From a virus, in the IMG/VR virus record IMGVR_UViG_3300045988_164075: a stretch of DNA of 64,000 nt; one strand, 5' to 3'. Below are positions 1-64,000 of this stretch, piece by piece; the stretch's first letter is position 1, and every line of letters begins with the position of its first letter. The position numbers were made by a program, and so were the translations under genes. Under the pieces are notes generated by a model. It ran no database searches. It was given only the letters and a program-made list of their open reading frames with translations, and had not been told where the DNA came from.

Positions 1-1754
1 GTTAAAGCACTTGCAGAAGTTATGGCACTTCCATCTCATAATAAATAATTATTAGTAGTAAATGAACTGCCTTTGCTAAAATAAATAGTAGGATTATCAG
101 TAGTACAATGTATACTAATACTATTTCCTGTAACAGCTATTCCTTGATCACTAGAATTTCATGCGGTTTTATTTCCAGTAAATAATTGTTTAGAATATAT
201 TAAATTAAATCTTAGACTTGAACTTCCAATATTAAGTGTACTAGTAGTTGAAGGAATAATATTACCTACATCTGAGAGATTTCCACTGACATTATTTGAA
301 CCATCAAAAGATTGTCCTCAAAGTGTTTTAGCAGAAGATAATTTAGTTGCACTACTAGCATTTCCACTGAAAGAAGTAGCGGTTACGCTTCCTACAAAAG
401 TTATATTTCCTGTAGAATCTAGTACCGCTAATTGTGATCCATCAGCATCCTTAATATAGAAATTAAAATTATCAGCAAACTCTATTGATCCAAGATTTCC
501 CTTACTAATATTACTAAATTTTATTCCAGCAGATGCTGCGGTATCTCTATTAATAGTTAATCCATTAGTTTGAGTACTATTAATAGTTATATCTCTTGAA
601 CGAATTTCAAAATTAGTATTTAAGTATGCAATATTATCTTCCTGTGTATAATTTCAAAATCAATCAACTCCATTTTCAACTCTATCAGATTTATAAAAAT
701 TTAATCCAATATTATTATTTGTGCCTCCAAAAACAGCAGTATTACCATTAGCTAATTTTATTCCAAATAAACTAGTATAATTAGATTCTGTTAACGGAGC
801 TACTAGAGCAATAGTATAATGATCCCTTCCATTTATAAGAGTACTAATATTGCCAGTTAAAGTAATTGCTTTATCACCTGTTGAAAACGTTTTCTTACCC
901 GAAATTGTTTGCTCTGTAGCTAGAGTTACATAAGTATTGTTATGATTATGATCTGATCTAGATGCAGTAGATGCGGTATCATTTCCAGTTACTGTATTAG
1001 CTAGAGCAATCGATGCAGAAATTTCTACATATTGCGTTCCTCCTCACCGATAAGTTTTATTAGTATCTTTTGCAACATATATTTTTCCCGATTCTCCTGT
1101 AGGTGGAAAATCGCTAAACGAATCATATTCTAATACATCATCAACAAAAGATGGTAGCTGGCTAGAAGGAACTAAACCACTACTATCTAATGATGCTACT
1201 CCATTAGCTACTCCAATTTTATTATTTGGAATAAAATCTAAATTTAAATCGTTTTCTAATTGTGATAAGCTTGTTAAATTTTCTGTATCATATACAATTG
1301 CGTTACTAGTACTATATGGACGTGATACTTCTAATCCTGCATCTGCAACATTGATTACAGTTCCGTTTATATTATCAGTATTTTGACCTACATGTACCTT
1401 AGAATCAATAATATTTAATAAATTTTTTTCTCCATTTATTGTCGAAATGGTTATTATATTGTTTATATCTTTTACAAAATTAAGAGTTCCTGTCATAGTT
1501 CCGCCAGCTAGCGGTAAATAATCCGCTAGCTGTGAAACTGTGGCATGTCCTGCAGAATTAATCAGTTCTTCTACTAAGTTTTGATCTACACTACATTTAT
1601 ATTCTTTACCTCTAGTACAAATAGTTGGACCTTCGTCAATAAATGAAATACAACTTTCGAATTCTTCTAAAGTTCCGTCTGTTTCATTACGACTCTTTTC
1701 AGCATCATAAGAGGCTTTAGTTGTAAAATGTAAAAAACTTATATCTAATGCCAT
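1..1754 (-). CDS. Tail fibre protein. N-terminus at 1754; C-terminus runs off the window start.
   Basis: ORF 1044..1754 continues in frame through TGA 1044-1046. The downstream translation contains ...NASSATKLSSAKTLWGQSFDGSNNVSGNL..., a typical fibre repeat. Confidence 0.6.
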
Positions 1755-1786
1755 TTATTTATATTTTAATTTTATACAAAATCAAC

Positions 1787-3451
1787 TCACTGAAACATTG
1801 AAGTTACATATTCTTTCACATCATTAGCTTCAACTAATCCGTTTTGTTCAGAACTAGCTGTAGTTATACTTTGTATAGTAATTGATCCAGTTAGATTTTG
1901 AGTTGTTCCACTTTTACTATTAGCAGTTAATGTTAAATAATTAGAACCACTTGCAGTAACACTTTGTAAAGCAGTATCTGCTTTGTTTCCTTGTGCTGTA
2001 GTAGCTACTCCAATAACATCAGCACGTAGTTCTTTTTCTGCAATCGTTAAATTAACTGCTGGAGACGTTGCAGCTTGTCTATTACGTAATGTAATTACTC
2101 CTACTGCTCCACCAATAGACTGGACACCTGTACTTGCAGCAACATCAATTTTATTTTCTAGTTTAGATATAGCTTTATTAATTGTATCTGTTGCAACAAT
2201 AGAACTACTCTCAGTTCCTTTTTCATATCCAGTTAGAGCTATATCACTTCCTTTTAAAGTTATATTTTGATTTAGAGATAATCCATTTACCTTTCTTGTA
2301 GTTGGAACTTTATTATTAAGTTCAGATTGCAGATTATTAATTTTACTAATTGAAAGATTTGGAATATCTGTCTCAAGTATAGGTAACTTTGTTACTTCAA
2401 TTAACCCGTTTGTTTGTGTAACAGACCTTACAAATCCACTATCTTTATCTGCTACCGTTAATTCAGCTAATTTAACATCTATTTGATTATCAACTTCTGA
2501 TACTGTAGTTGCTGCTTCAGCAGTTGTTTTAACTGCTGCTAATTGTTGAGATACTGTTGATTCTGAACTAAATCCACTTCCAAGTTTAGTATCAATATCT
2601 GTAACAGATTGCTTAGTAGCAATTGTAGAGGTGTCAACTGAAATTACGTTTTTACTAATGGTAATGCCTGAGCCAGCAGTATAAGCATCTACCAATGATG
2701 CAAGATCTACTTCAATATTTTCTATACCTGCATCAGTATTAAATGCAATTGTAAGAACTTTAGTTTCAGGATCAAATGATACATTTTGTACCATTCCATC
2801 TTTAACAAACTGGGTAGCATCTATACTTGCAATTTCTACACTATCTTGCCCAGATAATATAATCTTTTTTGTTTCAGTACTATAAGATAAAGATAATTCT
2901 GAACTTAATGTACCACCACTTAACTTTAATATTTTATCTTTAGAAGCTACACCAGTTACAGTTACTGTGGGGACTGTAATATTAACGTCTTTATTACTTC
3001 CAGGAGATACAGGTTCTCCATTAACCTTAATAGTTTCAATAACGTTTACTTGTGCACCAGCCGCAATACCACTGAGTTTTGTTTTCTCAGTAGTAGTATA
3101 ATCTTCTGTAGATAATCGTTTACCAACAACTTTATCTACTTTTTTATTTAACTCTGTATTAACGTAAGACGTATCTGCTTTTTGACTAAGAGCAGAGGCA
3201 ACTTCTGTTGCAGAAGCTACATCTGATAAATCTAAATCAATAACTGTACCGTTAGCGTTAGTAATAGTTAGATGTTTTGTTTCTTCATTTCAATGAGCAT
3301 CTCTAACTCCACCAAAAACATCAGTTGCGGTTTCACTTTTTGCTATTTTAATTAATCCAGTCGAAGTTTCAAAATAAATACGTCCAGGTATTAAATTTAG
3401 TGAAGGTACCGTTGTTAACTTAGAAAAACTTAAATTAGTTGTATTTGCCAT
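1787..3451 (-). CDS. Tail fibre / coiled-coil structural protein, 554 aa, one in-frame TGA.
   Basis: ORF 1787..2794 extends in frame upstream to ATG 3451 (MANTTNLSFSKL...AHWNEE...). It has repeated ...KADTS/..LNNKV.. heptad-like segments. Confidence 0.6.
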
Positions 3452-3482
3452 TTTAATAAAAAATTACTTATGAAATTTCATT

Positions 3483-4628
3483 TCAAAATATATCTAACTT
3501 TCCATCCGTTCCTACTTGAATTGCAGAATTAGCAGAAACAATTTTTGCTACATTCACTACTAAACTTCTAGAAGTACCAGAACCACTTATAGTTAATGTT
3601 TCATCAGGACTAGTTAGAGATGTAATACCTCCTGATACTGCTGTTTGAATACTATTACTAAGAGCTTGCATTCCAGCTACAATTGTTTGATCTGCTCCAA
3701 CATCAACTCCACCAGTAATAGCAGTACCAATCTTAATTGTTGAACCTTTTAAACCTGTTAAATCAAGTTTTAAACCATCTGCTGATTTAGATAATGCTGA
3801 ATCTGTAGCAGCGTCAAGTTTAAGATCGATTGTATTTTCTTCTGAAATTGTAATCGCCTCACCTGCAGTAAGTGAATCTTGTTTATCTTCAACAGAAGTT
3901 TGTAAAGATTCAATATTAGACTTATTAGTTCTAATTTGATTAAGATCTGTATCAGAAATTAAACCAGAACCTTCTACTTTATCAACTTTATTATTAAGTT
4001 GATTAGTAACTGTAGTAATCTGTTCTTGTAAATCTGTATCAGTAGCTTCAAGTTCTGTTTTAACTTCAGAAATAGCACCATCAACTTGAGATTTTGTATA
4101 ATAACCTGAAAGATCAATAGTTCCACCTAGCGGATCCCATTGAGTTCCATCCCAAGCATAATTAGTTCCAGCAGGAGTAGTTTCATGAGCTGCAACTACA
4201 TTCCATACATCTCCTTTTTTATTTCCTTCAGAAGGAAGTTCTTCATAAGTATCTTTTGTACCTTTATAATCTAAAGCTGAAGTGACAGAAGATCTTAACT
4301 CATCTACAAGCGTTTTTAAAGCTTTACCTTGAGCAGCAGATAAAGCAGCATCTGTTCTATCGCTTTCAAGAGAATTGATAATTTCTACAACAGTTCCAGT
4401 TGCAAGAGTTTCCCAAACTCTATTAGAACCATCTTCATCAAAACTCTTTAATATATATGCGGTTTTATTTTCTTTTACATAAACAATAAGACCTTCTACT
4501 AACTGAATCGTAGGCATTGCGTCACGATCAGCAATAGATGCTTGGATTGTTCTATTGTCGAGTGGTAGATTCGCACCTAAATCAAACCCAGAACCTACCG
4601 AAATGCCTTTACCAAAATATTCTGCCAT
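3483..4628 (-). CDS. Tail fibre protein.
   Basis: Intact 381-aa ORF with coiled-coil repeats (TDLQEQITTVTNQLNNKVDK), located in the fibre cluster. Confidence 0.55.
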   Translation of the reverse strand: MAEYFGKGISVGSGFDLGANLPLDNRTIQASIADRDAMPTIQLVEGLIVYVKENKTAYILKSFDEDGSNRVWETLATGTVVEIINSLESDRTDAALSAAQGKALKTLVDELRSSVTSALDYKGTKDTYEELPSEGNKKGDVWNVVAAHETTPAGTNYAWDGTQWDPLGGTIDLSGYYTKSQVDGAISEVKTELEATDTDLQEQITTVTNQLNNKVDKVEGSGLISDTDLNQIRTNKSNIESLQTSVEDKQDSLTAGEAITISEENTIDLKLDAATDSALSKSADGLKLDLTGLKGSTIKIGTAITGGVDVGADQTIVAGMQALSNSIQTAVSGGITSLTSPDETLTISGSGTSRSLVVNVAKIVSANSAIQVGTDGKLDIF

Positions 4629-4630
4629 GA

Positions 4631-5728
4631 TTAGTTAAAGTTTACATAGTAAGTACTAGGTTGAGTCATTTTACCCGATAGATATACGGTATAGTTAACC
4701 GATTGTCCATCTAAACAAGTAACCTGAACGGTACTAGTGGTATAAGTTCCAGTTACATCAAAGTTGTTACTATCTTTAATATTTGATACGTTCCATCCTG
4801 TTGGAGCAGCAAAACAAATATATTGTTCAGTAATTGGTCCAGAAACTTTAACAGTTTTCTTTGCAGATACAGTTTTAGTCATTCCTTTAATTACTTCTTG
4901 AGTAATATTATTTGTTGAAACTAATCCTGAGTAAGCTGGGCGATAACCTGTTACGGTTACTTTACTAGAATCTACGGATCCCGCAGGAAGTGGTGTTTGA
5001 TAATTATTTCCTTTTGAATCTTTTGGTTGAGGACCTTGTGCATACACCGCACGATAATAATAATCCATTGCTCCAGCCACTACTGTTTCTGGAAGATCCT
5101 CTATTTTACTTGAACCATATAAAATTTTAGAAGCTTCAGTGTCTTGTGCACCAGCTCTATTATTTTGTTTTGTACCTGCTAAATTAATTGCGCCAGCATT
5201 AAAACTAACGTTAAAATTAGCAGTAGTTGGAGCAACTGCTCCAATTTCTTGAATATTAGAATAGCTTTTTAAAGAAATACTAGCACTAGGATTAGTGAAT
5301 GTAGGATTAACCGTAGGGAAAATGAGTGTATCAAAAATTTCATTATAACTTTTACCAGTTAATTGAGCTACTGTTGTACCAGCAGCAATTCCTCCTAGTT
5401 TTTCTACAGTAGATACTGTTGAGGACAAACTAGACGAATAATTTCCACTCAAACTATCTAATTTAGCTTTATCTTCTTTAGACATCAAACCGTCTAATAC
5501 TTCTGACGCTTTCGCTAAAGCTACATCAGTAGTATCTCCACTAGTATAGTGTATAGTTAAACAATTATTTGTAGAATTTAATGTAATGTCTTGTACCTTA
5601 CCTCCCCCATATGAATGGTTGTTCATAAATATTTCATAAGTATCGGTACAAAAGTATATCCCATTGCCATGTTGACTAGCGTCATACGAGCTTTTTGGGC
5701 CTCTGTAAAATAATACTGGAACTGCCAT
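4631..5728 (-). CDS. Tail fibre / receptor-binding-like protein.
   Basis: Intact 365-aa ORF. The N-terminus (SSYDASQHGNGIYFCTDTYEIF) resembles fibre N-termini seen in the neighbouring genes. Confidence 0.5.
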   Translation of the reverse strand: MAVPVLFYRGPKSSYDASQHGNGIYFCTDTYEIFMNNHSYGGGKVQDITLNSTNNCLTIHYTSGDTTDVALAKASEVLDGLMSKEDKAKLDSLSGNYSSSLSSTVSTVEKLGGIAAGTTVAQLTGKSYNEIFDTLIFPTVNPTFTNPSASISLKSYSNIQEIGAVAPTTANFNVSFNAGAINLAGTKQNNRAGAQDTEASKILYGSSKIEDLPETVVAGAMDYYYRAVYAQGPQPKDSKGNNYQTPLPAGSVDSSKVTVTGYRPAYSGLVSTNNITQEVIKGMTKTVSAKKTVKVSGPITEQYICFAAPTGWNVSNIKDSNNFDVTGTYTTSTVQVTCLDGQSVNYTVYLSGKMTQPSTYYVNFN

Positions 5729-5741
5729 TTAATTATTGTTT

Positions 5742-7565
5742 TTAATTAATATCGATTCATGTAAGTGTTCCTGCAGCAATAATTTTTTGTTCTAAAACAT
5801 CAACTTGCTGATCTATTTCGGTTTTAGTATAATAATTAGTTAAATCTGCTACGGTTTTGCCTGATCCTCATAGTTCTCATCTATGTGTACCTTGCCCGTT
5901 ATCTATTCAAACATATTCATCAAACAAATCATTTCCACTTGAAAGATGATTAGGAACTAAATATATAACATTAGTTTCTCCAGATTCAGGTAAAGATTGA
6001 ACTATTTTAAAACTAACATTATCTCATGTAGCAATTTGTCCTAAAGTTTCAATAAATTGTTCTTCTGTCAAAGTTCCTCCACCTTGAACATATTGTTCAT
6101 AAGCTGAATAACCTCTCGGCCCTCTATATTGCTCATCATCAGCATTCGTTGGATCATATCAGATCATATTCTGACAATCATCATAGGCAGGATTTTCAGG
6201 ATGCATTTCCTTATATTCACAAGGTGATTCTGGTCCAACATGAATGTTTTGATCTCCAGGAGCTCCTTGGGGAATATAAAAATCAAATACTGCATTAGTA
6301 GGGTCAGAACTAATATTTTTTACATTAGCAGGTTCAGTATATTCTACTGTAGTAGTTTTATTAACAGTAACAGTAGCATTATCTCCCTTTTCTCCATATA
6401 CTCTACCCGCGTCTTGTATTTCGTTATTAGTTAGAGTAACTATTAAATGAGCATTTTCATTAATTAGTAAAGTTTTAATTCCAACTCCTCTAATTTCTTC
6501 AAGACTACAAATATTCGTTCATCCTCCCTCAGAACCATAATATTTCCATTGTATGTGTCCATCTGCTCTTCGTAATAATACTTCTCTGCCATCTTTGCCA
6601 CCATTTCCTTGAGGACCTCTTACATTTCCTAAATCTCTAGCTTGGTTTTCAGAAGATAATCGAACTCATAAATGAAAACGTTCATCGATAAAAACATCTT
6701 CTATTGTATCTCCTTTAGGACCAATTAGTTCACTTAATGGAACTAATGAATACCAATCGTCTAAATTTTCATATTTTCATTGAAGTTCTATTCCATTGTT
6801 TCTAATTATTACAGGAACTCCATTTTTTCCAGTAATGTCTGACAATGGAAGTAGATTGTATCAATAAACAGAGTCATAAGAAAACTGTATATAATTACTA
6901 GCAACTCTTAAATTTACATTATCTCCTTTCTCTCCTTTAGGACCAGGATCTCCTTTTTGTCCAGGATCTCCTTTTTGTCCAGGATCTCCTTTTTGTCCAG
7001 GATCTCCTTTAGGTCCTATTAGATTTACGTAGATTCACGTTTCCTCATTTTCTCTTTTAACTCCTAAATTTGTCCCATCCCATTTAAATTGCAATCCAAT
7101 TCCGTCTTCTCCGTCTTCTCCTTTTTGCCCTGGATCTCCTTTATCTCCTTTGATTAGAGCAGGATCTGGATTAGGTAAGTTTCCGTTATTCTCTCAACTT
7201 AACATTCCTGAACTAGGATCAAAGTGAGGAATAAAAACAGCACCTTTTTCGCCTTGTGCTCCAGGTTGACCTTGCATTACTAGAGTTCAATATTCATTAT
7301 TTACTTTACTAACTAATGGTTCAGAGTCAATACTAACATCATTAGATCAATGTGTTTTTTTACAAGCAAAAAGAGCATTATCGTGAGAAACAAAATCGAC
7401 AGTATATTCATCATTAAAGTAATGACTGTTTGGATTTCACTCCTCATATCTAAACGATAATCCACGATAGAAATCAATAGTATTATTGTAAGCAAATGTT
7501 TGACGTGAAATATTATTTTCGATATTAGAAGTATTTAAATTTCCTGAACTAATTGTTCTCTTCAT
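5742..7565 (-). CDS. Collagen-like tail fibre, 607 aa, only open if TGA is read as Trp.
   Basis: Translated codon by codon from ATG 7565 to TAA 5742-5744. It has 15 in-frame TGA against 3 TGG. Gly-X-Y tracts include GPKGDPGQKGDPGQKGDPGQKGDPGPKGEKGD. Confidence 0.8.
6943..7010 (-). repeat. Tandem 18-nt repeat, 3.8 copies, inside the collagen-like CDS.
   Basis: CCAGGATCTCCTTTTTGT is repeated head to tail. It encodes (GDPGQK)n on the minus strand. Confidence 0.9.
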
Positions 7566-7749
7566 AATATTGAATTATTTTAAAATAATCGTTTCTAGAT
7601 ATATCTCCGTTTTCTATATAATCTATTGTGTTCATAAGATCATCTAGAAATTTTAAAGTTTGTTTATCATATGTATATCCGAATTTTAATTTTTCTAATT
7701 CTGATAGATACACATTTAAAAAGATATTATATAGTTGCTCCACAATCAC
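7549..7749 (-). CDS. Hypothetical protein.
   Basis: 66-aa ORF ending in TAG. Its end overlaps the fibre start codon. Confidence 0.4.
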   Translation of the reverse strand: MIVEQLYNIFLNVYLSELEKLKFGYTYDKQTLKFLDDLMNTIDYIENGDISRNDYFKIIQYYEENN

Positions 7750-8536
7750 ATTTATTATAATTTGTCTCTCCTAATATATCTTTACATATATAATTACACG
7801 AAGTCAAGTCTTCAATTATACGTTGTGCTTCTAAATAACTTCCTTGTTCAATTAAACAACTTAAGATATATACAGAATCAAATAGAAAATTTCGCATATT
7901 TCTTATAGATTCATCAGATGAGCAATTATCATATGTACACTTACTATTAAGATTATCATAAATCATCTTCTTTTGTAACGAAATTAAACATTTATTTAAA
8001 TAACAAATAGATACAATTTGTTTATTCGTTCAATATTCAATTTCATCGGTTATTAAACTAGATAATTCAGAATAATCTTCAACTTTCTTTGCAGATTCTA
8101 CGGTTAACGTTTCATTTTGTCCATCGGTTGTTCCTATATAAATATCTCAAGTGTTTCCATTACTATAATAAAACAATTTCCCATTCGCATTATATGTATC
8201 CGTACCTGAAGATTTAAGATGTTTTAATTTTTCAATACAATATTTGTTATATATATATAAACCATCTTTAGGTAACTTATACATATAAGGAGTTCGAATA
8301 TCATTTGTTTCTAAATCTAAACATCTTATAGAGTCTTCGAGAACAGTTAAATCATCTGTACTATAGGAATTATTTTCTAGGAAATCAATAAATACATGCT
8401 GTTTTCAATCACTATTTTCTTCTTGTCATTTTTCATAACTATGCTCAAAATTAGACGTTCCTGTAATATCTGTTACCTGTAAATAACATCCAGACGTCAT
8501 AGTTATTTCTACTTCAATTGGACGTGATGCACTCAT
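7727..8536 (-). CDS. Hypothetical virion-module protein, 269 aa, four in-frame TGA.
   Basis: ATG 8536 (MSASRPIEVEI...) reads in frame into ORF 7727..7966 when TGA is read as Trp. Confidence 0.55.
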
Positions 8537-8540
8537 CTGT

Positions 8541-11500
8541 TTAAATATTTGTTTTTATTTTATTGTTATATGGATTTGAGTCATATAGCTGCATTTGTTC
8601 AACTTGGATTTGTTTTTCCTTTGTATCAATTACTCTATCATTATAATCCTTATTATCTCGGATTTTTTGCTCTTCTAAAGAAATACGTTTACGCTCTAGA
8701 TCAAGTTTTTCTTTACTATTTTTATCAATCTGATTTAACAGTTTTTTGTTTTCTGAACTAAGTTGTTCTAGCTGTCTTTGATTTTCTTGAATTTGAGCTT
8801 CATATTGTTGTATACGTTGTTGTAATTGCATTAATTGATCGTTTTCAAGCTTTTTAGATTTCATTGAACGTGTTATATAACGTTCTAAGTCATTCATATT
8901 TTTAGCTTTGAAGATATTAACTACTAACTCAGAATCAGCCAATCCCGCTTTAATTAATTCAGGACTAACAGATTTTAAAGCCTCCATATCTCTATATGTT
9001 CGAGTACTATCTTCGATATGAATATCAAAATCAGTTATAGTATAGTGTTCAGGCAATGCAGTAAACAATTTAGCATATTTATCTCCTAAAATTATTGCAC
9101 CTTTTAATCCCTTTTTAAATACTATTTTAGCTAGATTTAACATATCATAGTTAACTTCTTTATACATTAAATCCATTGCATCAAAGTACTGTTTAGTTAA
9201 TAGAGTAGATTGTTTAATTCCAACTTGTACGTTTGAAACAGCGTCTCGTTGCTCTATTTGACCTAGTTTTTCTTGGAATACTCCTGTAATAGATGATGCT
9301 TGTTGTTCAACAGATTGAATTGCAAGTTGTATTGCTTGTATTGCTTGAACTTTCACTGTATCGTCAAATCCGTTAAAAATAGTATTTAACGATTGCCCTT
9401 CTTGAGAACTATCTAAAATAGCTACTCCATTCTTTTTTCAAGCTAATCACTTTTGAATTCTTTCAGGCATTTCAACTCCTAATGCTTCAGGAACGTTAGC
9501 TAAGTCTAACCATTCGCCAACAGTTCCACTAGAAGCAATTAAGTTGTCTCTATAGAACAATAGCATATCGTATTTCATTTGTGTTCACATAAGTTCGTTA
9601 CTCTTATGCCGTCTATTTAGACTGCTACATATTTCTATGTAGATCAGACTATATCATATATAAATTAATGTTTTGTAATATAATTGTTAATAAATCTTCT
9701 TGAAAACATTCAGTAGATGTTTTATTTGGCCAATTTTGAGGAACATACAAATTATTTTTAATAATCTTTTTTAATTCCGCTTCAAAATTTACACATGCTT
9801 CAAATTCATTAAATTCAATAATTTTAAGAACATCGATGTTATAATTTAACTTTTTGTAGTCATCAAATCTTCTTAAGTTTCCATCAGTTTTCTTATATGT
9901 GATTCCTAATTTATAAAATTTTTCTGTTGAATTTGATAATTTAATTAGATAAAACACATTACTTTTTGTTCAATTGGTATTACATTTTATACAACCACAG
10001 CCCGAAAATATATAATCATTATCTATTTTAACTTCTCCATGAATAGGACAAATTAATATACATTTTCCATTATGCCGATTTGTAGATTCAATTTTAAAAT
10101 CATAAACATTATTATACAAATAACGTAACTGTTTATAAAAATAATCTTTTCTATTAACCGCACTACGAATATTTGGAGTGTGACCAGCTAATAATGCATC
10201 AGGAGAAATAGAAACTATTCCATATCGTGTATCAAATAGCATTTTATCCTTCATTTTTGTATACTCAGATAAAGGATGAATTTGATTATATATCTTAGGT
10301 TCTTTGTCTTTTAACATATTCATAAAATACTCAGTTCTATTAACCGCTAGTAATATTCCTGGACGATTATTAAATAACTGTTTAGCCTGAGTTAATTTTA
10401 TAATACCGTATCTATCTTTAACAATAATTGGTTGTGATAAACCTTTAAAGTGCCCAATGACTTCAAGCTCCCCATTATATAGTTGCTTTACTTTTTGTTT
10501 ATAATTTTCTTCGTTATATTTCATAACTACTTATTAATTTATTAACAATTATCTTTAATTTATACTTCCGCGCTTCGGATCACTTGATCCTACATAATAG
10601 TCGTTGAACCTTCCATTTTTATATGGCTTGGCTGCTGATTGCCCTCGACTTTACGTTAGGGGTTTCCAGCAATTCACGGAATTTAGACAGGACTCATACT
10701 AATGTTAATCCTGTAGATCAGAAGTAGCTAAAATAAGAGAGAACGGTTGCCCGTTTTTATCTAAAAAGAATGTTCCGTTAACTGATAATGTACATTTACT
10801 TGGATAATCAGAAGAGCGCACTACATATTTAGATTCACCTCTAGTAATATAAATATCATTTCCAATTTTTACACCTTCGTGTCTAGTTAAATACCCTGTT
10901 TTTTTATTAACTTCAAGTCATTCAACTTCATAAACTGGAATTGTATTAAGCAATCTATGTCCATTTATTGTTTCATCAAATGGCAACATTGGAGTTACTT
11001 CTAATCCTCCTAATATACCTGTACTTGTTCCTTCTAAGATAGTTCCTGTATCAGTTCTAATTTCTGTATTAGCTGCTGGAACTCTTACAAATACACTATT
11101 AAAATATGCTTGATTCTTATGAAAATCATTATCTAAAGATTCTAGAGCTTCTGAAGTTAATTCATCGTGATACCGATTAATTATTTCCTCTTTAGTCATG
11201 TACTTACGAATAACTGCTCGATAAGAATCTTTTAAATAATAAGAATTAGTATTACGTTCAATAAAGGTATTTAGAGGATTTAATATTTCTAATGATACAT
11301 TTTCTCCATTTTCAGTTGGAATCACTCGATAATAACATGTTCCTGTAATCAAGAGATCTAAAAATAACTCTCGCATCTTATTTTTTAAATCTATGTTGCG
11401 AGATTGACGTAAATATATTAGTATATTTTGTGCTGCAATTTCATATTCAGAAGTGAAAGATTCTTCTGTATCTGCAATTAATTTATCTAATTCTGCCTGA

Positions 11501-11895
11501 ATAAATGGATCATTATTTGCAAGTTCTCTGTTATCTAATAGTATCGGAATAATAGAATTTTGTAAATATGATTTTAAATACTTATAGACAGTTTCGTTAA
11601 TTTTTAATTGCTTTTCTCGCATAATATTAGAAACAGTTTTAGAATCTTTACAAGATATTTTTAAATCAGGTTCTAATCCTAAATACTCTCCAATTAATAC
11701 ATCAATATGTTTTTTAATTAAAGGAGTAAAATTAATAGAGGTAGGAGTACCTATTCCAAAATTATCTTCTAAATGTCTAAACTGTTCTGCATCTCTAGTA
11801 CAATGATAATAGTTATATGCTTTTCTAAGCTTAACTTTATCGTAGACCAGTTCAGCAATTGTCTTTTTAATTTTTTCAATATCTGTATTATTCAT
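8541..11895 (-). CDS. Portal protein, split by a group I intron. Exon 1 is 11895..10708, exon 2 is 9575..8541, 741 codons in total.
   Basis: The N-terminus (..LRKAYNYYHCTRDAEQFRHLEDNFGIGTP..FTPLIKKHIDVLIGEY) is portal-like and lies directly downstream of terL. The join gives ..ATSDLQD|KYDMLLFYRDNLIASSG. Both exons are whole codons. Several in-frame TGA. Confidence 0.7.
9576..10707 (-). mobile_element. Group I intron (1132 nt) in the portal gene, carrying a homing-endonuclease ORF.
   Basis: A 7-bp P1 pairs exon ACAGGAT with intron GTCCTGT, with U.G at the splice site. The intron ends ...CACAAATG, so the last nucleotide is G. Removal restores the frame. Confidence 0.7.
9649..10524 (-). CDS. 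Intron-encoded GIY-YIG / T5orf172-like homing endonuclease, 291 aa, one in-frame TGA.
   Basis: ORFs 9970..10524 and 9649..9957 are in one frame, joined by TGA (..CIKCNTN W TKSNVFYLIKLSNSTEKFYKLGITYKK..). This gives a Y-x10-YxG pattern plus an N-terminal Cys-rich repeat. Confidence 0.6.
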
Positions 11896-12197
11896 TATAA
11901 TATATCGTTATTACAATAATCGTCTGTATCGATACATTGTGACTCATATCATTCGTGTTTAATTGCTCGGAAATGATGTGCTCGTTCTATTTGGCGTTTA
12001 CGTAAGTCCTTAGCAATAAACTTTAGAAATGATTCTTTATCTCCTTGATAATTAATAACCATAGGAGACATTTCTTGGTTTAGATATAAGTTTAATGTAA
12101 AATCATCTTCACTTTCGATTACTTTTAAGTGTCCAATATACTTACAACATGTAACTTTTTCAATAATATCTAAAACCTCTTTTTCTAATTGTGTCAT
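11895..12197 (-). CDS. Hypothetical protein between terL and portal.
   Basis: ORF 11949..12197 extends through TGA to TAA 11895-11897, which overlaps the portal ATG. Confidence 0.45.
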
Positions 12198-12259
12198 GTT
12201 GTTGGAATTATACCATATCGTTTATATCCTCTGTCGTCAATATATCATCCAATATCTTT

Positions 12260-14668
12260 TCAAGTTTTAGTAACTTCGTTTTTAACTTTAGGATTAATTC
12301 CAGTTAATTCTTCATCCGCCATTTCACACATCCCAAGAGCAGCTACAATATCAAATTTTCTTTTATTTTCGTATGAATAGTTTAGTAACTGTTCAAGCAT
12401 TTCATCAGAATCAATTCCATAACAGTAATCATTTACAAAGTTATTAATCAATTCTAATCCATGTTTAATAATAGTTTCTGTTGCAGGTACCCCTATCATG
12501 GCCGAATTTCCTTTTTTTATATCTCCTAAACTAGATTTTGGACGTCGCATAAATAGAGAATCTTTCTTTTTTTCTCTAAAGTAAGTTAATATACTGATTT
12601 TTGTATGTTCAAGTAACGCCTTACAATTGTACCATACTAAAATCTTCATTGCGTTTTCATAAGCTTCTCGTATGTCTCTTGGGCGATCTTTATAAATACA
12701 AACATATTTAGGTTCGTTTAAACCAAATACTCTTCTTTTTACAACAATACAAAAATCTGATACATCGTATTGTGTTGCAGAATCCCCAGTACCCTGATCG
12801 ATAGAGTCTATTCCTGCAACATATAAATTATTATATATATTACCTTCGCTATCTCGTTTTGGTTCTTCGTAAACTAATATTTTACTATTAGGACTAGATA
12901 CTGCTTTAACTTTATTTCGAGAATTATCGTTATCTTCTCTATCTCATAATAACGCTATATGTTGAGGAGAAGTTCCCATTTTATGTACTCGAATCTGAGT
13001 AATTCTATCTGCAATTAATACGGAATCAAATATATTTTCACCTTGTCGTAATAATGCTTCTTTAGGAGTAAAACAATATTCTGAACAATACTCTAATAAC
13101 CGTTCTCCTGATTTTAATTTGCGTTGTTCTTCATAAAAAGCTTTAGCTCGTTTAGTATCGGTTACTCCTCGATTATCAACATATCCAGGACGCATCATAA
13201 ATTCATATGCTGGAATAAAGAACCCAGTATACTGTGCAGTACCATCATCTGAATAGAAGTTTTTATATGGAAGTACTCCTGCGCTTAATGGATCTTCAAA
13301 CATTTTAGCTAAACCAGCTAGAGCAGGCCCCATATCACCTCCCGTCCCTCATGCGATCTTAATCCCGACTCTAGCTCCTCCTAGTTCAACTAGAGCAGTA
13401 CCTTGCGTTCACGATGTTGAAAGTATTGGATTAGATCCAGCCTCTTCAAATAAGAGTCTATCTACACGTTCACCTCTAATTTTTCTTGGGTGATCTGCTG
13501 TTATTCCTTCTATATCAGCCATTCGCCCAAATTCTATGCCTTCACTATCAACAAGAGATGCACGTTTGTGTTTTATATTATCAATTTTCTGACGAAGTCG
13601 TTTCATACCTCCGTCAGTATTTTGATTTAATCAGTTTAATTGTACTCAGCATTTACCTAATACAGTATCAACATAACTCTCAGTATATGCTGTATAAATA
13701 GTAGTAAAACCTTTAGTAGTAATAAAAGGACGAACACCTAAACAAGCTCCAATTTCTGAAAAACCTCAATTTTTGTTATCTCTAAGGCTTTTTATCCCTA
13801 GACTCTTATAATTTCTTATAAGTTCAGCATATATTTTCATCCTTAACTAAATATTAGGATGTTTCGCTCTCGTGGAAAGTTTATCTCTGTGATTCCTTTC
13901 TATGCGTTACGATGGTCAGTGATTAATTGACTTATCTCGCTGTTAACATAGTGATTTTAATCACCTTAGTCTTCTGCGATATAGCGAAATTTATTACTTT
14001 TATATTACTATAAAAGAGGGCAGGTATTAGTTTACCCCACGAGATTTTAATGCAACACAATCTTTATAAAGATATTCGCACATTTCTAGATAGTGAAAAT
14101 ATTCATATTGTTTTGCAAAAAAAGTTGGAAATGCTTCGGTACGTCCAGCACCAGCTTTTTTCTCTCCATCAACAGTTTTCATTCGATAGAAATTCAAAAA
14201 GAAATAATGATCTCCAGTTATCCTATATTTTCCAACAGTATAACCATCTACACAACGTTTATACTGTTCTGTTCAATAATCACGATAAGGTTTACTATTT
14301 TTAGGATATTCTGTATAATGTCCTCTTTCCATAAACAATCTACCTGCCTCAGTAAATGGAGTTGGATCAAAATCTAAACCTTGAGTTTCATTTATAGGTC
14401 TATAACCAGTTAATTCATAAGATAATTCTGGATCAAAATATAATATTTCTTCATCAAGAGGAACATCTCACGCACCATTGCGTTTTCTATGTCCTTCCTT
14501 AGGAAACTCATAATATGGACTTTCCTCTTCGTCTTCTGTTTTTGATACAGTTACATCTTGAAATAATTTCTTTTTTAATTCTTCTTCATACCTGTCTGCA
14601 AATGTGGGTAAAGTTGCAGGAGGATTTTTTCTTGGTCTACCTCGTTTTCGTTTTACTTCTTGTTCCAT
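12260..14668 (-). CDS. terL: Terminase large subunit, split by a group I intron. Exon 1 is 14668..14034, exon 2 is 13766..12260, 713 aa.
   Basis: Four ORF-track pieces (14468..14668, 13409..13606, 12944..13333, 12260..12649) are in one frame when TGA is read as Trp and 13767..14033 is removed. The join recreates the Walker A region ..LKSRGV|GFSEIGA.. The C-terminus (..DIVAALGMCEMADEEL) is typical of a terminase nuclease domain. Confidence 0.85.
13767..14033 (-). mobile_element. ORF-less group I intron (267 nt) in terL.
   Basis: The 5' splice site is GGGGT|AAACTA, with the exon pairing to intron GCCC(T). The 3' core GATGAAAATATATGCTGAACTTATAAGAAATTATAAGA...GATAACAAAAATTG| is shared with the plus-strand introns at 54.5, 59.8 and 60.5 kb. 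Confidence 0.75.
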
Positions 14669-14679
14669 TATTTATATTT

Positions 14680-15276
14680 TTATCTTTGGAGTTGATCCAT
14701 ATCTCCAAAACCTGGCTCGTTATCTGCTCTTAATTTGGATTGTGCTTTTAAACCTTTCTTATATGTAAGTTCAAGCTCCTTTAAATAAGCATCCATTTTT
14801 CCAATTTGAGTTAAACTTTCCATAATTTTTTTAGGATCGTTAATATATTTACCTCCATTTAATTCATCTCTTTCGTTAAAATCGATTGAATCTAAAAATA
14901 CTCTCATCTTTTCTAAAGTTCTAAATGCAGTTTTAATCAAACTTAGAATTCTTGATGAATCTTTAAGTTCTATATATTTTCTACAAGCAGCTCTAAAAGT
15001 TTCATCATTAAACTCTTTTTCAGTAAGTCCGCTATCTTCCATAGCTGCTTGATGTTTCTCTTGTTCTAAGTATTCAAAATATGGAGATTTATAGTCTAAA
15101 GCTAAATAAATATATGCAAATTCTCTGTAAGCACGTAAACGTTTAATACCTTTAGGATCTTCTTTACATTTATTTCTGTCTTCGTTTCATAGAGCTGCAA
15201 ATTCTTTAATTAGCAAAATAGAATATTCATTAATCTCTAATCTCTGTAAATCATTATTAAATATAAATAAATCCAT
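14680..15276 (-). CDS. Putative small terminase subunit, assigned by position only.
   Basis: ORF 14680..15042 extends upstream through one TGA to ATG 15276. It lies immediately upstream of terL. Confidence 0.35.
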
Positions 15277-15294
15277 ATTATTCCTTATAAAACA

Positions 15295-15317
15295 AAGAGA
15301 TGTATACTACATCTCTT
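15295..15317 (-). terminator. Hairpin terminator.
   Basis: 10-bp stem AAGAGATGTA/TACATCTCTT with a 3-nt loop, followed on the minus strand by a T-rich run. Confidence 0.5.
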
Positions 15318-16059
15318 ATTTAACTCCATATTCTTCCCATCTTTGTTGATAAAAATCATATTCGGGCGATCCTTTTTTATACAAATGTGGCTTAACTGCA
15401 ATGTCAGTAGGATCTGCAATTCTCTTAAAAGATGTATCAGGAACTATAACTTGTCTTTCAACATATCCCTCATTTGGAGTTATAATTCGATCTTTAAAAT
15501 TTATAGGAGAATAAACAACTCTTTTATATGTTCTAGTAGGACCACTAACAAGTTTTGGAAGTTTTGTTTCTTTAGCTCGATTAAAGCCTCAATCAAATCC
15601 TAGTCAATCTAGAAAAGTTCCTATAAGTCCAGGTTGATAAGGAATATAACTAGTTTTATTTTTGTTTTCTTTAACTTCTGTTCCTTTTTCAGCTTTTACA
15701 ATTTTCTTAGTATCACATCCGCAGGCACATTTTTCAACAACTCCTCCATTCTCTAATACTTTGTGCATTTCACATCCACAGGAACATTTCTTAGTTTTTA
15801 GTTTGCCACCTTTTTTATGCAAAGAAACAATGTAATCTAATTTACTTGTAGGAAGAATTCCTCCATTAGCAAATTTAGAAGGGTCTTTATCTTGTTCTTC
15901 TAAGAACGTATTCATTAGAGTCTGAATAGTTTGTTTACCTTCGTCTGTTTCATATAATCGATTTAAATCTTCTGCAACTTCTTCTAAAGATTTGCCTTTA
16001 AATTCTTCAAATTTTGTTGGAAGTCATTCTAAAAATTTTTGTATTTTCTTTTCGTCCAT
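15316..16059 (-). CDS. Cys-rich hypothetical protein, 247 aa.
   Basis: ATG 16059 reads through ORF 15604..15915 to TAA 15316-15318, with three in-frame TGA. Contains CSCGCEMHK..CACGCD. Confidence 0.5.
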
Positions 16060-16064
16060 TTTAT

Positions 16065-16226
16065 TTAACAAATAGTCGTGTTATATTTATAATATGGTTC
16101 TATAGGAATATTTTTAATATAAGGAACATATGTATTAGAATTGTCAAGAAAGTCTTTAATTTTCTCAAATTCATCTACACTACATTCTATATATTTAATA
16201 TAAAGATTATTCAGATAAATCTTCAT
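16065..16226 (-). CDS. Small hypothetical protein, 53 aa.
   Basis: MKIYLNNLYIKYIECSVDEFEKIKDF.. The ATG overlaps the end of the upstream gene. Confidence 0.35.
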   Translation of the reverse strand: MKIYLNNLYIKYIECSVDEFEKIKDFLDNSNTYVPYIKNIPIEPYYKYNTTIC

Positions 16227-16452
16227 TTTCATAAAACTTTAAATCTTTAGTAGAAAAGATTGCTTCCTGTAAAGTAGCATTATTATCATATCATCTACAT
16301 CTAATTCCTTTAAATAAGGATTCAAGATTCGCTCCTTTCTTTATCGTTTGCATTACTCTTCCTACTACATACATAACTGGACGATTTGGAATAGGATGTC
16401 TTAGTATTACCAAATCTCCAGGATTAAAAAATATTTTATCTTCTAGCATCAT
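16207..16452 (-). CDS. Hypothetical protein, 81 aa.
   Basis: MMLEDKIFFNPGDLVILRHP..RCRWYDNN.., one in-frame TGA. TAATG overlap with the upstream gene. Confidence 0.4.
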
Positions 16453-16958
16453 TAATTTTTATTTACAATTCTACATATAATATTTTGTTCCGTAATAGCA
16501 TAATATCCTCGATTATCAAAAGGTATTGGTGCAGGAATATTTCTACAATATACATCCTCTCCAACTTTTACATTTTTACATTCAGGTCCAATAGCAATTA
16601 CTTCTGCACAAATAATTTCCTGATGAGATTCTTCCATTTCTCCAGATTCGTGACTAAAATACATTTCATGTCCATCTAAACCATAGATAATCCCTGAAGC
16701 ACTAGTCTTAATACTACGATAGGGATTTCTATCATAAAGTTTAATGATTACATTACTATTACAAGCTACAATTTCTTTGTTAGCTGCAGATTTAACTCCT
16801 TCATTTTGTTTACATAAATTATCTGCCATTTCAAGTTGAGCTTGTTCTTGCAATTTTTTCATCACTTCTTTATCTGTTGTAGTTAAATCTTCTGATTGAT
16901 CGAGTCCTGGCATATAATGTATGCCTGTTAATTCCATTTTTCTATTTCCTAAATCCAT
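16452..16958 (-). CDS. GroES/Cpn10-like co-chaperonin (tentative).
   Basis: 168-aa ORF. The pattern ..VIIKLYD..SASGIIYG....EIICAEVIAIGPECKNVKVGEDVY.. resembles a Cpn10 fold signature. Confidence 0.35.
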   Translation of the reverse strand: MDLGNRKMELTGIHYMPGLDQSEDLTTTDKEVMKKLQEQAQLEMADNLCKQNEGVKSAANKEIVACNSNVIIKLYDRNPYRSIKTSASGIIYGLDGHEMYFSHESGEMEESHQEIICAEVIAIGPECKNVKVGEDVYCRNIPAPIPFDNRGYYAITEQNIICRIVNKN

Positions 16959-16959
16959 T

Positions 16960-17169
16960 TTATCACTTATTTTTTAAACATTTTTCTTCTCTTACTCGGA
17001 CTTTAGCATCTAATATACATCCACATAAATCACAACTATCTTGACCTAAAAATTTTACATTATGCTGACAGTGCTTACAAATATCTAATCGATAATTTGC
17101 TAAATCTTGTTCTTTTAAAAAGATTTTATTGTATCAACCTATTAATATATGTTTTATATTAATCTGCAT
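16960..17169 (-). CDS. Zn-ribbon protein, paralogue of 17174..17440.
   Basis: MQINIKHILIGWYNK..CKHCQHN..CDLCGCILDAKVRVREEKC, with in-frame TGA. Confidence 0.45.
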
Positions 17170-17173
17170 ATTA

Positions 17174-17440
17174 TCATTTTCTTATAATACATTTTGCATT
17201 TGATAGACGGACTTTTTTACTTAAATTACAACCGCACCCTTTAACGTATCCTTCTTTTCCGTAATTTACCACATCTTTTCCATCTTTACTAATATATAAA
17301 GAACTATTACAAATAGGACCTACTGGAGTCTTTTTATATAATGGACACTTCATGCATATCTTTAAACGTTTATTACTTAAATTCTCATTAGCTCCAAATA
17401 ATTCTTTAATATGCCCATCTAATATATCTATAAATCCCAT
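17174..17440 (-). CDS. Zn-ribbon protein.
   Basis: 88-aa ORF with CMKCPLY...CGCNLSKKVRLSNAKC. It shares its Cys pattern with the downstream paralogue. Confidence 0.45.
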   Translation of the reverse strand: MGFIDILDGHIKELFGANENLSNKRLKICMKCPLYKKTPVGPICNSSLYISKDGKDVVNYGKEGYVKGCGCNLSKKVRLSNAKCIIRK

Positions 17441-17507
17441 AATATTTTATTTAAAAAAGATACTCCAATTATATTTATAACCTTTTAACTTGCAATTGTA
17501 ACGATTA

Positions 17508-18446
17508 CTAATATACGATTGGAGTATCTTTTGATAATTCTTCTTTTATAAGTAGTTGTTTTTTGTAGTGTTTAAGAAGTACTTCTACTTCTTTTTTCAT
17601 ATATTCTACTTCAATTTCTTCAACTTTATTTGAATGATCAATGTGAATTAACTTTAACATTTTAATATTTAAATCTGGATTAATTTGTTGAAGCAAATAA
17701 GCATACATTGATAATTGAAGTGTATAGTGCATTAAATTACAATCCTGAATTGTATTTAAAGGATATTTTAGACATTCGTATCGTTTTGTTGATTTATTAT
17801 AATAAGATTTGCGATCGATTTTTTTATTAGTTTTAAAATCTATAATTATTATATCGTTCCCATCTTTAATTAATAAATCAATTTGTCCTGCAACTCTCAA
17901 TACGCCATCTCTTGATTTTACACTAATAAGAAATTCTGGATATACTGCTTTTTCTGTATCAAGTCGATAATATCCTTTTTTAACACTAAATTTTCCACCT
18001 AATCCGTATCTTTTTAGTTCTTTTTCTGGATTTTGATACATTGAGTTTTCAAACTCAGCATGTATTTTAGTGCCACGTTCACAGGATTTATTTTTTTCAT
18101 CTTCGTAACTTTGTAAGATTTCTTCTCGTTTAGTATTAAATTGAGATTCATCAATACTAAGTTTATGTAAAATAGATGGATCAAATTTTTTAGTTGCAAG
18201 TAACACTTTCTTTAAAGCTGCAAACGTTACATCGTCTGTTAATGATTCTAATGCTTTATATGCTGATCAAAAAGCAGAATCAAATATATTAGTATAATTG
18301 TGAATTAGTGTCGTAACAGATATATAATAGGATCCATCTGTTTTATCTATATAAACATGTTGCTGATCATTATAAATTACATTGTCATTTTCTTTATCAA
18401 TAGATAAGTCATTATAAAACTTATCTTTTTCTAAAACCATTGTCAT
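17508..18446 (-). CDS. PD-(D/E)xK (RecB/Cas4-like) exonuclease.
   Basis: ORF 17508..18206 extends in frame through one in-frame TGA to ATG 18446. Motifs GQIDLLIKDGNDIIIIDFKT and YTLQLSMYAY. Confidence 0.6.
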
Positions 18447-18452
18447 AAATCA

Positions 18453-19151
18453 CTAGTATTTTAATACATCTCTAATAACGTGTCCTTGTCCCATTAAATC
18501 GTGTACTACATTTGGACTAGTTGGAACTTCGTCATCACAACTAAAACACCACAATGCAGCTAATGGAGATTTATCTGTATTACGTATAAGAATTACAATA
18601 TATCCCTTAATATTTTCATTCAAACATCTAGTATAGGAATTTTTATCAATTGTTTCTAAAGATTTTAGAGTTCTTATTACTTGGCCATGTTTTAATAATT
18701 CTGCATTTAAATCTGAGTACATAGATGATGGAACATTTTGCATTTCAGTTTTTTTAGCAGTTACTTTCATTTTTATTTCTCTTATTCTTTCATGAGAAAT
18801 AGACATTCTTAAATACGGCATCCCATTAGTCATTGTGATATTATCATGATAAATCATTAGAGATGTACGATTAAATCCATAGGTAATATTTAAATTATCT
18901 AAAATAGAATTAATAACTCTATCTACTTCGGGAGATTTTTCAATAACATGATTTAATATACTATCGTGTCTTTGGTTTATTTCATTTACTACTTCTGTTT
19001 TAGAATTTATAACCAAACATTCGGTATATTCTTTAGTAATTATATTTAATGCAAAGACAATTAACAGTATAAACAATGTTCTTCAAACATCCTTCCAGTT
19101 TTTAATTTTATCAACTATAAATGAGAATCAATCTAGAAAAGTATTTCACAT
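18453..19151 (-). CDS. Membrane-anchored hypothetical protein.
   Basis: ORF 18453..19076 extends upstream through three TGA to ATG 19151 (MWNTFLDWFSFIVDKIKNWKDVWRTLFILL..). Confidence 0.45.
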
Positions 19152-19252
19152 TTTATTACTTAGTTTTAAATTTTTTATTTTTACTTTGCAAATTTATTTA
19201 TTATTTTTGTGAAATACAAAATAAAAATATTTAAACTAATAACTTACTAAAT

Positions 19253-19558
19253 ATGTTTAATATGAATGATCTTAATTTAGATTTTAAAACTTTACAAAAA
19301 CAAATACAAAAGTTATCTAACTCAAGCACAATAGATTTACCTAATTTGTTTATCGATATGATTGAACATTTAAAGAAGGGTGGGAAAATCTATATAAAGA
19401 AGGCTAATCGTGGTAAGTTTACAGCTAGTGCTAAAAGAGCTGGACAAACTGTACAAGAACATGCTAGATCTGTACTTAATGATCCTAATGCAACTCCGCT
19501 ACAAAAGAAGAGAGCTAATTTTGCTAGAAATGCTGCTAAATGACATCATAATAAATAA
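19253..19558 (+). CDS. Hypothetical basic protein.
   Basis: ORF 19253..19543 continues through TGA to TAA 19556-19558. Confidence 0.45.
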
Positions 19559-19560
19559 TT

Positions 19561-20301
19561 ATGACTTCAGAAGATCAAAAAATCTTATTTGAGAAACTTG
19601 GAAAACAAATGAATTATACATTAGGTTTACCTAATTTTAAATTAATTAATGATGTTATTTATAAACTTTGTACTAAGTGTAAGAAATATAAACCAATGAC
19701 ATCTAAATTTTTTCCTAGACGCAATAATGTAAAGTGTGGATACGGATCTCATTGTAAAGAATGTGAAAAGGAAAAAGAATCTAAGCGTATAAGAATTCCA
19801 AGTTTTAATGAAAATGGAGAACTATATTGTCATGTTTGTAAAACTTATAAAGATGTTTCAGAATTTTATAAAGGAGAGAAATATATTTGCCGACAAGGAT
19901 ATTCTAGAGAATGCAAAGATTGTGAAAAAGAAAGGAAGAAAATTAAAAGAGCTACTCAGGAAATTAACGATCGAGATCGATTTTTATCACGATTGTTATC
20001 TGGATGTAAAACTAGAGCTTTAAAAAACAATATTCCTTTCGATTTAACAAAAGAGCAATTAATCGAATTGTTTGAAAAACAAAATGGAAAGTGCGCATTA
20101 TCTAATTTAGAGATGCAAACTGTTATTAAAGCAGGCAAAAATCCTTTTAATGTTTCTATCGATAGAATTAAACCAGGGAGAGCATATTCTTTATCTAACA
20201 TTCGTTTAGTATGTAATAGTATAAATACAATGCGTTCTAATCTATCAGATGAAGAATTCCTAAGTTTTTGTAAAGCAGTAGTTGACTATTTATCTATATA
20301 A
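19561..20301 (+). CDS. His-Me-finger/HNH-like endonuclease-like protein, free-standing.
   Basis: Multiple CxxC pairs. C-terminal ..GKCALSNLEM..SIDRIKPGRAYSLSNIRLVCNSINTMRS.. resembles a degenerate HNH core. Confidence 0.4.
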   Translation: MTSEDQKILFEKLGKQMNYTLGLPNFKLINDVIYKLCTKCKKYKPMTSKFFPRRNNVKCGYGSHCKECEKEKESKRIRIPSFNENGELYCHVCKTYKDVSEFYKGEKYICRQGYSRECKDCEKERKKIKRATQEINDRDRFLSRLLSGCKTRALKNNIPFDLTKEQLIELFEKQNGKCALSNLEMQTVIKAGKNPFNVSIDRIKPGRAYSLSNIRLVCNSINTMRSNLSDEEFLSFCKAVVDYLSI

Positions 20302-20308
20302 TAAAATA

Positions 20309-20548
20309 ATGAAAGATTTCTTTATTAGATTATTCACTGCACAAAGTGGTTTAAGTAGTAAACGAGTTTGTGGAGTTTTAGGATGAGTGGCATGTCTTAT
20401 TATATGTTTATGATGTACTTTTCACGGGATACAAGCTCCAGTTATTGTAGATACTCTATTTATATGTAGTACTACTCTATTAGGTGCAGATTCTGTAGTA
20501 AAAATATTTAATAGAAAGAAAAATGAAAACAATTATCAAAATTCGTAG
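20309..20548 (+). CDS. Holin-like membrane protein.
   Basis: MKDFFIRLF..GVLGWVACLIICLWCTFHG.., two in-frame TGA, hydrophobic helices, directly upstream of the endolysin. Confidence 0.45.
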
Positions 20549-20960
20549 ATGAACTTGAGAATTTCCTCAATCGTTACTAGGAGCAATACTTCTTCCGTTT
20601 TATAATAGAACTAGATTAAAAACGTTTACATATAAAGATCAGGAGGTTTATATTTATGATAAATTTCCTGGAGGAATTTCTTTAGGTTATTATGTATTAT
20701 TAGATTATAATAGATACGATTGGGACAACAATAATATACGAATTAGTTTAAAAAATTCTATTAAACATGAGGCTGGACATGGTATTCAATCTAAATGATT
20801 AGGTCCTTTATATTTACCTTTTGTAGGGCTATTAAGTGGATTACATAATTTAAATTGTAGGCGAAAGCGTAAAAAAGGTATTCCTTATGATTATTACAAA
20901 TTTTTTGTTGAAGCCTGAGCAGATAAATTAGGAGGAGTTAAAAGAAATGAAAGCAAATAA
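20523..20960 (+). CDS. HExxH-motif protein (putative metallopeptidase).
   Basis: MKTIIKIRRWTWEFP...SIKHEAGHGIQSKW.., five in-frame TGA. Confidence 0.4.
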
Positions 20961-21381
20961 ATATTTTGATATAAAAGAACTAGTTCCAAAAGAGGTATAT
21001 GAAGAATTAGGAGAGGAAAAATCATTAGCTTTACTTGACTCTAGAGCTTTAAAAGCATTAGAAGAAGTTAGAGAAATATTAGGAATTCCTTTAATATGTA
21101 ATAATTGAGCATCTGGAGGTAGTAGAAATTATTGTGGATACAGACAGCCAGATTGTAAAATCGGAGCTAAAAATTCGCAACATAAAAAAGGTAATGCTTT
21201 TGATTTAATTAGCAATAAGATGTCAGCATCTAATATGAGATACGAATTAGAAAAACATAAATTAGAATTAACTATTCCAATTCGTATTGAAAAATGAGAT
21301 CAAAATGGTAGAGAGACTACTTGATTACATATAGATACAAATAATTATAAAAATAATAATATTTACTTTTTTAAAGCTTAA
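20947..21381 (+). CDS. Endolysin, peptidase M15 (VanY / L-Ala-D-Glu peptidase-like).
   Basis: ..LICNNWASGGSRNYCGYR...SQHKKGNAFDL...TTWLHIDT.. matches the SxHxxGxAxD...H.D zinc-site pattern. Three in-frame TGA. Confidence 0.65.
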
Positions 21382-21387
21382 TGTATT

Positions 21388-21552
21388 ATGGAACTAATGG
21401 CAGATATTATTTTAGGTATTGTGGTAATTACATTGATTTTAGGAATGTTATCTATTATTCCTATGGCTATTCCTGTGGGATTAATATTAATAGACGCTTT
21501 ATTATATGGAATAGATGCTTTTACAACAAAAGAAAATGAAGAATTGACTTAG
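21388..21552 (+). CDS. Small membrane protein of the lysis cassette.
   Basis: MELMADIILGIVVITLILGMLSIIPMAIPVGLILIDALLYG.. Confidence 0.4.
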   Translation: MELMADIILGIVVITLILGMLSIIPMAIPVGLILIDALLYGIDAFTTKENEELT

Positions 21553-21682
21553 AGCATTAGGTTGAATATTTGTAATATTATTTACATTAATAACAACGTT
21601 TATAACACATAGTCCATGTTGTGTATTTATATTCATAGCTGGAGTTATATGTTTAGCAATAGATCATGTCAGACAAGGATAA
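21536..21682 (+). CDS. Small membrane protein of the lysis cassette.
   Basis: MKNWLRALGWIFVILFTLITTFITHSPCCVFIFIAGVICLAIDHVRQG, two in-frame TGA. Confidence 0.4.
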
Positions 21683-22527
21683 ATACTATATAGACGGATA
21701 TGGAACAAAACGTCCTAAAGACGTTCCGTTTTGAGATTCAGCAAAAGGACAATTAGTTAAGAAAGCTGGTAATGATTTACTAACAACTGGTTCTTTTGCG
21801 TTAGGATTATTACTTCCATTTGGGAAATTAAAGATATTAAAGACTCTTTCTAGAGTACTAAACGGTGCGGCAATTGCAGATTTTGTAACTAGTGATCGAG
21901 TAACTACAGTAGATGATGATATTAAAAAATGGAGAATATGGTAAAGCTGCTGTAACTGGACTTGAAGCATTATTAACTGCTGGAGCAATAGGCAGCGGAT
22001 TTAGTAAACTTCCAGGAGTTCAGAAAAGAGCGGCAATGTTTGCAAGAGATGGATTAGTAAAAGATAAGATGGTTGTACACAGAGCTATTGCTTTACCTAA
22101 AGGAAAGAATAAACCTGATTTACAATATAAACGTACAGGTGAGAACGTTTACGAAATTCCTGAAACTGAAAAGTATGTAGGAAGTTATGATACAGCAGTT
22201 AGCTCAGTTAATCCAAAAGATTTAAAAAGAACAGTAGTAGAACATTATAAATTACCAGCTAAGAAAGTTAGAGTTCTTGAACACGATGTTTATCCAGATG
22301 GACAAGTAGATTTAGTAGCATCTATATCAAATGATATATTACCTACAAGTTATTCATTTATTAATAGAGCACATCCATATAAATTATCTGAAGATGTTTT
22401 AAAGAATATACCTATGTACAATTGAGAATCTGTAGCTAATAGAACACGTAATTCATTCGGAATTAGTGGAGGATTAGGTGCAACAGGAACTTACATATAT
22501 TTAAGAAATGAAAAAGGCAGCCGTTAA
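21666..22527 (+). CDS. Hypothetical protein whose frame is disrupted at an A6 run.
   Basis: ATG 21666 (MSDKDKYYIDGYG..) is open to 21942. ORF 21913..22425 continues in the +1 frame and then through TGA to TAA 22525-22527. The frames switch at ATTAAAAAATGG near 21920-21931. Confidence 0.4.
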
Positions 22528-22549
22528 TTCGACTGCCTTTTGTTGTTTT
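22513..22549. terminator. Bidirectional rho-independent terminator between convergent genes.
   Basis: AAAGGCAG...CTGCCTTT stem flanked by an A-run on one side and a T-run on the other. Confidence 0.6.
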
Positions 22550-22724
22550 AAGACTTTACAAAATATTTATCTTTAATTCTTTTAAGGAACCAACCAATTC
22601 CAAATACATACGTTACTAACGCAACAATTGTTACATAAAATGGAAGCAATTTGATTGCTGCTAAGATTGCTACTATTACAACTATTATAATAGCAGCTAA
22701 AATTCATTTTTCTTTAGTTGTCAT
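22548..22724 (-). CDS. Small membrane protein.
   Basis: MTTKEKWILAAIIIVVIVAILAAIKLLPFYVTIVALVTYVFGIGWFLKR.., one in-frame TGA. Confidence 0.4.
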
Positions 22725-23941
22725 TTTAAATCATTGTGTGTTTGTGTTCTTTCTCTAATCTCTTTTTCAATATTTGCTGGACGTACATAACCTGAAATCA
22801 ATCCATTATTAACATCTAAAGGAGTTTGTCCAGAATGAAATAATTTATGATTTGTTTTAGTTTTAACTCAATCCATGTAAGTATCTTTTCCTTTAACTGT
22901 ATTAATTAGATAATCGGCTTGTCTTTTTAACATACTATCTGTTGGAATTGTAGTATCTAACATATCTTGATATCGTTCAGGAGATCAATGAATTAAGCCG
23001 TTATATTTCCCGCTAGAAGAGGGATTATTAACTTCTCCTCCACTTTCATGAATAATATTGCTAATTAAACTAAGAACTTGTTCTTCAGGTAATTGATTCG
23101 AAATAAAATAATTATATAATCAATTTATATTTTCAGGATTATATGATCTTTTGATTGTTTTCTGAGCATTGATTAATTTTTGCAATCGATCTTGTTCTAT
23201 TTTTAAATTTTGAATTTTTTCAAATAAACCTATAAACTCATTATTATATGTTTCAGGAATAGTATTTTTAAATTTTGTAGGATCATATGGAGGATATTTT
23301 GGAACTTTCATTCCAAATTTAGCACTAGCTATCATTTTATTTAAAATATTTTTGTATCTAGGATCAGTAGCATATCCGCCTTTAGCTACTTTATCTGCAA
23401 ATTCATTTACTGTACCTGAAAATGCTTTATATCTATTATTGTTTAATAGATTTACATGATAATTAGCATAATCTTCTAAAGAGTTAAAATCTCTAAAACT
23501 GTCATATATATATTGATCTTTCCCATTTATAACTTCTCTTGTGCGTCTTTTTGTTCCTTTTCCTTTAATTCCTCCTAAATTAAATTTGCCAGATTGTGAT
23601 TTACCTCAGTTTGATTCTAATCCAGATTGTTGTACTAACGCTTTAGCAAAAGAAGTATCAATACCTTTAGAAGCTAATATCTTTTCATATAAAGGAGTCA
23701 TAACTTTGATAAATTCCGATTTATTTTGAAAAACTTTTGGATACTTTGTTTCTTCTTGAGGTATTTCTATGATTACTTTTTCTTGAGGTTCTTTTAATAA
23801 AGTTGGAGTATAACCTTCTAATGAGGTAGTCTTTATTTTCTTTTTAGGTAAGATTATTGTTTCCTGTTCGGGAATTATATTGATTTTAGATTCTCTAATG
23901 ACAGGTTGATATATTAACTGTTGTTTTAATCAATTATTCAT
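22697..23941 (-). CDS. Virion-associated peptidoglycan hydrolase (glucosaminidase-like plus tail-lysozyme-like domains).
   Basis: From ATG 23941: ..ALVQQSGLESNWGKSQSGKFNLGGIKG..GGYATDPRY.. and ..IIHESGGE..GKYNGLIHWS... ORF 23120..23335 is an internal piece. The end is taken at TAG 22697-22699. Confidence 0.6.
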
Positions 23942-24138
23942 AAATTTTAGCTTTTTGCAAAAATAAAATAAATTATTGATTTTACAAAATGTTGAGCGGT
24001 ATTATATAGTGTATAGTGTATGCAATATAATATATGTGATGTATGCGATGGGACACATCATAAAAAGTCCCCCTGGCCTAATAAAATGGAAAATCAAATT
24101 AAAATTCACTAAGACCAAAAATTTTTCTCAGTTTGAAT

Positions 24139-24160
24139 TTGAACCTCGCACTCCTTAGGT
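24139..24160 (+). promoter_or_regulatory. Conserved 22-nt leader motif TTGAACCT-N7-CTTAGGT, copy 1.
   Basis: Ends 16 nt before ATG 24177. A second copy has identical spacing to ATG 24967. Confidence 0.4.
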
Positions 24161-24176
24161 AAAGTGCTATAGTATC

Positions 24177-24428
24177 ATGTGCGCCACTACAAATTTATAT
24201 CGAGAAGCTGCTGACTTCTTAGCCCTCTGGCAAGAGTGTCCTCGACTTCGCAGTGCAATTCGTTTCGGTAATGAGTCGTGTGACAATTCTTACACTATTA
24301 TCGAAGCGAATGTAACAATTACGAGAGTAAACTTTTCTCATCGTAAAGTTACTCGTAAGGAACTGCGCATCGCACGTAAACAATTCATTAAAGACTTTGA
24401 ACAAGATCATGAATACAAAACCTTTTGA
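24177..24428 (+). CDS. Hypothetical protein in the GC-richer island.
   Basis: 83-aa ORF ending in TGA used as a stop. Trp is encoded by TGG. Confidence 0.45.
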   Translation: MCATTNLYREAADFLALWQECPRLRSAIRFGNESCDNSYTIIEANVTITRVNFSHRKVTRKELRIARKQFIKDFEQDHEYKTF

Positions 24429-24729
24429 TCGTTCTGTCGGAACGGTTATCAAAATTCTTAATGAACCTATTGTTATTAAGAATAACAAGTTATTGATGTC
24501 TTGTATCGTTAATGATTGTTTAATCGATCGAATACCTTTACGGTATTTTCGAAGACTCAGTAACTATCGTGAACTATCTGATTTTAACAGCTTCACGAAG
24601 AGAGTCTATCGTACACAAAACTTTATTGAATTGCATCAGTTGTTACAAGGCAAAACAGTTAAAGTTGTTGCGAAAACAATTTTATCAAACGGAGCAACAG
24701 CTCCAATCTTTGAACTCATCAAAGGATGA
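24397..24729 (+). CDS. Hypothetical protein.
   Basis: 110-aa ORF. Its TGA stop overlaps the next ATG. Confidence 0.45.
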   Translation: MNKIMNTKPFDRSVGTVIKILNEPIVIKNNKLLMSCIVNDCLIDRIPLRYFRRLSNYRELSDFNSFTKRVYRTQNFIELHQLLQGKTVKVVAKTILSNGATAPIFELIKG

Positions 24730-24908
24730 AACTATTTTGCAAAAAAGTAATGTTCTACATTACAATGACAATAGTTCTACTCTTCTTGATGAGTGTTGAT
24801 AGTTTAAATGAAAACGGGTATCTTACAATATCCGTTTTCATTGTTATTATCACTATTGTAATATGCACTACGTGTATTACAAAGGAAGATTGGGATCAAA
24901 TGTTCTAA
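24726..24908 (+). CDS. Small two-TM membrane protein.
   Basis: MKLFCKKVMFYITMTIVLLFLMSV...VFIVIITIVICTTCI.. Confidence 0.4.
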   Translation: MKLFCKKVMFYITMTIVLLFLMSVDSLNENGYLTISVFIVIITIVICTTCITKEDWDQMF

Positions 24909-24928
24909 GACAGAAATACTTCTGTAAC

Positions 24929-24950
24929 TTGAACCTTTCGGTGCTTAGGT
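24929..24950 (+). promoter_or_regulatory. Conserved 22-nt leader motif TTGAACCT-N7-CTTAGGT, copy 2.
   Basis: Same motif and the same 16-nt distance to ATG 24967 as copy 1. Confidence 0.4.
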
Positions 24951-24966
24951 GAACCGTCATAACGTT

Positions 24967-25407
24967 ATGATATCACAAACAGAAATTAATGCAGTATTAG
25001 AAGTACTACAAACTATTCACGCATGGTCTGATTCTCGAATCGCTCAGAGTATCGACAAACCTAGATCTTTCGGAGGTTTATGCCGAGATTGTGGAGTTAA
25101 AGTAGCTCCTACATATCTGAAGCGAGTTCTATTGAAACACGGACTTTTACATTCCGTAAAAGATCGTCTTATATGGAATGCATGTAAGACAGCTCCAAAT
25201 CATAAATTAGCGGAATTTATGATCAAAGAAGCTCGGGTACTTCAAGCAGAAGCTACACGTGAATCTCCTTCACATAAAAAGCTTATCAAGAAGCTAGAAT
25301 TGCTTGAGAAAGTTACGGACAATGTTCTCGATAAGCATTCAGATAAGGAGTTGGTTGAAGAGTTGCGACGACGTGGTTACACTGTAACTACAACTATCAG
25401 TTTATAG
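24967..25407 (+). CDS. Hypothetical protein.
   Basis: ORF 24949..25407. The start is moved to ATG 24967 because the motif spacing then matches gene 24177. Confidence 0.45.
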   Translation: MISQTEINAVLEVLQTIHAWSDSRIAQSIDKPRSFGGLCRDCGVKVAPTYLKRVLLKHGLLHSVKDRLIWNACKTAPNHKLAEFMIKEARVLQAEATRESPSHKKLIKKLELLEKVTDNVLDKHSDKELVEELRRRGYTVTTTISL

Positions 25408-25412
25408 CATAT

Positions 25413-25447
25413 AAGAGAATGTGCTTCGGTACATTCTCTTTAATTGT
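25413..25447 (+). terminator. Rho-independent terminator.
   Basis: 10-bp stem AAGAGAATGT/ACATTCTCTT with loop GCTTCGGT. Confidence 0.55.
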
Positions 25448-25465
25448 ATATATTACTAAGACTAA

Positions 25466-25999
25466 ATGTATTATGTAATTACAAACTTTAAACCTTTAGC
25501 GATTATGAAAACTAGTGAATTGAAAACAGCTACGGCTGTAAATGTTGTTGCTAATGCAACGTCATTTAAAAGTATCGACGACTTGAAAGAAACAGGCAAG
25601 TCGTTTGGTGGTATCAACTTTATTGTTGGTGATGTTATTACACTCCCAAGCGAATTTTGTGACGAGTGCTTTCAAAAGAGTACATATAACAACAAGCCTG
25701 TTCCGTATATGAAAATCGGGATCAACGGCAAACCGACTTGGGTACCTGTTCGAATCTTTGCCAGACAAATGGCAGAAGAGTGGCGAGAGGTATACAAGAA
25801 TCATAAGCTCAATTATGAGCTTATGGAAGTAGGCGATGACTGTGAACGAGTTAAACTGTTGATGTCACTTGGCGAAATCAAAGTCGTCGAAACAGTAGCT
25901 GTCGACACTACTGCTTTTATAGGTGGAAAAGTTGCCTATACTGACAATGGGCAGCCGATACTACGTAAGAGACCTTTTGCGATTTTTGAACGTATCTAA
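25466..25999 (+). CDS. Hypothetical protein, paralogue of 26138..26659.
   Basis: 177-aa ORF. Its ..NNKPVPYMKIGINGKPTWVPVRIFARQ.. can be compared with ..NNKPSWISLGSLQR.. in the next gene. Confidence 0.45.
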   Translation: MYYVITNFKPLAIMKTSELKTATAVNVVANATSFKSIDDLKETGKSFGGINFIVGDVITLPSEFCDECFQKSTYNNKPVPYMKIGINGKPTWVPVRIFARQMAEEWREVYKNHKLNYELMEVGDDCERVKLLMSLGEIKVVETVAVDTTAFIGGKVAYTDNGQPILRKRPFAIFERI

Positions 26000-26008
26000 A
26001 CGTTATAG

Positions 26009-26046
26009 GAGTGCAGGGATTCGTCCTTGCACTCTTTTTACTTCTT
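26009..26046 (+). terminator. Rho-independent terminator.
   Basis: GAGTGCAGG...CCT(T)GCACTC stem followed by TTTTT. Confidence 0.55.
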
Positions 26047-26048
26047 GC

Positions 26049-26086
26049 AACTAAGACTTACATAGATAACTAAGACTTACATAGAT
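26049..26086 (+). repeat. Tandem direct repeat, 2 x 19 nt, AACTAAGACTTACATAGAT.
   Basis: Two exact copies at 26049-26067 and 26068-26086, upstream of gene 26138. An inverted 17-nt copy lies at 45110-45126. Confidence 0.85.
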
Positions 26087-26137
26087 ATGTAGTAACAAAT
26101 TTATGGTACATTAACCAATTTTAAAAAGATTTTTAAT

Positions 26138-26659
26138 ATGAAAGCATTTGATGCACAGAATCAACCTGTGTTGCCTCTTCGTGGAGAGCAGACACTCGTT
26201 CCCGTAACCGCTGATAAGCTGAAGAACAGTGGTCTGCCGTTTATCGGCGTTTTCGGTCTGTCCGAAAAAGGTGAAGTAGTAGAATTCTACGACTTCGAAA
26301 CCTATAAAGCAAACATGGACACAATGGTGAAAGCAATCAAGATTCGGAAGAATGCTGATGCTGAAGCATATTACGTAGCCTGTCTGCGAAACAACAAACC
26401 ATCATGGATCTCTCTCGGTTCTTTGCAGAGGACTTATCGTGAGTCTCCTGAAAGTCAACCGAGACGTGCCTGCGAGCTGTCTGAAAAGCTCAACAACATG
26501 GATAACAACTATACGAAACTGGAATGTCTCGCAAACAAAGCGATTCGAGTGGCCGATATCATCAGCGGTAAAGTAAACCAGTTTACTCCAGATGGTGTTC
26601 GTGTTGCAGATCAGTATCGCGACATTCGAGTTCCTGTCATCGAAATCGCAAATGCGTAA
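26138..26659 (+). CDS. Hypothetical protein.
   Basis: 173-aa intact ORF with GC-richer codon usage. Confidence 0.45.
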   Translation: MKAFDAQNQPVLPLRGEQTLVPVTADKLKNSGLPFIGVFGLSEKGEVVEFYDFETYKANMDTMVKAIKIRKNADAEAYYVACLRNNKPSWISLGSLQRTYRESPESQPRRACELSEKLNNMDNNYTKLECLANKAIRVADIISGKVNQFTPDGVRVADQYRDIRVPVIEIANA

Positions 26660-27010
26660 TTCAACACTTACTATAAGGGGTAAGTTTAAATGAGCAGTAA
26701 ACATTCTTGAAACCAACTGTGGTAATTATCTAATATGTAATTATCGCAGTTGGTTTACATATAAAGAAAGGTATTATGTAGTATTACCTATGGATGAAAG
26801 TAAACAAGAATGGTGAATTATTGCTGCTTACGACGTATAGCGCTGATGAGAGTCGTTAAACAAAACATCGAAACTCTACTTCGTGTAAGTAGAGTCCGCT
26901 AAAGGTGTCAGAGATTCTACTGTTGTGAAATAGAGGAATACTGATTTTTTTCATTTTATTGTTTTTAAATAGTCTAAAAATTAAAAAGGAAGGTGTAAAA
27001 GCCTTCCTTT

Positions 27011-27754
27011 TTAATTAAATTCAAATTCGTTAATTATTTCTTTTTTATCAAATAGTTGTTTTTCAAGTTCAGTTTTTTCTTGCATTAACTTTGAAACCAT
27101 TTTTTCAAGAATTGTTATTCGATCTTCTTGAGCATTTAATCTAGTTTCGTGTACATCAACTCGTTCGTTTACATATAAAACGGCTTGACATACTTTGGCT
27201 AAATCAATTGCTTTAACTGTTCGATTATAACCCGCAGAATCAAGAATAGCGGTTTTCATTTCAACAAGGATTTGTTTTTCTTTTAAAGATTTATTATATT
27301 GTTGAACTGATCTAGTGCTCATATTTAGAGCTTCTGCTATTTCTTCATTGCTTTTTGAAGTCATAGCAAAACCCCCATCTTTATATGTTTGAGATTGTAA
27401 TCCAATTAAATAAGCTTTTTCTTCAGGTGTTACGTCTTTTTGATCTAAAAATTCGTTAGTAAACATTTCAAAATTCTTAGAAAGTTTATTAAATTTATAC
27501 ACATTGGAACGACCTACACGTTGTATTTTTATTATATCACCTGCTTCAATAAGTCGTTTAATAGAGTTAGTAATTCTTTTCTCTGTGCATCCGCATTCTG
27601 ATGCAATTCTTCGTATAGTAGGAAAACATTCGTATGTATCTTTATCCATATGTCTTCTCAGATTTGCATAGACTAATTTATCAAATGGTTTTAATTTAGT
27701 CTTTTTTACAGGATCGGGTACTTGAACATGTTGTTTATTTTCGTTTATTTCCAT
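27011..27754 (-). CDS. Winged-HTH protein, replication-initiator-like or a regulator.
   Basis: 247-aa ORF with two HTH-like segments (..PTIRRIASECGCTEKRITNSIKRLIEAGDI.., ..EEIAEALNMSTRSVQQYNKSLKEKQIL..) and a C-terminal coiled coil. It is the only minus-strand gene in the block and diverges from the iteron region. Confidence 0.45.
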   Translation of the reverse strand: MEINENKQHVQVPDPVKKTKLKPFDKLVYANLRRHMDKDTYECFPTIRRIASECGCTEKRITNSIKRLIEAGDIIKIQRVGRSNVYKFNKLSKNFEMFTNEFLDQKDVTPEEKAYLIGLQSQTYKDGGFAMTSKSNEEIAEALNMSTRSVQQYNKSLKEKQILVEMKTAILDSAGYNRTVKAIDLAKVCQAVLYVNERVDVHETRLNAQEDRITILEKMVSKLMQEKTELEKQLFDKKEIINEFEFN

Positions 27755-27871
27755 AATTTGTAATTATTACGTTAAATATAAGATTTATTTATATAATACA
27801 AATATAGGAATTTTTTTTAAAAAGAACAAGTGTTTAAGAAAAAAATTCCCCATGCAAAAATTGGGGGGGGT

Positions 27872-27926
27872 TTCGCGCAAAATCTGCTACAGGTTCGCGC
27901 AAAAATTGACCCCAGTTCGCGCAAAA
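27872..27926 (+). promoter_or_regulatory. Three iteron-like direct repeats TTCGCGCAAAA spaced exactly 22 bp apart.
   Basis: Copies start at 27872, 27894 and 27916. They are preceded by a G8 tract (27863-27870) and followed by CTATATAA x2. The region is GC-rich in an AT-rich genome and lies about 120 bp upstream of the Rep-like gene start. Confidence 0.6.
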
Positions 27927-28112
27927 ATCGACCCTCTATCTATATAACTATATAACTCGCTCCTTGGGTCGCGAGGATCTATATAATAGCCCGACCACCC
28001 TTTGGGTGGACCGTGCCATCGGTTCGAGTCTTAAATGACATCTTTACTGTCTATTTTCAACATAAGTTTAAATCTACATGCTGTTGGACACAAATCCTAC
28101 AGTTTAACTATT

Positions 28113-28153
28113 TGATTATCAATAAGGTAGTAATTAACATCCTGATTATCAAT
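28113..28153 (+). promoter_or_regulatory. Two copies of the near-palindrome TGATTATCAAT, 30 bp apart.
   Basis: Copies at 28113-28123 and 28143-28153, 25-65 nt upstream of the GTG start at 28178. Operator-like. Confidence 0.4.
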
Positions 28154-28177
28154 TAAGTACACATAAATAATAAGATC

Positions 28178-28600
28178 GTGAAAAAATTCATTTTATTTTT
28201 GATGGTATTATTGGGGGCAGTAACATGTAATGCTCAAATTCGAGCTTTTGTTTCTCCTATTACTCGAACTACAGCATATAATTGGGAGAATAAAACTGTT
28301 ATTGCAAATGATGTAAAACAAGATTCTCTTGCTATTTTGTGGGATGTGGATAGTAAAATATTTTATGTTCGAGAACTTGATCGATCTTTTAAATGGCATA
28401 CTTGTGAAGCAACAAGTATTAATGATCTATCTGCTACAAGATTTTTCTGTGATGATTGGGTTTCATTTGTATATACCCAAGAAGTAGTTGGAGGTAGAGT
28501 CAAAAGAATACATCTAATTATGGAGAAAGCTTTTGAAGATGGTCATGCGCTATGGATTAGTGGAGAATGGGAGGAAATTGTAGTAGATAATGGCTATTAA
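28178..28600 (+). CDS. Secreted hypothetical protein.
   Basis: GTG start. N-terminal signal peptide MKKFILFLMVLLGAVTCNAQ. Confidence 0.45.
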   Translation: MKKFILFLMVLLGAVTCNAQIRAFVSPITRTTAYNWENKTVIANDVKQDSLAILWDVDSKIFYVRELDRSFKWHTCEATSINDLSATRFFCDDWVSFVYTQEVVGGRVKRIHLIMEKAFEDGHALWISGEWEEIVVDNGY

Positions 28601-28720
28601 TTTTAATAAATTCCAGTAGAAAATTTATTCATTTTTATTTGGAAAATTAAATAATTTGTCATATATTATCGCGCGATAACAAAATTTTGCATAAAAACAA
28701 ATAAAAATACACTTTCAATC

Positions 28721-28846
28721 ATGTTACCATTAGCTCGAATAGGTGAAACACTTGGTGAAGATATTGCGAATTATTTCATCATTCTTGGTCTTATGTTATT
28801 CGCAATGTTTGTTTATGCGCTATTCTCTAAGAAAGATGAGAAATAA
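28721..28846 (+). CDS. Small hydrophobic peptide, 41 aa, paralogue of 28973..29080.
   Basis: MLPLARIGETLGEDIANYFIILGLMLFAMFVYALFSKKDEK. Confidence 0.35.
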   Translation: MLPLARIGETLGEDIANYFIILGLMLFAMFVYALFSKKDEK

Positions 28847-28857
28847 CATCAATTAAA

Positions 28858-28926
28858 GCTCATATTCATTCTTAATTTTAATAAATTTTGTTTTTCGTTC
28901 TGTTTGTTTTGTGAATGAATATGAGC
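28858..28926. repeat. Long inverted repeat, 14-bp arms.
   Basis: GCTCATATTCATTC ... GAATGAATATGAGC with a 41-nt loop, between the two peptide genes. Confidence 0.7.
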
Positions 28927-28972
28927 AATTTTTGATACTAAACAAATTTTTAAACATCTAAAAATACTTACT

Positions 28973-29080
28973 ATGTTACCTTTAAGTGTAATTTCTTTAC
29001 AAGGTGTTATCCTTATCATGATCGCGATCGTTGCGGTTATCTGGGCTTGGAACTTCTTTGAAGGTGATACGAAAAAATGA
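28973..29080 (+). CDS. Small hydrophobic peptide, 35 aa.
   Basis: MLPLSVISLQGVILIMIAIVAVIWAWNFFEGDTKK, ending in TGA used as a stop. Confidence 0.35.
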   Translation: MLPLSVISLQGVILIMIAIVAVIWAWNFFEGDTKK

Positions 29081-29126
29081 AAGTTGAGGTCGTAGTTTGG
29101 TAATGATTAGGTTTTAAGGAGGTTGA

Positions 29127-29176
29127 AAAATGATTGAGAGTGGATTGATCATCCCTATCCCACTCTCAATCATTTT
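29127..29176. terminator. Bidirectional terminator hairpin.
   Basis: AAAAATGATTGAGAGTGG ... CCACTCTCAATCATTTTT, with 18-bp arms. Confidence 0.6.
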
Positions 29177-29312
29177 TCCCAATCTCTCAATTTTCATTCT
29201 AAACTCACAAATATTACTCTTTATTTTTTCTTCTTATACCTAACTTTTTCTCTCTTTTCATTGCAATTATTTTATTTCTCACCTAGTTATTAATAATTTA
29301 ACTTTAAAAATT

Positions 29313-29549
29313 ATGAATCTCGAACTTGATCTCTATCCTATAATTTCTAATAAAATCATTCGTCAGAAAGATTGGAAATCAATTAAAGAACATAAACCTG
29401 GTTTCTGGTCTAGAAAAGACATCGAAGGAAATCGTCTTGTTCGCACACAAAGAGGTTATTTCCTCAATAATAAAAACATTTCAGTAACTTCAGCACAACC
29501 TTTCATCCTTTCTCATGGTATTCAAGATGTGCCTCAAAACATATTCTAG
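29313..29549 (+). CDS. Hypothetical protein.
   Basis: 78-aa ORF. Confidence 0.35.
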   Translation: MNLELDLYPIISNKIIRQKDWKSIKEHKPGFWSRKDIEGNRLVRTQRGYFLNNKNISVTSAQPFILSHGIQDVPQNIF

Positions 29550-29553
29550 TACC

Positions 29554-30270
29554 ATGTTAAAATCACTGAAAAACTGTGAAACAGAACAAATCTATCATGT
29601 AACAGATCCTTGGGACTTATCCTTTATTCCTGAGAATAGAGATACTGATCAGAAACTCGTTTCACAGATTATGAATGCTATGCGTCAAAATGAATATATT
29701 TTTCCTATCTATATTACCGAATCTGGTGCAGTTATAGATGGACAACATCGACTCAAAGCATTCAGAAATCTTGCTGAAGAAGAACCAGGAAAGTATTTTC
29801 TCAGAACAATTGTTATAAACTCCAACAAAAGTCCTATAGAACTCGCAATAATTTTTAATGCGTTTCGAAAGAATTGGACTATTAAGGATTACCTGAGATC
29901 ATATGTTCGACAAAAACTGCCTTCATATATAGTATTAAATGAATTTTTAAAAAAATATCCTTTATTGGATATTAAAGCTGGAATTCAATTGATCAAAGGT
30001 TCTCATTCTGTAGAAACATTTCAAAGAGGTGCTTTATCAATCACTATTGAAGAAGAAGAAATGGCTATCGATAAAGCAGAACTTCTCAATCAAGTATACG
30101 ATATTGTCAAAGACAAACGTGTTTTTAGACGAGATTGTATACTTGGTTTCTATAGAGTATACTCTAAAATCAATTCGACTTCAAAATTTTTGAAAAACCT
30201 TCGAAATTTTGTTGCACCTGATAATGAGAGTATGAGACAGTGGATGGCAGCATATCAACACTGCATTTAA
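29554..30270 (+). CDS. ParB-like nuclease / DGQHR-domain protein.
   Basis: ..IFPIYITESGAVIDGQHRLKAFRNLAEE.. The start is moved to ATG 29554 to avoid overlap with the upstream ORF. Confidence 0.5.
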   Translation: MLKSLKNCETEQIYHVTDPWDLSFIPENRDTDQKLVSQIMNAMRQNEYIFPIYITESGAVIDGQHRLKAFRNLAEEEPGKYFLRTIVINSNKSPIELAIIFNAFRKNWTIKDYLRSYVRQKLPSYIVLNEFLKKYPLLDIKAGIQLIKGSHSVETFQRGALSITIEEEEMAIDKAELLNQVYDIVKDKRVFRRDCILGFYRVYSKINSTSKFLKNLRNFVAPDNESMRQWMAAYQHCI

Positions 30271-30384
30271 AAGCTTACTTCCAGAACTACGTAGTTTAAT
30301 TAAAGTTGATAAAACACCGCGCGCAATTATATTTGGAGTTGAAGGTTTGAGTCCTTCCGTAGTTCCTAATTTTATCTTATTTAT

Positions 30385-30525
30385 ATGTTTGAAGAACTGA
30401 AAGACTACATTGCTAGTCATACTAAAGAAGAAATCCAAGAAGATTGGAAAGAAACTCCAGAATTTGAATCTGGAATGACTGTAGAAGAATTTCTACAATA
30501 CTTAGCAGAACAACTTAAATCTTAA
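30385..30525 (+). CDS. Small acidic protein, 46 aa.
   Basis: MFEELKDYIASHTKEEIQEDWKETPEFESGMTVEEFLQYLAEQLKS. Confidence 0.35.
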   Translation: MFEELKDYIASHTKEEIQEDWKETPEFESGMTVEEFLQYLAEQLKS

Positions 30526-30529
30526 TAAG

Positions 30530-30772
30530 ATGACTGCTCAAGAATTACTTAGTAATTATGCTAAAGCAGAAAATGAATTTTTTACTGCAACAGAAACAAT
30601 AAGGAAGAATAAAGAAATCCTTATAAAAGATTTCGAAGAAAAAAATCCAGGATACTATATAAAAGACGTACACACGTATCCTAAGCCAAATATAACTATA
30701 TACAGTAAAAAGGATAATAAACTAATTAAATCTTGTGTATTTTTAAATACTACAGGAAAATATAACTTATAA
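30530..30772 (+). CDS. Hypothetical protein.
   Basis: 80-aa ORF. Confidence 0.4.
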   Translation: MTAQELLSNYAKAENEFFTATETIRKNKEILIKDFEEKNPGYYIKDVHTYPKPNITIYSKKDNKLIKSCVFLNTTGKYNL

Positions 30773-31305
30773 TTACATAAATTAAATATAAATGGTTAAA
30801 CCGCGTGTCGGGATTAGACTCTAATATACTGCAAGAAACGGATCCACAAAGCAGTCAATATAGATGATCTTCTTATATTGTAAAATCAGTGCTGTTTATA
30901 TTTAACTGAATCGTTTCATTTGATTCGTAAATCAAATCGCATCGTCAGAGCTGCTTGTGTTAATTAAAGTTAAATCTTTAGTGTAAAAAGCTCCAAGTTT
31001 ATTTAGACTAATCCAATCTAAATAGATAATTACTCTTGTTCGTTCGAGTAAGTCTACTTATAAGTTTTGTAGAAGAGTAACGAAATGGATTGAGAATTTT
31101 TAATGTTGTTGCATTTAGTTATATCAACTCAAAGATTTACAAATGTGATTAAAAATTCAAGAAGCGTCTTATTGAATAACTTTACTTTTGATATTCCATA
31201 ATATCAAGTTAAGATGCGTATAGTAGAGATGCTTACTATTTATAATAATTAAAGTTACTGTATTCAAAGGCATGAATCTATGGAGTAACTTTTATTTTAA
31301 ATATT

Positions 31306-31725
31306 ATGAAAAGAATATCATATGAAACTGCTAAATTAGCAGCAAAAGCAGGTTATAATGAACCTAATGAAGTCTATTATTGTTTAGATCAAAACAATAA
31401 TCCAAAAATTGAATGTATAATCCCTGATGAACCTGGAATCCAAAATAGTGATTTTGAGGATTTGTACACTGTACCTTATACATATGAGCTAATAGATTGG
31501 CTTAGGAATACACATAAAATATATATCTCTATATTTCCTGTTACGTGGTTTCAACTGTCTGTAAACATATATAAGATAGAGGAGAACCAAGTAAAGGAAA
31601 TATTTGCACAATTTTGTGTAACAGTTAACTCTGATACTGATTATAATCGGTTTATTGATACAATATTGCAACACATTTTAATGAATATTATTTATGAAAC
31701 TGAAACAACTAAAAGCTCTCTGTAA
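31306..31725 (+). CDS. Hypothetical protein.
   Basis: 139-aa ORF. Confidence 0.4.
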   Translation: MKRISYETAKLAAKAGYNEPNEVYYCLDQNNNPKIECIIPDEPGIQNSDFEDLYTVPYTYELIDWLRNTHKIYISIFPVTWFQLSVNIYKIEENQVKEIFAQFCVTVNSDTDYNRFIDTILQHILMNIIYETETTKSSL

Positions 31726-31876
31726 AACTCTAGAGGATTACGAAAATAAATGTGGAGATGCCGAAATTGATTTTGTTATTGATGGTAAAGTTTATACTCC
31801 TGCTACATTTGAATGTAATCTAGATGACAGAGGAAATGTTTGGGGACTTGTAATAAATCTTGAATTAGAGGATTAA
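31694..31876 (+). CDS. Hypothetical protein.
   Basis: 60-aa ORF. Confidence 0.35.
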   Translation: MKLKQLKALCKTLEDYENKCGDAEIDFVIDGKVYTPATFECNLDDRGNVWGLVINLELED

Positions 31877-31879
31877 ATC

Positions 31880-32164
31880 ATGGAAATAATCTTTTGCATA
31901 GTAATTTTACTTGTAATTGCAATAAATTTACTAGTGTTTACTATAACATCAAATACAGAAAAAGAATATGTATCGCTCTTTGTAGCTATTCTATTAATTA
32001 GTTCTATATGTGCTACTTGGCTCCTAATTTCAGTAGCTCCAAAAAGCGATTCTGTTGCTACTCAAGTTATTAATGATTTTCGTAACAATAGATATGAAAT
32101 ATATAAAACGGAAATCATTAATAGTGATACTACCTATTACTATCGTCTAAAACAAAAAGAATAA
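31880..32164 (+). CDS. Membrane protein.
   Basis: Two hydrophobic helices. Confidence 0.4.
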   Translation: MEIIFCIVILLVIAINLLVFTITSNTEKEYVSLFVAILLISSICATWLLISVAPKSDSVATQVINDFRNNRYEIYKTEIINSDTTYYYRLKQKE

Positions 32165-32358
32165 TGAAACTATTTATTATATGCTTCATTATTTTATTCT
32201 CCTCTTGCGGAGTTTATATTCCGCATAAAAGAGTTAATGAACTTTACAATATGATTCCAGGAAAAGCTTTTTATGAAATTACAGATTCTATTCCTACAAA
32301 ATCAGAACGTAAAGTTGTTAAAGAATATCTAAATCATTATCGTTATTATCAATACTAA
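32164..32358 (+). CDS. Putative lipoprotein.
   Basis: MKLFIICFIILFSSCGVY.. is a lipobox-like signal ending in Cys. Confidence 0.4.
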   Translation: MKLFIICFIILFSSCGVYIPHKRVNELYNMIPGKAFYEITDSIPTKSERKVVKEYLNHYRYYQY

Positions 32359-32359
32359 T

Positions 32360-32752
32360 ATGAGTGAATTAGGTTGGACAGTATATCTGATTGATATATT
32401 TAGTAAAATATCTACTATTGCATCTGTTATTACAATAGTATCAGGTATTATTGCAGGTGGAATACTTTTTGCAATATGGATGAACGCAACAGACGATATT
32501 CCTACTGATAAAACTATTAAGAAAACTGCAAAAATATCCATTATTACTGCAGTTAGTTTTGGATTAATTTACACTATAGCTCCTAATCGAACTACTTGTT
32601 ATCAAATATTTGCAGTAAATACTGCTGTAGAACTATATCAAAATAGTGAAGCTTTACAGCAACTTCCAGAAAAATCTCTTAACGCATTTAATAGAATTTT
32701 AGACTCTATTTGTGAAGAAGAGAAAAATGATTCTAAAGATGAAAGTAGATAA
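32360..32752 (+). CDS. Membrane protein.
   Basis: 130-aa ORF with hydrophobic helices. Confidence 0.4.
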   Translation: MSELGWTVYLIDIFSKISTIASVITIVSGIIAGGILFAIWMNATDDIPTDKTIKKTAKISIITAVSFGLIYTIAPNRTTCYQIFAVNTAVELYQNSEALQQLPEKSLNAFNRILDSICEEEKNDSKDESR

Positions 32753-32903
32753 AATACTAAAAATCATAGAATCTATTGGAATAAGTTCAATAGTTCTTAG
32801 CGCATTATTTGCTTGTTTATGGCTACCTGGATTCTATTTCTTTATTCTTTTATTTGTAGTAAGTTTAGGTATTTGGTTTATTATAGATATATGGATAGAA
32901 TAG
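32712..32903 (+). CDS. Small membrane protein.
   Basis: 63-aa ORF. The exact start is uncertain. Confidence 0.3.
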   Translation: MKKRKMILKMKVDKILKIIESIGISSIVLSALFACLWLPGFYFFILLFVVSLGIWFIIDIWIE

Positions 32904-33060
32904 GAAAAATATTACAATTTTAGTATTTTATACTCTTATCATGTACTAAATTTGGAAGAAACAATGATACGATTTCCATCAAAACTCTTTAAGTATGAGG
33001 GAGTTGCAATAATAGTTAGCTTAATTGTATCGATTGTAATTATCTTAATTTTTTCTTTAA

Positions 33061-33603
33061 AATAGTTGCATATCTAATAATTTATATATATATATTTGTC
33101 ACACTTTATACAAAATAGAAATAACTATTAAAATCGAAAATAATGCAGTTGAAAGTAACTCTACAGAAGATCTTTCAGCCAAAATACATCGTAGAATTCA
33201 ATCGATTGAAAAGCTACTTAAGGCAGCAGAAATAGTTAATGAAGGTTAGACTCCAGATTGGAATAATGAATTTCAATATAAATATTTTATTACAATTGTA
33301 CGTAGTATGGGTCAAAATATACTGCAAACCGCAGGAACAACTGCATTATCTACTTTTGATAGATTAGTATATTTTAAATCTAGTAATGTTGTAAAACAAG
33401 TAGTTGACCCTCTCGGAGAAGAAACTATTATGAACGCTTTAGTTTTTGAATAGCTATGAAATAAATCTTCGGATTATACGTATGAATCTACTATTGAAAT
33501 TAATACTCTAGAAGAGTTAATTGAATTTCAGAAAACTTGCGGATGTGAAATCATTCTTATAGATGAAAATGAGATTGAAATTTACGATGATTTTCGAGAA
33601 TAA
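33061..33603 (+). pseudogene. Decayed gene: no in-frame start, with in-frame TAG x2 and TGA x1.
   Basis: The frame reads ..AAEIVNEG[TAG]TPDWNNEFQYKYF...FDRLVYFKSSNVVKQVVDPLGEE..VFE[TAG]L[TGA]NKSSDYTYES..IEIYDDFRE*. The only ATG (33143) is in another frame. Confidence 0.45.
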
Positions 33604-33615
33604 TTAATAATATGT

Positions 33616-33702
33616 TGCTCGGATGGTGGAATTAGGTATACACGCTGCATTTAAGCTGCAGTGATCTTGCGATCTTGTGGGTTCGAGTCCCACTCCGAGT
33701 AC
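33616..33702 (+). tRNA. tRNA-Leu(TAA), class II.
   Basis: Acceptor TGCTCGG/CCGAGTA, anticodon arm CTGCA-TTTAAGC-TGCAG, long variable arm, T-arm GTGGG-TTCGAGT-CCCAC. Confidence 0.8.
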
Positions 33703-33716
33703 AACATTATTTATGA

Positions 33717-33789
33717 TAGAGTGTGTATTGTAATGGTAACATACCGCATTTGGGATGCGGAGTCGCAGTTCGAATCTGACACACTCTAC
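33717..33789 (+). tRNA. tRNA-Pro(TGG)-like with an irregular T-stem.
   Basis: Acceptor TAGAGTG/CACTCTA, anticodon arm CCGCA-TTTGGGA-TGCGG. The T-arm GTC(GC)AG-TTCGAAT-CTGAC has a 2-nt bulge. Confidence 0.55.
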
Positions 33790-34061
33790 TATTAATTTTT
33801 AAAAATTATGTATTACCTATTTGTTGCAAAAGATTTACACATTACCGTTTATATTGGAAGGAAGGATATGAATTAGTACATTGTGTTCTGAGAAATGGAA
33901 ATTATGTATTTTTAAAAAGAAAATAAGACTATAACATAATACTAATCGATCGTAAATATAGTGTTATAGTCAGTCCTGATAAGTGCGAAAATCTGCAAAT
34001 TTTCAATGCGAAACAGGCAGACTGTTGCAGCAGTTGTCAAAGTCTACTTTGTAGCTAGACG

Positions 34062-34092
34062 GAGGATCAAAATCCGTGATCCTCTTTTATAA
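34062..34092 (+). terminator. Rho-independent terminator.
   Basis: GAGGATC-N9-GATCCTC followed by TTTTATAATTTT. Confidence 0.55.
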
Positions 34093-34131
34093 TTTTGCTT
34101 CTACCTTTGGTAGGAAGTCTATAGAGGTTTT

Positions 34132-34164
34132 GAACATTGAACCCGTAATCAATGTTCTTTATTT
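34132..34164 (+). terminator. Hairpin terminator.
   Basis: GAACATTGA-N8-TCAATGTTC followed by TTTATTT. Confidence 0.5.
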
Positions 34165-34165
34165 A

Positions 34166-34239
34166 GGGCCTATAGCTCAATTGGTTAGAGCAACTGACTC
34201 ATAATCAGTAGGTTACAGAATCATGCTCTGTTAGGCCCA
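34166..34239 (+). tRNA. tRNA-Met(CAT), with CCA encoded downstream.
   Basis: GGGCCTA-TA-GCTC-AATTGGTTA-GAGC, anticodon arm ACTGA-CTCATAA-TCAGT, T-arm ACAGA-ATCATGC-TCTGT, then TAGGCCC-A-CCA. Confidence 0.8.
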
Positions 34240-34435
34240 CCAGTTTATATAATCCGAGGGTGGAGGATATAGGAATAATACACGATTCTTATTTAGGGGA
34301 GAAGCTTTACGTGTATAAAGCTTTGAAGGGATAACGTGTAGGATTATTAAAGTAGGAGATTGATAGATTTGCTAGCGTTTTTAAAAGTATATTCCCTCTC
34401 CTACTTATTTGAACTTTCTTTAAATAACCAAATAT

Positions 34436-34633
34436 ATGAAAATTATCACAGATTATGGAAAAGCTATGACAATTAAAGAAGGTGATAGCTTTGTTGTAGT
34501 AGCTAACGATGGTACTACATTTGAGATTCATTCTACAGAAGATCATCTTTATATAAAGAAAGTAAATAAAGATGCAGAGGATGTAACTTTAAAGATGGTT
34601 CCAGTTTGCCCTAGTACAGTTAAATTGCGCTAG
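34436..34633 (+). CDS. Hypothetical protein.
   Basis: 65-aa ORF. Confidence 0.4.
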   Translation: MKIITDYGKAMTIKEGDSFVVVANDGTTFEIHSTEDHLYIKKVNKDAEDVTLKMVPVCPSTVKLR

Positions 34634-34645
34634 AGCAATTACTAT

Positions 34646-34718
34646 TGGGATATAGTGTAGTGGTCTAACACACTTGCCTTTGACGCAAGTAACCAAAGTT
34701 CGAATCTTTGTATCCCAA
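34646..34718 (+). tRNA. tRNA-Gln(TTG).
   Basis: TGGGATA/TATCCCA acceptor, CTTGC-CTTTGAC-GCAAG, CAAAG-TTCGAAT-CTTTG. Confidence 0.85.
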
Positions 34719-34736
34719 CTTATAAATCAAAGTTTT

Positions 34737-35429
34737 ATGCCAAAATATTGTTGAGACGAAAAAATAATTCGAGAATGTTGTAGGAATGCTACAAGTTACT
34801 GTGAAGTGTTAAGGTTAATGCATATTCCAATACATGGCAGTAATTCTCAAACACTTAAAAATAAAATTAAGAAGTATCAAATAGATATATCTCATTTTAC
34901 AGGAAGAGCTAAATCTTATACCAGCGCTTCAATAGATCAATATTTAGTAAAAGATAGTAATATTAAAAGTGCAAAGTTAAAAGAAAAATTACTTATAAAT
35001 CGTTTGAAGGAAAACAAATGTGAGATATGCGGAATTACAACGTGACAAGAAAAACCTATTGTAATTCAACTCCATCATATTAATGGTAATCCTACAGATA
35101 ATAGGATTGAAAATTTACAAATGTTGTGTCCTAATTGTCATTCTCAAACAGAAAATTATGCTCGAAAAGAAAGTATAAACAAACCTAAGAATGTATGTTT
35201 ATCGTGTGGAAAACAAATAGGGCGAAATTCTACTTACTGTAAAAGTTGTGCAGCAAAATATAGAAATAATAATTTAGAAATTCCTTCAAGAGAAACTTTA
35301 AAAGAATTACTTTTAATAAAATCTTTTACAAAAATTGGAGAAACGTATGGAGTTACAGATAATGCAGTTAGGAAGTGGTGTAAAAAATATAATTTACCTT
35401 TTAGAAAGAAAGATATTATAAAACCTTAA
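34737..35429 (+). CDS. HNH homing endonuclease (free-standing, inside the tRNA array) with two in-frame TGA.
   Basis: ATG 34737: MPKYC W DEKIIRECC... joins ORFs 34806..35045 and 35121..35429 through ..CEICGITT W QEKPIVIQLHHINGNPTDNRIENLQMLCPNCHSQT.. Confidence 0.75.
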
Positions 35430-35441
35430 ACTTAATTTACT

Positions 35442-35570
35442 ATGAAAAAGATTCATTTTAAAGCTTTAGACATGAAGTTTGTTGAAAAAGTAAAGAGTGA
35501 AAAAGGCGAAGATATAACTAAAACTGTTTGGCGTAAGGTTAAATATAATCCTGCATATTTTGCTAAATAA
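35442..35570 (+). CDS. Small basic protein, 42 aa.
   Basis: MKKIHFKALDMKFVEKVKSEKGEDITKTVWRKVKYNPAYFAK. Confidence 0.3.
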   Translation: MKKIHFKALDMKFVEKVKSEKGEDITKTVWRKVKYNPAYFAK

Positions 35571-35580
35571 AATTATGTTT

Positions 35581-35654
35581 GCCGTAATCTTCTAATTGGA
35601 ATAGGAAACTTGATTCTCAGTCAAGTAATGTAAGTTCGAATCTTGCTTACGGTA
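35581..35654 (+). tRNA. tRNA-Glu(CTC).
   Basis: GCCGTAA/TTACGGT, D-arm TTCT-AATTGGAATA-GGAA, CTTGA-TTCTCAG-TCAAG, GTAAG-TTCGAAT-CTTGC. Confidence 0.8.
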
Positions 35655-35675
35655 CACTTTTATTAAAACTAAACT

Positions 35676-36242
35676 ATGAAAACGTTACGTAAAACAGCAG
35701 AAGAAGCATATTTAAAATATGCAAATAAAATTATTAATCGTGAAACATGGATAGATGGTTTTATATCTGGTATACAATATAAAAAAGAATATCCACAATC
35801 TATCGAGCTTTGCGGCCTGCTGTGGGACACAGAGAATTTGGCCATCGGCGGTTACGAGAAGGACGGCCACCATTACTACTCATGGCAGGAGGCAATGGAT
35901 GCCGCGAAATCCGTCGGGAAGCGTTTACCAACTCGCGCAGAATGGGAAGAATTATGTAATTTAGGCTCAACTTGGGATGACGAGTTACGAGGTTATTGGT
36001 TTGGAGGCAATTGTGACTCGGACTACAAGGACTTGTTATTCCTGCCTGCTGCGGGCCTATGCGACATCAGTAGTGGCGAGGTGACTACAACGCGCTCCTA
36101 CGGTTTCTATTAGGCTTCATCACTATGTGGCAAAAGTAACGACTATGCGAGCAGCCTCTACTTTAACGCAGGAGTCGTCGATCCACTAAACGGTGGCAGT
36201 TATTCTAGCGGTTTTAGTGTACGTTGTGTACAAAATAAATAA
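35676..36242 (+). pseudogene. Fibrobacter-succinogenes-major-paralogous-domain-like protein interrupted by in-frame TAG (36111-36113).
   Basis: The GC-rich ORF 35676..36113 ends ..RSYGFY[TAG]. It continues open in the same frame as ASSLCGKSNDYASSLYFNAGVVDPLNGGSYSSGFSVRCVQNK*. The family pattern is G.YWSS...SVRCV, so the TAG sits where Trp is expected. Confidence 0.55.
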
Positions 36243-36248
36243 ATATAC

Positions 36249-36584
36249 ATGAAAATATCTAAATATCAACTTCCATCGGGAAAACATCTATTATTATATG
36301 GAACTAGAGATAAAGAACTTCCATATTATTTTCAATATATCGGAGAATACACTAAAAAAGATATAATATTACCTATATTTAACAAAGATACTATTATCAA
36401 TACTATACATGGAATGCGAACTTCTGATAAAATCTTAGTAGAAAATGGAATTGAATCTATTCAAGATTTATCTGAATGTTATTGTCAAATAAGAAATAAA
36501 GTATCTAATTTATCTAAAAAAGTTCGAGATTTAGTAATTAAAAAATATTCTGATATTATAAATAATTACAATTTTGATAAGTAA
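36249..36584 (+). CDS. Hypothetical protein.
   Basis: 111-aa ORF. Confidence 0.4.
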   Translation: MKISKYQLPSGKHLLLYGTRDKELPYYFQYIGEYTKKDIILPIFNKDTIINTIHGMRTSDKILVENGIESIQDLSECYCQIRNKVSNLSKKVRDLVIKKYSDIINNYNFDK

Positions 36585-36633
36585 TTTTTTGTGAAGTCAA
36601 AAATTATATTTATCTTTCTTTGTAATCTCTGTT

Positions 36634-36720
36634 GGAGAGTATCTGGCTGCATGAAGAGCTAATCTTGAAAATTAGTATTACGTTAATAGCGTAATGTGGG
36701 TTGGAGTCCCACACTCTCCT
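36634..36720 (+). tRNA. tRNA-Ser(TGA), class II.
   Basis: GGAGAGT/ACTCTCC, CTAAT-CTTGAAA-ATTAG, long variable arm, GTGGG-TTGGAGT-CCCAC. Confidence 0.8.
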
Positions 36721-36738
36721 CAACTTATACTAAATACT

Positions 36739-37026
36739 ATGGAACAGAGGATTAAAGAATTACTAAATGATATTGTTTGTCATAAAATATCTATTGGTGA
36801 CGGAGTTGAAGAAATTAAAAGATTATTTTCAGAATGTACTCATCCTGTAATGAATTATAATAGAGAAGATTATCATAGTAAAGATAAACGAATACTTGCA
36901 GGAGATGTTGCACAAAATCTTAATGTAGTTGTAGGAGAAATAGGATGTCCCACTTGTGGAGCTACAATGAAAGGGGGATTTGTTGAAAATAAATGTCCAT
37001 TTTGTGATCAACCGTATTTTAAGTAA
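36739..37026 (+). CDS. Zn-ribbon protein.
   Basis: ORF 36694..37026 is trimmed to ATG 36739 because its 5' end overlaps tRNA-Ser. Contains CPTCG...CPFCD. Confidence 0.45.
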   Translation: MEQRIKELLNDIVCHKISIGDGVEEIKRLFSECTHPVMNYNREDYHSKDKRILAGDVAQNLNVVVGEIGCPTCGATMKGGFVENKCPFCDQPYFK

Positions 37027-37031
37027 AAAAT

Positions 37032-37105
37032 AGATCCATCTTCTAATCTGGTTAGGAAACATGACTGATACTCATGCAATCTAAGTTCAAATCTTAGTGG
37101 ATCTA
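37032..37105 (+). tRNA. tRNA-Ile(GAT).
   Basis: AGATCCA/TGGATCT, CATGA-CTGATAC-TCATG, CTAAG-TTCAAAT-CTTAG. Confidence 0.8.
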
Positions 37106-37109
37106 CACA

Positions 37110-37179
37110 TGCGGCGAGGTTTGGTAACCCCTCTGGCTCATAACCACGAGTTTTGAAAGTTCGATTCTTTCCGCCGCAA
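37110..37179 (+). tRNA. tRNA(CAT) with a non-canonical body.
   Basis: TGCGGCG/CGCCGCA acceptor, D-arm GGTT-TGGT-AACC with a 4-nt loop, a 6-bp anticodon stem with a bulged C around CTCATAA, and T-arm GAAAG-TTCGATT-CTTTC. Confidence 0.55.
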
Positions 37180-37345
37180 CCGCGGTTATTTGAATCACAA
37201 CTAGGACAATAACAACGTTTGCATAAATGTGATATGGTGAAACGTAGGTAGGAGATAAATACAAAGATAAGGGAGCAAATGCCCTAGTAGACTGAAAATC
37301 CTCTCCTGAGCTAAGAACCTTTAATGAGATAAATACTTAGCACTT

Positions 37346-37415
37346 TCAAATATAGCTTAAGTAGTAAAGCCTTGGATTTTACCAAGAGATGTTAGTGCAA
37401 GTCTAACTATTTGAA
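37346..37415 (+). tRNA. tRNA-like gene with a 6-nt anticodon loop (ATTTTA). Identity unclear (Lys-UUU-like).
   Basis: TCAAATA/TATTTGA acceptor, GCTT-AAGTAGTA-AAGC, CTTGG-ATTTTA-CCAAG, GTTAG-TGCAAGT-CTAAC. Confidence 0.4.
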
Positions 37416-37432
37416 CTAAAAATTTTAATATT

Positions 37433-37651
37433 ATGGAAAAATTACTTACTTTTTTGGGTTTTAGTATACTAATTCTTATAACTATTAGTATTATTGCAAT
37501 TTTTACAGGAACGATAGTTTGGATTTTATGGCCATCAACAATTCCTGTAATATTAGGAACATTAGTTCCTGCTAAAATAACATGGTGGACATCTGTTAAA
37601 CTTTGTTGGATTTGTGCACTATTATTTAAATCAACGATTAAAACAAATTAA
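37433..37651 (+). CDS. Small membrane protein.
   Basis: 72-aa ORF with two or three TM helices. Confidence 0.45.
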   Translation: MEKLLTFLGFSILILITISIIAIFTGTIVWILWPSTIPVILGTLVPAKITWWTSVKLCWICALLFKSTIKTN

Positions 37652-37689
37652 AATATATCATAAAGTTACTAACAGCAAATTTAAAAATT

Positions 37690-37775
37690 ATTGTAGGGAG
37701 AACAAGGTTATTGGTTCGAGTCCAATCCCATTGTAGTGCAATGTAGGTAGCTCAATTGGTAGAGCATGTTTATTA
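37690..37775 (+). other. tRNA gene fragments: a T-arm plus 3' acceptor half, followed by a 5' acceptor plus D-arm half.
   Basis: ..GAACA-AGGTT-ATTGG-TTCGAGT-CCAAT-CCCATTG, then CAATG(TA)GG-TA-GCTC-AATTGGTA-GAGC-A-TGTTT-ATT.. No complete cloverleaf can be drawn. Confidence 0.35.
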
Positions 37776-37795
37776 ATAGTATAGTAACTTAAAAC

Positions 37796-37868
37796 GTACG
37801 GATGGCTGAATGGTTCAAGCAACAAGCTGTTAACTTGTCTTATATAGGTTCGAATCCTATTCCGTGCG
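37796..37868 (+). tRNA. tRNA-Asn(GTT).
   Basis: GTACGGA/TCCGTGC, ACAAG-CTGTTAA-CTTGT, ATAGG-TTCGAAT-CCTAT. Confidence 0.8.
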
Positions 37869-37893
37869 CTACACATTTTAATAACTTTAAAAG

Positions 37894-38322
37894 ATGAAAC
37901 TTAATAAAGAACAAAGATTAGCACTTGTTACTAGAATTAAACAACTTGCTAAAGAGGAACAGAATAAATTTATTGAACAAGTAGAAAAGGCTTGGATGCC
38001 ATCTGATAACTACATTGCTTTAAAGAAACAACTAAAGAAACTTCAAAAAGAAACTGATAAGGCACTTGAACTTATTAACGAACACTACAATGATAATTTA
38101 GATCAGCGCATTGTTCGAATTGGTTATGAACATGACGGTTACACAGATAAGTATATTGATAATTATCTAAAACGAATCGAAGAATTCGAAATTAATAAGT
38201 TATGTAAAAATAAACCTAAATTTGATTTTACTTATCTTGAAAATGATATAATTCTCGCTACAATTGAAGGTGAATCGATTGATGAAATAGTTAAGAATGC
38301 TTTAACGAAATATAGAAAATAA
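37894..38322 (+). CDS. Hypothetical protein.
   Basis: 142-aa ORF. Confidence 0.45.
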   Translation: MKLNKEQRLALVTRIKQLAKEEQNKFIEQVEKAWMPSDNYIALKKQLKKLQKETDKALELINEHYNDNLDQRIVRIGYEHDGYTDKYIDNYLKRIEEFEINKLCKNKPKFDFTYLENDIILATIEGESIDEIVKNALTKYRK

Positions 38323-38490
38323 GTCAGTCTTCTATTCGGGTTTTAAGTAGGATAGGATGGTAGTAAGCTACCGTAGCTTTTATAGATTTTGGAAACTTAA
38401 GCAATATAAATCTATCGTTTATGATGACGTTATATCATAGGTAAAATAGCTATTTTATAACAGAAGAGGTATGACTGGCCTCTTCTACGC

Positions 38491-38562
38491 GGCGGCTTCT
38501 TCTAATGGTTAGGAAAGAGAATTTTCAGTCCTAAAATAGCAGTTCGATTCTGCTAGTCGCTA
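38491..38562 (+). tRNA. tRNA-Glu(TTC)-like with a poorly paired anticodon stem (possible pseudo-tRNA).
   Basis: GGCGGCT/AGTCGCT, D-arm TTCT-AATGGTTA-GGAA, loop TTTTCAG, T-arm AGCAG-TTCGATT-CTGCT. Only 3 of 5 anticodon-stem pairs form. Confidence 0.45.
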
Positions 38563-38570
38563 CTAATAAA

Positions 38571-38644
38571 GTAACTTCAGCAAATTTTGGTTAAAATAAT
38601 TTCTTTGGATAAATTATGAATAAGTTCAAATCTTAAAAGTTACT
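38571..38644 (+). tRNA. tRNA-like gene with an 8-nt anticodon loop (CTTTGGAT) and a weak D-arm.
   Basis: GTAACTT/AAGTTAC acceptor, AATTT-CTTTGGAT-AAATT, (A)TAAG-TTCAAAT-CTTA(A). Confidence 0.35.
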
Positions 38645-38652
38645 TTCTATTT

Positions 38653-38723
38653 TCTCCCTAAGCATTAAAGTGATGCACGATCCTTTTAAGATCGGGAAGA
38701 AGGAGCGTTACCTTCAGGGAGAA
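38653..38723 (+). tRNA. tRNA-Lys(TTT).
   Basis: TCTCCCT/AGGGAGA, GCAT-TAAAGTG-ATGC, CGATC-CTTTTAA-GATCG, GAAGG-AGCGTTA-CCTTC. Confidence 0.7.
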
Positions 38724-38765
38724 CAAGTATATAATTAAATCAATCAAGTATATAATTAAATCAAT
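38724..38765 (+). repeat. Exact tandem duplication, 2 x 21 nt, CAAGTATATAATTAAATCAAT.
   Basis: It ends immediately before ATG 38766. Confidence 0.9.
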
Positions 38766-39230
38766 ATGGCAAAAATTTATCTTACTGGAGATTATTCTGA
38801 GGATGGAGGAACATATGCACTTCGGATTATTGCAGACTTACTAATAAGTAAAGGTCACAAGGTAACTTTCCCTGCACAATATAGAGTATCTTATACTCAA
38901 AAGAAAGAAGAATCTAATACAAGTTGGGCGTCAAAAGCGTTTATAAACAATTTGCATACAATTACAAACTCAAATTGTGTATTAGCTATTTATTCTGGAC
39001 TTATTTCTAATTCTAATATAGGTTATGAATTAGGATATGCTGCTGCAAATAATATCTTAACTGTTATAGCTCATGTAAATGCTGAGAATATAGCGGGTGT
39101 TATGTTAGCTTCTGGATGTAACTATAATGTTAGGTTTAGTGATATTAAAAAAATAGATTTTGATAAATTAATAGCAGATAAAGCTCCATCACATCAAGCA
39201 ATAAATGCTTGGATGATAACTCAAAGGTAA
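38766..39230 (+). CDS. Nucleoside 2-deoxyribosyltransferase-like protein.
   Basis: MAKIYLTGDYS...SNIGYELGYAAANNILTVIAH.. resembles the family's E-x-G-x-A core. Confidence 0.4.
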   Translation: MAKIYLTGDYSEDGGTYALRIIADLLISKGHKVTFPAQYRVSYTQKKEESNTSWASKAFINNLHTITNSNCVLAIYSGLISNSNIGYELGYAAANNILTVIAHVNAENIAGVMLASGCNYNVRFSDIKKIDFDKLIADKAPSHQAINAWMITQR

Positions 39231-39302
39231 AGTATATTTAAGGTTTCCAATAGCAATCTAAATATTAGTTTGAATTAATATTAAGAAATCTCCTTCTTTT
39301 AA

Positions 39303-39375
39303 GCGAATATTGTACAGTTGATTAGTATATCTGCCTTCCAAGCAGAAGACGACAGTTCGAATCTGTTTATTCGCT
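39303..39375 (+). tRNA. tRNA-Gly(TCC).
   Basis: GCGAATA/TATTCGC, TCTGC-CTTCCAA-GCAGA, GACAG-TTCGAAT-CTGTT. Confidence 0.8.
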
Positions 39376-39398
39376 CAGAATATAAGTTAATTTTAGTT

Positions 39399-39632
39399 AT
39401 GTTATTATTTTGTTATATTTGTTTAGGATTTTTATTTCTGCTTATTATTAGAAATAATTTTGTAGCATCTTTCCGAATGAGAATTCTTGATGAGATATAT
39501 GCGTGTGATAATTATATGTCATTATGTAAAGAATTTGATAAGGTTAGTTACGCTTCTATGGTTCTTAAGTTTTATAAACCTTTAAAAACTAAGTATTGGT
39601 ATTCTAAAAAGTTTTATGATATTATAAAATAG
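39399..39632 (+). CDS. Small membrane protein.
   Basis: ORF 39318..39632 is trimmed to ATG 39399 because its 5' end overlaps tRNA-Gly. Confidence 0.4.
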   Translation: MLLFCYICLGFLFLLIIRNNFVASFRMRILDEIYACDNYMSLCKEFDKVSYASMVLKFYKPLKTKYWYSKKFYDIIK

Positions 39633-39639
39633 ATATTTT

Positions 39640-39722
39640 GCCTCCTTCGCATAGTGGCCGATTGCACTTGCCTTGTAAGCATGTCTCTAATGAGCGCGTA
39701 GGTTCGAATCCTACAGGAGGCT
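39640..39722 (+). tRNA. Class II (long variable arm) tRNA whose canonical register gives anticodon TGT.
   Basis: GCCTCCT/AGGAGGC, anticodon arm CTTGC-CTTGTAA-GCATG with one U.U mismatch, variable arm TCTCTAATGAGCGC, GTAGG-TTCGAAT-CCTAC. GTA (Tyr) would need a shifted register that does not pair. Confidence 0.5.
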
Positions 39723-39946
39723 CTTAATTATATTAATATTTAATTATAAATATATGAGGAATTTGAAATCCTTACTACGGAGTAGATCTTTGGAGATATT
39801 CTAATAGCTATAATGAATATCACTAGATGCGTTAATATGAAATTAAACGGTAGCGCGCATAAACCGTTTATATAAGTATGAGGCAAAAGATAATTAAAAA
39901 GGAATTGAATGTTATCAACTACTGTATTTATAATTAAATATTATTC

Positions 39947-40018
39947 GGGGCTATAATATAATGGCTATTATATTAGATTTGCATTCTAAAAATTTGAGTT
40001 CGATTCTCAATAGCTCCA
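39947..40018 (+). tRNA. tRNA-Ala(TGC).
   Basis: GGGGCTA/TAGCTCC, TTAGA-TTTGCAT-TCTAA, TTGAG-TTCGATT-CTCAA. Confidence 0.75.
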
Positions 40019-40265
40019 CGCTATTCTAAAATTAATTAAATTATTTTCCTTGAATAGAAAAACTGTAATCGGTTAAAGGTTTATAAATCCGACGTTAAAT
40101 CTAAAAACTTTCCGAGCTGAAGAGCTTGGCGAAGGGAAATAATTTTTATAAAGTTACATACAGCAAAATATTATTGGGGACTTTTTGTAACTTACTTCCT
40201 AGGAATTTAAGCTAATTTAGTAGAAGCACTTGCCTGAAAAATTCTACACTAAAATATTATATTAT

Positions 40266-40946
40266 ATGAAGGAAATAATTGCTATACCAGATATTCATGG
40301 AAGAACTTTTTGGAAAATAGTTGAAAATGATAAATCGGATTCTACAATTGTATTCTTAGGTGATTATTTAGATCCTTATCCGCATGAGAAAATTACATTT
40401 GAAGATGCTTTAGTTAACTTTGAAGAAATAATTGATTTTGCTAAGGATAGAAAAAATGTAGTTCTTTTAGTCGGGAACCATGATTATCATTATTATTTTC
40501 GCACTGGAAATCTTGGATGGTCTAGATATAATCCTAAGTTTGCATCTGATGCACACACTCTATTTCAGGATAACAAAAATTTATTCACAGTAGCATATCA
40601 AGTAGAAAATACTTTATTTACTCATGCTGGAGTAGATTCTGATTGGTATAAAAACTGTGTTGAAAATAGAGAAGGAAATGTTGCTACTCAGTTAAATAAC
40701 TTGTTTCAAACAAATCCTGAGTTATTTAAGATTGTTAGTCGTAGTAGAGGAGGATGGTACCCATTTGGAAGCCCAATTTGGTCAGATTACGATGATATAT
40801 ATTTTTCCGATTTATTACAAAACGGAAAAATTAGGCAGATATTTGGACATACAATGGGCAGTATAATGCGTAACTACAAAAATATGTATTGTTTAGATTG
40901 TCAAAAGGTTTTTAGGGTTACGGATCAAGAAGTTAAAGAATATTAA
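40266..40946 (+). CDS. Metallophosphoesterase (calcineurin-like).
   Basis: ..IAIPDIHGR..GDYLDP..GNHD..THAG..GHT. The start is moved to ATG 40266. Confidence 0.65.
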   Translation: MKEIIAIPDIHGRTFWKIVENDKSDSTIVFLGDYLDPYPHEKITFEDALVNFEEIIDFAKDRKNVVLLVGNHDYHYYFRTGNLGWSRYNPKFASDAHTLFQDNKNLFTVAYQVENTLFTHAGVDSDWYKNCVENREGNVATQLNNLFQTNPELFKIVSRSRGGWYPFGSPIWSDYDDIYFSDLLQNGKIRQIFGHTMGSIMRNYKNMYCLDCQKVFRVTDQEVKEY

Positions 40947-40954
40947 TAATTTTT

Positions 40955-41026
40955 GGTGTATTGGGGTAGGGACTATCCTTCTCGACTGTCTATCGAGAGA
41001 CTCCAGTTTGAATCTGGAATACACCG
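40955..41026 (+). tRNA. tRNA-Asp(GTC).
   Basis: GGTGTAT/ATACACC, CTCGA-CTGTCTA-TCGAG, TCCAG-TTTGAAT-CTGGA. Confidence 0.8.
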
Positions 41027-41039
41027 CATTTAAAATTAT

Positions 41040-41186
41040 ATGAAATACATTTTTATTTTGTTAACTTTATTATTTACAAGTTGCAATACATTAAAAATAC
41101 AGGTACAAGTAGGACCTGTTGGCAAACCTTGTAAAACATACATTAATACTTCTAATAAGGTTACTCCAGCAAATTTTCAGCAATAA
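41040..41186 (+). CDS. Small lipoprotein, 48 aa.
   Basis: MKYIFILLTLLFTSCNTLK.. is a signal ending in a lipobox-like Cys. Confidence 0.4.
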   Translation: MKYIFILLTLLFTSCNTLKIQVQVGPVGKPCKTYINTSNKVTPANFQQ

Positions 41187-41239
41187 TCTTTTAAATTATA
41201 TAGCTAATGTAACCTATTTTTAACTAATCAAAGTATATT

Positions 41240-41467
41240 ATGTTACAATTATTTGGACAAATTAATAAAAATGTTATTGATCCTACATATATTTCTAGTA
41301 TCCGTATTTGTGCTAGGAAAAGTCTGTTTACTGATCAACTAACGTTTTATAGTGTAGTTGAATTTTCTAAAGATGGGGAAAAATTTAAAAAGGAATTCGA
41401 CAATTGTAAAAATCTTTCAGATGCTTATGAACAAGTAAGAAAGTATGTTGAAAAGGTATGCAAGTAG
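41240..41467 (+). CDS. Hypothetical protein.
   Basis: 75-aa ORF. Confidence 0.4.
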   Translation: MLQLFGQINKNVIDPTYISSIRICARKSLFTDQLTFYSVVEFSKDGEKFKKEFDNCKNLSDAYEQVRKYVEKVCK

Positions 41468-41976
41468 AACATTTAAGTAATACTAGAAAGTGGCTTCTTG
41501 ATTATCCCGTATTTCATATAGATTTAGAAGACACTCTAACTTTTGTTAAAGATGTAAGTAACAATATTGTTAATAATAATCCTTATACTGATATTATTTT
41601 AGTAGGGACAGGATTATCAGGAGCAATGTTATGTAGTAGTATTGCGACTTATATTTATACTTATCTTGATTTTAGATGGAATATAGGAGTTCAAATATTA
41701 CGCAAACCTGAAGATAATAACAATCATTCAGTAGAAGCTATAGATTGTTATCATTTTCTAGAAAAAATATCTTCAAGGTATCGTCCTATTATTATAGTTA
41801 TCGATGATTTTATTTCATCTGGAGCAACAATAAATAGAATAATATCTGAACTAACAACAAAATACAATATTAAAAAGATAGATTATTTATATATTTCAAA
41901 TAGTTCCATAGATGTTTGTAAAAATGCACTAGGAGAAAATACAAAATATATAAATCATCTTTGTTTATATCGTTAG
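41458..41976 (+). CDS. Type I phosphoribosyltransferase.
   Basis: PRPP-binding motif ..RPIIIVIDDFISSGATINRI.. Confidence 0.6.
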   Translation: MQVEHLSNTRKWLLDYPVFHIDLEDTLTFVKDVSNNIVNNNPYTDIILVGTGLSGAMLCSSIATYIYTYLDFRWNIGVQILRKPEDNNNHSVEAIDCYHFLEKISSRYRPIIIVIDDFISSGATINRIISELTTKYNIKKIDYLYISNSSIDVCKNALGENTKYINHLCLYR

Positions 41977-41999
41977 TAGTTATTTTTAAAATAATAAAA

Positions 42000-42038
42000 G
42001 CGAGTGTTGTTTAATACGACACTCGCTTATTTTTTTTA
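42000..42038 (+). terminator. Rho-independent terminator.
   Basis: GCGAGTGT-N11-ACACTCGC followed by a T8 run. Confidence 0.65.
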
Positions 42039-42055
42039 ATTTAAATTTTTATAAG

Positions 42056-43744
42056 ATGTTTAACTGCAAACTTGATTCTTTATTTGAAAAGACTTCAACA
42101 TCTAATGGATTTGTTAACGCTGCTTTACAAAAATCAGCAGAAACACTAACTCAAAATGGAGCTAAGACATATAGTACTACAGGAGATCCTTTTGTAGATC
42201 AATTTGGGTCTATTAGTAAGTATAGAGAATTACGTGATTTCAGTTTAATTTGTTCAGATTGTGAGAAGCTATGGGCAGTTGATAAACTTCAAACTGTAAA
42301 GTTTATCTTCTTCTTACGTATGATTACACGTAAAATTGATTATATACACGATGGAGAAGTAAACAAAACAGAATTCTCTCAAAAAGGAGCTGAAATGCGT
42401 TATGAGGGAATTATGCGTTTAATTTGGCTTCATATTAAGTCTCCTGAAATATTCTGGAAAAACGCTTATCTTATTCCATTTATAGGCTCTTGGAAAGATA
42501 TATTTCTCATGCTACGATATGACCTTATATACAATGGCTGGGACAAACGTGTACTTGATTGGAACAGGTTCGAAGAATTAATTCATTTTGGTTTATCTAA
42601 AGATTCTACTAGAGAATTAGTTAAGAAGTATTTACCTCAAGTAAAAGCTAGATCTAAATGCGCAAGCTAATTGTATAATTGCAAAGTGGTTAGCTACAGG
42701 TTTATTTGGAAGTACAAAAAATCTTAACTATGAAGATAAATATGATGTCTATCGTCGATATGCTAGATTAAAATCTTCTGGAACAGCTCACGAATGGCAG
42801 CAACTTATTTCTAAAGGTAAGTATGATCTAATTAGATTTGAAACTATACATAGCAAAGCGTTAACAGTACTTGCTAGATCTAAGTTTTTTGATAATCATA
42901 ATCTTCGGGAAAAGTTTACAGAATGGATTACAGCTGATTCAACAGATAATGTAAAATCTACTGAATTTGTTCACGAACTATTTGCTCCTTATCCAAATAC
43001 TACTTTTTTGGACGTAATTTATCAGAAGTTCCTAAGGACCAACAAGCTTTAGTTAATAAGAAATTTTACACACTTGTTAATAAAGCAAAAGATCAAGAAA
43101 TTAAAACAAAATTTATTGTTGTTCGTGATACTTCTAGCTCAATGATTGCACATGCTATAGGAACTAAAGTATCTTCTTACGATATTGGAAAAGCGCTAGC
43201 TTTGTATTTCTCAGAATTTTTAACTGGACCTTTTTCTAACTGTTTTATGGAATTTGCAAATGATTGTAGATTGTGTAAATGGTATGGTAACACTCCCATA
43301 GAAAAGTGGTTTAATGATCATTCTGAAGCGTATGGAAGTACTAATTTCCAGAGTGTTATTGATTTATTTATTAAAATTAAAAAACAGGGAGTTGCTGAAT
43401 CTGATTTTCCTACAGGAATTATATGCATTAGTGACGGAGAGTTAGATCCAGTTAGTTTAAATGCATCTAATATTGAGGCAGCACGCAGGAAACTATTTTG
43501 GGCAGGATTTTCTGAAGAATTTGTGGATAATTTTGTAATAGTTATGTGGAATATTACAAATGATTATTATGATGAACATTCACGTGTTAACTTTGATACT
43601 TATGGGAATGTAAAAAATACTTTCTACTTTGGAGGATATTCTGCAAGTGTATTAACCTTTCTGTTTACAGGAGAATTGAAGACTACTACTGATTTGTATA
43701 AAGCTGCTATGAATCAGGAAATTTTAAATTTAGTTCAAATCTAA
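42056..43744 (+). pseudogene. DUF2828/vWA-like protein in three frames: a +1 shift near 42640-42670 and a -1 shift at 43005.
   Basis: N-terminal piece ..LTQNGAKTYSTTGDPFVDQFG.. (42056..42670), middle piece ..CIIAKWLATGLFGS..HEWQQLISKG.., C-terminal piece (43142..43744) ..ICISDGELDP.. The second switch is on ACT TTT TTG. Confidence 0.55.
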
Positions 43745-43793
43745 ATTATAAAGAAGGAGATTCACTCCTTCTTTATTTTTTAATTTCTTAATT

Positions 43794-43919
43794 ATGCCAA
43801 AACGGTTAAAAGATTACCAAATAGGTAGTGATCAAGTAGAGGAAATTAGAAACAAAAAGAAACCTCGTAAATTTAAAGATAACGAGGACTATAACAAGAA
43901 TAAGAAAAGAAAAAAATGA
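43794..43919 (+). CDS. Small basic protein.
   Basis: MPKRLKDYQIGSDQVEEIRNKKKPRKF.. ends in TGA within ATGA. Confidence 0.3.
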   Translation: MPKRLKDYQIGSDQVEEIRNKKKPRKFKDNEDYNKNKKRKK

Positions 43920-44218
43920 TCAAACAATTATTAAAGTATTGTTTGAATCTCCTATTTCCAAAGAAAAAAGAACTTTTATTAAATGAAATTACTGTAGATC
44001 CATTAAAAAAGATTAAAGACATACAAATATACGATGATGTTTATATTCAAATAGATAACCAAATTTATACCGCTTGAGTTATGCAAAAAAATATCAACTC
44101 AATTATTATAGGTTATACGATTGGAGAAGATTTTAAGGAATATACATTTAACATCAGAGGTATGTGAAATAAAACTCAAATTATTCAGGATAATAAAATG
44201 TTAATTCTTAACAAATAA
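43916..44218 (+). CDS. Hypothetical protein with two in-frame TGA inside the otherwise standard-code block.
   Basis: MIKQLLKYCLNLLFPKKKE...QIYTA W VMQKN...IRGM W NKTQIIQDNKMLILNK*. Confidence 0.45.
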
Positions 44219-44577
44219 TGTTTATTGTTATCATTTTAATAGTAATGGAAATAATTGCGGTTTATACTGCAATTATATCTATAATTGTTTTTGCGAAAGA
44301 AGATTCTGGAATTCGACTTGATAGAGCAATTTTTGGAATTGTTTTGTCACTAGTGCCATTTGCTGGTATATTGTTGGTCATGATATTTCAAGTATGGATT
44401 TGCGATAAATATAATTATCATACAGACTATATAAGACTTTATTATCCAGGATATACATTACTTGAAGCAAAAACAACAAACAATGTTGTTCGCAGAATTA
44501 TTAACTGGTATATAAATGCAGTTCCAGTTATCCATATTCAGAAGTTCAAAGTTAATAAAAATTCAAATCAACAATAG
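44218..44577 (+). CDS. Membrane protein.
   Basis: 119-aa ORF with two TM helices. Confidence 0.45.
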   Translation: MFIVIILIVMEIIAVYTAIISIIVFAKEDSGIRLDRAIFGIVLSLVPFAGILLVMIFQVWICDKYNYHTDYIRLYYPGYTLLEAKTTNNVVRRIINWYINAVPVIHIQKFKVNKNSNQQ

Positions 44578-44640
44578 TCTAAGTTTAATTATAGTCTCTC
44601 TTTTTGTTAGTAAACCTAGATTATTGTTAACATTAAAAAT

Positions 44641-45102
44641 ATGACTTTGAAGTTTGTCCAAGATACATCTATTCTAGATGCAGAACAAATGTATCGTATA
44701 AATATTGTAAATTGTCGAAATATTTTTGATAAAAAAGTGCGAAATAAATTTCCAATAGTTTATCAAGAATATCGTAAATTATTTTTGAATGCAGACTTAG
44801 AATTATGTGATTCTTATATGGGTAAAATCCATCCTATTTTTGTTGGAGGGGATAAAGGGTGGGTTATTAATGTTTTTGCAGAACAATTTCCATATTTAAT
44901 TAAATTCTCAGCTTTTGAACAATGTTTAAATAAAGTTAAGAATTATATTCTTAAAGAGTCTCCAGTTTTATTTCACGAACTTGCGATTGAAGTAAATCCA
45001 ATGCATAGAGAATTTTATAAACACATTTTTAAACGTATATTTGAAGATACTGATTTTGAAATATACATATACGATAAGTTTTTGGATGATTTTTCGAATT
45101 AG
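44641..45102 (+). CDS. Hypothetical protein.
   Basis: 153-aa ORF. Confidence 0.45.
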   Translation: MTLKFVQDTSILDAEQMYRINIVNCRNIFDKKVRNKFPIVYQEYRKLFLNADLELCDSYMGKIHPIFVGGDKGWVINVFAEQFPYLIKFSAFEQCLNKVKNYILKESPVLFHELAIEVNPMHREFYKHIFKRIFEDTDFEIYIYDKFLDDFSN

Positions 45103-45109
45103 ATATAAT

Positions 45110-45126
45110 ATATCTATGTAAGTCTT
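45110..45126 (-). repeat. Inverted 17-nt copy of the 26-kb repeat (AAGACTTACATAGATAT).
   Basis: ATATCTATGTAAGTCTT is the exact reverse complement of 26072-26088. Confidence 0.85.
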
Positions 45127-45198
45127 TTAATTTAAAAATATTTTTCGTATTTTTGTAGTTGTCTAGTAGATTAAAAATTCAATAATAAATCTAATTAA

Positions 45199-45390
45199 TT
45201 GTTTATGAAGAAAGTTTTTATTGTAGCTATCATGTTCTTTAGTCTAATGATAGCTTGTAATACTACTGGTGTAAAAAATACAACTGTAGACTCAGTAGAA
45301 GTAGTAACAGATACAACTAAAACTGATTCTATTATTGTAGATTCAGTTGATAGTGTAGCTATTGACTCTGTTGTAACAGATAGTATTTAA
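45199..45390 (+). CDS. Putative lipoprotein with a D/S/V-rich repeat.
   Basis: ..VAIMFFSLMIACNTTG.. followed by repeated DSV motifs. Confidence 0.4.
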   Translation: MFMKKVFIVAIMFFSLMIACNTTGVKNTTVDSVEVVTDTTKTDSIIVDSVDSVAIDSVVTDSI

Positions 45391-45485
45391 TTTTTATTTG
45401 CCTGTACCCTTGAATATGATTAGATTCATAGAAACTCGGATAAGTTCAGCAGGTCTTTTATAGATAAAAGGGTAGGAAAGAATAA

Positions 45486-45574
45486 GGAGAGTAAACCTTG
45501 ATGGTGATAGGAACAACCTGCTAAGTTGTTTTGTACTTAGAAATAAGTATATAGTTCGATTCTATTGCTCTCCG
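45486..45574 (+). tRNA. tRNA-Ser(GCT), class II.
   Basis: GGAGAGT/GCTCTCC, ACAAC-CTGCTAA-GTTGT, long variable arm, ATAG-TTCGATT-CTAT. Confidence 0.7.
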
Positions 45575-45579
45575 CAAAA

Positions 45580-45662
45580 GCTCAGGTGGAGGAATTAGGC
45601 AGACTCGCTACACTTAGGATGTAGTTCTTTATGAATTGTGGGTTCGAGTCCCACCCTGAGTA
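45580..45662 (+). tRNA. tRNA-Leu(TAG), class II.
   Basis: GCTCAGG/CCTGAGT, CTACA-CTTAGGA-TGTAG, long variable arm, GTGGG-TTCGAGT-CCCAC. Confidence 0.8.
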
Positions 45663-45678
45663 CTAAAATAATTAAATT

Positions 45679-46128
45679 ATGAATAATATTGTTTTCTTAG
45701 ATATCGATGGGGTATTGAATTATACAGAATGGTATATTTGTCCTCGTAATGAGTTAAAATCTGACTTAGATCCATTTTGTATAGAACGTATAAAAGTATT
45801 ATGTAGAATAACTAATTCAAAAATAGTTATTTCTAGCGATTGGAGATATTCTACTGGTTATAAAAAATTATTGAAGGATAATGATTTTATAGAATTGATT
45901 ATAGATGAAACTCCAGAACATATGTTTGATGTATCTCAAGAAGATAAATCTAGAGGTTCAGAGATTCAACATTGGTGGAATAATTTTGGAAAATTATATA
46001 AAGATTATATAATTATTGACGATAGAACTGATTTTTTGGAACATCAGAAAAGTAAGTTAATTCAAGTTAATCCACAAATTGGATTTACTGATTTAAATTT
46101 ATTAGATGCGGTATATTTATTAAACTAG
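45679..46128 (+). CDS. HAD-superfamily phosphatase-like protein.
   Basis: Motif I MNNIVFLDIDGVLNY, later ..ISSDWR.. and ..IIIDDR.. Confidence 0.55.
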   Translation: MNNIVFLDIDGVLNYTEWYICPRNELKSDLDPFCIERIKVLCRITNSKIVISSDWRYSTGYKKLLKDNDFIELIIDETPEHMFDVSQEDKSRGSEIQHWWNNFGKLYKDYIIIDDRTDFLEHQKSKLIQVNPQIGFTDLNLLDAVYLLN

Positions 46129-46208
46129 CTTTTTGTAAATGTAATTAAATATTATAGATAAAGTCTAATAACATTTAATTATTAATATAATAAAATAAGT
46201 ATAAAAAC

Positions 46209-46475
46209 ATGACTCAACCTGAATATTCTACAATACTATGTTCTTGTAATTTTTCAGAACACTTATTAATTCTTCATTTTAATAAAGACGATAAAGAAAT
46301 ATATTTGGAATATCATTTATGTTCTCTTCCATTTTGGAAACGAGTAATAATAGGTATTAAATATATATTTGGCTATCGTAGTAAATACGGAGAATACGGA
46401 GAATTCATTATCTCAAAAGATAACTATAAACAATTTAAAGAAATTCTTACATTTTTTGAAGATGAAACTAAATAA
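46209..46475 (+). CDS. Hypothetical protein.
   Basis: 88-aa ORF. Confidence 0.4.
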   Translation: MTQPEYSTILCSCNFSEHLLILHFNKDDKEIYLEYHLCSLPFWKRVIIGIKYIFGYRSKYGEYGEFIISKDNYKQFKEILTFFEDETK

Positions 46476-46665
46476 AGCTGAAATTATTTCTGAAGCTAAT
46501 GCTAGGCCGCAGCGTATTAGATATGGTCAAGCTATATTTAATGTTGCATATAAGATGTATCCAAATGCGGTAAATAAATTAAGAGGAACAGATCTTGACT
46601 GTTTTTATCAAGATGAAAAAGTTGACAAATTTCTTAATGCTTTAGAAAATTTATTACTTAAGTAA
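46462..46665 (+). CDS. Hypothetical protein.
   Basis: ORF 46369..46665 trimmed to ATG 46462 (MKLNKAEIIS..). Confidence 0.4.
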   Translation: MKLNKAEIISEANARPQRIRYGQAIFNVAYKMYPNAVNKLRGTDLDCFYQDEKVDKFLNALENLLLK

Positions 46666-46922
46666 TGCTTTTTGGAACTATTGCTTGTATTATAATTACT
46701 TTAGCCTACTTACCACAATGTATTTTTATTTATAAAACAAAAGATACTTGCGGTTTATCATTTAATACATTTTTAGCTATTTGGATTGGAATGTTGTTCT
46801 GGATAGTACACTCTATTATTATAAATGATTTACCTTTATTAATTAGTAGCTTAGCTAGCTTTACTCAAAATAGTTATATATTGTATAATATTATTAAAAA
46901 TAGATCTAATGGACTCATATAA
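46665..46922 (+). CDS. SemiSWEET / PQ-loop-like 3-TM protein.
   Basis: 85 aa with three helices and ..LAYLPQCIFIYKTKDT.., a PQ motif in TM1. Confidence 0.5.
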   Translation: MLFGTIACIIITLAYLPQCIFIYKTKDTCGLSFNTFLAIWIGMLFWIVHSIIINDLPLLISSLASFTQNSYILYNIIKNRSNGLI

Positions 46923-47145
46923 TGCGTTAATGACTTCTTTATATAATGCTAGATGGAATGACATGTGTGAACCTAAAACATTGGATGATATATTTGAAGC
47001 AATTAGGAAAGCTGCAAATAAAGGAAAGTTTGGAATTATCTATTTTGGAGATTATCATAAACCTGAATTTGTACCTGAATTAACTCAGCTTGGATTTAGA
47101 ATTATATACAATGATATAAATGATATATATTATATATTATGGTAA
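46909..47145 (+). CDS. Hypothetical protein, paralogue of 47139..47378.
   Basis: ..AANKGKFGIIYFGDY..VPELTQLGFRIIY..YYILW versus ..ATKGKFGIFIKNSN..IPELEADSYLV..YIGIYW. Confidence 0.45.
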   Translation: MDSYNALMTSLYNARWNDMCEPKTLDDIFEAIRKAANKGKFGIIYFGDYHKPEFVPELTQLGFRIIYNDINDIYYILW

Positions 47146-47378
47146 ATGCAAATATTATGAGAAAAGTTGCTGCCGATAACTCATTAAATAATACTAAAAT
47201 AGTAGTTATTGATAGTATAGGTGAAATAGAAGATATTATTATCTCTGAAGCAACAAAAGGAAAGTTTGGAATTTTTATTAAAAATTCAAATTTAGATTTC
47301 CAACAAATAATCCCTGAATTAGAAGCTGACTCTTACTTAGTAGATAATTACGGAGATTATATAGGAATATATTGGTAA
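47139..47378 (+). CDS. Hypothetical protein (paralogue).
   Basis: 79-aa ORF. Confidence 0.45.
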   Translation: MVNANIMRKVAADNSLNNTKIVVIDSIGEIEDIIISEATKGKFGIFIKNSNLDFQQIIPELEADSYLVDNYGDYIGIYW

Positions 47379-47393
47379 TTGCAAGAATTAATA

Positions 47394-47682
47394 GCGCTGG
47401 TAGTTTACGTTGGCAGAACGCTGGTCTTTAAAATGGAGCTTTATAGTAGAAATACTATAAATGTACTTGATGATAACGTTGAATCCTTAACAGATAGTGC
47501 TGATGGTAACGACGTCGGAATAGAATAATTTCTAGCCGCGAGAGAGCAGATAATCAAGCATCTAAGTCAATTTTGATATGATGAAGACGTGCTCCAGACT
47601 ACAAACAAGATGTACTTTTTGGTAGTGAAAACTATAGTAGTAAGCAAAACCAGAAGAAGGGGATCGTCACCTCTACAGCGCG
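47394..47682 (+). tRNA. tRNA-Trp-like opal suppressor, tRNA(UCA), interrupted by a group I intron. Exons are 47394..47428 and 47645..47682.
   Basis: 5' half GCGCTGG-TA-GTTT-ACGTTGGCA-GAAC-G-CTGGT-CTT. 3' half CAAA-ACCAG-AAGA-AGGGG-ATCGTCA-CCTCT-ACAGCGC-G. The spliced loop is CT-TCA-AA. The anticodon arm and the G discriminator resemble E. coli tRNA-Trp (CCGGU-CUCCAAA-ACCGG, G73, recalled from memory). There is one G7-A66 mismatch. Confidence 0.65.
47429..47644 (+). mobile_element. Group I (IC3-like) intron in the anticodon loop between positions 34 and 35, 216 nt, no ORF.
   Basis: Starts after U and ends in G. GAAA-capped hairpin TATAGTA-GAAA-TACTATA (47442-47459). Long-range GGAGC (47435)/GCTCC (47591) pairing. 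GATGAAGACGTGCTCCAGACTA (47580-47601) resembles the J8/7-P7 region of tRNA group I introns and the GATGAAAA..GCTGAACTA cores of the other introns here. Confidence 0.55.
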
Positions 47683-47709
47683 CAAAATTTAATTAAACTT
47701 ATATATATT

Positions 47710-47949
47710 ATGTTGTGAATTATATATTTTTTAACAATTATTATTACGTTTATTATAATATTATCAGTAGATTTATATGTTAATTGTAAAAATTATACTA
47801 AATTTGATTTATTTACTGAAATAACTTTTAGTATCATACCTATAATTAACTTAGTTATGATAATATATTATTTAGTTTATCTTAAACGAAATAATATTAA
47901 AATTAAAGAAGTAATAACACTTTTCTTTAAAACTTTATTGAATAAATAA
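47710..47949 (+). CDS. Membrane protein, first recoded gene after the suppressor tRNA.
   Basis: ML W IIYFLTIIITFIIILSVDLY.., with TGA as codon 3. Confidence 0.45.
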
Positions 47950-47950
47950 T

Positions 47951-48166
47951 ATGAATTTACCTATCGGAATATTTGAAGAAGATATCAGACCTATTCAGAA
48001 TCAGTATCCTAACATTGATTTAAAAGAAGCAATTGTTTTATTTCTTAGACGTGATAATTGAACATATGGTAATATACAAAAAAAGTTAGGTAATCCATCA
48101 AAAAAGTGAATTAGGGAAGTATTATTAAAATATGAACCAAGTTTAGTTAATATTCAGTCTTACTAA
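47951..48166 (+). CDS. Hypothetical protein, two in-frame TGA.
   Basis: MNLPIGIFEEDIRPIQ..RRDN W TYGNIQKKLGNPSKK W IREVLLKY.. Confidence 0.45.
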
Positions 48167-48636
48167 TGAATAATTTCCTTAAAATAGGTAAGCAAAAAGA
48201 GAAAGAATTTGCTCAAATTTTAATCGATAATTTTGGAGGAACTATTACATATCCTTCTAAAAAAGTAGATATGTTTGATCACATTGATTTGTACTGAAAT
48301 AATATAGGATTTGATGTAAAAGGAGTTAAAGGCGAAACAAGATCTGGACCATTAAATGATAGATTTCATTGAATTGAATATCAAAATAGAAATGGAGAAA
48401 AAGGATGACTAAATGGGAAAGCAAAATATTTTGCTTTTGAAACATTTAGCAGTTGAATTATAGTTTCTAAAAATCGAATTAAATCTCTTTTATATGATAA
48501 AGTAGATTATTCTAAAATAGTTAGATTTAATCCCAAAGTATATCAAGTATATATGCGTCCTACAGCTAAAGACCTAATTATCAAAGTTCCTACGTCTGAT
48601 TTAATGTTATTCGCTACTAAAATTATTTCAAAATAA
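48166..48636 (+). CDS. PD-(D/E)xK nuclease-like protein, four in-frame TGA.
   Basis: ..VDMFDHIDLY W NNIGFDVKGVKG.. matches a D...(D/E)xK pattern. TAATG overlaps at both ends. Confidence 0.45.
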
Positions 48637-48821
48637 TGCAACTTTATTCTGTTACTTATTGTGCAAAAAATACTGATTCTGAAACTAATTCAGAATCAGT
48701 AATAATGAAAGTTTACGATAATATTAAACATCCAACAGAGGAATATTTTTTAAAACAACTCTTTGGAAAATTAGATTATATGTATGAAATAATTCAGTTT
48801 CAAAAACTTAAAACCGAATAA
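48636..48821 (+). CDS. Hypothetical protein.
   Basis: 61-aa ORF. Confidence 0.35.
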   Translation: MQLYSVTYCAKNTDSETNSESVIMKVYDNIKHPTEEYFLKQLFGKLDYMYEIIQFQKLKTE

Positions 48822-48822
48822 T

Positions 48823-49008
48823 ATGTTGTATTTAATTCTTAATCACAAAACTCAAATTGCGAAGTTAAAAAGTAGTTTTCAACCTCAAAGTATTGTTTAT
48901 ATTGATAATTTTAAAATGGATACTGATGATCTAGGCACTACTATTTTTAACGATAATATAAGCATTTGGTGGCCAAACGATGGAATAGTCATACATCAAT
49001 ATAAATAA
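48823..49008 (+). CDS. Hypothetical protein.
   Basis: 61-aa ORF. Confidence 0.35.
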   Translation: MLYLILNHKTQIAKLKSSFQPQSIVYIDNFKMDTDDLGTTIFNDNISIWWPNDGIVIHQYK

Positions 49009-49016
49009 AATCAGAT

Positions 49017-49088
49017 GTTCCTGTAATTCAAGGGATAGAATATCTGCCTTCTAAGCAGAATATCTTAGTTCGAGTCTAAGCAGGAACA
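49017..49088 (+). tRNA. tRNA-Arg(TCT).
   Basis: GTTCCTG/CAGGAAC, TCTGC-CTTCTAA-GCAGA, CTTAG-TTCGAGT-CTAAG. Confidence 0.85.
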
Positions 49089-49107
49089 CAATTCTAATTA
49101 TTATTTT

Positions 49108-49299
49108 ATGGCAAAATATATTGTAACTTATTGTCCTGAGTGTCAACGTAATACTACTCATAAAATTTATGTAGAAGATGGGTATGGTGTTTCAGGAATA
49201 TCGAGAATATTTTCAAACTTAATTAGTTTAGGTTTATGTAATATTGGCAATATTACTTATTGTACATGCTTAAATTGTGGGAATACTAAAGAAATTTAA
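49108..49299 (+). CDS. Zn-ribbon protein.
   Basis: CPECQ...CLNCG. Confidence 0.45.
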   Translation: MAKYIVTYCPECQRNTTHKIYVEDGYGVSGISRIFSNLISLGLCNIGNITYCTCLNCGNTKEI

Positions 49300-49301
49300 T
49301 T

Positions 49302-50489
49302 ATGCGAAATAAAAATTATTGATTCTAATAGACATTGAGATAATTTAATTCAAAGAGAGTTATACGAAACAGCTGAAAAAGAAATTTTAGTTACTAGTTT
49401 AACCTCAGATACTCAATTAGGAAATAATATGCGACAAGTAGATGCTATTGTTACAATTGGGAACGAAAAGGGTTTTTATAAAAAATTATTATCGTTCGGA
49501 GAGAATATTCAGAAACGTTGAATACATTTTACAGAATGTCCTTCTAAGAAAACGATCCGAGAAAATATTATAAAAATTTTTAAAAATAATATTCTAAACT
49601 ATTCTTCGAACGAAATTTTTTCTATTATTACTCCAACTTATAATACAACTACAGAAGAAATCACTAGACTTTATCAATCATTAGTAAAACAAACTTATAC
49701 TGATTGAGATTGATGAGTTCTAGACGATCCTACTAATGATACGGTTATTAAAACATTAGAATCACTAAATGATTCTAGAATTTATATATTTAAAAATATT
49801 TCACATAAAGGAAATATTGGTTTTAATAAAGGGTATTAGGTTCTATGTGTTCTGGATCATATATAGTTGAAGTAGATCACGATGATGAATTAACTAGTGA
49901 TTGTTTACAAGTATTACATGATGCATTTAAAGCATATCCTGATGCTGGATTTGCTTATTCTCATACTTGTGAAATGAATCAAGACGGTCCTGCTGATTAT
50001 GGAGATGGATGAGGATTAATGCATGGTACAACAAGAATAGAGGTACTGGATGGCAAAAAAACTTTAATTGCAGTTACTCCTCATATTAATTGTGAAACAC
50101 TTCGTATGGGATGGACTTGTCCAAATCATGTTCGAGCTTGAAAAAGAGATACTTATAATAAATTGAGAGGACATAATCGAGATTTATCAATTGCTGATGA
50201 TTATGAACTAACAATTAGAACTTTTTTATCAACTCGTATGATAAGAATTGACAAAGCGTTATATATACAACATCATGAAACCATAACAGAATCCTATAGG
50301 AGAATTAAAGAAATAGCAAGAACTTTATCTTTAGCATTATCCACTTGAGATACTGCAATTCACAATCGTATCCCTGAAATTAATAACGCAACTGATTTGG
50401 TTTGAGACATTAAGAATAACTGTAGTTTACTAATGGATACTATTCGATACTCTGGCCTTAAACCTTTAAGTTATAATTATAAACCTTAA
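49302..50489 (+). pseudogene. GT2-family glycosyltransferase with TGA codons and two frame disruptions.
   Basis: ..FSIITPTYNTTTEEITRLYQSLVKQTYTD W D W W VLDDPTNDT..GNIGFNKG, then a -1 switch near 49838 into ..GSYIVEVDHDDEL... ATG 49302 is in a different frame from the N-terminal region, with the switch at the run AAATAAAAATT. Confidence 0.5.
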
Positions 50490-50500
50490 ATTATTAAAAG

Positions 50501-51121
50501 ATGCAATGCACAGGTTGTACAAGTATTCTTTTTCAGAATACTGAAGAAGTTTCTTTTGAAACATTTGCTAAAAACTGTTTACGAAGTTTCATACAAGTTG
50601 AAAAATGTAATGTTTTTGAAGAAGAATTTTTAGAAACTATTCAAAGTGATGATTATAATCTTGTTACATTTGATGAAAATTATAAGAAGTTAATTGAAAT
50701 TATTTCTGAAGATTTTACTGTTGAGAGTTATCGTGCTGATTTACGTAAAGCCATTAAACATTATAAGGAACAAATAGCTAAACTTGAGCGGTTCGAAGAG
50801 ATTGTTCTTAAAATGACAATAAAAGTTACTAATTGGAATCCTAATTCTGAAGATTTAATTGCTTTTAAACAATTTATGCTCGATCAATTGGAATTAACTT
50901 CTCAAAAGAGGGTTATCGATTACTACAGAAAGGAACTTTTAGAACTACAATCAAAACTAAAAATAGCAGATAAAGAATATAAGTCTGCTAGAGAAGAACA
51001 AATTACTCAACTATTAAATAGTTTAGAAAATAGTATACTTCAACTTAAACAATTACGAGCACAGAGATCAAAGAATAACCTGTGGTTAAAAGAAGTTTAT
51101 AAAGCAATTAAGCAAAAATAA
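50501..51121 (+). CDS. Hypothetical coiled-coil protein.
   Basis: 206-aa ORF. Confidence 0.45.
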   Translation: MQCTGCTSILFQNTEEVSFETFAKNCLRSFIQVEKCNVFEEEFLETIQSDDYNLVTFDENYKKLIEIISEDFTVESYRADLRKAIKHYKEQIAKLERFEEIVLKMTIKVTNWNPNSEDLIAFKQFMLDQLELTSQKRVIDYYRKELLELQSKLKIADKEYKSAREEQITQLLNSLENSILQLKQLRAQRSKNNLWLKEVYKAIKQK

Positions 51122-51144
51122 ACTTTAACTTAAATTTTCTACTT

Positions 51145-51450
51145 ATGTCTAGAAGTTATAAACGACCGATTATAAAAGATGCAGGAGGATATGGTACATA
51201 CTATCGTACTATTAAACGTAGAGTCCGTCAATATCTTCGAGAATCTTTAAAACGTTTAGATGATCCTACTTTTAATTTTGTAATTCCTCAGGAGAAAGAA
51301 ATAGTTAATGATTATGATGTATGTGATTGGGTATTTGATTATGAACATAGACCTTTACGTTACCCAAGATACCATAATCGATACAATTATTCAGCAGAGG
51401 ATGCTAAAAGAGATAGAGAAGAAAACATTAAGAAATATAGTAGAAAATAG
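51145..51450 (+). CDS. Hypothetical basic protein.
   Basis: 101-aa ORF. Confidence 0.45.
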   Translation: MSRSYKRPIIKDAGGYGTYYRTIKRRVRQYLRESLKRLDDPTFNFVIPQEKEIVNDYDVCDWVFDYEHRPLRYPRYHNRYNYSAEDAKRDREENIKKYSRK

Positions 51451-51458
51451 AAAACAAA

Positions 51459-51529
51459 GGTATAGTGACCGAGTGGTTAGGTTAAGGTCTGCAAAACCTT
51501 ATACATAAGTTCGAATCTTATCTATACCT
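51459..51529 (+). tRNA. tRNA-Cys(GCA).
   Basis: GGTATAG/CTATACC, AAGGT-CTGCAAA-ACCTT, ATAAG-TTCGAAT-CTTAT. Confidence 0.8.
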
Positions 51530-51545
51530 CTAAAATATTTATTTT

Positions 51546-51701
51546 ATGGATAAATTTACATTAGATTATATTAAAACTTCTAGAAAATTTTCTAGAGAAG
51601 AGGAAATTAGATTATATGGTAAGCCTCTTCTAAAACATAAGATATATAAATTAAAGAATAAATATAAACGAAATAAAAAAGTCTATGTTAACGACGATTA
51701 A
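51546..51701 (+). CDS. Small basic protein.
   Basis: MDKFTLDYIKTSRKFSREEEIRLYGKPLL.. Confidence 0.35.
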   Translation: MDKFTLDYIKTSRKFSREEEIRLYGKPLLKHKIYKLKNKYKRNKKVYVNDD

Positions 51702-51834
51702 TAATTATTGAAATACTATAAGAACTATTTTTAGATTGTATTTTAAAATTACACAATTAACTTTTTTAGAATTAAAAGAAGTAATTGAAGTAATATCTAA
51801 AAGTGAGGAAAATATTAAAGACTTTCATAAATTA

Positions 51835-52005
51835 ATGTTAGTATTATTAGTAATTCAACTAATATTTACTTTTGGAATTTATCCATTAATTGTATTATAC
51901 GGGTGAAATTTAATTATAGTAGGTTTATTTGGAGTTCCAATTATAGGGTACTTATGAGCCTTATTAATTTCTTTTTTGATAAATATTATATTACATAGAT
52001 TATAA
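51835..52005 (+). CDS. Small membrane protein, two in-frame TGA.
   Basis: MLVLLVIQLIFTFGIYPLIVLYG W NLIIVGLFGVPIIGYL W ALLISFL.. The start is uncertain. Confidence 0.35.
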
Positions 52006-52022
52006 ATTTTAAAGACTAAGTT

Positions 52023-52358
52023 ATGAAAAAATCTAGATTTTATCACACGGCTCCCAGAATGAAAGTAGAAGCTTTCGTAGATTTATCAAAAGATAAAATA
52101 AATTTTGGTAAAATTATTAAAAGTTATCCAAGATATACTATTTGTGGATCGTTAGATTATGATACAAACTTACTTTCTTTTGGAGTAGCTTGTTGTTCAG
52201 GAAAAGATGTTTATAACAAGAAAATTGGGCGCAGAATATCTGAGGGACGTGCTCTTAAAACTCCTATTGTAACAGTATCAGTTACTAAAGAAAACATTTC
52301 TGAAGTATTTATTACGACCGCTAAACAAATTGAAAAAGAACTTTATCAAAATGACTAA
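52023..52358 (+). CDS. Hypothetical protein.
   Basis: 111-aa ORF. Confidence 0.45.
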   Translation: MKKSRFYHTAPRMKVEAFVDLSKDKINFGKIIKSYPRYTICGSLDYDTNLLSFGVACCSGKDVYNKKIGRRISEGRALKTPIVTVSVTKENISEVFITTAKQIEKELYQND

Positions 52359-52518
52359 CGATATTGTTATAAAAGGAAAATTTAGTACTTCTAAAGATCT
52401 AAATGATTTTATTGAAAAACTTCAAGAACTTTGTACAAAAGAAGAAATTATATTTAGTGGAAGAATCGATGTATTTGAATTTACTGAATATGAAGAAATA
52501 ATAGATACAGTAGGATAA
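52351..52518 (+). CDS. Hypothetical protein.
   Basis: ORF 52330..52518 trimmed to ATG 52351. Confidence 0.35.
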   Translation: MTNDIVIKGKFSTSKDLNDFIEKLQELCTKEEIIFSGRIDVFEFTEYEEIIDTVG

Positions 52519-52524
52519 TCTTAA

Positions 52525-52914
52525 ATGAAAAAGTTAATAGTAAAAATCCCAATTTTTAATAGTATTGTAACTATTTTACAATCAGATAATATCCAAGAAG
52601 TAGATAATTATATATGTAGTGTACATAATTGTCCTAGTGATTTAACAAATTTTTATACTGATGATATTGATGGAAAAGTTTTTATAACTCCAGATAATGT
52701 ATGTTATGTATGGATACAAAGTGATTCTGGGGTATTAACTTTAATTCATGAGATTGGGCATGCTGTGTATCATTTAATGCGGTGTTATGGTCTTGAAGGA
52801 GAAGAAATATTTTTGTATTTACAAGACTATATTCTTAAACAAGTAATATGTACGAAGCCTGAACTGATGGAAGCTTTAAGCCATCTATCAATTGTGGAGG
52901 ATACTCAACAATAA
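52525..52914 (+). CDS. HExxH-motif protein (putative metallopeptidase).
   Basis: ..LTLIHEIGHAVYHL.. Confidence 0.4.
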   Translation: MKKLIVKIPIFNSIVTILQSDNIQEVDNYICSVHNCPSDLTNFYTDDIDGKVFITPDNVCYVWIQSDSGVLTLIHEIGHAVYHLMRCYGLEGEEIFLYLQDYILKQVICTKPELMEALSHLSIVEDTQQ

Positions 52915-53291
52915 TTACTCAAAATCAGCAAATAATAAAAAAAATCTATCAAGGATTTAAAAATACTACAAATAATAGGATGGAACTTTATGGAGTATTA
53001 GAAACATTAAAATATTTTGATACTCCTACACAAATTACTATTTATTCTGATTCACAATATGTTGTTGGAAGTATTAATAATGGACATTTAGAAAAGTGAA
53101 TTTCTTCAAACAATTTCTCTAAGAAAAATTTAGATTTATGGCGACAAATATATGAATATTTAAAGATTCACGATACCAGATTTATTTGAGTAAAAGGGCA
53201 TAATGAAAATTCGTTTAACGAAATGGCAGATTTATATGCTTGCCATGCAGCAGAGTGTTTAAACTTACAAGAAGACAAGATAAATGAATAA
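52848..53291 (+). CDS. rnhA: Ribonuclease HI, four in-frame TGA.
   Basis: MYEA W TDGS..GGYS..TTNNRMELYGVLETL..IYSDSQYVVGSI..LEK W ISS..NLDLWRQI..FI W VKGH..NEMADLYA. The TGA at 53187-53189 falls on the conserved Trp of the WVKGH motif. The 5' end overlaps ORF 52525..52914 by 67 nt in another frame. Confidence 0.85.
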
Positions 53292-53655
53292 TATATTAGT
53301 AGTTAAAAAAGTAGGTAATCATTGGTATCCTTGTATTAAACATAATTGGACTGGAGATATTGTAATTCCTCATAAGATTGAACTTATCTTTAATATCATT
53401 GCTATGGGAGAAGAGGTTTTACATCTAGAGTTTGAAGAATTACATTCTATTGTTGAAGGACTCAATATTATATGGTTTAATGATGCTGATATTACTCAGT
53501 ATATGATTACTGATGATGAAGATGAATTTGATTTTGATATGCATTTTACTATTAATGATAAAGAATTTTATATTTCGTCTTATCTGTATACATTATTAGA
53601 AGATCAATTTCATTTTAATTTCCACGATACAATTTACAGACTATATATATGGTAA
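53284..53655 (+). CDS. Hypothetical acidic protein.
   Basis: 123-aa ORF. Confidence 0.45.
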   Translation: MNNILVVKKVGNHWYPCIKHNWTGDIVIPHKIELIFNIIAMGEEVLHLEFEELHSIVEGLNIIWFNDADITQYMITDDEDEFDFDMHFTINDKEFYISSYLYTLLEDQFHFNFHDTIYRLYIW

Positions 53656-53900
53656 TAGAAGAAGCTGATTTCAAGATGGAGTCTGATAATCGAGGTAGAT
53701 TTGATTTGTCTTTTCGTAATAATACAAATACAAATTGGAAACTTTACGGTTATAGTATGACTCTAAAAAACTGTATCCAGGCAATTTCACACGAACGATT
53801 AAGTCAAAAACTAGATGTAACTGATTTGAAAACTTTTATTAAAGAATTAAAATCAATGCATAATGAAGTAGTTAATTTATTATCTATAATTAATGAATAA
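53649..53900 (+). CDS. Hypothetical protein.
   Basis: 83-aa ORF. Confidence 0.4.
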   Translation: MVIEEADFKMESDNRGRFDLSFRNNTNTNWKLYGYSMTLKNCIQAISHERLSQKLDVTDLKTFIKELKSMHNEVVNLLSIINE

Positions 53901-54096
53901 TTATCGTTTAGAAATAGTTGAAGTTACCAAAAATACTTGTTGTTTAATTTATTCAAAATACTTTGAATCAGATCAAAATATTAAAGAAGATACTTATTGA
54001 AGAAACAATAAGTGTATAACTATTTCAAAATATGATCCTACATGCGACTTAAAACAAACACGCAAACGCAAGACCAAATTACAGACGCAAGAGTAG
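53893..54096 (+). CDS. Hypothetical protein, one in-frame TGA.
   Basis: MNNYRLEIVEVTKNTCCLIYSKYFESDQNIKEDTY W RNNKC.. Confidence 0.4.
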
Positions 54097-54116
54097 CTAA
54101 AACTGAAGTAAATGTA

Positions 54117-54904
54117 ATGAAAAGACGTATCTGTACTTTATCAGATAAAATGGTAGAACTACTAGTACGTCAATTACAACACGAATTGTATAATCATAAT
54201 CTTTATCGTACCTTTGCTAATTTTTATGGTACTCAAGGTCTAGCTGTACTTGAACAATATTATATAGACCGAGCAGAAGAAGAAAAACTTCATCACGATT
54301 GGATTTATGGTTATTTAAACGAAAATGATGCTATATTTATCTATCCTGAAATTCCAGGAATTGTAGAGAAATGGGATGATAACATTAAACCATTCGCTTT
54401 AACTGTAGATAAAGAAATTGAAACAACAGGTCTTATCTATGATATGGTAAATCAAGCAGTTTCAGATAATGATTGGGCGACTTTTAATTGGCTAAACGGA
54501 GATGATGAAAAAGTTGGACGTTTAGTTCAAGAACAGGTAAACTTCTTTTGCCTGGCTGCATAGTAATATGTAGTATAAAATAGATCAAAAACGGTGAAAG
54601 CTGAGATGCTAATACCGTGCTAAACGTATTAATAATATAATACGTCAGTGTAACGCGTAGGTTTTGAAACTTGAAAAAGAATAAAATAAACCCAAGAGTG
54701 ATCTACTCCTAATAAATTAGGATGAAAATGTACGCTGAACTATAAGGAATTCAACTTATAGAAGTTAAGATAAAAAGCTTAACGATAACAAATTGAGAAG
54801 AAGAGTCTATTAGTAGAACTGCGCTTGATATTGCTGAAGAGGAAGGGTCTTGGTTGCGTAAAGAAAAATCTATTATGAATGCTTACAAAGGAGACACAGA
54901 TTAA
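54117..54904 (+). CDS. Ferritin-like protein split by a group I intron. Exon 1 is 54117..54538, exon 2 is 54796..54904.
   Basis: ..LLVRQLQHELYNHNLYRTFANFY..DRAEEEKLHHDWIYGYL..DWATFNWL.. The join gives ..RLVQEQV|EEESISRTALDIAEEE.., matching the ferritin ..EQhEEE.. helix. Start taken at ATG 54117. Confidence 0.7.
54539..54795 (+). mobile_element. ORF-less group I intron (257 nt) in the ferritin-like gene.
   Basis: P1 pairs exon CAGGT with intron GCCTG (U.G at the splice site). The intron starts AAACTT and ends ..GATGAAAATGTACGCTGAACTATAAGG..GATAACAAATTG|. Confidence 0.75.
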
Positions 54905-55640
54905 AGTACCAGATGATATTGATAATCTTTATTTTTGCGGTGATATTCACGCAAATCTAGATTATATTAAATACTTTATAAAAACAGGAGTTGGATTTAA
55001 AAATAAAATATCTAACTCCTGTATTATTTTATGTGGAGATGTAGGATTAGGATTTGCTCCAAAGTTAGAAGAACAGAAGTTAAGCGAGCTTAAAAAGATT
55101 TGCGAGAAGCAAAACTGTATAATAATGTGCTGTAGAGGCAACCACGACTCGTTTTTAGCTTTTCAGAACTCTAAATATAAATCAGGAAGAGTAATTACTC
55201 TATCTGATTATGATATTATAGAATTTAAAAATAAAAGAATTCTAACTATTGGTGGTGGAACCTCAATAGATCGACTTTATCGGAAACAAAATGGCTGGGG
55301 TTATTGGGAAGATGAAAAAATTGCCTATTTAGATGATTTTTCACAATTCCAAAATATACAAATAATTTGTAGTCATTGTGCTCCTACTTGTGCTTATCCT
55401 TATGGATTCGATAATCCTATAGTTAAGCAATTTTGTAAAGATGATCTAACTCTAATGGATGAATTGATCTATGAAAGAGATTATTTACAACGTCTTTATA
55501 ACAAACTTTCTAAAACAAATACCATAGAAGATTGGTATTATGGTCACTATCATCAAAACATGTTCCAAACTATTAATAATACAAGATTTCATTTGTTAGG
55601 AATAAACAATATAGTTCAATATGTTAACTCTGAAATGTAA
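54879..55640 (+). CDS. Metallophosphoesterase.
   Basis: ..LYFCGDIHAN..CGDVGLG..RGNHD..SHCAP..GHYH. Confidence 0.6.
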   Translation: MLTKETQIKVPDDIDNLYFCGDIHANLDYIKYFIKTGVGFKNKISNSCIILCGDVGLGFAPKLEEQKLSELKKICEKQNCIIMCCRGNHDSFLAFQNSKYKSGRVITLSDYDIIEFKNKRILTIGGGTSIDRLYRKQNGWGYWEDEKIAYLDDFSQFQNIQIICSHCAPTCAYPYGFDNPIVKQFCKDDLTLMDELIYERDYLQRLYNKLSKTNTIEDWYYGHYHQNMFQTINNTRFHLLGINNIVQYVNSEM

Positions 55641-55935
55641 ATTAGTTGCTGTACAAGATGGGACATATACTAATTATGTATTTGAAGATGTTGATAAAGA
55701 ACTAAACAGCGAATTAAAGTATATTGCTTGTACTAAACCACCTAATTGAAACTATTCTACTGAACTTAAAATAGGAGATGTTGGATATTTAACATGTAAG
55801 TTTGTAGAGGCTGGAGTAACACAATGGTATAATCCAGAACAAAAAGATTTTTGTGTCTATAATTATACTAATTGTTACTTTATAAACTTTATTAAAGTAC
55901 AAGAAAATATAAGTAATAAAGAATTTAATTTTTAA
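55621..55935 (+). CDS. Hypothetical protein, one in-frame TGA.
   Basis: MLTLKCKLVAVQDGTYTNYVFEDV...KPPN W NYSTELK.. Confidence 0.45.
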
Positions 55936-55939
55936 ATAT

Positions 55940-56779
55940 ATGAGTACAGAATTTGGAAGTATATTGCAGCGAGCAATTGAAAATAAAAGTAACGATATTA
56001 ATTCGTTTACGTGGTGTTTTCAAAATGGAAAAAATGTTAAATTAATGGATTGTACAAGAGAAGAACTAAAAAAGTTCTGAAAGCATAGTAATGAAATGCT
56101 ATATAATACTAATCGGTATAATCCAGGGAAAATAACAATTAGAGAAAATATCAATCGAATTTATAATGATTGTAATGCAGAATTATTTGTACGTTATTTG
56201 CTAACTGAATGTGAGGTTGATGCACTTAAAACTCGCAAAGATATTCTTGATTATATAAATCAACGTAAATCAGCAGATAATCTGTCTTTATCTGATTCAA
56301 TTGCAACAATATTTACAGGACTTCCAGCAATTTATGAAAAGATTACACTTGCAAAGTTAATGGATGCTTGTTTTGATAAATTAGAAATTATTAATAAAAA
56401 GATGATTTCTGATAAGTTTATTTTAGCACAAGGTATCTGATTGACTGATGCAGAAAAGGAAGAATTAACTGAGTATGATAGTAATGGTAAAATGCGTAAT
56501 CGTATGGATGTAATTAAGGAACGTTTAATTATTAATCCTGAAATTAAATTAAGAATATGTCCTACTGGACTTTCTTATTCAGAATTTCGAGCATTGCGTC
56601 AAATGCCGAATTTACCTAAAATTGTTGATCTTCCTTCTGTTACATTGAAGACACTGCGAGATAAAATATTACTATTGTTAAATAACGATCTCGATTATCA
56701 TATACATAAGTGGGAGACTATTAAAAACAATATTCAACGTGTAGCAGAATATAAAAATTGGAGTTTAGATATTAACTAA
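55940..56779 (+). CDS. Hypothetical protein, 279 aa, two in-frame TGA.
   Basis: ATG 55940, ORF 56096..56440 and ORF 56441..56779 are all in one frame, joined by TGA. Confidence 0.5.
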
Positions 56780-56853
56780 TTTAATTTTATAAATTCCAAA
56801 TCAATTTTAATTTTTTCTAATTTATTAGGTTTAATTATAAATAATTACTAATT

Positions 56854-57783
56854 TTGTTAAAATTAAATTTACCGCTACTAGAGGAGTTATGTTTAATTAA
56901 TAGTCCATCTGGTCTTGAATTCTCAATGACAACATATATTATAAACTATTGTTATCAAATTAAAGGAATTCAATATAAAATAGATAAAGTAGGAAATCTG
57001 TTTATTACAAAAAATACAACTTCTCCTAAAACGTATCCTTGTTTAATAGCACATATGGATGAAATACATAATCTTAATATACCTAGAAAAATTATGCTTA
57101 AAAATAATTTAATCTGAGCTGTTACAGAGGATACTAAACAACCTTGCGGATTAGGAGCAGACGATAAGTTTGGTATTTGTATTATTTTACAATTATTAAA
57201 AATATTACCTGACATCAAAGTGTGTTTTACTGTACAAGAAGAATCCTATGGTATAGGTGCTATAGAAGCACAATTAAATTCAGAATTTTTTAGCAATATT
57301 AGATTTATGATTGAGCCTGATAGACGAGGAAATTCTGATATAATTGTAGAAACAAATTGCTTAAAAATAGCCTCTGATGAGTTTCTTGAAGATATTTCAG
57401 ATTTACTACAAAAATATAAATATAAGCCTGCAATTGGAACATTTACAGATATTGGCGTATTAAAAGAAACAGTTAATGTTTCTGCTATTAATTTATCTTG
57501 TGGATATTATAAAGAACATACTTCAAGAGAATATGGACGCTTAAATGAACTAGAAAAATGTTTAAATCTTATTTATGATATTATAAATAAAGCTATAAAA
57601 GTATATGTTCATGATTCTCCTGATAAAGCGTATTGTTCATGGTATTATGATACCTATGGAGATGATGGCATTAGTAATTTAGATAATTATTCAACTATTT
57701 CATACGCAGAAGCATCTTATATTTGTCATAACTGTAAAGAGCACGATTGTAGTAAATGTAAAATTTGGGAAATTGCTCGATAG
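56854..57783 (+). CDS. M42/M20-like peptidase.
   Basis: ORFs 56854..57117 and 57220..57783 are in frame through one TGA. Contains ..INSPSGLE..IAHMDE..GLGADDKFG..FTVQEESYGIGA.. The start codon is uncertain (TTG). Confidence 0.5.
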
Positions 57784-58993
57784 AACAACTCGACAAAAAG
57801 AAAGCATTAAACGATGATTAGATAATAATGGTAAAGGGATATTAGAATGCACTACAGGCTATGGTAAGACATTTTTATCTATAATGTTAATTCAGTCAAT
57901 GTTAAAATCTAATCCTGATACTCAGGTTCTTATAAGTGTTCCTACAGAAATACTAAAAGAACAATGAGATAGACAGCTTATTAAATATCATTTATTTAAT
58001 AGTTGTAAGGTTGAAATTATTAATACAATTATTAAAAAAAGATATTTTGTAGATTTACTAATTATTGACGAAATCCATACTGCCTGTAGTCCAACTTTTA
58101 TTCAGATATTTAGCGCTGTAAAATATAAATATATATTAGGACTAACAGGAACTCTTGAACGATTAGACGGTAGACATAAACTATTAGAAAAATATTGTCC
58201 TGTTGTTGATAGAGTCACTGTAGAAGAAGCTATTGAAAATAATTGATTATCTGATTATCGAGAGTATAAAATATTACTCAAAGTTGATTTAAGTGAGTAT
58301 TGAGAGTTAAATAAAAAGTTTAACTCGTATTTTTCTTTTTTTAACTATGAGTTTGATACCGCAATGGGATGTGTAACAAATATTATTAAACGCCGTGCAT
58401 ATGCTAAACATATGGGAGTTTCATACGATCAAATAACAGCAATAGCTATGGATTGGTTGAGGTGTTTAAAGAAACGGAAAGACTTTGTGATGAAACATCC
58501 AAAAAAATTAGAAATAGCACATAAAATATTAGAGCATAGACAGGATTGTAAATGTATTACTTTTTCTGCAACTATTGCTGAAGCTGAGAAAATAAAATAT
58601 GGGTATACATTACATAGCGGTAAAACAAAGAAGAAAAATAGATTAACTTTAGAAGAGTTTTCAAGTTTACCAGTTGGTGTATTAAATACTAATAAAGCAG
58701 CAGATTTAGGACTAGATGTTCCAAACTTAAGTGTAGCAATTATACTTAGTGGAACTAGCGCATCTATCCAAAAAAATCAACGTTTAGGCAGAATACTAAG
58801 AAAAGAAGGCGATAAAGTTTCAGAAGTATTTAGTCTAATTATAGCTGGAACAATGGAAGAAAATTGGTATTCAAACTCTTCAACTCATTCTTATATAACT
58901 ATTACTGAAGATCAACTAGATGCAGTTTTAAATAGACAGCAAATTGAAACTAGACAAAGAGATACAATTAAAAGTATTGAATATAGATTTTAA
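57773..58993 (+). CDS. SF2 (DEAD/DEAH-like) helicase, five in-frame TGA in the N-terminal half.
   Basis: ..TRQKESIKR W LDNNGKGILECTTGYGKTF..LLIIDEIH..LGLTGTLER.. continues into ORF 58364..58993 (..ITFSATI..VLNTNKAADLGLDVP..QRLGRILR). The start is assumed at TTG 57773. Confidence 0.65.
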
Positions 58994-59070
58994 CAATTCC
59001 ACAAACTAAACATCTAATAAACTAGAGCTAAAAGTTTGAAGTTAATTTTTGATTAACAAAATTAATTTTA

Positions 59071-59667
59071 GTGGAATTAAATACAATCATAAATATTCTA
59101 ATTGAATATAATATTACTGCTGATGAGTTACTATTAATTTATTTAACTTTCTTAGCTCAAGATGAAGAAGGCCATCCAGAATATCTTTCTAAATGATTAA
59201 ATAACGGAGGACAAAAATATCTGAAACCTTTATTTAATTCTTTAAAAGAAAAAGGAATTATAAAGAAAAACTATAATCCTGATAAATATATTCCTAATGA
59301 TATAGAATTTAATCAGAATTTTATTAAAAGCTATATTAAACGTTCTGGAGAATTAGGTAAAGAATTGTTTGATAACTACGAACCTTTTTGTACTGTAAAT
59401 GGAAAAGTATATAGTTTAAGAAACATTTCTAAAAAGTTTTACTCTTTAGATGAATTTTATTTTTATTATTCTAAAACAATTGGACATTCAAAAGAAAAAC
59501 ATAAAGAAATTATGGATTTATTAGAATGAGCAAAATCTAATAAACTTATTAAAAGTGGAATATTAGAATTTGTTGCAAGTTGTAAATGGAATGATTTAAA
59601 ATTAATGAAAGAAAAGGGAATTACTCCTGAAACAGTTTCTTCATTTGATGTATATGAAAGTATGTAA
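59071..59667 (+). CDS. Hypothetical protein upstream of the DnaB-like helicase (loader-like by position only).
   Basis: An open frame with two TGA runs from GTG 59071 to TAA 59665-59667. There is no ATG upstream in frame. Confidence 0.35.
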
Positions 59668-59670
59668 TTC

Positions 59671-62284
59671 ATGAGCGATATTGGAATTCTTTGAAAACTA
59701 ATTGAGGACGGACGTAAGGGAAAAAATATTGGCACATCAACTGGTCTTTCAAAATTAGATAAACTAATAGGAGGAATTCAAGATAGTCGCTATTATTTAA
59801 TATCTTCTCAAAGTAGTGGAGGTAAAAAGATTAATTTCATTTTGCCGTCTATAAAAGTGATTTTATAGATAATGATCGGGCAATATCGGCGAAGGCTAAA
59901 CAGTTTATTAAAGATGCCTATAATATTGATCTTGATAAAATGCACGCTAACGCCGAGATAACTAAAGAAATTAAAGAGTCTTTAGTATTGTAACGCATAG
60001 AAGGTGAATCTACTTAGAATATAATCCTTCCACGAGTGTCCGACATCTAAATATAAATCTAAATTTAGATGAAAACATATGCTGACCTTATAGGAAACTA
60101 TAAGAAGTAAAGGATAAAAAGCCTTTACGATAACAATGTGAAAACTTCACTCGTATTGTTTTTTATGTATCAAATGCTACGTAATAGTACAGATCCAGTA
60201 TATTTTATTTATTATAGTCTTGAATTAGGTAGTGAAATTCTATTAGCTAAATTAATGGCTTTGTATTGTGCGGAAGAATTTGGTATCTATTTAACAACCA
60301 ATAACGTTCTTTCGTTTGATTCGATATTAACTGATGAAAATTATGAATATTTACGAAAGGCAAAAGAGTGAATACAGAGTATTGAAGATAGATTAATTAT
60401 ATTTGATTCTGGTTTATCTGCAAGAATTCTGTATAAAACTACTATTCCTATACTTCAAAAGCTTGGAAAGATCGAGGAAATAGATGGAAGAGAAATCTAT
60501 ATTCCTAATAATCCCAATCAGAAAGTTATTGGAGTTATAGATCATGCTTTGCTAGAAATGGCACTTTAATTAGAAATAATTATTGAAAAATCAAACAATA
60601 TCGGTAAAAGCTAAAATAAAAATTAAATAGTAATATTTGTATTTCTTATTTAATTAATGTAACTTTGATCAATAAAAATAGTTACAATAAAAAATTAAAA
60701 TATGGGAAAACAAATTACTACTGAATTTTTGAACAAATTAATCCAAATGTATGAGAGTGGAATGTCAATTAGTGCAATTAATTCCACTTTTCATACAGAT
60801 GCTTATTATCATTTTAAAAAACATGGAATTAAAATTCGATCTAGTGGTGAACAAAGACGGATAAGCAGAAAAAATTGTATTACAATTAATTGAGATTGTA
60901 AGAATGTTAATAATGGCATAGAAGCATATATTATTGGGTTATTAATGGCGGATGGGTCGTCTAGTGGTAAACAAATTGTTCTTTGTCTTAAAGATTCCGA
61001 TTCTTATTTAGTAGAAAAAATAAAAAATTATTTTTCTCCTGAAATAACACTTCAAAAAAGAAGAAATAACGTCGGATTTGCTATTTCCTCTCAAATTATT
61101 TGTGAAAATTTATCTCAATATGGAATTAAAGTAGGAAAAACTTACTCTGAATTATCGATTCCTTCTAATCTTTCTATTGATTTAATTCCACATTTTATTA
61201 GAGGATACTTTGACGGAGACGGTTCGATTTTTGTATGTAAAGTTAAAGGAGTCCCAAAATATTTAAAAGGAAATATTTGTTCTCCAACTAGAAATATTTT
61301 AGAAGAAATACAAGAAAAATTAAAAATATTTGGGATTGATTCTACAATAAATCTAGAAAAAAGATCAGGAAAAACAATATGAATACCGTCTGGAACAAAC
61401 GAAACTGTTGCATCTTGTGATATGTATCGGCTTTTTATACGCAAAAAAGAAAGTTTAAAAAAATTTTATAAGCTGATATATACAAATGCAGACTTTTTTC
61501 TTTTACGTAAGAAGAAAGTATTTGATGATTTTTATCATGCTAATACCGAGATAAGCTTAGAAACTAAAGAGTCTAAGCTATCGTAGAGCATAGAAACTGA
61601 ACCTAAGAAATTAGAATAAAATGTTTCCAAGAGTGTTTGACATCTTACTTAAATGAAGATGAAAATGTATGCCGAACTTATAGGAAACTATAAGAACTGG
61701 AAGATAAAAAACTTCTAGGATAACAAAATTGATTAAAATTAGAAGAAGGTAGGAAAATAAAGGAAGAAATTGATTTAACATCTTCTTATATGGTAACGCT
61801 TAAGCGTAAATATCGAATATCTTGATTTATGATTATGCAGCAAAATAGAGAATCTTCTTCTATGGATAGAAGAAAAGCTGATTTATCTGAACCAGGTTTA
61901 AATGATATTATGGCTTCAAGTGCTCCTGTAAATGATAGCGATGTAACCTTACAAATATTTTATCCTGCTAGAGAAAAACTTTCTACTTGTAGAGGATATA
62001 AAATATTAAGTGAAAATGGAGGAGGATTAAGAGATACATATAGAGGGTTGATTATAAGTAAAAATCGATATGGAATTGCTAATCAAGTCTTGAATTGTGG
62101 ATTTTATGGCTCCGTAGGTTGGTGAACGGAATTACCTTCGCCCGAACAAATTACTGATATAAAATTAATTAGAGAACCTTCTCTAAATATTCCGTGTAAA
62201 ACAAAACGTATTATACAACAAGATTTATCAGAAAATGATATAGATAAAGAGATAATAAGAACTAATATTGAATATACGTTTTAA
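59671..62284 (+). CDS. DnaB/gp4-like replicative helicase split by two group I introns. Exons are 59671..59823, 60141..60553 and 61732..62284, 372 aa.
   Basis: Exon 1 ends ..YYLISSQSSGG and exon 2 starts KTSLVLFF.., so Walker A GGKT is restored. Exon 2 ends ..VIGVIDHALL and exon 3 continues LKLEEGRKIKEEID..LKRKY..MQQNRESSS... The total length is divisible by 3. Several in-frame TGA. Confidence 0.65.
59824..60140 (+). mobile_element. ORF-less group I intron (317 nt) with a homing-endonuclease relic.
   Basis: Splice sites GGAGGT|AAAAAG and ..GATAACAATGTG|AAAACT. Positions 59839-59899 are identical to 63940-64000, the 3' end of the LAGLIDADG ORF in the next intron. The relic frame reads ..FAVYKSDFIDNDRAISAKAKQFIKDAYN..*. 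Confidence 0.7.
60554..61731 (+). mobile_element. Group I intron (1178 nt) with a LAGLIDADG ORF.
   Basis: P1 pairs exon TGCT (60550-60553) with intron GGCA (60560-60563). The 3' end is ..GATGAAAATGTATGCCGAACTTATAGGAAACTATAAGA..GGATAACAAAATTG|. The ORF sits between TATCGGT..AAAGCTAAA and GCTAATACCGAGATA. Confidence 0.65.
60702..61586 (+). CDS. LAGLIDADG homing endonuclease, 294 aa, two in-frame TGA.
   Basis: ORFs 60702..60893 and 60945..61382 and the tail to TAG 61584-61586 are in one frame. Motifs ..YIIGLLMADGSS.. and ..FIRGYFDGDGSIF.., plus an N-terminal HTH-like domain. Confidence 0.8.
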
Positions 62285-62286
62285 TT

Positions 62287-62793
62287 ATGGAATTGCCAAA
62301 ATCTAAACTACCTGCAGAAACACAAGATCCGAGAAATTTAATTATATTCTCAAAAGTTAAACAAGGAAAAAGTTCAGCTCTTGCAGAACTTCCTAATAAC
62401 TTGATGCTTGATACTGAAGGTGGATTAGCATATATTGAAGCACTTAAAGTTAGAGTAACGTCTGTAAAAGATATTAAAGAAGTTTGTCAAGAAGTAATTA
62501 AAGCTGGAAAACCTTACGATTTTATTACAATTGATACAGTTACAGCGTTAGAAGATATAGTTAAACCTTTAGCATTACACCTGTATAAACAAACTCCTGC
62601 TGGAGAGAAGTTTACTGGCACTGATGTCATTGACGCGGCAATGGGAGCTGGGTATAAATTTATGAGAGATGCTTTAGAGCAAGTTATTAATATGGTTGCT
62701 AAGTGTACTCGAAATGTAATACTTGTCTGTCATGCTAAAGATGCAGCTATTGCAAATAGTGATTTAACAGCGAAGCAAATTGACTTGTTAGGT
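62287..62793 (+). CDS. Sak4-like / AAA_24 RecA-fold ATPase, exon 1 only. The second exon lies beyond the window.
   Basis: ..NLIIFSKVKQGKSSALAELP..YDFITIDTVTALED..NVILVCHAKD..QIDLLG| is followed by the same GGT|AAA intron start as the other introns. Confidence 0.55.
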
Positions 62794-64000
62794 AAATTTT
62801 TTGTTTATTAAATAAATATGTTTTATATTTGTAAGAAATAAATAGATATATCTAATTAACATTTTTTACAAATATGATAGAAAAATTACATAAAGATGGA
62901 TTTAATTCTCAACAAATAGCAAATGAGCTAGGGTTAGAAAAGAAATATGTTGATTTATATTTAATTGAATATTTATATAAAACTAAACCAAACTCTAAAC
63001 GAAAAGATATAAATTTAATTAAGTCAGTAATTAACGATAGACATTGCGGAATAACTCTTAGTGATAGTTGTAAAAAGTATGGTTTAAATAATACTTCAAT
63101 TAGTCGTTTATTTAAAGATGCAGGCATCTATTTTCCAAATCCGAAATATTTTGATACATCTCAGATAAATACGAACTTTATTAACAACTTAATTAGAGAT
63201 TTTAATAATGGAACTCCTGTTTATAAATTAGTTGAGACATACGGCTATAATAAAAGTGTATTAGCGAAACTAATTAATGAAAATGGAGGAAATACAACCG
63301 CTCCCTCATTTAATATTCATATTTTTGATAATATTGATACTGAAGAAAAAGCATATTGATTAGGATTTCTAATGGCGGATGGAAATGTATCTCAAAAAGG
63401 CCACATAATAAGTTTAGAATTAAAAATAATTGATGCTGAACACTTATTTAAATTTAAAACGTTTCTAAATAGTACTAATAATATAAAGCTTGATTTTGGA
63501 AAATTAAAAAGATGTAGGTTTAATTTTGCTAATAAATATACGTTTGAGGCTTTATCTAAATGAGGCTGTGTTCCAAATAAATCATTAATATTACAATTTC
63601 CATATTTAATTCCTAAAACTTTATATATTCCGTTTATTCGGGGATATTTTGATGGAGATGGGAGTTTAACATATTCTTATACAAATAAAGGAAAAACAAA
63701 AATTACAGTTAGTACTAATTTTATTGGAACTAAATCTTTCTTGCAAAGTTTACAAGATATTTTATTAGAATATAATATAAAGTTTAATGAATGACATAAT
63801 AAACATCATAACGAAGTTATTATGAACATAGATAACAATAAATCAAATAGTGTGAAATTATTAAATTTATTATATTCTAATGCTACTATTTATCTTGAAC
63901 GTAAATATCAACGTTATTTATTTTTTAAACAAGATTCAAATTTTGCCGTCTATAAAAGTGATTTTATAGATAATGATCGGGCAATATCGGCGAAGGCTAA
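62794..64000 (+). mobile_element. Group I intron (partial, runs off the window end) with a LAGLIDADG ORF near its 5' end.
   Basis: The 5' junction is TTAGGT|AAATTT. The ORF 3' end is identical to the relic in the DnaB intron 1 region that precedes its TATCGGCG..GGCTAAA stem. Confidence 0.55.
62874..64000 (+). CDS. LAGLIDADG homing endonuclease (C-terminus beyond the window), three in-frame TGA.
   Basis: ORFs 62874..63359 and 63372..63563 and the downstream stretch are in one frame. Motifs ..AY W LGFLMADGNVS.. and ..FIRGYFDGDGSLTY.., plus N-terminal HTH-like repeats. Confidence 0.75.

Follow-up and report, generated by a model that had tools for sequence, protein, structure and literature searches.

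The window analysed here is a 64-kb stretch from an uncultured crAss-like (Crassvirales) gut phage, placed in the crAss-like lineage by its terL. The phage is TGA-recoded: in a reading-frame test, long ORFs were obtained only when TGA was read as a sense codon. The window contains an array of 19 tRNAs, 18 recognized by ARAGORN and one more by Rfam only. Seven insertions, corresponding to a density of 7 in 64 kb, interrupt essential genes and the phage's own stop-codon-suppressor tRNA. All seven had been claimed as introns in a sequence-only reading of this DNA, and every coordinate given there was confirmed. Four of the seven contain no ORF. The features are listed below; ^ marks a splice junction, IGS is the internal guide sequence, and protein lengths are those of the spliced genes with TGA as Trp.

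8541–11895 (−): portal gene; exon 1 11895–10708, exon 2 9575–8541; 740 aa, 3 TGA codons
9576–10707 (−): portal intron, 1132 nt, td/Twort-like group IA2, family C; junctions GGAT^TAAC...AAATG^AAAT
9649–10524 (−): endonuclease ORF within the P8 loop of the portal intron; 291 aa, one TGA codon
12185–14668 (−): terL gene; exon 1 14668–14034, exon 2 13766–12185; 738 aa, 10 TGA codons
13767–14033 (−): terL intron, 267 nt, no ORF, family A; IGS 14018–14022; P3 13984–13989/13862–13867; P7 13901–13906/13825–13831; junctions GGGT^AAAC...AATTG^AGGT
47394–47683 (+): split opal-suppressor tRNA(UCA); exon 1 47394–47428, exon 2 47645–47683
47429–47644 (+): tRNA intron, 216 nt, family B; IGS GAG within 47435–47439; P3 47466–47471/47553–47558; P7 47544–47548/47590–47594; P8 47559–47583; P9 47598–47626; junctions TCTT^TAAA...GTAAG^CAAA
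54117–54904 (+): ferritin-like gene (Pfam PF00210, PDB ferritins); exons 54117–54538, 54796–54904; 176 aa
54539–54795 (+): ferritin-like intron, 257 nt, no ORF, family A; P3 54581–54586/54700–54705; junctions AGGT^AAAC...AATTG^AGAA
59671–62284 (+): DnaB-like helicase gene; exons 59671–59823, 60141–60553, 61732–62284; 372 aa
59824–60140 (+): DnaB-like intron 1 (dnaB1), 317 nt, no ORF, family A, within the Walker A codons SSGG^KTS; junctions AGGT^AAAA...ATGTG^AAAA
60554–61731 (+): DnaB-like intron 2 (dnaB2), 1178 nt, family A; junctions TGCT^AGAA...AATTG^ATTA
60702–61586 (+): LAGLIDADG ORF of dnaB2, in the P5 extension and reaching into the core; Pfam LAGLIDADG_3, E=1e-15
62794–64000 (+): Sak4-like (AAA_24) intron (sak4), family A, cut off by the window end; junction AGGT^AAAT, 3′ end beyond the window
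62874 onward (+): LAGLIDADG ORF of the sak4 intron, in the P1 loop; ribozyme core from 63940

Splice junctions and intron-less alleles

The junction bases agree with the sequence-only reading: T precedes the 5′ junction in 7/7 insertions, and each complete insertion ends in G. The P1 helices drawn there (ACAGGAT/GTCCTGT, CAGGT/GCCTG, GGGT/GCCC, and TGCT/GGCA) were all found. Removal of the five complete insertions in protein genes restores continuous ORFs with TGA as Trp, as had been claimed, and the spliced terL, portal, DnaB, and ferritin proteins are collinear with uninterrupted homologues and gapless at the junctions. The terL homologue of MT835470 is uninterrupted at ALKARGVGFSEIAA, and in MT835539 a related intron splits the same terL codon. 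The uninterrupted portal homologue of MT835470 aligns without gaps over ...LQD^KYD..., and the Pfam P22_portal match crosses the junction. Both DnaB junctions are crossed by the Pfam DnaB_C match, and the protein is collinear with the uninterrupted homologue of MT836666; a 6-residue gap just past junction 2 in the alignment to this distant homologue is resolved by the intron-less allele. The spliced ferritin-like protein shares an identical EQVEEE with ferritin 1s3q and is gapless there. Insertion at catalytic-motif codons, another earlier claim, holds for the DnaB Walker A and the ferritin EQVEEE, while for terL the P-loop-like KSRGV^GFS is only a plausible case, with KSARVGYS of lambda gpA as the parallel.

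Four of the seven insertions (portal, dnaB1, dnaB2, and sak4) are precisely absent from near-identical IMG/VR strains with 98–99% flank identity, and at these sites the sequence or protein of the intron-less strains equals the predicted ligated exons. The portal insertion is missing in L050 and L098, and exon bases complementary to the guide sequence are found only in the intron-bearing portal allele. The dnaB1 intron is missing in L154, L157, L159, and L160; the alleles of L154 and L159 read GGAGGT^AAAACTTCAC, exactly the predicted ligated exons. Five strains (L154, L155, L156, L157, and L160) are missing dnaB2, and the two alleles read, L154 and L155, yield the identical HALLLKLEE despite synonymous substitutions. 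At the exact sak4 site, intron-less strains have TTAGGT^AAAACAGGACG, and other strains contain a 299–307-nt ORF-less copy ending ...AACAATGTG^AAAACAGG. All strains seen contain the terL, ferritin, and tRNA introns, whose boundaries are thus not confirmed by an intron-less allele. In strain L098, terL additionally contains an apparent intein (...IITHN^TGGDMGP) ~430 nt downstream of the terL intron.

The insertions could be protein-coding, either as inteins removed at the protein level or as translated lineage-specific protein insertions. Inteins do exist in the crAss-like phage group, as reported in PMC7886860 and as indicated by the L098 terL, and the 267 nt of the terL insertion is a multiple of three. 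However, the lengths 257 and 317 nt are not, and read-through meets immediate stop codons, such as GTA AAC TAA in terL. No long ORF is present in the ORF-less copies, each endonuclease ORF stands free inside its insertion and out of frame with the host gene, and conservation tracks base pairing with compensatory changes, not codons. The removed segments were not seen as protein-coding in the uninterrupted homologues or the intron-less alleles. A protein-coding origin is hardly credible.

Non-splicing mobile elements, MITE-/IS-like or free-standing endonuclease cassettes, could also inactivate genes or split them into functional fragments. Free-standing endonucleases are known to split phage genes, in T-even phages for instance, and presence/absence polymorphism among strains is also expected of a transposable element. 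Such elements would, however, disrupt the sole suppressor tRNA detected as well as five genes that are essential or conserved, and yet several independent contigs keep the insertions with the flanking frames intact. The downstream exons begin mid-codon, without a start codon or ribosome-binding context. The insertions have neither target-site duplications nor terminal inverted repeats, the intron-less alleles join exactly, and the conserved fold has the group I topology. It is very unlikely that these are non-splicing elements.

Three families of introns

Family A consists of the terL, ferritin-like, two DnaB, and Sak4-like introns. They are compact IA-type introns of about 250–320 nt with an extra P7.1 hairpin, and two copies contain LAGLIDADG homing-endonuclease genes in the peripheral loops L5 and L1. 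A 3′ core shared by four introns had been proposed; it is present in terL, ferritin, dnaB1, and dnaB2 (at 61533–61732 with nhmmer), but the members are five, since nhmmer revealed a partial copy at 63940–64000 in the sak4 insertion and no further copies in the window.

The covariation on which the sequence-only reading had proposed to judge the family was found. Structures (P2–P9, with the P3/P7 pseudoknot) were drawn by hand on the window sequences and then tested on relatives, which somewhat favours the drawn register; among 64 distinct ORF-less members of family A, 93.5% of the cells are paired, versus 34–42% in controls with the partners slid by 1–3 columns. Both sides change in 47 of 56 pairs, and double changes are seen in 927 cells versus 273 in shuffles. 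The long-range P3 covaries at all six of its pairs. In P7, one pair occurs as AU 46 times and as GC 16 times and is never unpaired; G228-C345, adjoining a bulged U, is invariant. P7 of the ferritin intron, CGCGUA/UACGCUG, is a compensatory variant of the family A consensus.

With a 21-nt degenerate motif from the family A core as a query, viral contigs were searched, and at least 120 contigs contain the motif. The GATAACA tail follows in 118 of the 124 motif matches listed, and most of the others overrun the end of the stored DNA; two covarying hairpins precede the tail in the listed sequences. Judged from these sequences, the core resemblance is far beyond chance and family A is very common among viral contigs. 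Its copies in cultured phages are found between split fragments of the tape-measure gene, in one case beside an HNH gene.

Family B is represented by the tRNA intron. Among 14 members, 91% of the cells are paired versus 30–45% in controls, and both sides have changed in 27 of 42 pairs. A homologous intron, whose P7 has compensatory changes, is in the helicase gene of Kolpuevirus. The tRNA intron has a very short P1 (CUU/GAG).

In the portal intron (family C), P1, P3, P7, and P8 are readable in the sequence. P1, ACAGGAU/GUCCUGU, has its U.G pair at the splice site, and P7 is CGACUA/UAGUC(U)G. The 3′ 80 nt matches 564 phage records with blastn, of which 203 are named Escherichia and 105 Staphylococcus; these records are presumably td/Twort-type introns. 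The ORF is similar to PHROG 681 "endonuclease" (E=3e-17) and has no Pfam match.

The intron-model search suggested in the sequence-only reading came out negative: RF00028 found 0/7 introns in the window, even with E<=10 on sub-regions of 0.3–6 kb, and nothing in seven relatives of family A. Three family B homologues were also scanned, and L217 scored 62.8 bits, with L180 and L222 at 49.9 each (cut-off 50). This failure reflects the sensitivity of the model, not the absence of introns, because families A and B covary, RF00028 matches homologues of the tRNA intron, and the portal 3′ domain has its many phage matches.

The same failure on all family A sequences tried, in the window and among the relatives, would fit a structured RNA or ribozyme class other than group I in similar positions, and the analysis connected no member of family A with an intron spliced in experiments. 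Against this, the covarying helices have the order and nesting of group I, the P3/P7 pseudoknot included. They include an additional hairpin between P7 and P3′, as is typical of subgroup IA. The J8/7-P7′-P9 tail has its parallel in the portal intron, and the 3′ domain of that intron is shared by hundreds of phage records. The 5′ exon terminates in a U that faces a guide G, the element ends in G, and LAGLIDADG genes lie within the loops. Another RNA class is highly improbable for family A.

The window shows boundaries, restored frames, intron-less alleles, conserved covarying structure, and endonuclease genes. The seven insertions are very probably group I self-splicing introns of three families, with catalysis predicted from these features. 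After transcription, the ribozyme of each intron would fold, and the last exon bases would pair with the internal guide sequence into P1 with U.G at the cleavage site. An exogenous guanosine in P7 would attack the 5′ splice site, and the freed exon would attack behind the terminal G, by which the exons are ligated. Splicing would restore the terminase, portal, helicase, ferritin-like, and Sak4-like mRNAs and the mature suppressor tRNA; virion assembly and TGA decoding would both depend on it. Endonucleases may carry the introns into intron-less alleles during co-infection, and the presence/absence polymorphism among strains is proposed to be due to this spread.

The split suppressor tRNA and comparison with known systems

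An intron in a "tRNA" had been located correctly from the sequence, and the host was refined to an opal-suppressor tRNA(UCA) with ARAGORN after in-silico splicing. ARAGORN found nothing on the unspliced locus. After removal of 47429–47644, it recognized a 74-nt cloverleaf with the anticodon tca, standard except for one mismatch in the acceptor stem. The junction falls between the anticodon nucleotides U34 and C35. Position 34/35 of the anticodon loop is the classic location of the tRNA-Leu(UAA) intron, and the relatives of family B are mostly in phage tRNA-Leu(UAA) (39 of 45 viral loci after in-silico splicing).

The split tRNA could be dead, with TGA decoded by another suppressor tRNA from the host or encoded outside the window. 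The window is 64 kb of a larger genome, and in some related viral contigs (L162 and L201) a tRNA with the anticodon loop CUUCAAA is intact. However, no second UCA tRNA was found with ARAGORN and Rfam among the 19 of the array. The exon halves still form the standard cloverleaf after exact removal of 216 nt, and the intron retains all core pairings of family B. Both exons and intron are kept in four strain contigs whose flanks are 2–3% different, the intron being identical among them. A dead tRNA is unlikely, and the intron-split suppressor tRNA is the most original point of this analysis.

The portal intron appears to share the 3′ domain GAUAUAGUCUG...GUAACGA...UGAACA.AAUG with the IA2 introns of T4 td and Staphylococcus phage Twort orf142, and further common features are the P1 U.G, the P7 CGACUA/UAGUC(U)G, and the peripheral-loop endonuclease ORF. 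Family A agrees with these introns in overall architecture, down to the hairpin between P7 and P3′. Unlike td/Twort, it has its own conserved GAUGAAAA-UAUGCUGAAC, GAUAAAAAGC loop, and GAUAACA tail, as well as a single P7.1 hairpin with a conserved UGAA...AUAUAAU loop, and is undetected by RF00028. The host genes also differ: portal, terL, ferritin-like, DnaB-like, and Sak4-like genes in the window, and nucleotide-metabolism genes for td/Twort.

The tRNA intron resembles those of cyanobacterial/plastid tRNA-Leu(UAA) and Azoarcus tRNA-Ile in its anticodon-loop position. Unlike in these bacterial tRNA introns, the host is a phage opal-suppressor tRNA(UCA), presumably needed for the TGA-containing genes of the phage. 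According to a 2014 review, all phage introns known at that time were in protein-coding genes (PMC3984707). Jug (jumbo gut) phages have many short (about 206 nt) group I introns in terL and other essential genes, and splicing of 37/76 introns was confirmed by metatranscriptome reads; the accessible text of these reports mentions no tRNA-hosted introns (PMC12363816/PMC12880540). Jug phages differ in lineage and genome size, and their intron density is lower, with ~18.5 introns per 360–400 kb versus 7 in 64 kb here.

A heavy intron load in crAss-like phages is already known, as intron-rich ones were reported in 2021: Zeta/Delta crAss-like phages show unprecedented intron density (Yutin et al. 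2021, PMC7886860). Like them, the phage described here has recoded TGA and a large array of tRNAs, and some of its core genes contain introns that bear LAGLIDADG ORFs. That survey detected introns via endonuclease domains, and four of the seven introns here would escape it because they are ORF-less. It also noted recoded genomes without a detectable suppressor tRNA and did not consider split tRNA genes. An intron-split suppressor tRNA has apparently not been described before, and it may explain the "missing" suppressor tRNAs of recoded phages.

Boundaries of the insertions and intron-less alleles

The sequence-only reading had placed seven group I introns in the window, and every one of its coordinates holds.

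Introns of the window and their P1 pairings (5′ exon side/internal guide; a bar marks the splice site)
9576-10707, minus strand, intron of the portal gene (family C): ACAGGAU/GUCCUGU
13767-14033, minus strand, intron of terL (family A): GGGU|A/UGCCC
47429-47644, intron of the opal-suppressor tRNA(UCA) at 47394-47683 (family B): CUU/GAG
54539-54795, intron of the ferritin-like gene (family A): CAGGU|AAA/UUUGCCUG
59824-60140, dnaB1, intron 1 of the DnaB-like helicase gene (family A): GGU|AAAA/UUUUGCC
60554-61731, dnaB2, intron 2 of the same gene (family A): UGCU/GGCA
62794 onward, sak4, intron of the Sak4-like gene (family A): GGU|AAA/UUUGCC

As had been claimed, T precedes all seven 5′ junctions and G ends all six complete introns; ORF-less alleles at the sak4 site end ...AACAATGTG|AAAACAGG, that is, with the intron-terminal G. 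All seven 5′ exons end in U and are complementary to an internal guide sequence just within the intron (P1). The claimed restoration of reading frames also stands. With TGA read as Trp, removal of the introns leaves continuous ORFs for portal (740 aa), terL (738 aa), the ferritin-like protein (176 aa), and the DnaB-like protein (372 aa), and the Pfam matches P22_portal and DnaB_C continue across the exon junctions. The comparison with uninterrupted homologues that the reading had proposed found terL, portal, DnaB, and ferritin collinear across the junctions: ALKSRGV|GFSEIGA of terL corresponds to ALKARGVGFSEIAA in the phage genome MT835470, DLQD|KYDMLLFYRDN of portal to HLQDKYDLITFFRDN in the same genome, the DnaB Walker A junction SSGG|KTS to NSGAGKTS in MT836666, and EQV|EEE of the ferritin-like protein to EQVEEE in the Archaeoglobus fulgidus ferritin 1s3q. 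MT835470 served as the comparison genome for terL and portal only. The ferritin-like protein had no match among GenBank phages, and PDB ferritins were its comparison set.

IMG/VR strains of this phage give the strongest evidence that these segments are removed. Four insertions are precisely missing in such strains, while the flanks are 98-99% identical to the window: the portal intron in two contigs, dnaB1 in four, dnaB2 in five, and the Sak4 intron in three. Two dnaB1 alleles were read as GGAGGT|AAAACTTCAC, the same as the predicted ligated exons, and the two dnaB2 alleles that were read encode the same HALLLKLEE, with synonymous codon differences to either side of it. At the portal site, GAC TTG CAA GAC of the intron-less alleles and GAT CTA CAG GAT of the window both encode DLQD; the intron-less alleles end in C and cannot form P1, and pairing with the guide GUCCUGU is possible in the window version only. 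The Sak4 site is found in three states: without an intron, with an ORF-less intron of 299-307 nt, and with the LAGLIDADG-bearing version of that intron seen in the window. The terL, ferritin, and tRNA introns are present in every strain seen, and in the more distant MT835539 a related intron interrupts the same terL codon as in the window. One species of an abundant gut phage lineage with intron-less, ORF-less, and endonuclease-bearing states at single sites, together with synonymous recoding around the insertion sites, offers a natural snapshot of the homing cycle.

Further insertions were observed in the comparison contigs. The exact 34-nt pattern from the window end matched no viral contig, and the sequence past the end was found by a protein-guided search. 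In the strain contig L154 (4541-6000, just past window position 64000), a second, td-like intron lies in the Sak4-like gene 49 nt downstream of the first site. It starts GGGT|TAACTTAAAAATGCCCC, includes ...CAACGACTAC...GATATAGTCTAATC, and carries an ORF of about 1 kb after the 3′ strand of P7. It is present in every strain contig read beyond the site, so the Sak4 gene of this phage carries up to two introns. In contig L098 (612-1703), a 1.09-kb in-frame insertion, ...IAWG|CVCAG......IITHN|TGGDMGP, corresponds to window position ~13333-13347 in terL exon 2 and reads as an intein; in MT835539 a family A intron ends at position 6044, at nearly the same terL codon (residue 298/299). The gene after the ferritin-like gene holds a 1.3-kb insertion in contig L144 (7652-8948), with the td-like 3′ end ...GATATAGTCCG...GTAACGA...TTGAACAGTAAAG|. 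The window allele (55118-55161) is without it, which indicates another polymorphic intron site.

Three more window segments, 45779-46328, 47036-47250, and 49090-50488, are missing in near-identical strains and were rejected as introns. The first two have short direct repeats at both bounds (CCATTTTG and AAAGGAAAGTTTGGAAT), which suggest that the other strain lost them by repeat-mediated deletion. The third, 1.4 kb of intergenic DNA following tRNA-Arg, resembles none of the three intron families.

Predicted ribozyme structure of the intron families

The search with RF00028, the Rfam group I intron covariance model, went against the sequence-only reading: none of the seven introns was matched, either at the gathering score or at E<=10, in cmscan runs on the whole window and on regions 54400-60250, 9500-14100, and 47380-47700. 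The same model found no match in seven relatives of family A. It scored 62.8 bits on one homologue of the tRNA intron (contig L217) and 49.9 bits on each of two others (L180 and L222; cut-off 50). After these scans of relatives, the silence on the window was judged to be a problem of sensitivity. The reading had counted a failure of this model against group I introns, and the structure was therefore tested directly.

The reading had grouped four introns by a shared 3′ core. The terL, ferritin, dnaB1, and dnaB2 introns do carry this core, GATGAAAA..TAYGCYGAMCT, a hairpin, a GATAAAAAGC hairpin, and GATAACA..TG, while the membership rises to five. An nhmmer profile built from the three ORF-less copies finds a further match at window 63940-64000, which makes the Sak4 insertion the fifth member, with a LAGLIDADG gene in its P1 loop. 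Searches across the window with family A, the tRNA intron, both halves of the portal intron, and the second Sak4 intron revealed no extra copies.

A scan with a 21-nt motif of the family A core matched at least 120 viral contigs, and among the matches listed the downstream GATAACA tail was found in 118 of 124. Among the matches listed, 64 distinct full-length members that carry no ORF (252-341 nt) were aligned, and pairs were counted on a hand-drawn group I structure with P2, P3, P4, P5, P6, P7, P7.1, P8, P9, plus an additional 3′ hairpin. Covariation, which the reading had proposed as a check, is strong: 93.5% of cells are paired, and the share drops to 34-42% if partners are shifted by 1-3 columns. 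Both sides change in 47 of 56 pairs, and double changes amount to 927 cells versus 273 in shuffles. All six pairs of the long-range P3 covary; its forms in the window are UUUCGC/GCGAAA, UCGGGC/GUCCGA, UAGAUC/GAUCUA, and UCAAAC/GUUUGA. At one P7 pair, 46 sequences have A-U and 16 have G-C, and none is unpaired. Another, G228-C345, is invariant in 64/64 beside the bulged U346, and this arrangement fits a putative guanosine-binding site. P7.1 (columns 233-237 with 282-286, between the 5′ strand of P7 and the 3′ strand of P3) is 100% paired, with changes on both sides in all five pairs.

P3 and P7 cross, and together with the P4-P6 stack, P8, and the G-ending 3′ tail this gives family A the group I architecture. 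The hairpin between P7 and P3′ is typical of subgroup IA, and the assignment to the exact subgroup is putative. The fold presumably resembles those of the td and Twort introns. Cultured phages have the family A core between fragments of a split tape-measure gene; its neighbour is an HNH gene in one case and an annotated Intron_gpI in one case. Family A is a very common phage intron family missed by the standard model, and the covarying alignment of 64 members, drawn from the matches listed, could seed a model that recovers it.

The portal intron belongs to another, better-known type. A match to its final 80 nt occurs in 564 phage records, among them 203 named Escherichia and 105 named Staphylococcus, and this similarity supports the core that was read by eye. 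In that reading by eye, the intron has P3 (UUCCGUG/CGCGGAA), P7 (CGACUA/UAGUC(U)G), a hairpin between P7 and P3′ (CAACGACUAU...GGAUCAAGUGAUCC), and a P8 hairpin which contains an ORF matching PHROG 681, annotated as "endonuclease". Endonuclease ORFs are found in peripheral loops elsewhere as well: LAGLIDADG_3 is in the P5 extension of dnaB2 and in the P1 loop of sak4. In total, the group I interpretation of the reading is supported.

A split suppressor tRNA in a recoded phage

Deletion of 47429-47644 leaves a 74-nt cloverleaf recognized by ARAGORN, with the opal-suppressor anticodon UCA. The junction is between nucleotides 34 and 35, in the anticodon loop CU[U|CA]AA. ARAGORN found nothing on the unspliced suppressor sequence, and no other UCA tRNA was found in the window array. 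A homologous intron interrupts the helicase gene of the cultured crAss-like Kolpuevirus 'frurule', next to a GIY-YIG endonuclease gene, and the P7 helices of the two introns differ by compensatory changes (GAGCA/UGCUC versus GACUA/UAGUC).

With the J8/7-P7 motif, two scans of viral contigs yielded 99 loci. In silico splicing at U34|N35 restores a tRNA at 45 of them: Leu(UAA) at 39, Sup(UCA) at 4, all of which are strains of the window phage, Thr(UGU) at 1 (L199), and, with uncertainty, an ochre-reading UUA at 1 (L200). In the tRNA-Leu(UAA) hosts (on 39 of the 99 scanned viral contigs), the intron is always between positions 34 and 35; the viral contigs concerned, those with the Thr and UUA hosts included, fall within L125, L143, and L161-L233. 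This tRNA-Leu intron family had no blastn match in GenBank phage records. Covariation appears here too: 14 ORF-less members are 91% paired, versus 30-45%, and both sides change in 27 of 42 pairs. The RF00028 matches to the aligned tRNA-Leu introns place the window tRNA intron in a recognized group I lineage, though its own score is below the filters. Among the intron-containing tRNA-Leu contigs, a drum RNA (RF02958, 75.8 bits; L217:2850-2956) and a cow-rumen-4 RNA (RF02948, 63.8 bits; L222:1886-1948) were observed within tRNA arrays.

The window has a G+C content of ~28%, with genes on the minus strand to ~18 kb and on the plus strand thereafter. Long reading frames appear only when TGA is a sense codon, and only this reassignment restores recognizable genes. 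TAG as sense was rejected since it adds nearly no long ORFs, and TAA as sense since its apparent gain consists of TAA-rich frames in AT-rich sequence, several of them overlapping tRNA genes. Opposite the TGA codons of terL (ten) and portal (three), a standard-code relative has W, Y, or F, and TGA outnumbers TGG ten to one in terL. The intron ORFs contain TGA as well: one in portal, two in dnaB2, and three in the Sak4 ORF frame.

A tRNA array of 18 genes by ARAGORN and one more by Rfam occupies 33-52 kb. The region 18000-54000, which holds this array and many short ORFs, has few long ORFs under any single stop-codon reassignment. The tRNA at 37346-37416 has a 6-nt anticodon loop, an ARAGORN anticodon "tt", a Lys-like identity, and an Rfam score of 45 bits, and could be a decayed tRNA-Lys or an unusual decoder. 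The tRNA at 38491-38562 was found by Rfam (44 bits) and not by ARAGORN; its acceptor, D, and T arms are good, its anticodon stem is poor (3/5 pairs), and its loop is UUUUCAG. A sub-threshold match to YrlA, a Y RNA-like RNA (RF02553, 33.8 bits, E=0.0016), is at 37684-37794, directly 5′ of tRNA-Asn.

Group I splicing would restore five mRNAs and the suppressor tRNA. Expression of the TGA-bearing terL, portal, and intron endonucleases would then depend on splicing doubly, through the mRNA and through the suppressor tRNA. A tentative extension, which is rather doubtful at this stage, is that decoding of TGA as Trp here, and possibly in other recoded phages without a findable suppressor, needs ribozyme excision from the anticodon loop of tRNA(UCA). 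If it were true, the translation of terminase with its ten TGA codons, portal, helicase, and intron endonuclease would be downstream of self-splicing, and a suppressor missed by standard tRNA finders would be explained. The same step could also gate the switch to the alternative code, in timing or in quality.

Relationship to known crAss-like phages and phage introns

In a tblastn search of GenBank with the spliced terL, most matches were crAss-like phages (Crassvirales) at 27-31% identity, and the closest two were unannotated gut contigs at 51% and 43%. No near-identical genome was found among GenBank phages, and several IMG/VR contigs are strains of the window phage, 97-99% identical over the aligning stretches. 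The closest terL relative, MT835470, uses the standard code and is without tRNAs and without family A introns. The second-closest, MT835539.1, contains non-TGA stops in frame, one of them aligned to Q, and appears from its sequence to use TAG-to-Gln recoding. Three codes were thus observed in one terL lineage: TGA-to-Trp in the window, standard in MT835470, and apparently TAG-to-Gln in MT835539.1.

Four of the seven window introns are without an endonuclease gene. As these are also unseen by RF00028, pipelines would call broken terminase, helicase, and ferritin-like genes and would miss the suppressor tRNA. The introns of the Zeta and Delta crAss-like phages reported in 2021, up to 14 per genome in genomes of high intron and intein density, were found via endonuclease domains (PMC7886860). 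The tRNA array, TGA recoding, and intron load of the window agree with the published description of the Zeta crAss-like phages (PMC7886860, PMC12386605), the putative placement being by tblastn. Numerous small ORF-less group I introns confirmed by metatranscriptome are described from Jug phages (PMC12363816). In light of these reports, the introns of the window are a new instance of a known phenomenon.

The split suppressor tRNA is the less expected part. Searches of the open-access literature found no intron described from a phage suppressor tRNA. According to a 2014 review, every phage intron known at that time lay in a protein-coding gene, although phages have many tRNA genes (PMC3984707). 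On the tentative reading given above, family B in tRNA-Leu(UAA) on 39 of the 99 scanned contigs would overturn the textbook view that phage introns are confined to protein-coding genes. Recoded crAss-like genomes without a detectable suppressor tRNA have been described (PMC7886860, PMC12386605). An intron-split tRNA(UCA) offers a concrete, testable explanation for these missing suppressors, and ties together the stop-codon recoding and the intron load of these phages.

Follow-up and report, generated by a model that had tools for sequence, protein, structure and literature searches.

The window analysed here is a stretch of viral DNA of 64,000 nucleotides, and a tRNA gene in two halves lies on its + strand at positions 47394-47682. 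The 5' exon (47394..47428) consists of the acceptor strand GCGCTGG, TA, the D-arm GTTT/ACGTTGGCA/GAAC, G26, the anticodon-stem strand CTGGT and C32 U33 U34 (CTT). The 3' exon (47645..47682) consists of C35 A36 A37 A38 (CAAA), the anticodon-stem strand ACCAG, a 4-nt variable loop AAGA, the T-arm AGGGG/ATCGTCA/CCTCT, the acceptor strand ACAGCGC and the discriminator G73 (G47682), and it does not encode CCA. The two halves are complementary in the acceptor and anticodon stems, the CTGGT/ACCAG stem bridging the 216 nt that lie between them, and joining them yields a cloverleaf tRNA of 73 nt whose anticodon loop is CU-UCA-AA and whose discriminator is G73. The 5' splice site has U47428 as its -1 nucleotide, and the predicted spliced junction reads ...GCUGGUCUU^CAAAACCAGAAG... 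(...GGUCUU^CAAAACC...). The original prediction had placed the two halves at these positions and held that a single tRNA(UCA) appears only after removal of the 216 nt, which is what we found. Three irregularities pointed out at that time are also present in the sequence: an acceptor-stem mismatch G7-A66, the T-loop ATCGTCA and a P1 helix of 3 bp. The T-loop (A54 U55 C56 G57 U58 C59 A60) departs from the canonical T54 Psi55 C56 R57 A58 in that positions 54 and 58 are swapped (A...U for U...A); these could still pair, and U55, C56 and G53-C61 are retained.

When run on the unspliced region with anticodon-loop introns of up to 400 nt allowed, a search proposed with the prediction, ARAGORN called no tRNA. 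On the spliced sequence the program called a tRNA with anticodon tca, the 7-nt loop CUUCAAA, U33 and a purine at position 37. This call persisted up to 105% of the default thresholds and was lost at 110%, a setting at which 10 of the 18 other tRNAs of the window remain. As a chance control, every T that could end the exon was combined with every G that could end the intron around six covariance-model hits; of these 10,121 splice pairs, only 47428/47644 produced a tRNA with a 7-nt loop. The other hits of the model in the window (R1, described below) yielded no tRNA when spliced in silico.

Judged by sequence comparison, the insert (47429..47644, + strand, 216 nt) is a group I intron of the classical tRNA-Leu(UAA) type. 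It contains no ORF and is assigned to a tRNA-Leu(UAA)/IC3-like family by alignment, covariation, covariance model R1 and its minimum free energy (MFE) fold. As predicted, it starts after a U (U47428) and ends in a G, the omega-G at 47644, which is the only G that gives a 7-nt loop together with U(-1). The following elements all lie on the + strand. From the sequence and the P1 columns of the family, the internal guide sequence GAG (47436..47438) forms P1 with exon nucleotides C47426, U47427 and U47428 through the pairs U47428-G47436, U47427-A47437 and C47426-G47438; the U-G wobble at the splice site occupies a column that is U-G in 31 of the 33 family members. The P2 hairpin (47440..47461) has 9 bp and a GAAA tetraloop L2 at 47449-47452; it appears in the consensus structure and the MFE fold, and all 10 of its pairs covary across the family. 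The P3 5' strand CUUGAU (47466..47471) pairs with AUCAAG (47553..47558), and all six pairs covary in the family and are formed in the R1 alignment, in agreement with the consensus structure. The P4-P5 domain (47476..47515) is made of P4 (47476-47481/47510-47515) and P5 (47485-47506), supported by consensus, covariation, R1 and MFE, and an internal loop of P5 resembles a tetraloop receptor. P6/P6a (47516..47538; consensus, covariation and MFE) holds a polymorphic site, 47526, in its terminal loop.

P7, a pseudoknot helix identified by the covariation test, joins a 5' strand G-(A bulge)-GAGCA (47542..47548) to the 3' strand UGCUCC (47590..47595). G47542 and 47544-47548 pair with 47590-47595; the helix is 100% paired in the family and four of its six pairs covary, the window intron having GAGCA/UGCUC whereas most family members have GACUA/UAGUC. 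The features of the guanosine site are present, namely G47542-C47595, the bulged A47543 and G47544-C47594, and the two G-C columns (pairs 159/238 and 161/237) are invariant or nearly so. By analogy with established group I structures, the guanosine-binding site is expected at G47544-C47594, next to the bulged A47543. P8 (CAUC...GAUG, 47559..47583) is supported by consensus, covariation and R1; its internal loop UCUAAG/UAUGA resembles the 11-nt GAAA-tetraloop receptor and, from this motif, may act as one. J8/7 (AAGACG, 47584..47589) aligns with the conserved AAGGUA/AAGAUA of the family. The P9 domain (47598..47641), defined by consensus and covariation, comprises P9 (ACUAC/GUAGU), P9a (47606-47621) and P9b (47622-47635), the last with a second GAAA loop at 47627-47630 (L9). 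The segment GATGAAG..AGACTA had been proposed as the J8/7-P7 region. This helix assignment is incorrect in detail. GAUGAAG corresponds to the P8 3' strand and the start of J8/7, and AGACTA (47597-47602) is not P7: it runs into the P9 5' strand ACUAC (47598-47602), and we rejected it since no J8/7 would remain. Comparison with an intron of Kolpuevirus and with the family identified GAGCA/UGCUC as the true P7. The proposed folding of the insert on its own recovered the helices of the family in the MFE structure, with z = -3.05. In that fold the internal guide GGAGC is paired with the P7 3' strand GCUCC, an alternative pairing that would be a misfold.

The family used for these comparisons consists of 33 other, distinct phage tRNA introns that were found through an exact 24-nt match in P9/P9b, so the columns of this motif are uninformative. 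The window intron aligns with all of them over its full length. A blind RNAalifold run recovered P2, P3, P4, P5, P6, P8 and P9, of which the window row forms 43 of 46 pairs; it also forms all P7 and P1 pairs. When P1 and the P7 pseudoknot were added to the consensus, 95.3% of the cells were paired, as against 76% in shuffled and 33-42% in slid alignments, and two-sided changes occurred at 39 of the 55 pairs of the consensus P1-P9. R1, a covariance model of the core from P3 to P7' of 31 other introns, was trained without the window, its two closest relatives and the 24-nt fishing motif. Its top match in the 64-kb window was 47463-47597, with 52.7 bits and E ~3e-8. The Rfam model RF00028 (Intron_gpI), whose use had also been recommended, gave no match on the window intron at the gathering score or at E <= 10 on 501 nt, and it likewise gave none on the sister introns L051 and L059 or on the Kolpuevirus DnaB intron. 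Above its gathering score of 50, however, it found the family members L089, L066, L019, L041 and L012 (56.9-71.1 bits) and a relative on a bacterial chromosome (54.8 bits). The RF00028 miss is thus uninformative here, as the model overlooks L051 and L059 yet scores other members of the same family; its seed holds no bacterial sequence (Williams 2020). The assignment to group I made in the original prediction is borne out by the covariation, by the leave-clade-out covariance model and by the Rfam matches to sister introns.

The 24-nt motif (47621-47644) is present in at least 120 viral contigs, and as a probe it led to at least 112 viral contigs with intron-split tRNAs of the same architecture. 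At least 70 ordinary tRNA-Leu(UAA) genes of phages have an intron of this family at the same place in the loop, as do phage tRNAs for Met, Asn, Arg, Ile and Ser. UCA tRNAs split by an intron were also encountered in other phage contigs. At those loci the ratio of ORF lengths with TGA as sense to those under the standard code was tried as an indicator of TGA recoding and discarded, as control loci gave the same ratios and the measure was therefore uninformative.

The intron shares with the classical tRNA-Leu(UAA) intron the insertion after U34 (CUU/...g/xAAA), U(-1) and omega-G, a length of about 200 nt, the lack of an ORF, the P1-P9 layout and an exon anticodon stem that bridges the intron, and it can be aligned with tRNA-Leu introns of phages for which Rfam reports an Intron_gpI match. 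The insertion between 34 and 35 had been recognized as the classical site, and CUU/...g/CAAA indeed matches CUU/...g/AAAA (Williams 2020). Unlike the classical intron, that of the window resides in a UCA suppressor of a phage genome, has a P1 of just three pairs and a P7 altered by compensatory substitutions, and has diverged below detection by RF00028. A core motif, GUGUAGAGACUAGACGG, is common to the phage family and at least 120 bacterial contigs, mostly of Betaproteobacteria; no Azoarcus record was among the listed bacterial contigs that match this Azoarcus-like motif. The Azoarcus tRNA-Ile(CAU) and betaproteobacterial IC3 introns are presumably similar in being small IC3-type ribozymes with GAAA loops on P2 and P9 and receptor-like loops in P8 and P5. 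They differ in their insertion site within the loop and in their bacterial chromosomal location, and the window copy has diverged at the core motif (GCGAGAGAGCAGAUAAUC). Positions 47576-47644 of the window, the 3' domain that extends from the P8 3' strand through omega-G, show 82.6% identity to the corresponding domain of the Kolpuevirus DnaB intron. However, the protein-gene introns of crAss-like phages (for example the DnaB intron of Kolpuevirus 'frurule' and cr111_1, with its GIY-YIG endonuclease) interrupt ORFs and often carry homing endonuclease genes, whereas the window intron lies in a tRNA and has no ORF.

The spliced tRNA appears Trp-like. As predicted, it has a G discriminator. Among annotated tRNAs it is matched best by the tRNA-Trp of Corynebacterium phage P1201, with 85% identity over nucleotides 7-47, which cover the D-arm and the anticodon arm (E = 4e-3). 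Another phage, L006, has an uninterrupted Trp-like tRNA(UCA) with exactly the same anticodon arm. The acceptor stem begins with G1-C72, unlike the A1-U72 of E. coli tRNA-Trp, and a blastn search of the spliced tRNA against E. coli genomes matched nothing. We infer that the tRNA is charged with Trp.

The gene sits at a switch in the coding of the + strand. Upstream, about 22 kb of ORFs together with 17 tRNA genes (24726..47378, +) are essentially free of in-frame TGA in an ORF scan and use TGG for Trp. Downstream (47710..63406, +), about half of the ORFs contain in-frame TGA, including helicase, DnaB and RNase H. The flanking ORFs are those originally described: the TGA-free one ends at 47378, and the first with TGA (47710-47949) reads ATG TTG TGA, with TGA as codon 3. 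The inferred boundary between code blocks thus agrees with the gene map. The structural and packaging genes (1772..19151, - strand) also have many in-frame TGA codons, with 15 in the tail fibre and 9 in TerL, and others in the portal and head fibre genes; the endolysin has 6. Total ORF length nearly doubles if TGA is read as sense. TGA codons of TerL, a protein 29% identical to Crassvirales TerL, were aligned with two standard-code relatives. One has W, Y, Y, W, T, L, Y opposite them and the second W, F, W, F, T, which makes 9 of the 12 residues W, Y or F. The window is dense in introns, with one also in TerL and probably one in the portal gene. Contig OLWB01000021 (162,190 bp) has an identical tRNA-plus-intron locus and belongs to zeta_13 of Yutin et al.; sister contigs measure 160-165 kb, and a megablast of 20 kb against phage records found no close GenBank relative. 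The phage is a TGA-to-Trp recoded, Zeta-group crAss-like gut phage of the ~162-kb zeta_13 lineage.

None of the 18-19 other tRNAs of the 64-kb window has the anticodon UCA or CCA, so that the search for an uninterrupted tRNA(UCA) came out as the original prediction required, and the split gene is the sole UGA-reading tRNA within the window. No further tRNA was found in the ~9 kb read downstream of it. Outside the window, the claim that there is no other suppressor relies on a published list, which gives 9 tRNAs whereas ARAGORN finds 18 in the window alone. In the portions of Yutin et al. 2021 that concern this lineage, OLWB01000021 is entered as 'TGA|w, zeta_13' with no Sup tRNA, the complete genomes of zeta_13 have no Sup or Trp tRNA, and the TGA|w Zeta rows consulted lack Sup while nearly all TAG|q genomes have it. 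Clear TGA-to-Trp recoding with an undetected suppressor tRNA is described both there and in the 2025 Zeta paper, with host suppressors or 'extremely divergent' tRNAs offered as explanations. An intron in the anticodon loop hides a gene from tRNAscan-SE and ARAGORN, and the split probably explains the absence of the suppressor from the published surveys of the lineage. Uninterrupted Sup-CTA and Sup-TCA tRNAs are known from crAss-like, Lak, Agate and other phages (Ivanova 2014, Yutin 2021, Borges 2021/22). Like them, the window tRNA decodes a stop codon that has been reassigned and occurs chiefly in later genes, and it adjoins a tRNA array; unlike them, its anticodon is non-contiguous and its product would need RNA self-splicing.

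The same gene was found in 19 independent contigs from different samples, and the intron is present in all 19. No intron-less allele was detected among them, either with a 5'-exon probe in viral contigs or with a 3'-exon probe in metagenome contigs, and in 15 of 15 metagenome contigs with the 3' exon the intron lies directly 5' of it. Across the 19 contigs the intron varies at 5 of 216 sites, all within hairpin loops, whereas the flanking ORFs vary at 12.2% and 4.7% of their sites, which points to constraint on the intron sequence. The 5' exon is invariant, although 4 of the contigs were retrieved with a search pattern that already prescribed 47412-47428. In L266, a contig of low coverage, 33 nt are deleted, and with them the P6 3' strand and the P7 5' strand. 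Polymorphism was seen in the TerL intron of this phage.

Taken together, we estimate a probability of about 0.85 that 47394-47682 is an opal-suppressor tRNA gene split at 34/35 by an ORF-less 216-nt group I intron. The precursor would be transcribed with, or shortly after, the TGA-free early genes and tRNAs. The intron would fold into P1-P9 while the exon strands CUGGU and ACCAG pair across it. A free guanosine bound in P7 would then attack after U47428, at the U-G wobble with G47436, after which omega-G47644 would take the same pocket and exon ligation would create the loop CU-UCA-AA. Maturation, charging and UGA reading would be possible for the spliced tRNA only, so that every TGA-containing gene, for replication, packaging, virion or lysis, would need the ribozyme reaction. 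The intron itself is most likely a selfish or neutral element. It could have reached the suppressor from a tRNA whose loop is almost the same (CUU|AAAA in tRNA-Leu, CUU|CAAA here) and would stay splicing-competent because the tRNA is essential. This is the default reading, given the 70 or more ordinary phage tRNA-Leu genes in which the family occurs.

An alternative put forward in the original prediction as a timing or host-dependence switch, which we consider rather unlikely, yet the best placed of those weighed, is that the ribozyme gates the switch of code, the rate or conditionality of splicing (guanosine, Mg2+, temperature, a phage or host chaperone) setting when, or in which host, the TGA genes are translated. 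The position of the gene exactly at the transition from TGA-free to TGA-containing genes would fit such a role, as would the retention of the intron in 19/19 contigs while that of TerL is polymorphic, its lower variability than that of the flanking ORFs and the occurrence of intron-split UCA tRNAs in other phages. A precedent exists in the theta ribozymes tied to suppressor-tRNA processing in recoded gut phages, as outlined in PMC10879173. These HDV-like ribozymes are similarly coupled to tRNA maturation in code-switching phages, but they are self-cleaving and flank tRNAs, whereas the window intron lies inside the anticodon loop and creates the anticodon. However, the same family is found in tRNA-Leu(UAA), Met, Asn, Arg, Ile and Ser genes where no code is at stake, and tRNA essentiality alone accounts for the conservation. 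In vitro, small group I introns of tRNAs complete splicing within minutes, a brief span relative to an infection cycle. Neither a regulatory element nor a protein partner was identified, and some Zeta phages, e.g. Lera, have an uninterrupted Sup-TCA (PMC12386605). If gating were true, replication, virion and lysis genes would be translatable only upon splicing, and most of the TGA|w Zeta lineages described as 'suppressor-less' would be expected to have an intron-split suppressor. In some of these lineages the tRNA has an additional arm, a variable arm with the CCA-containing loop CUCCAAA, which may serve in TrpRS recruitment.

It is improbable that the gene is decaying, with a splicing-dead intron and a tRNA pseudogene, UGA being read by a host tRNA, by another tRNA of the phage encoded outside the window or by near-cognate tRNA-Trp(CCA). 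The missing RF00028 match, the short P1, the atypical T-loop, the acceptor mismatch and the L266 deletion across the P6 3' and P7 5' strands could be taken in this sense, and ~80 kb of the ~162-kb genome lie beyond the sequence read. Yet the core helices, U(-1), omega-G, the bulged A and the G-C pair of P7 are all intact, and the polymorphisms spare every stem while the neighbouring ORFs are 2 to 5 times more variable. Moreover, a single essential gene has up to 15 TGA codons, and Yutin et al., in the tabulated tRNAs of the lineage, give no Sup or Trp tRNA for its complete genomes.

Still less probable is another splice site. The letters CTTT... and ...AAGCAAA formally permit 7-nt loops one nucleotide earlier on both sides (CUGCAAA, anticodon GCA, Cys) or one later (CUUUAAA, anticodon UUA, an ochre suppressor). 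In those cases, however, the intron would end in A or C instead of G; only 47428/47644 combines U(-1) and omega-G with a 7-nt loop, and the U-G wobble column of the family is aligned to U47428-G47436. In addition, an ordinary tRNA-Cys(GCA) is already present at 51459, and TAA is the stop codon of the phage. A chance arrangement of unrelated tRNA fragments (e.g. an attachment-site remnant) around an unrelated insert, favoured by nothing more than the modest ARAGORN score, is effectively refuted by the complementarity of the halves, the full group I core of the insert (E ~3e-8), the repetition of the architecture at no fewer than 112 other loci and the presence of the gene in 19 contigs from different samples.

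The intron-split suppressor gives a concrete answer to a published discrepancy, TGA-to-Trp recoding without a detectable suppressor, and a search for split tRNAs is warranted in the annotation of recoded phages, in code prediction and in host inference. A 2014 review stated that every known group I intron of phages lies in a protein gene despite the many tRNA genes of phages; this general statement is altered by the at least 112 contigs with intron-split tRNAs. In the phage studied here, a single ribozyme reaction would underlie the translation of all recoded genes, which makes an RNA-level checkpoint of the code switch directly testable.

The two halves of the suppressor tRNA gene lie where the original prediction had placed them. 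The 5' half (47394-47428) reads acceptor GCGCTGG, TA, D-arm GTTT-ACGTTGGCA-GAAC, G, CTGGT and CTT, and the 3' half (47645-47682) reads CAAA, ACCAG, AAGA, T-arm AGGGG-ATCGTCA-CCTCT, ACAGCGC and G. The joined halves were called by ARAGORN as a 74-base tRNA with anticodon tca and the loop CUUCAAA; no tRNA was called in the unspliced region 47300-47800, even with long anticodon-loop introns permitted. The original observation is upheld, UCA arising only upon joining. The call was kept at 105% of the ARAGORN thresholds and lost at 110%, a level at which just 10 of 18 window tRNAs were still called, so by this measure the spliced product is typical of the tRNAs in this phage. Its body retains U8, A14, G18-G19, A21, G26, U33, A37, G53-C61, U55 and C56; the usual U54 and A58 are exchanged for A54 and U58, which could still pair with each other, G7 and A66 are mismatched and CCA is not encoded. 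Judged by sequence, the body is Trp-like in its G73, in its anticodon arm, which an uninterrupted Trp-like tRNA(UCA) on a 197-kb phage contig shares without a difference, and in its best annotated match, the tRNA-Trp of Corynebacterium phage P1201; we infer that the suppressor is spliced and charged. Neither UCA nor CCA was found among the anticodons of the 19 ordinary tRNAs detected in the window by ARAGORN and Rfam, and hence no uninterrupted tRNA(UCA). Two plus-strand tRNAs were unusual: one at 37346-37416 (Rfam tRNA model, 45.4 bits; '???' in ARAGORN) has a 6-nt anticodon loop, AUUUUA, and is possibly Lys(UUU)-like, and a tRNA-Glu(UUC) at 38491-38562 (Rfam, 44.3 bits) has anticodon-stem mismatches and was called by ARAGORN at 80% of thresholds and not at default.

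The 216-nt insert (47429-47644) folds as a group I intron. P1 consists of three base pairs (C47426, U47427 and U47428 with G47438, A47437 and G47436) and is followed by P2 (47440-47461, with a GAAA loop), P3 (47466-47471/47553-47558), P4 (47476-47481/47510-47515), P5 (47485-47506), P6/P6a (47516-47538), P7 (G47542, bulged A47543 and 47544-47548, with 47590-47595), P8 (47559-47583, whose internal loop UCUAAG/UAUGA is like an 11-nt tetraloop receptor), J8/7 (47584-47589), a P9 domain (47598-47641) with a second GAAA loop, and omega-G at 47644. Of the segment originally read as J8/7-P7, GAUGAAG does run from the P8 3' strand into J8/7, but AGACUA leads into P9 and not P7. The insertion point, CUU/...g/CAAA here and CUU/...g/AAAA in the classical tRNA-Leu intron, is at the same loop position, as had been proposed. 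The intron presumably also resembles the Azoarcus ribozyme. The guide region GGAGC (47435-47439) is complementary to the P7 3' strand GCUCC (47591-47595), and the two are paired in the MFE fold, a pairing that may compete in the precursor; a 4-bp version of this complementarity also occurs in L051, one of the two closest sister introns.

The assignment to group I, already made in the original prediction, is upheld by covariation, by a covariance model trained without the closest relatives and by Rfam matches to sister introns. The intron was aligned, together with the adjoining 8 nt of the 5' exon and 6 nt of the 3' exon, with 33 distinct family members that lack an ORF; the P9 columns of this alignment carry no information because the family was gathered through an exact motif in P9. 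Unguided, RNAalifold predicted P2, P3, P4, P5, P6/P6a, P8, P9, P9a and P9b, with compensatory changes in 33 of 46 pairs; the window row formed 43 of the 46, the other three being accounted for by a one-column gap shift in P3. When P1 and the pseudoknotted P7 were included, 95.3% of cells were paired as against 76.3% when shuffled and 33-42% with slid partners, both sides changed in 39 of 55 pairs, P7 was 100% paired with four of its six pairs covarying, and the 5' splice-site pair was U-G in 31 of 33 sequences. The model R1 was trained on just the core, P3 through the P7 3' strand, of 31 family members, leaving out the window, L051, L059 (the other closest relative) and the P9 fishing motif. 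Its top match on both strands of the 64-kb window was 47463-47597, at full model length (52.7 bits, E ~3e-8, E-values being rough owing to short calibration). Folded by itself, the intron gave the same helices at minimum free energy (z = -3.05). Rfam Intron_gpI (RF00028) gave no match to the insert at its gathering score or at E <= 10, nor did it match L051 or L059 of the same divergent subclade, so that its miss is uninformative here; it did exceed its gathering score of 50 for five phage members of the alignment (56.9-71.1 bits) and for one bacterial chromosomal relative (54.8 bits). The RF00028 seed holds no bacterial sequence (Williams, 2020 preprint). By blastn against GenBank phages, 47576-47644 showed 82.6% identity to Kolpuevirus 'frurule', in the 3' end of an insert, a group I intron typical of phages, that has a GIY-YIG endonuclease and splits the DnaB helicase gene.

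ORFs of at least 150 aa sum to 7,889 aa under the standard code, to 14,005 aa with TGA read as sense and to 8,954 aa with TAG read as sense. On the plus strand, the small ORFs and tRNA array at 24.7-47.4 kb have essentially no in-frame TGA and use TGG for Trp, and from 47710 onward about half of the ORFs contain TGA, the first one past the suppressor gene opening with ATG TTG TGA, so the gene does sit at a boundary between code blocks. This downstream block encodes a helicase, a peptidase, a phosphoesterase and an endonuclease (PHROG matches), to which Pfam hits on the equivalent genes of sister contigs added RNase H, ferritin and DnaB. The TGA-rich minus-strand block (1.8-19 kb) matched PHROG head fibre, tail fibre (15 TGA), portal and large terminase (TerL; 9 TGA), and the endolysin has 6 TGA. 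In alignments with two standard-code relatives, the TGA codons of TerL fall opposite W, Y, Y, W, T, L, Y in one and W, F, W, F, T in the other. TerL is itself split by an ORF-less group I intron of 267 nt (13767-14033, minus strand) that satisfies U(-1)/omega-G and contains an R1 match (13854-13992, 20.9 bits); intron-less 738-aa alleles in sister contigs encode an identical protein and match both exons flush. R1 also matched 10553-10684 (minus strand, 32.4 bits), in a gap between portal ORFs matching N-terminal and later parts (10705-11895, 9649-10524 and 8541-9590), and 54578-54696 (plus strand, 41.6 bits), between ferritin-like and metallophosphoesterase ORFs; in-silico splicing revealed no tRNA halves around either. 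The plus-strand DnaB gene (59671-62284) is apparently split by an insert with an endonuclease gene (60702-61586, PHROG 'endonuclease'), and a continuous 372-aa DnaB_C gene occupies this position in the sister contig L268, apparently another mobile-intron polymorphism.

At least 120 IMG/VR viral contigs contain the final 24 nt of this insert in the suppressor gene (GGTAGTGAAAACTATAGTRGTAAG), and at least 112 loci (L012-L130) gave tRNAs when spliced in silico by the U(-1)/omega-G rule: Leu(UAA) at 73, UCA at 14, Met(CAU) at eight, Asn(GUU) at five, Arg(UCU) and Ile(UAU) at three each, and six others (three Phe-AAA and one each of Ser-UGA, Lys-UUU and 'Pyl'-CUA). The Phe(AAA) and CUA calls, with inferred introns of 456-1015 nt, are probably artefacts of the splice-choice rule. 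About 20 loci have introns of 600-750 nt, presumably with endonuclease ORFs. Group I introns are common in phage tRNA genes, mainly Leu(UAA) and also Met, Asn, Arg, Ile, Ser and Lys, which contradicts the statement in a 2014 review that all phage introns then known were in protein genes. Other phages have intron-split tRNA(UCA) genes that are shaped differently, with G73 and a long variable arm; these are on IMG/VR contigs of 100-144 kb (L014, L051/L122, L052/L081/L088/L103/L111, L053 and L129). Their variable-arm stems differ (GGGG/CCCC, AGGG/CCCU, CGGU/ACCG, GGGU/ACCC), and the 7-nt loop is CUCCAAA (CUCCAAC in L051/L122), CUCCAAA repeating exactly the anticodon loop of tRNA-Trp, CU-CCA-AA. 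This loop may be a decoy for TrpRS recognition while the spliced UCA reads UGA; we found no description of such an arm in the literature.

The best-supported reading is that ordinary group I self-splicing would be obligatory for making the opal suppressor of this phage. The anticodon stem pairs across the intron, as is required in the Anabaena pre-tRNA intron according to the title of Zaug et al. 1993 (listed in PMC3984707). A selfish or neutral origin, in which the intron would have moved in from a tRNA-Leu-like context, is favoured because dozens of ordinary phage tRNAs have members of this intron family at this very site. Splicing could possibly serve as a timing switch, as originally suggested: the gene lies at the code boundary and the intron is fixed in this lineage, being present in all 19 contigs with the suppressor locus, from different samples, while the TerL intron is polymorphic by comparison; yet no result here requires it. 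That the split tRNA is a pseudogene is contradicted by its conservation among these contigs, where variable sites amount to 12.2% in upstream and 4.7% in downstream ORFs but to 5/216 in the intron, all in terminal loops (L5: 47494, 47495, 47497; L6a: 47526; L9a: 47613), and to 0/73 in the exons, of which just 29 positions are informative since 44 were fixed by the search patterns. The 1x-coverage metagenome contig L266 (ERZ779916 NODE-2459) has a 33-nt intron deletion, equivalent to 47519-47551, that takes out the 3' strand of P6 together with the 5' strand of P7, and may be an assembly error or an inactive copy. A different junction yielding a different tRNA is contradicted as well: among 10,121 constructs, pairing every exon-terminal T with every intron-terminal G around six covariance-model hits, only 47428/47644 gave a tRNA with a 7-nt loop. 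That sole solution, the R1 core match and the two-sided pair changes contradict a chance association of unrelated halves and insert.

The suppressor 3' exon was found on 15 metagenome contigs, several of 160-165 kb, one of them OLWB01000021. In the rows examined of Supplementary Data 1 of Yutin et al. 2021 (PMC7886860), this is a 162,190-bp circular MAG labelled 'TGA|w', zeta and zeta_13, with 9 tRNAs and an empty 'anticodon of Sup tRNA' field; a Sup entry is lacking for all eight zeta_13 genomes and for the other TGA|w Zeta rows (zeta_11, 12, 14, 15), whereas Sup-CTA is listed for nearly all TAG|q genomes. For several TGA|w genomes a 'Trp' tRNA is given there, which could be the CCA-looped variable arm miscalled. 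For about 80 kb of the genome outside the window, our claim of a sole suppressor relies on this clearly conservative tRNA list. Yutin et al. 2021 noted the mismatch between code and suppressor and proposed suppressors supplied by the host or tRNAs too divergent to detect. Separately, recoded phages were already known to carry suppressor tRNAs, tRNA anticodon loops to house group I introns and Zeta crAss-like genomes to be intron-rich; our literature search found no description of a suppressor tRNA split by an intron, nor of a phage tRNA gene containing a group I intron. The intron-split tRNA(UCA) probably accounts for the 'missing' opal suppressor of this whole recoded lineage, and it exposes a blind spot in tRNA annotation.
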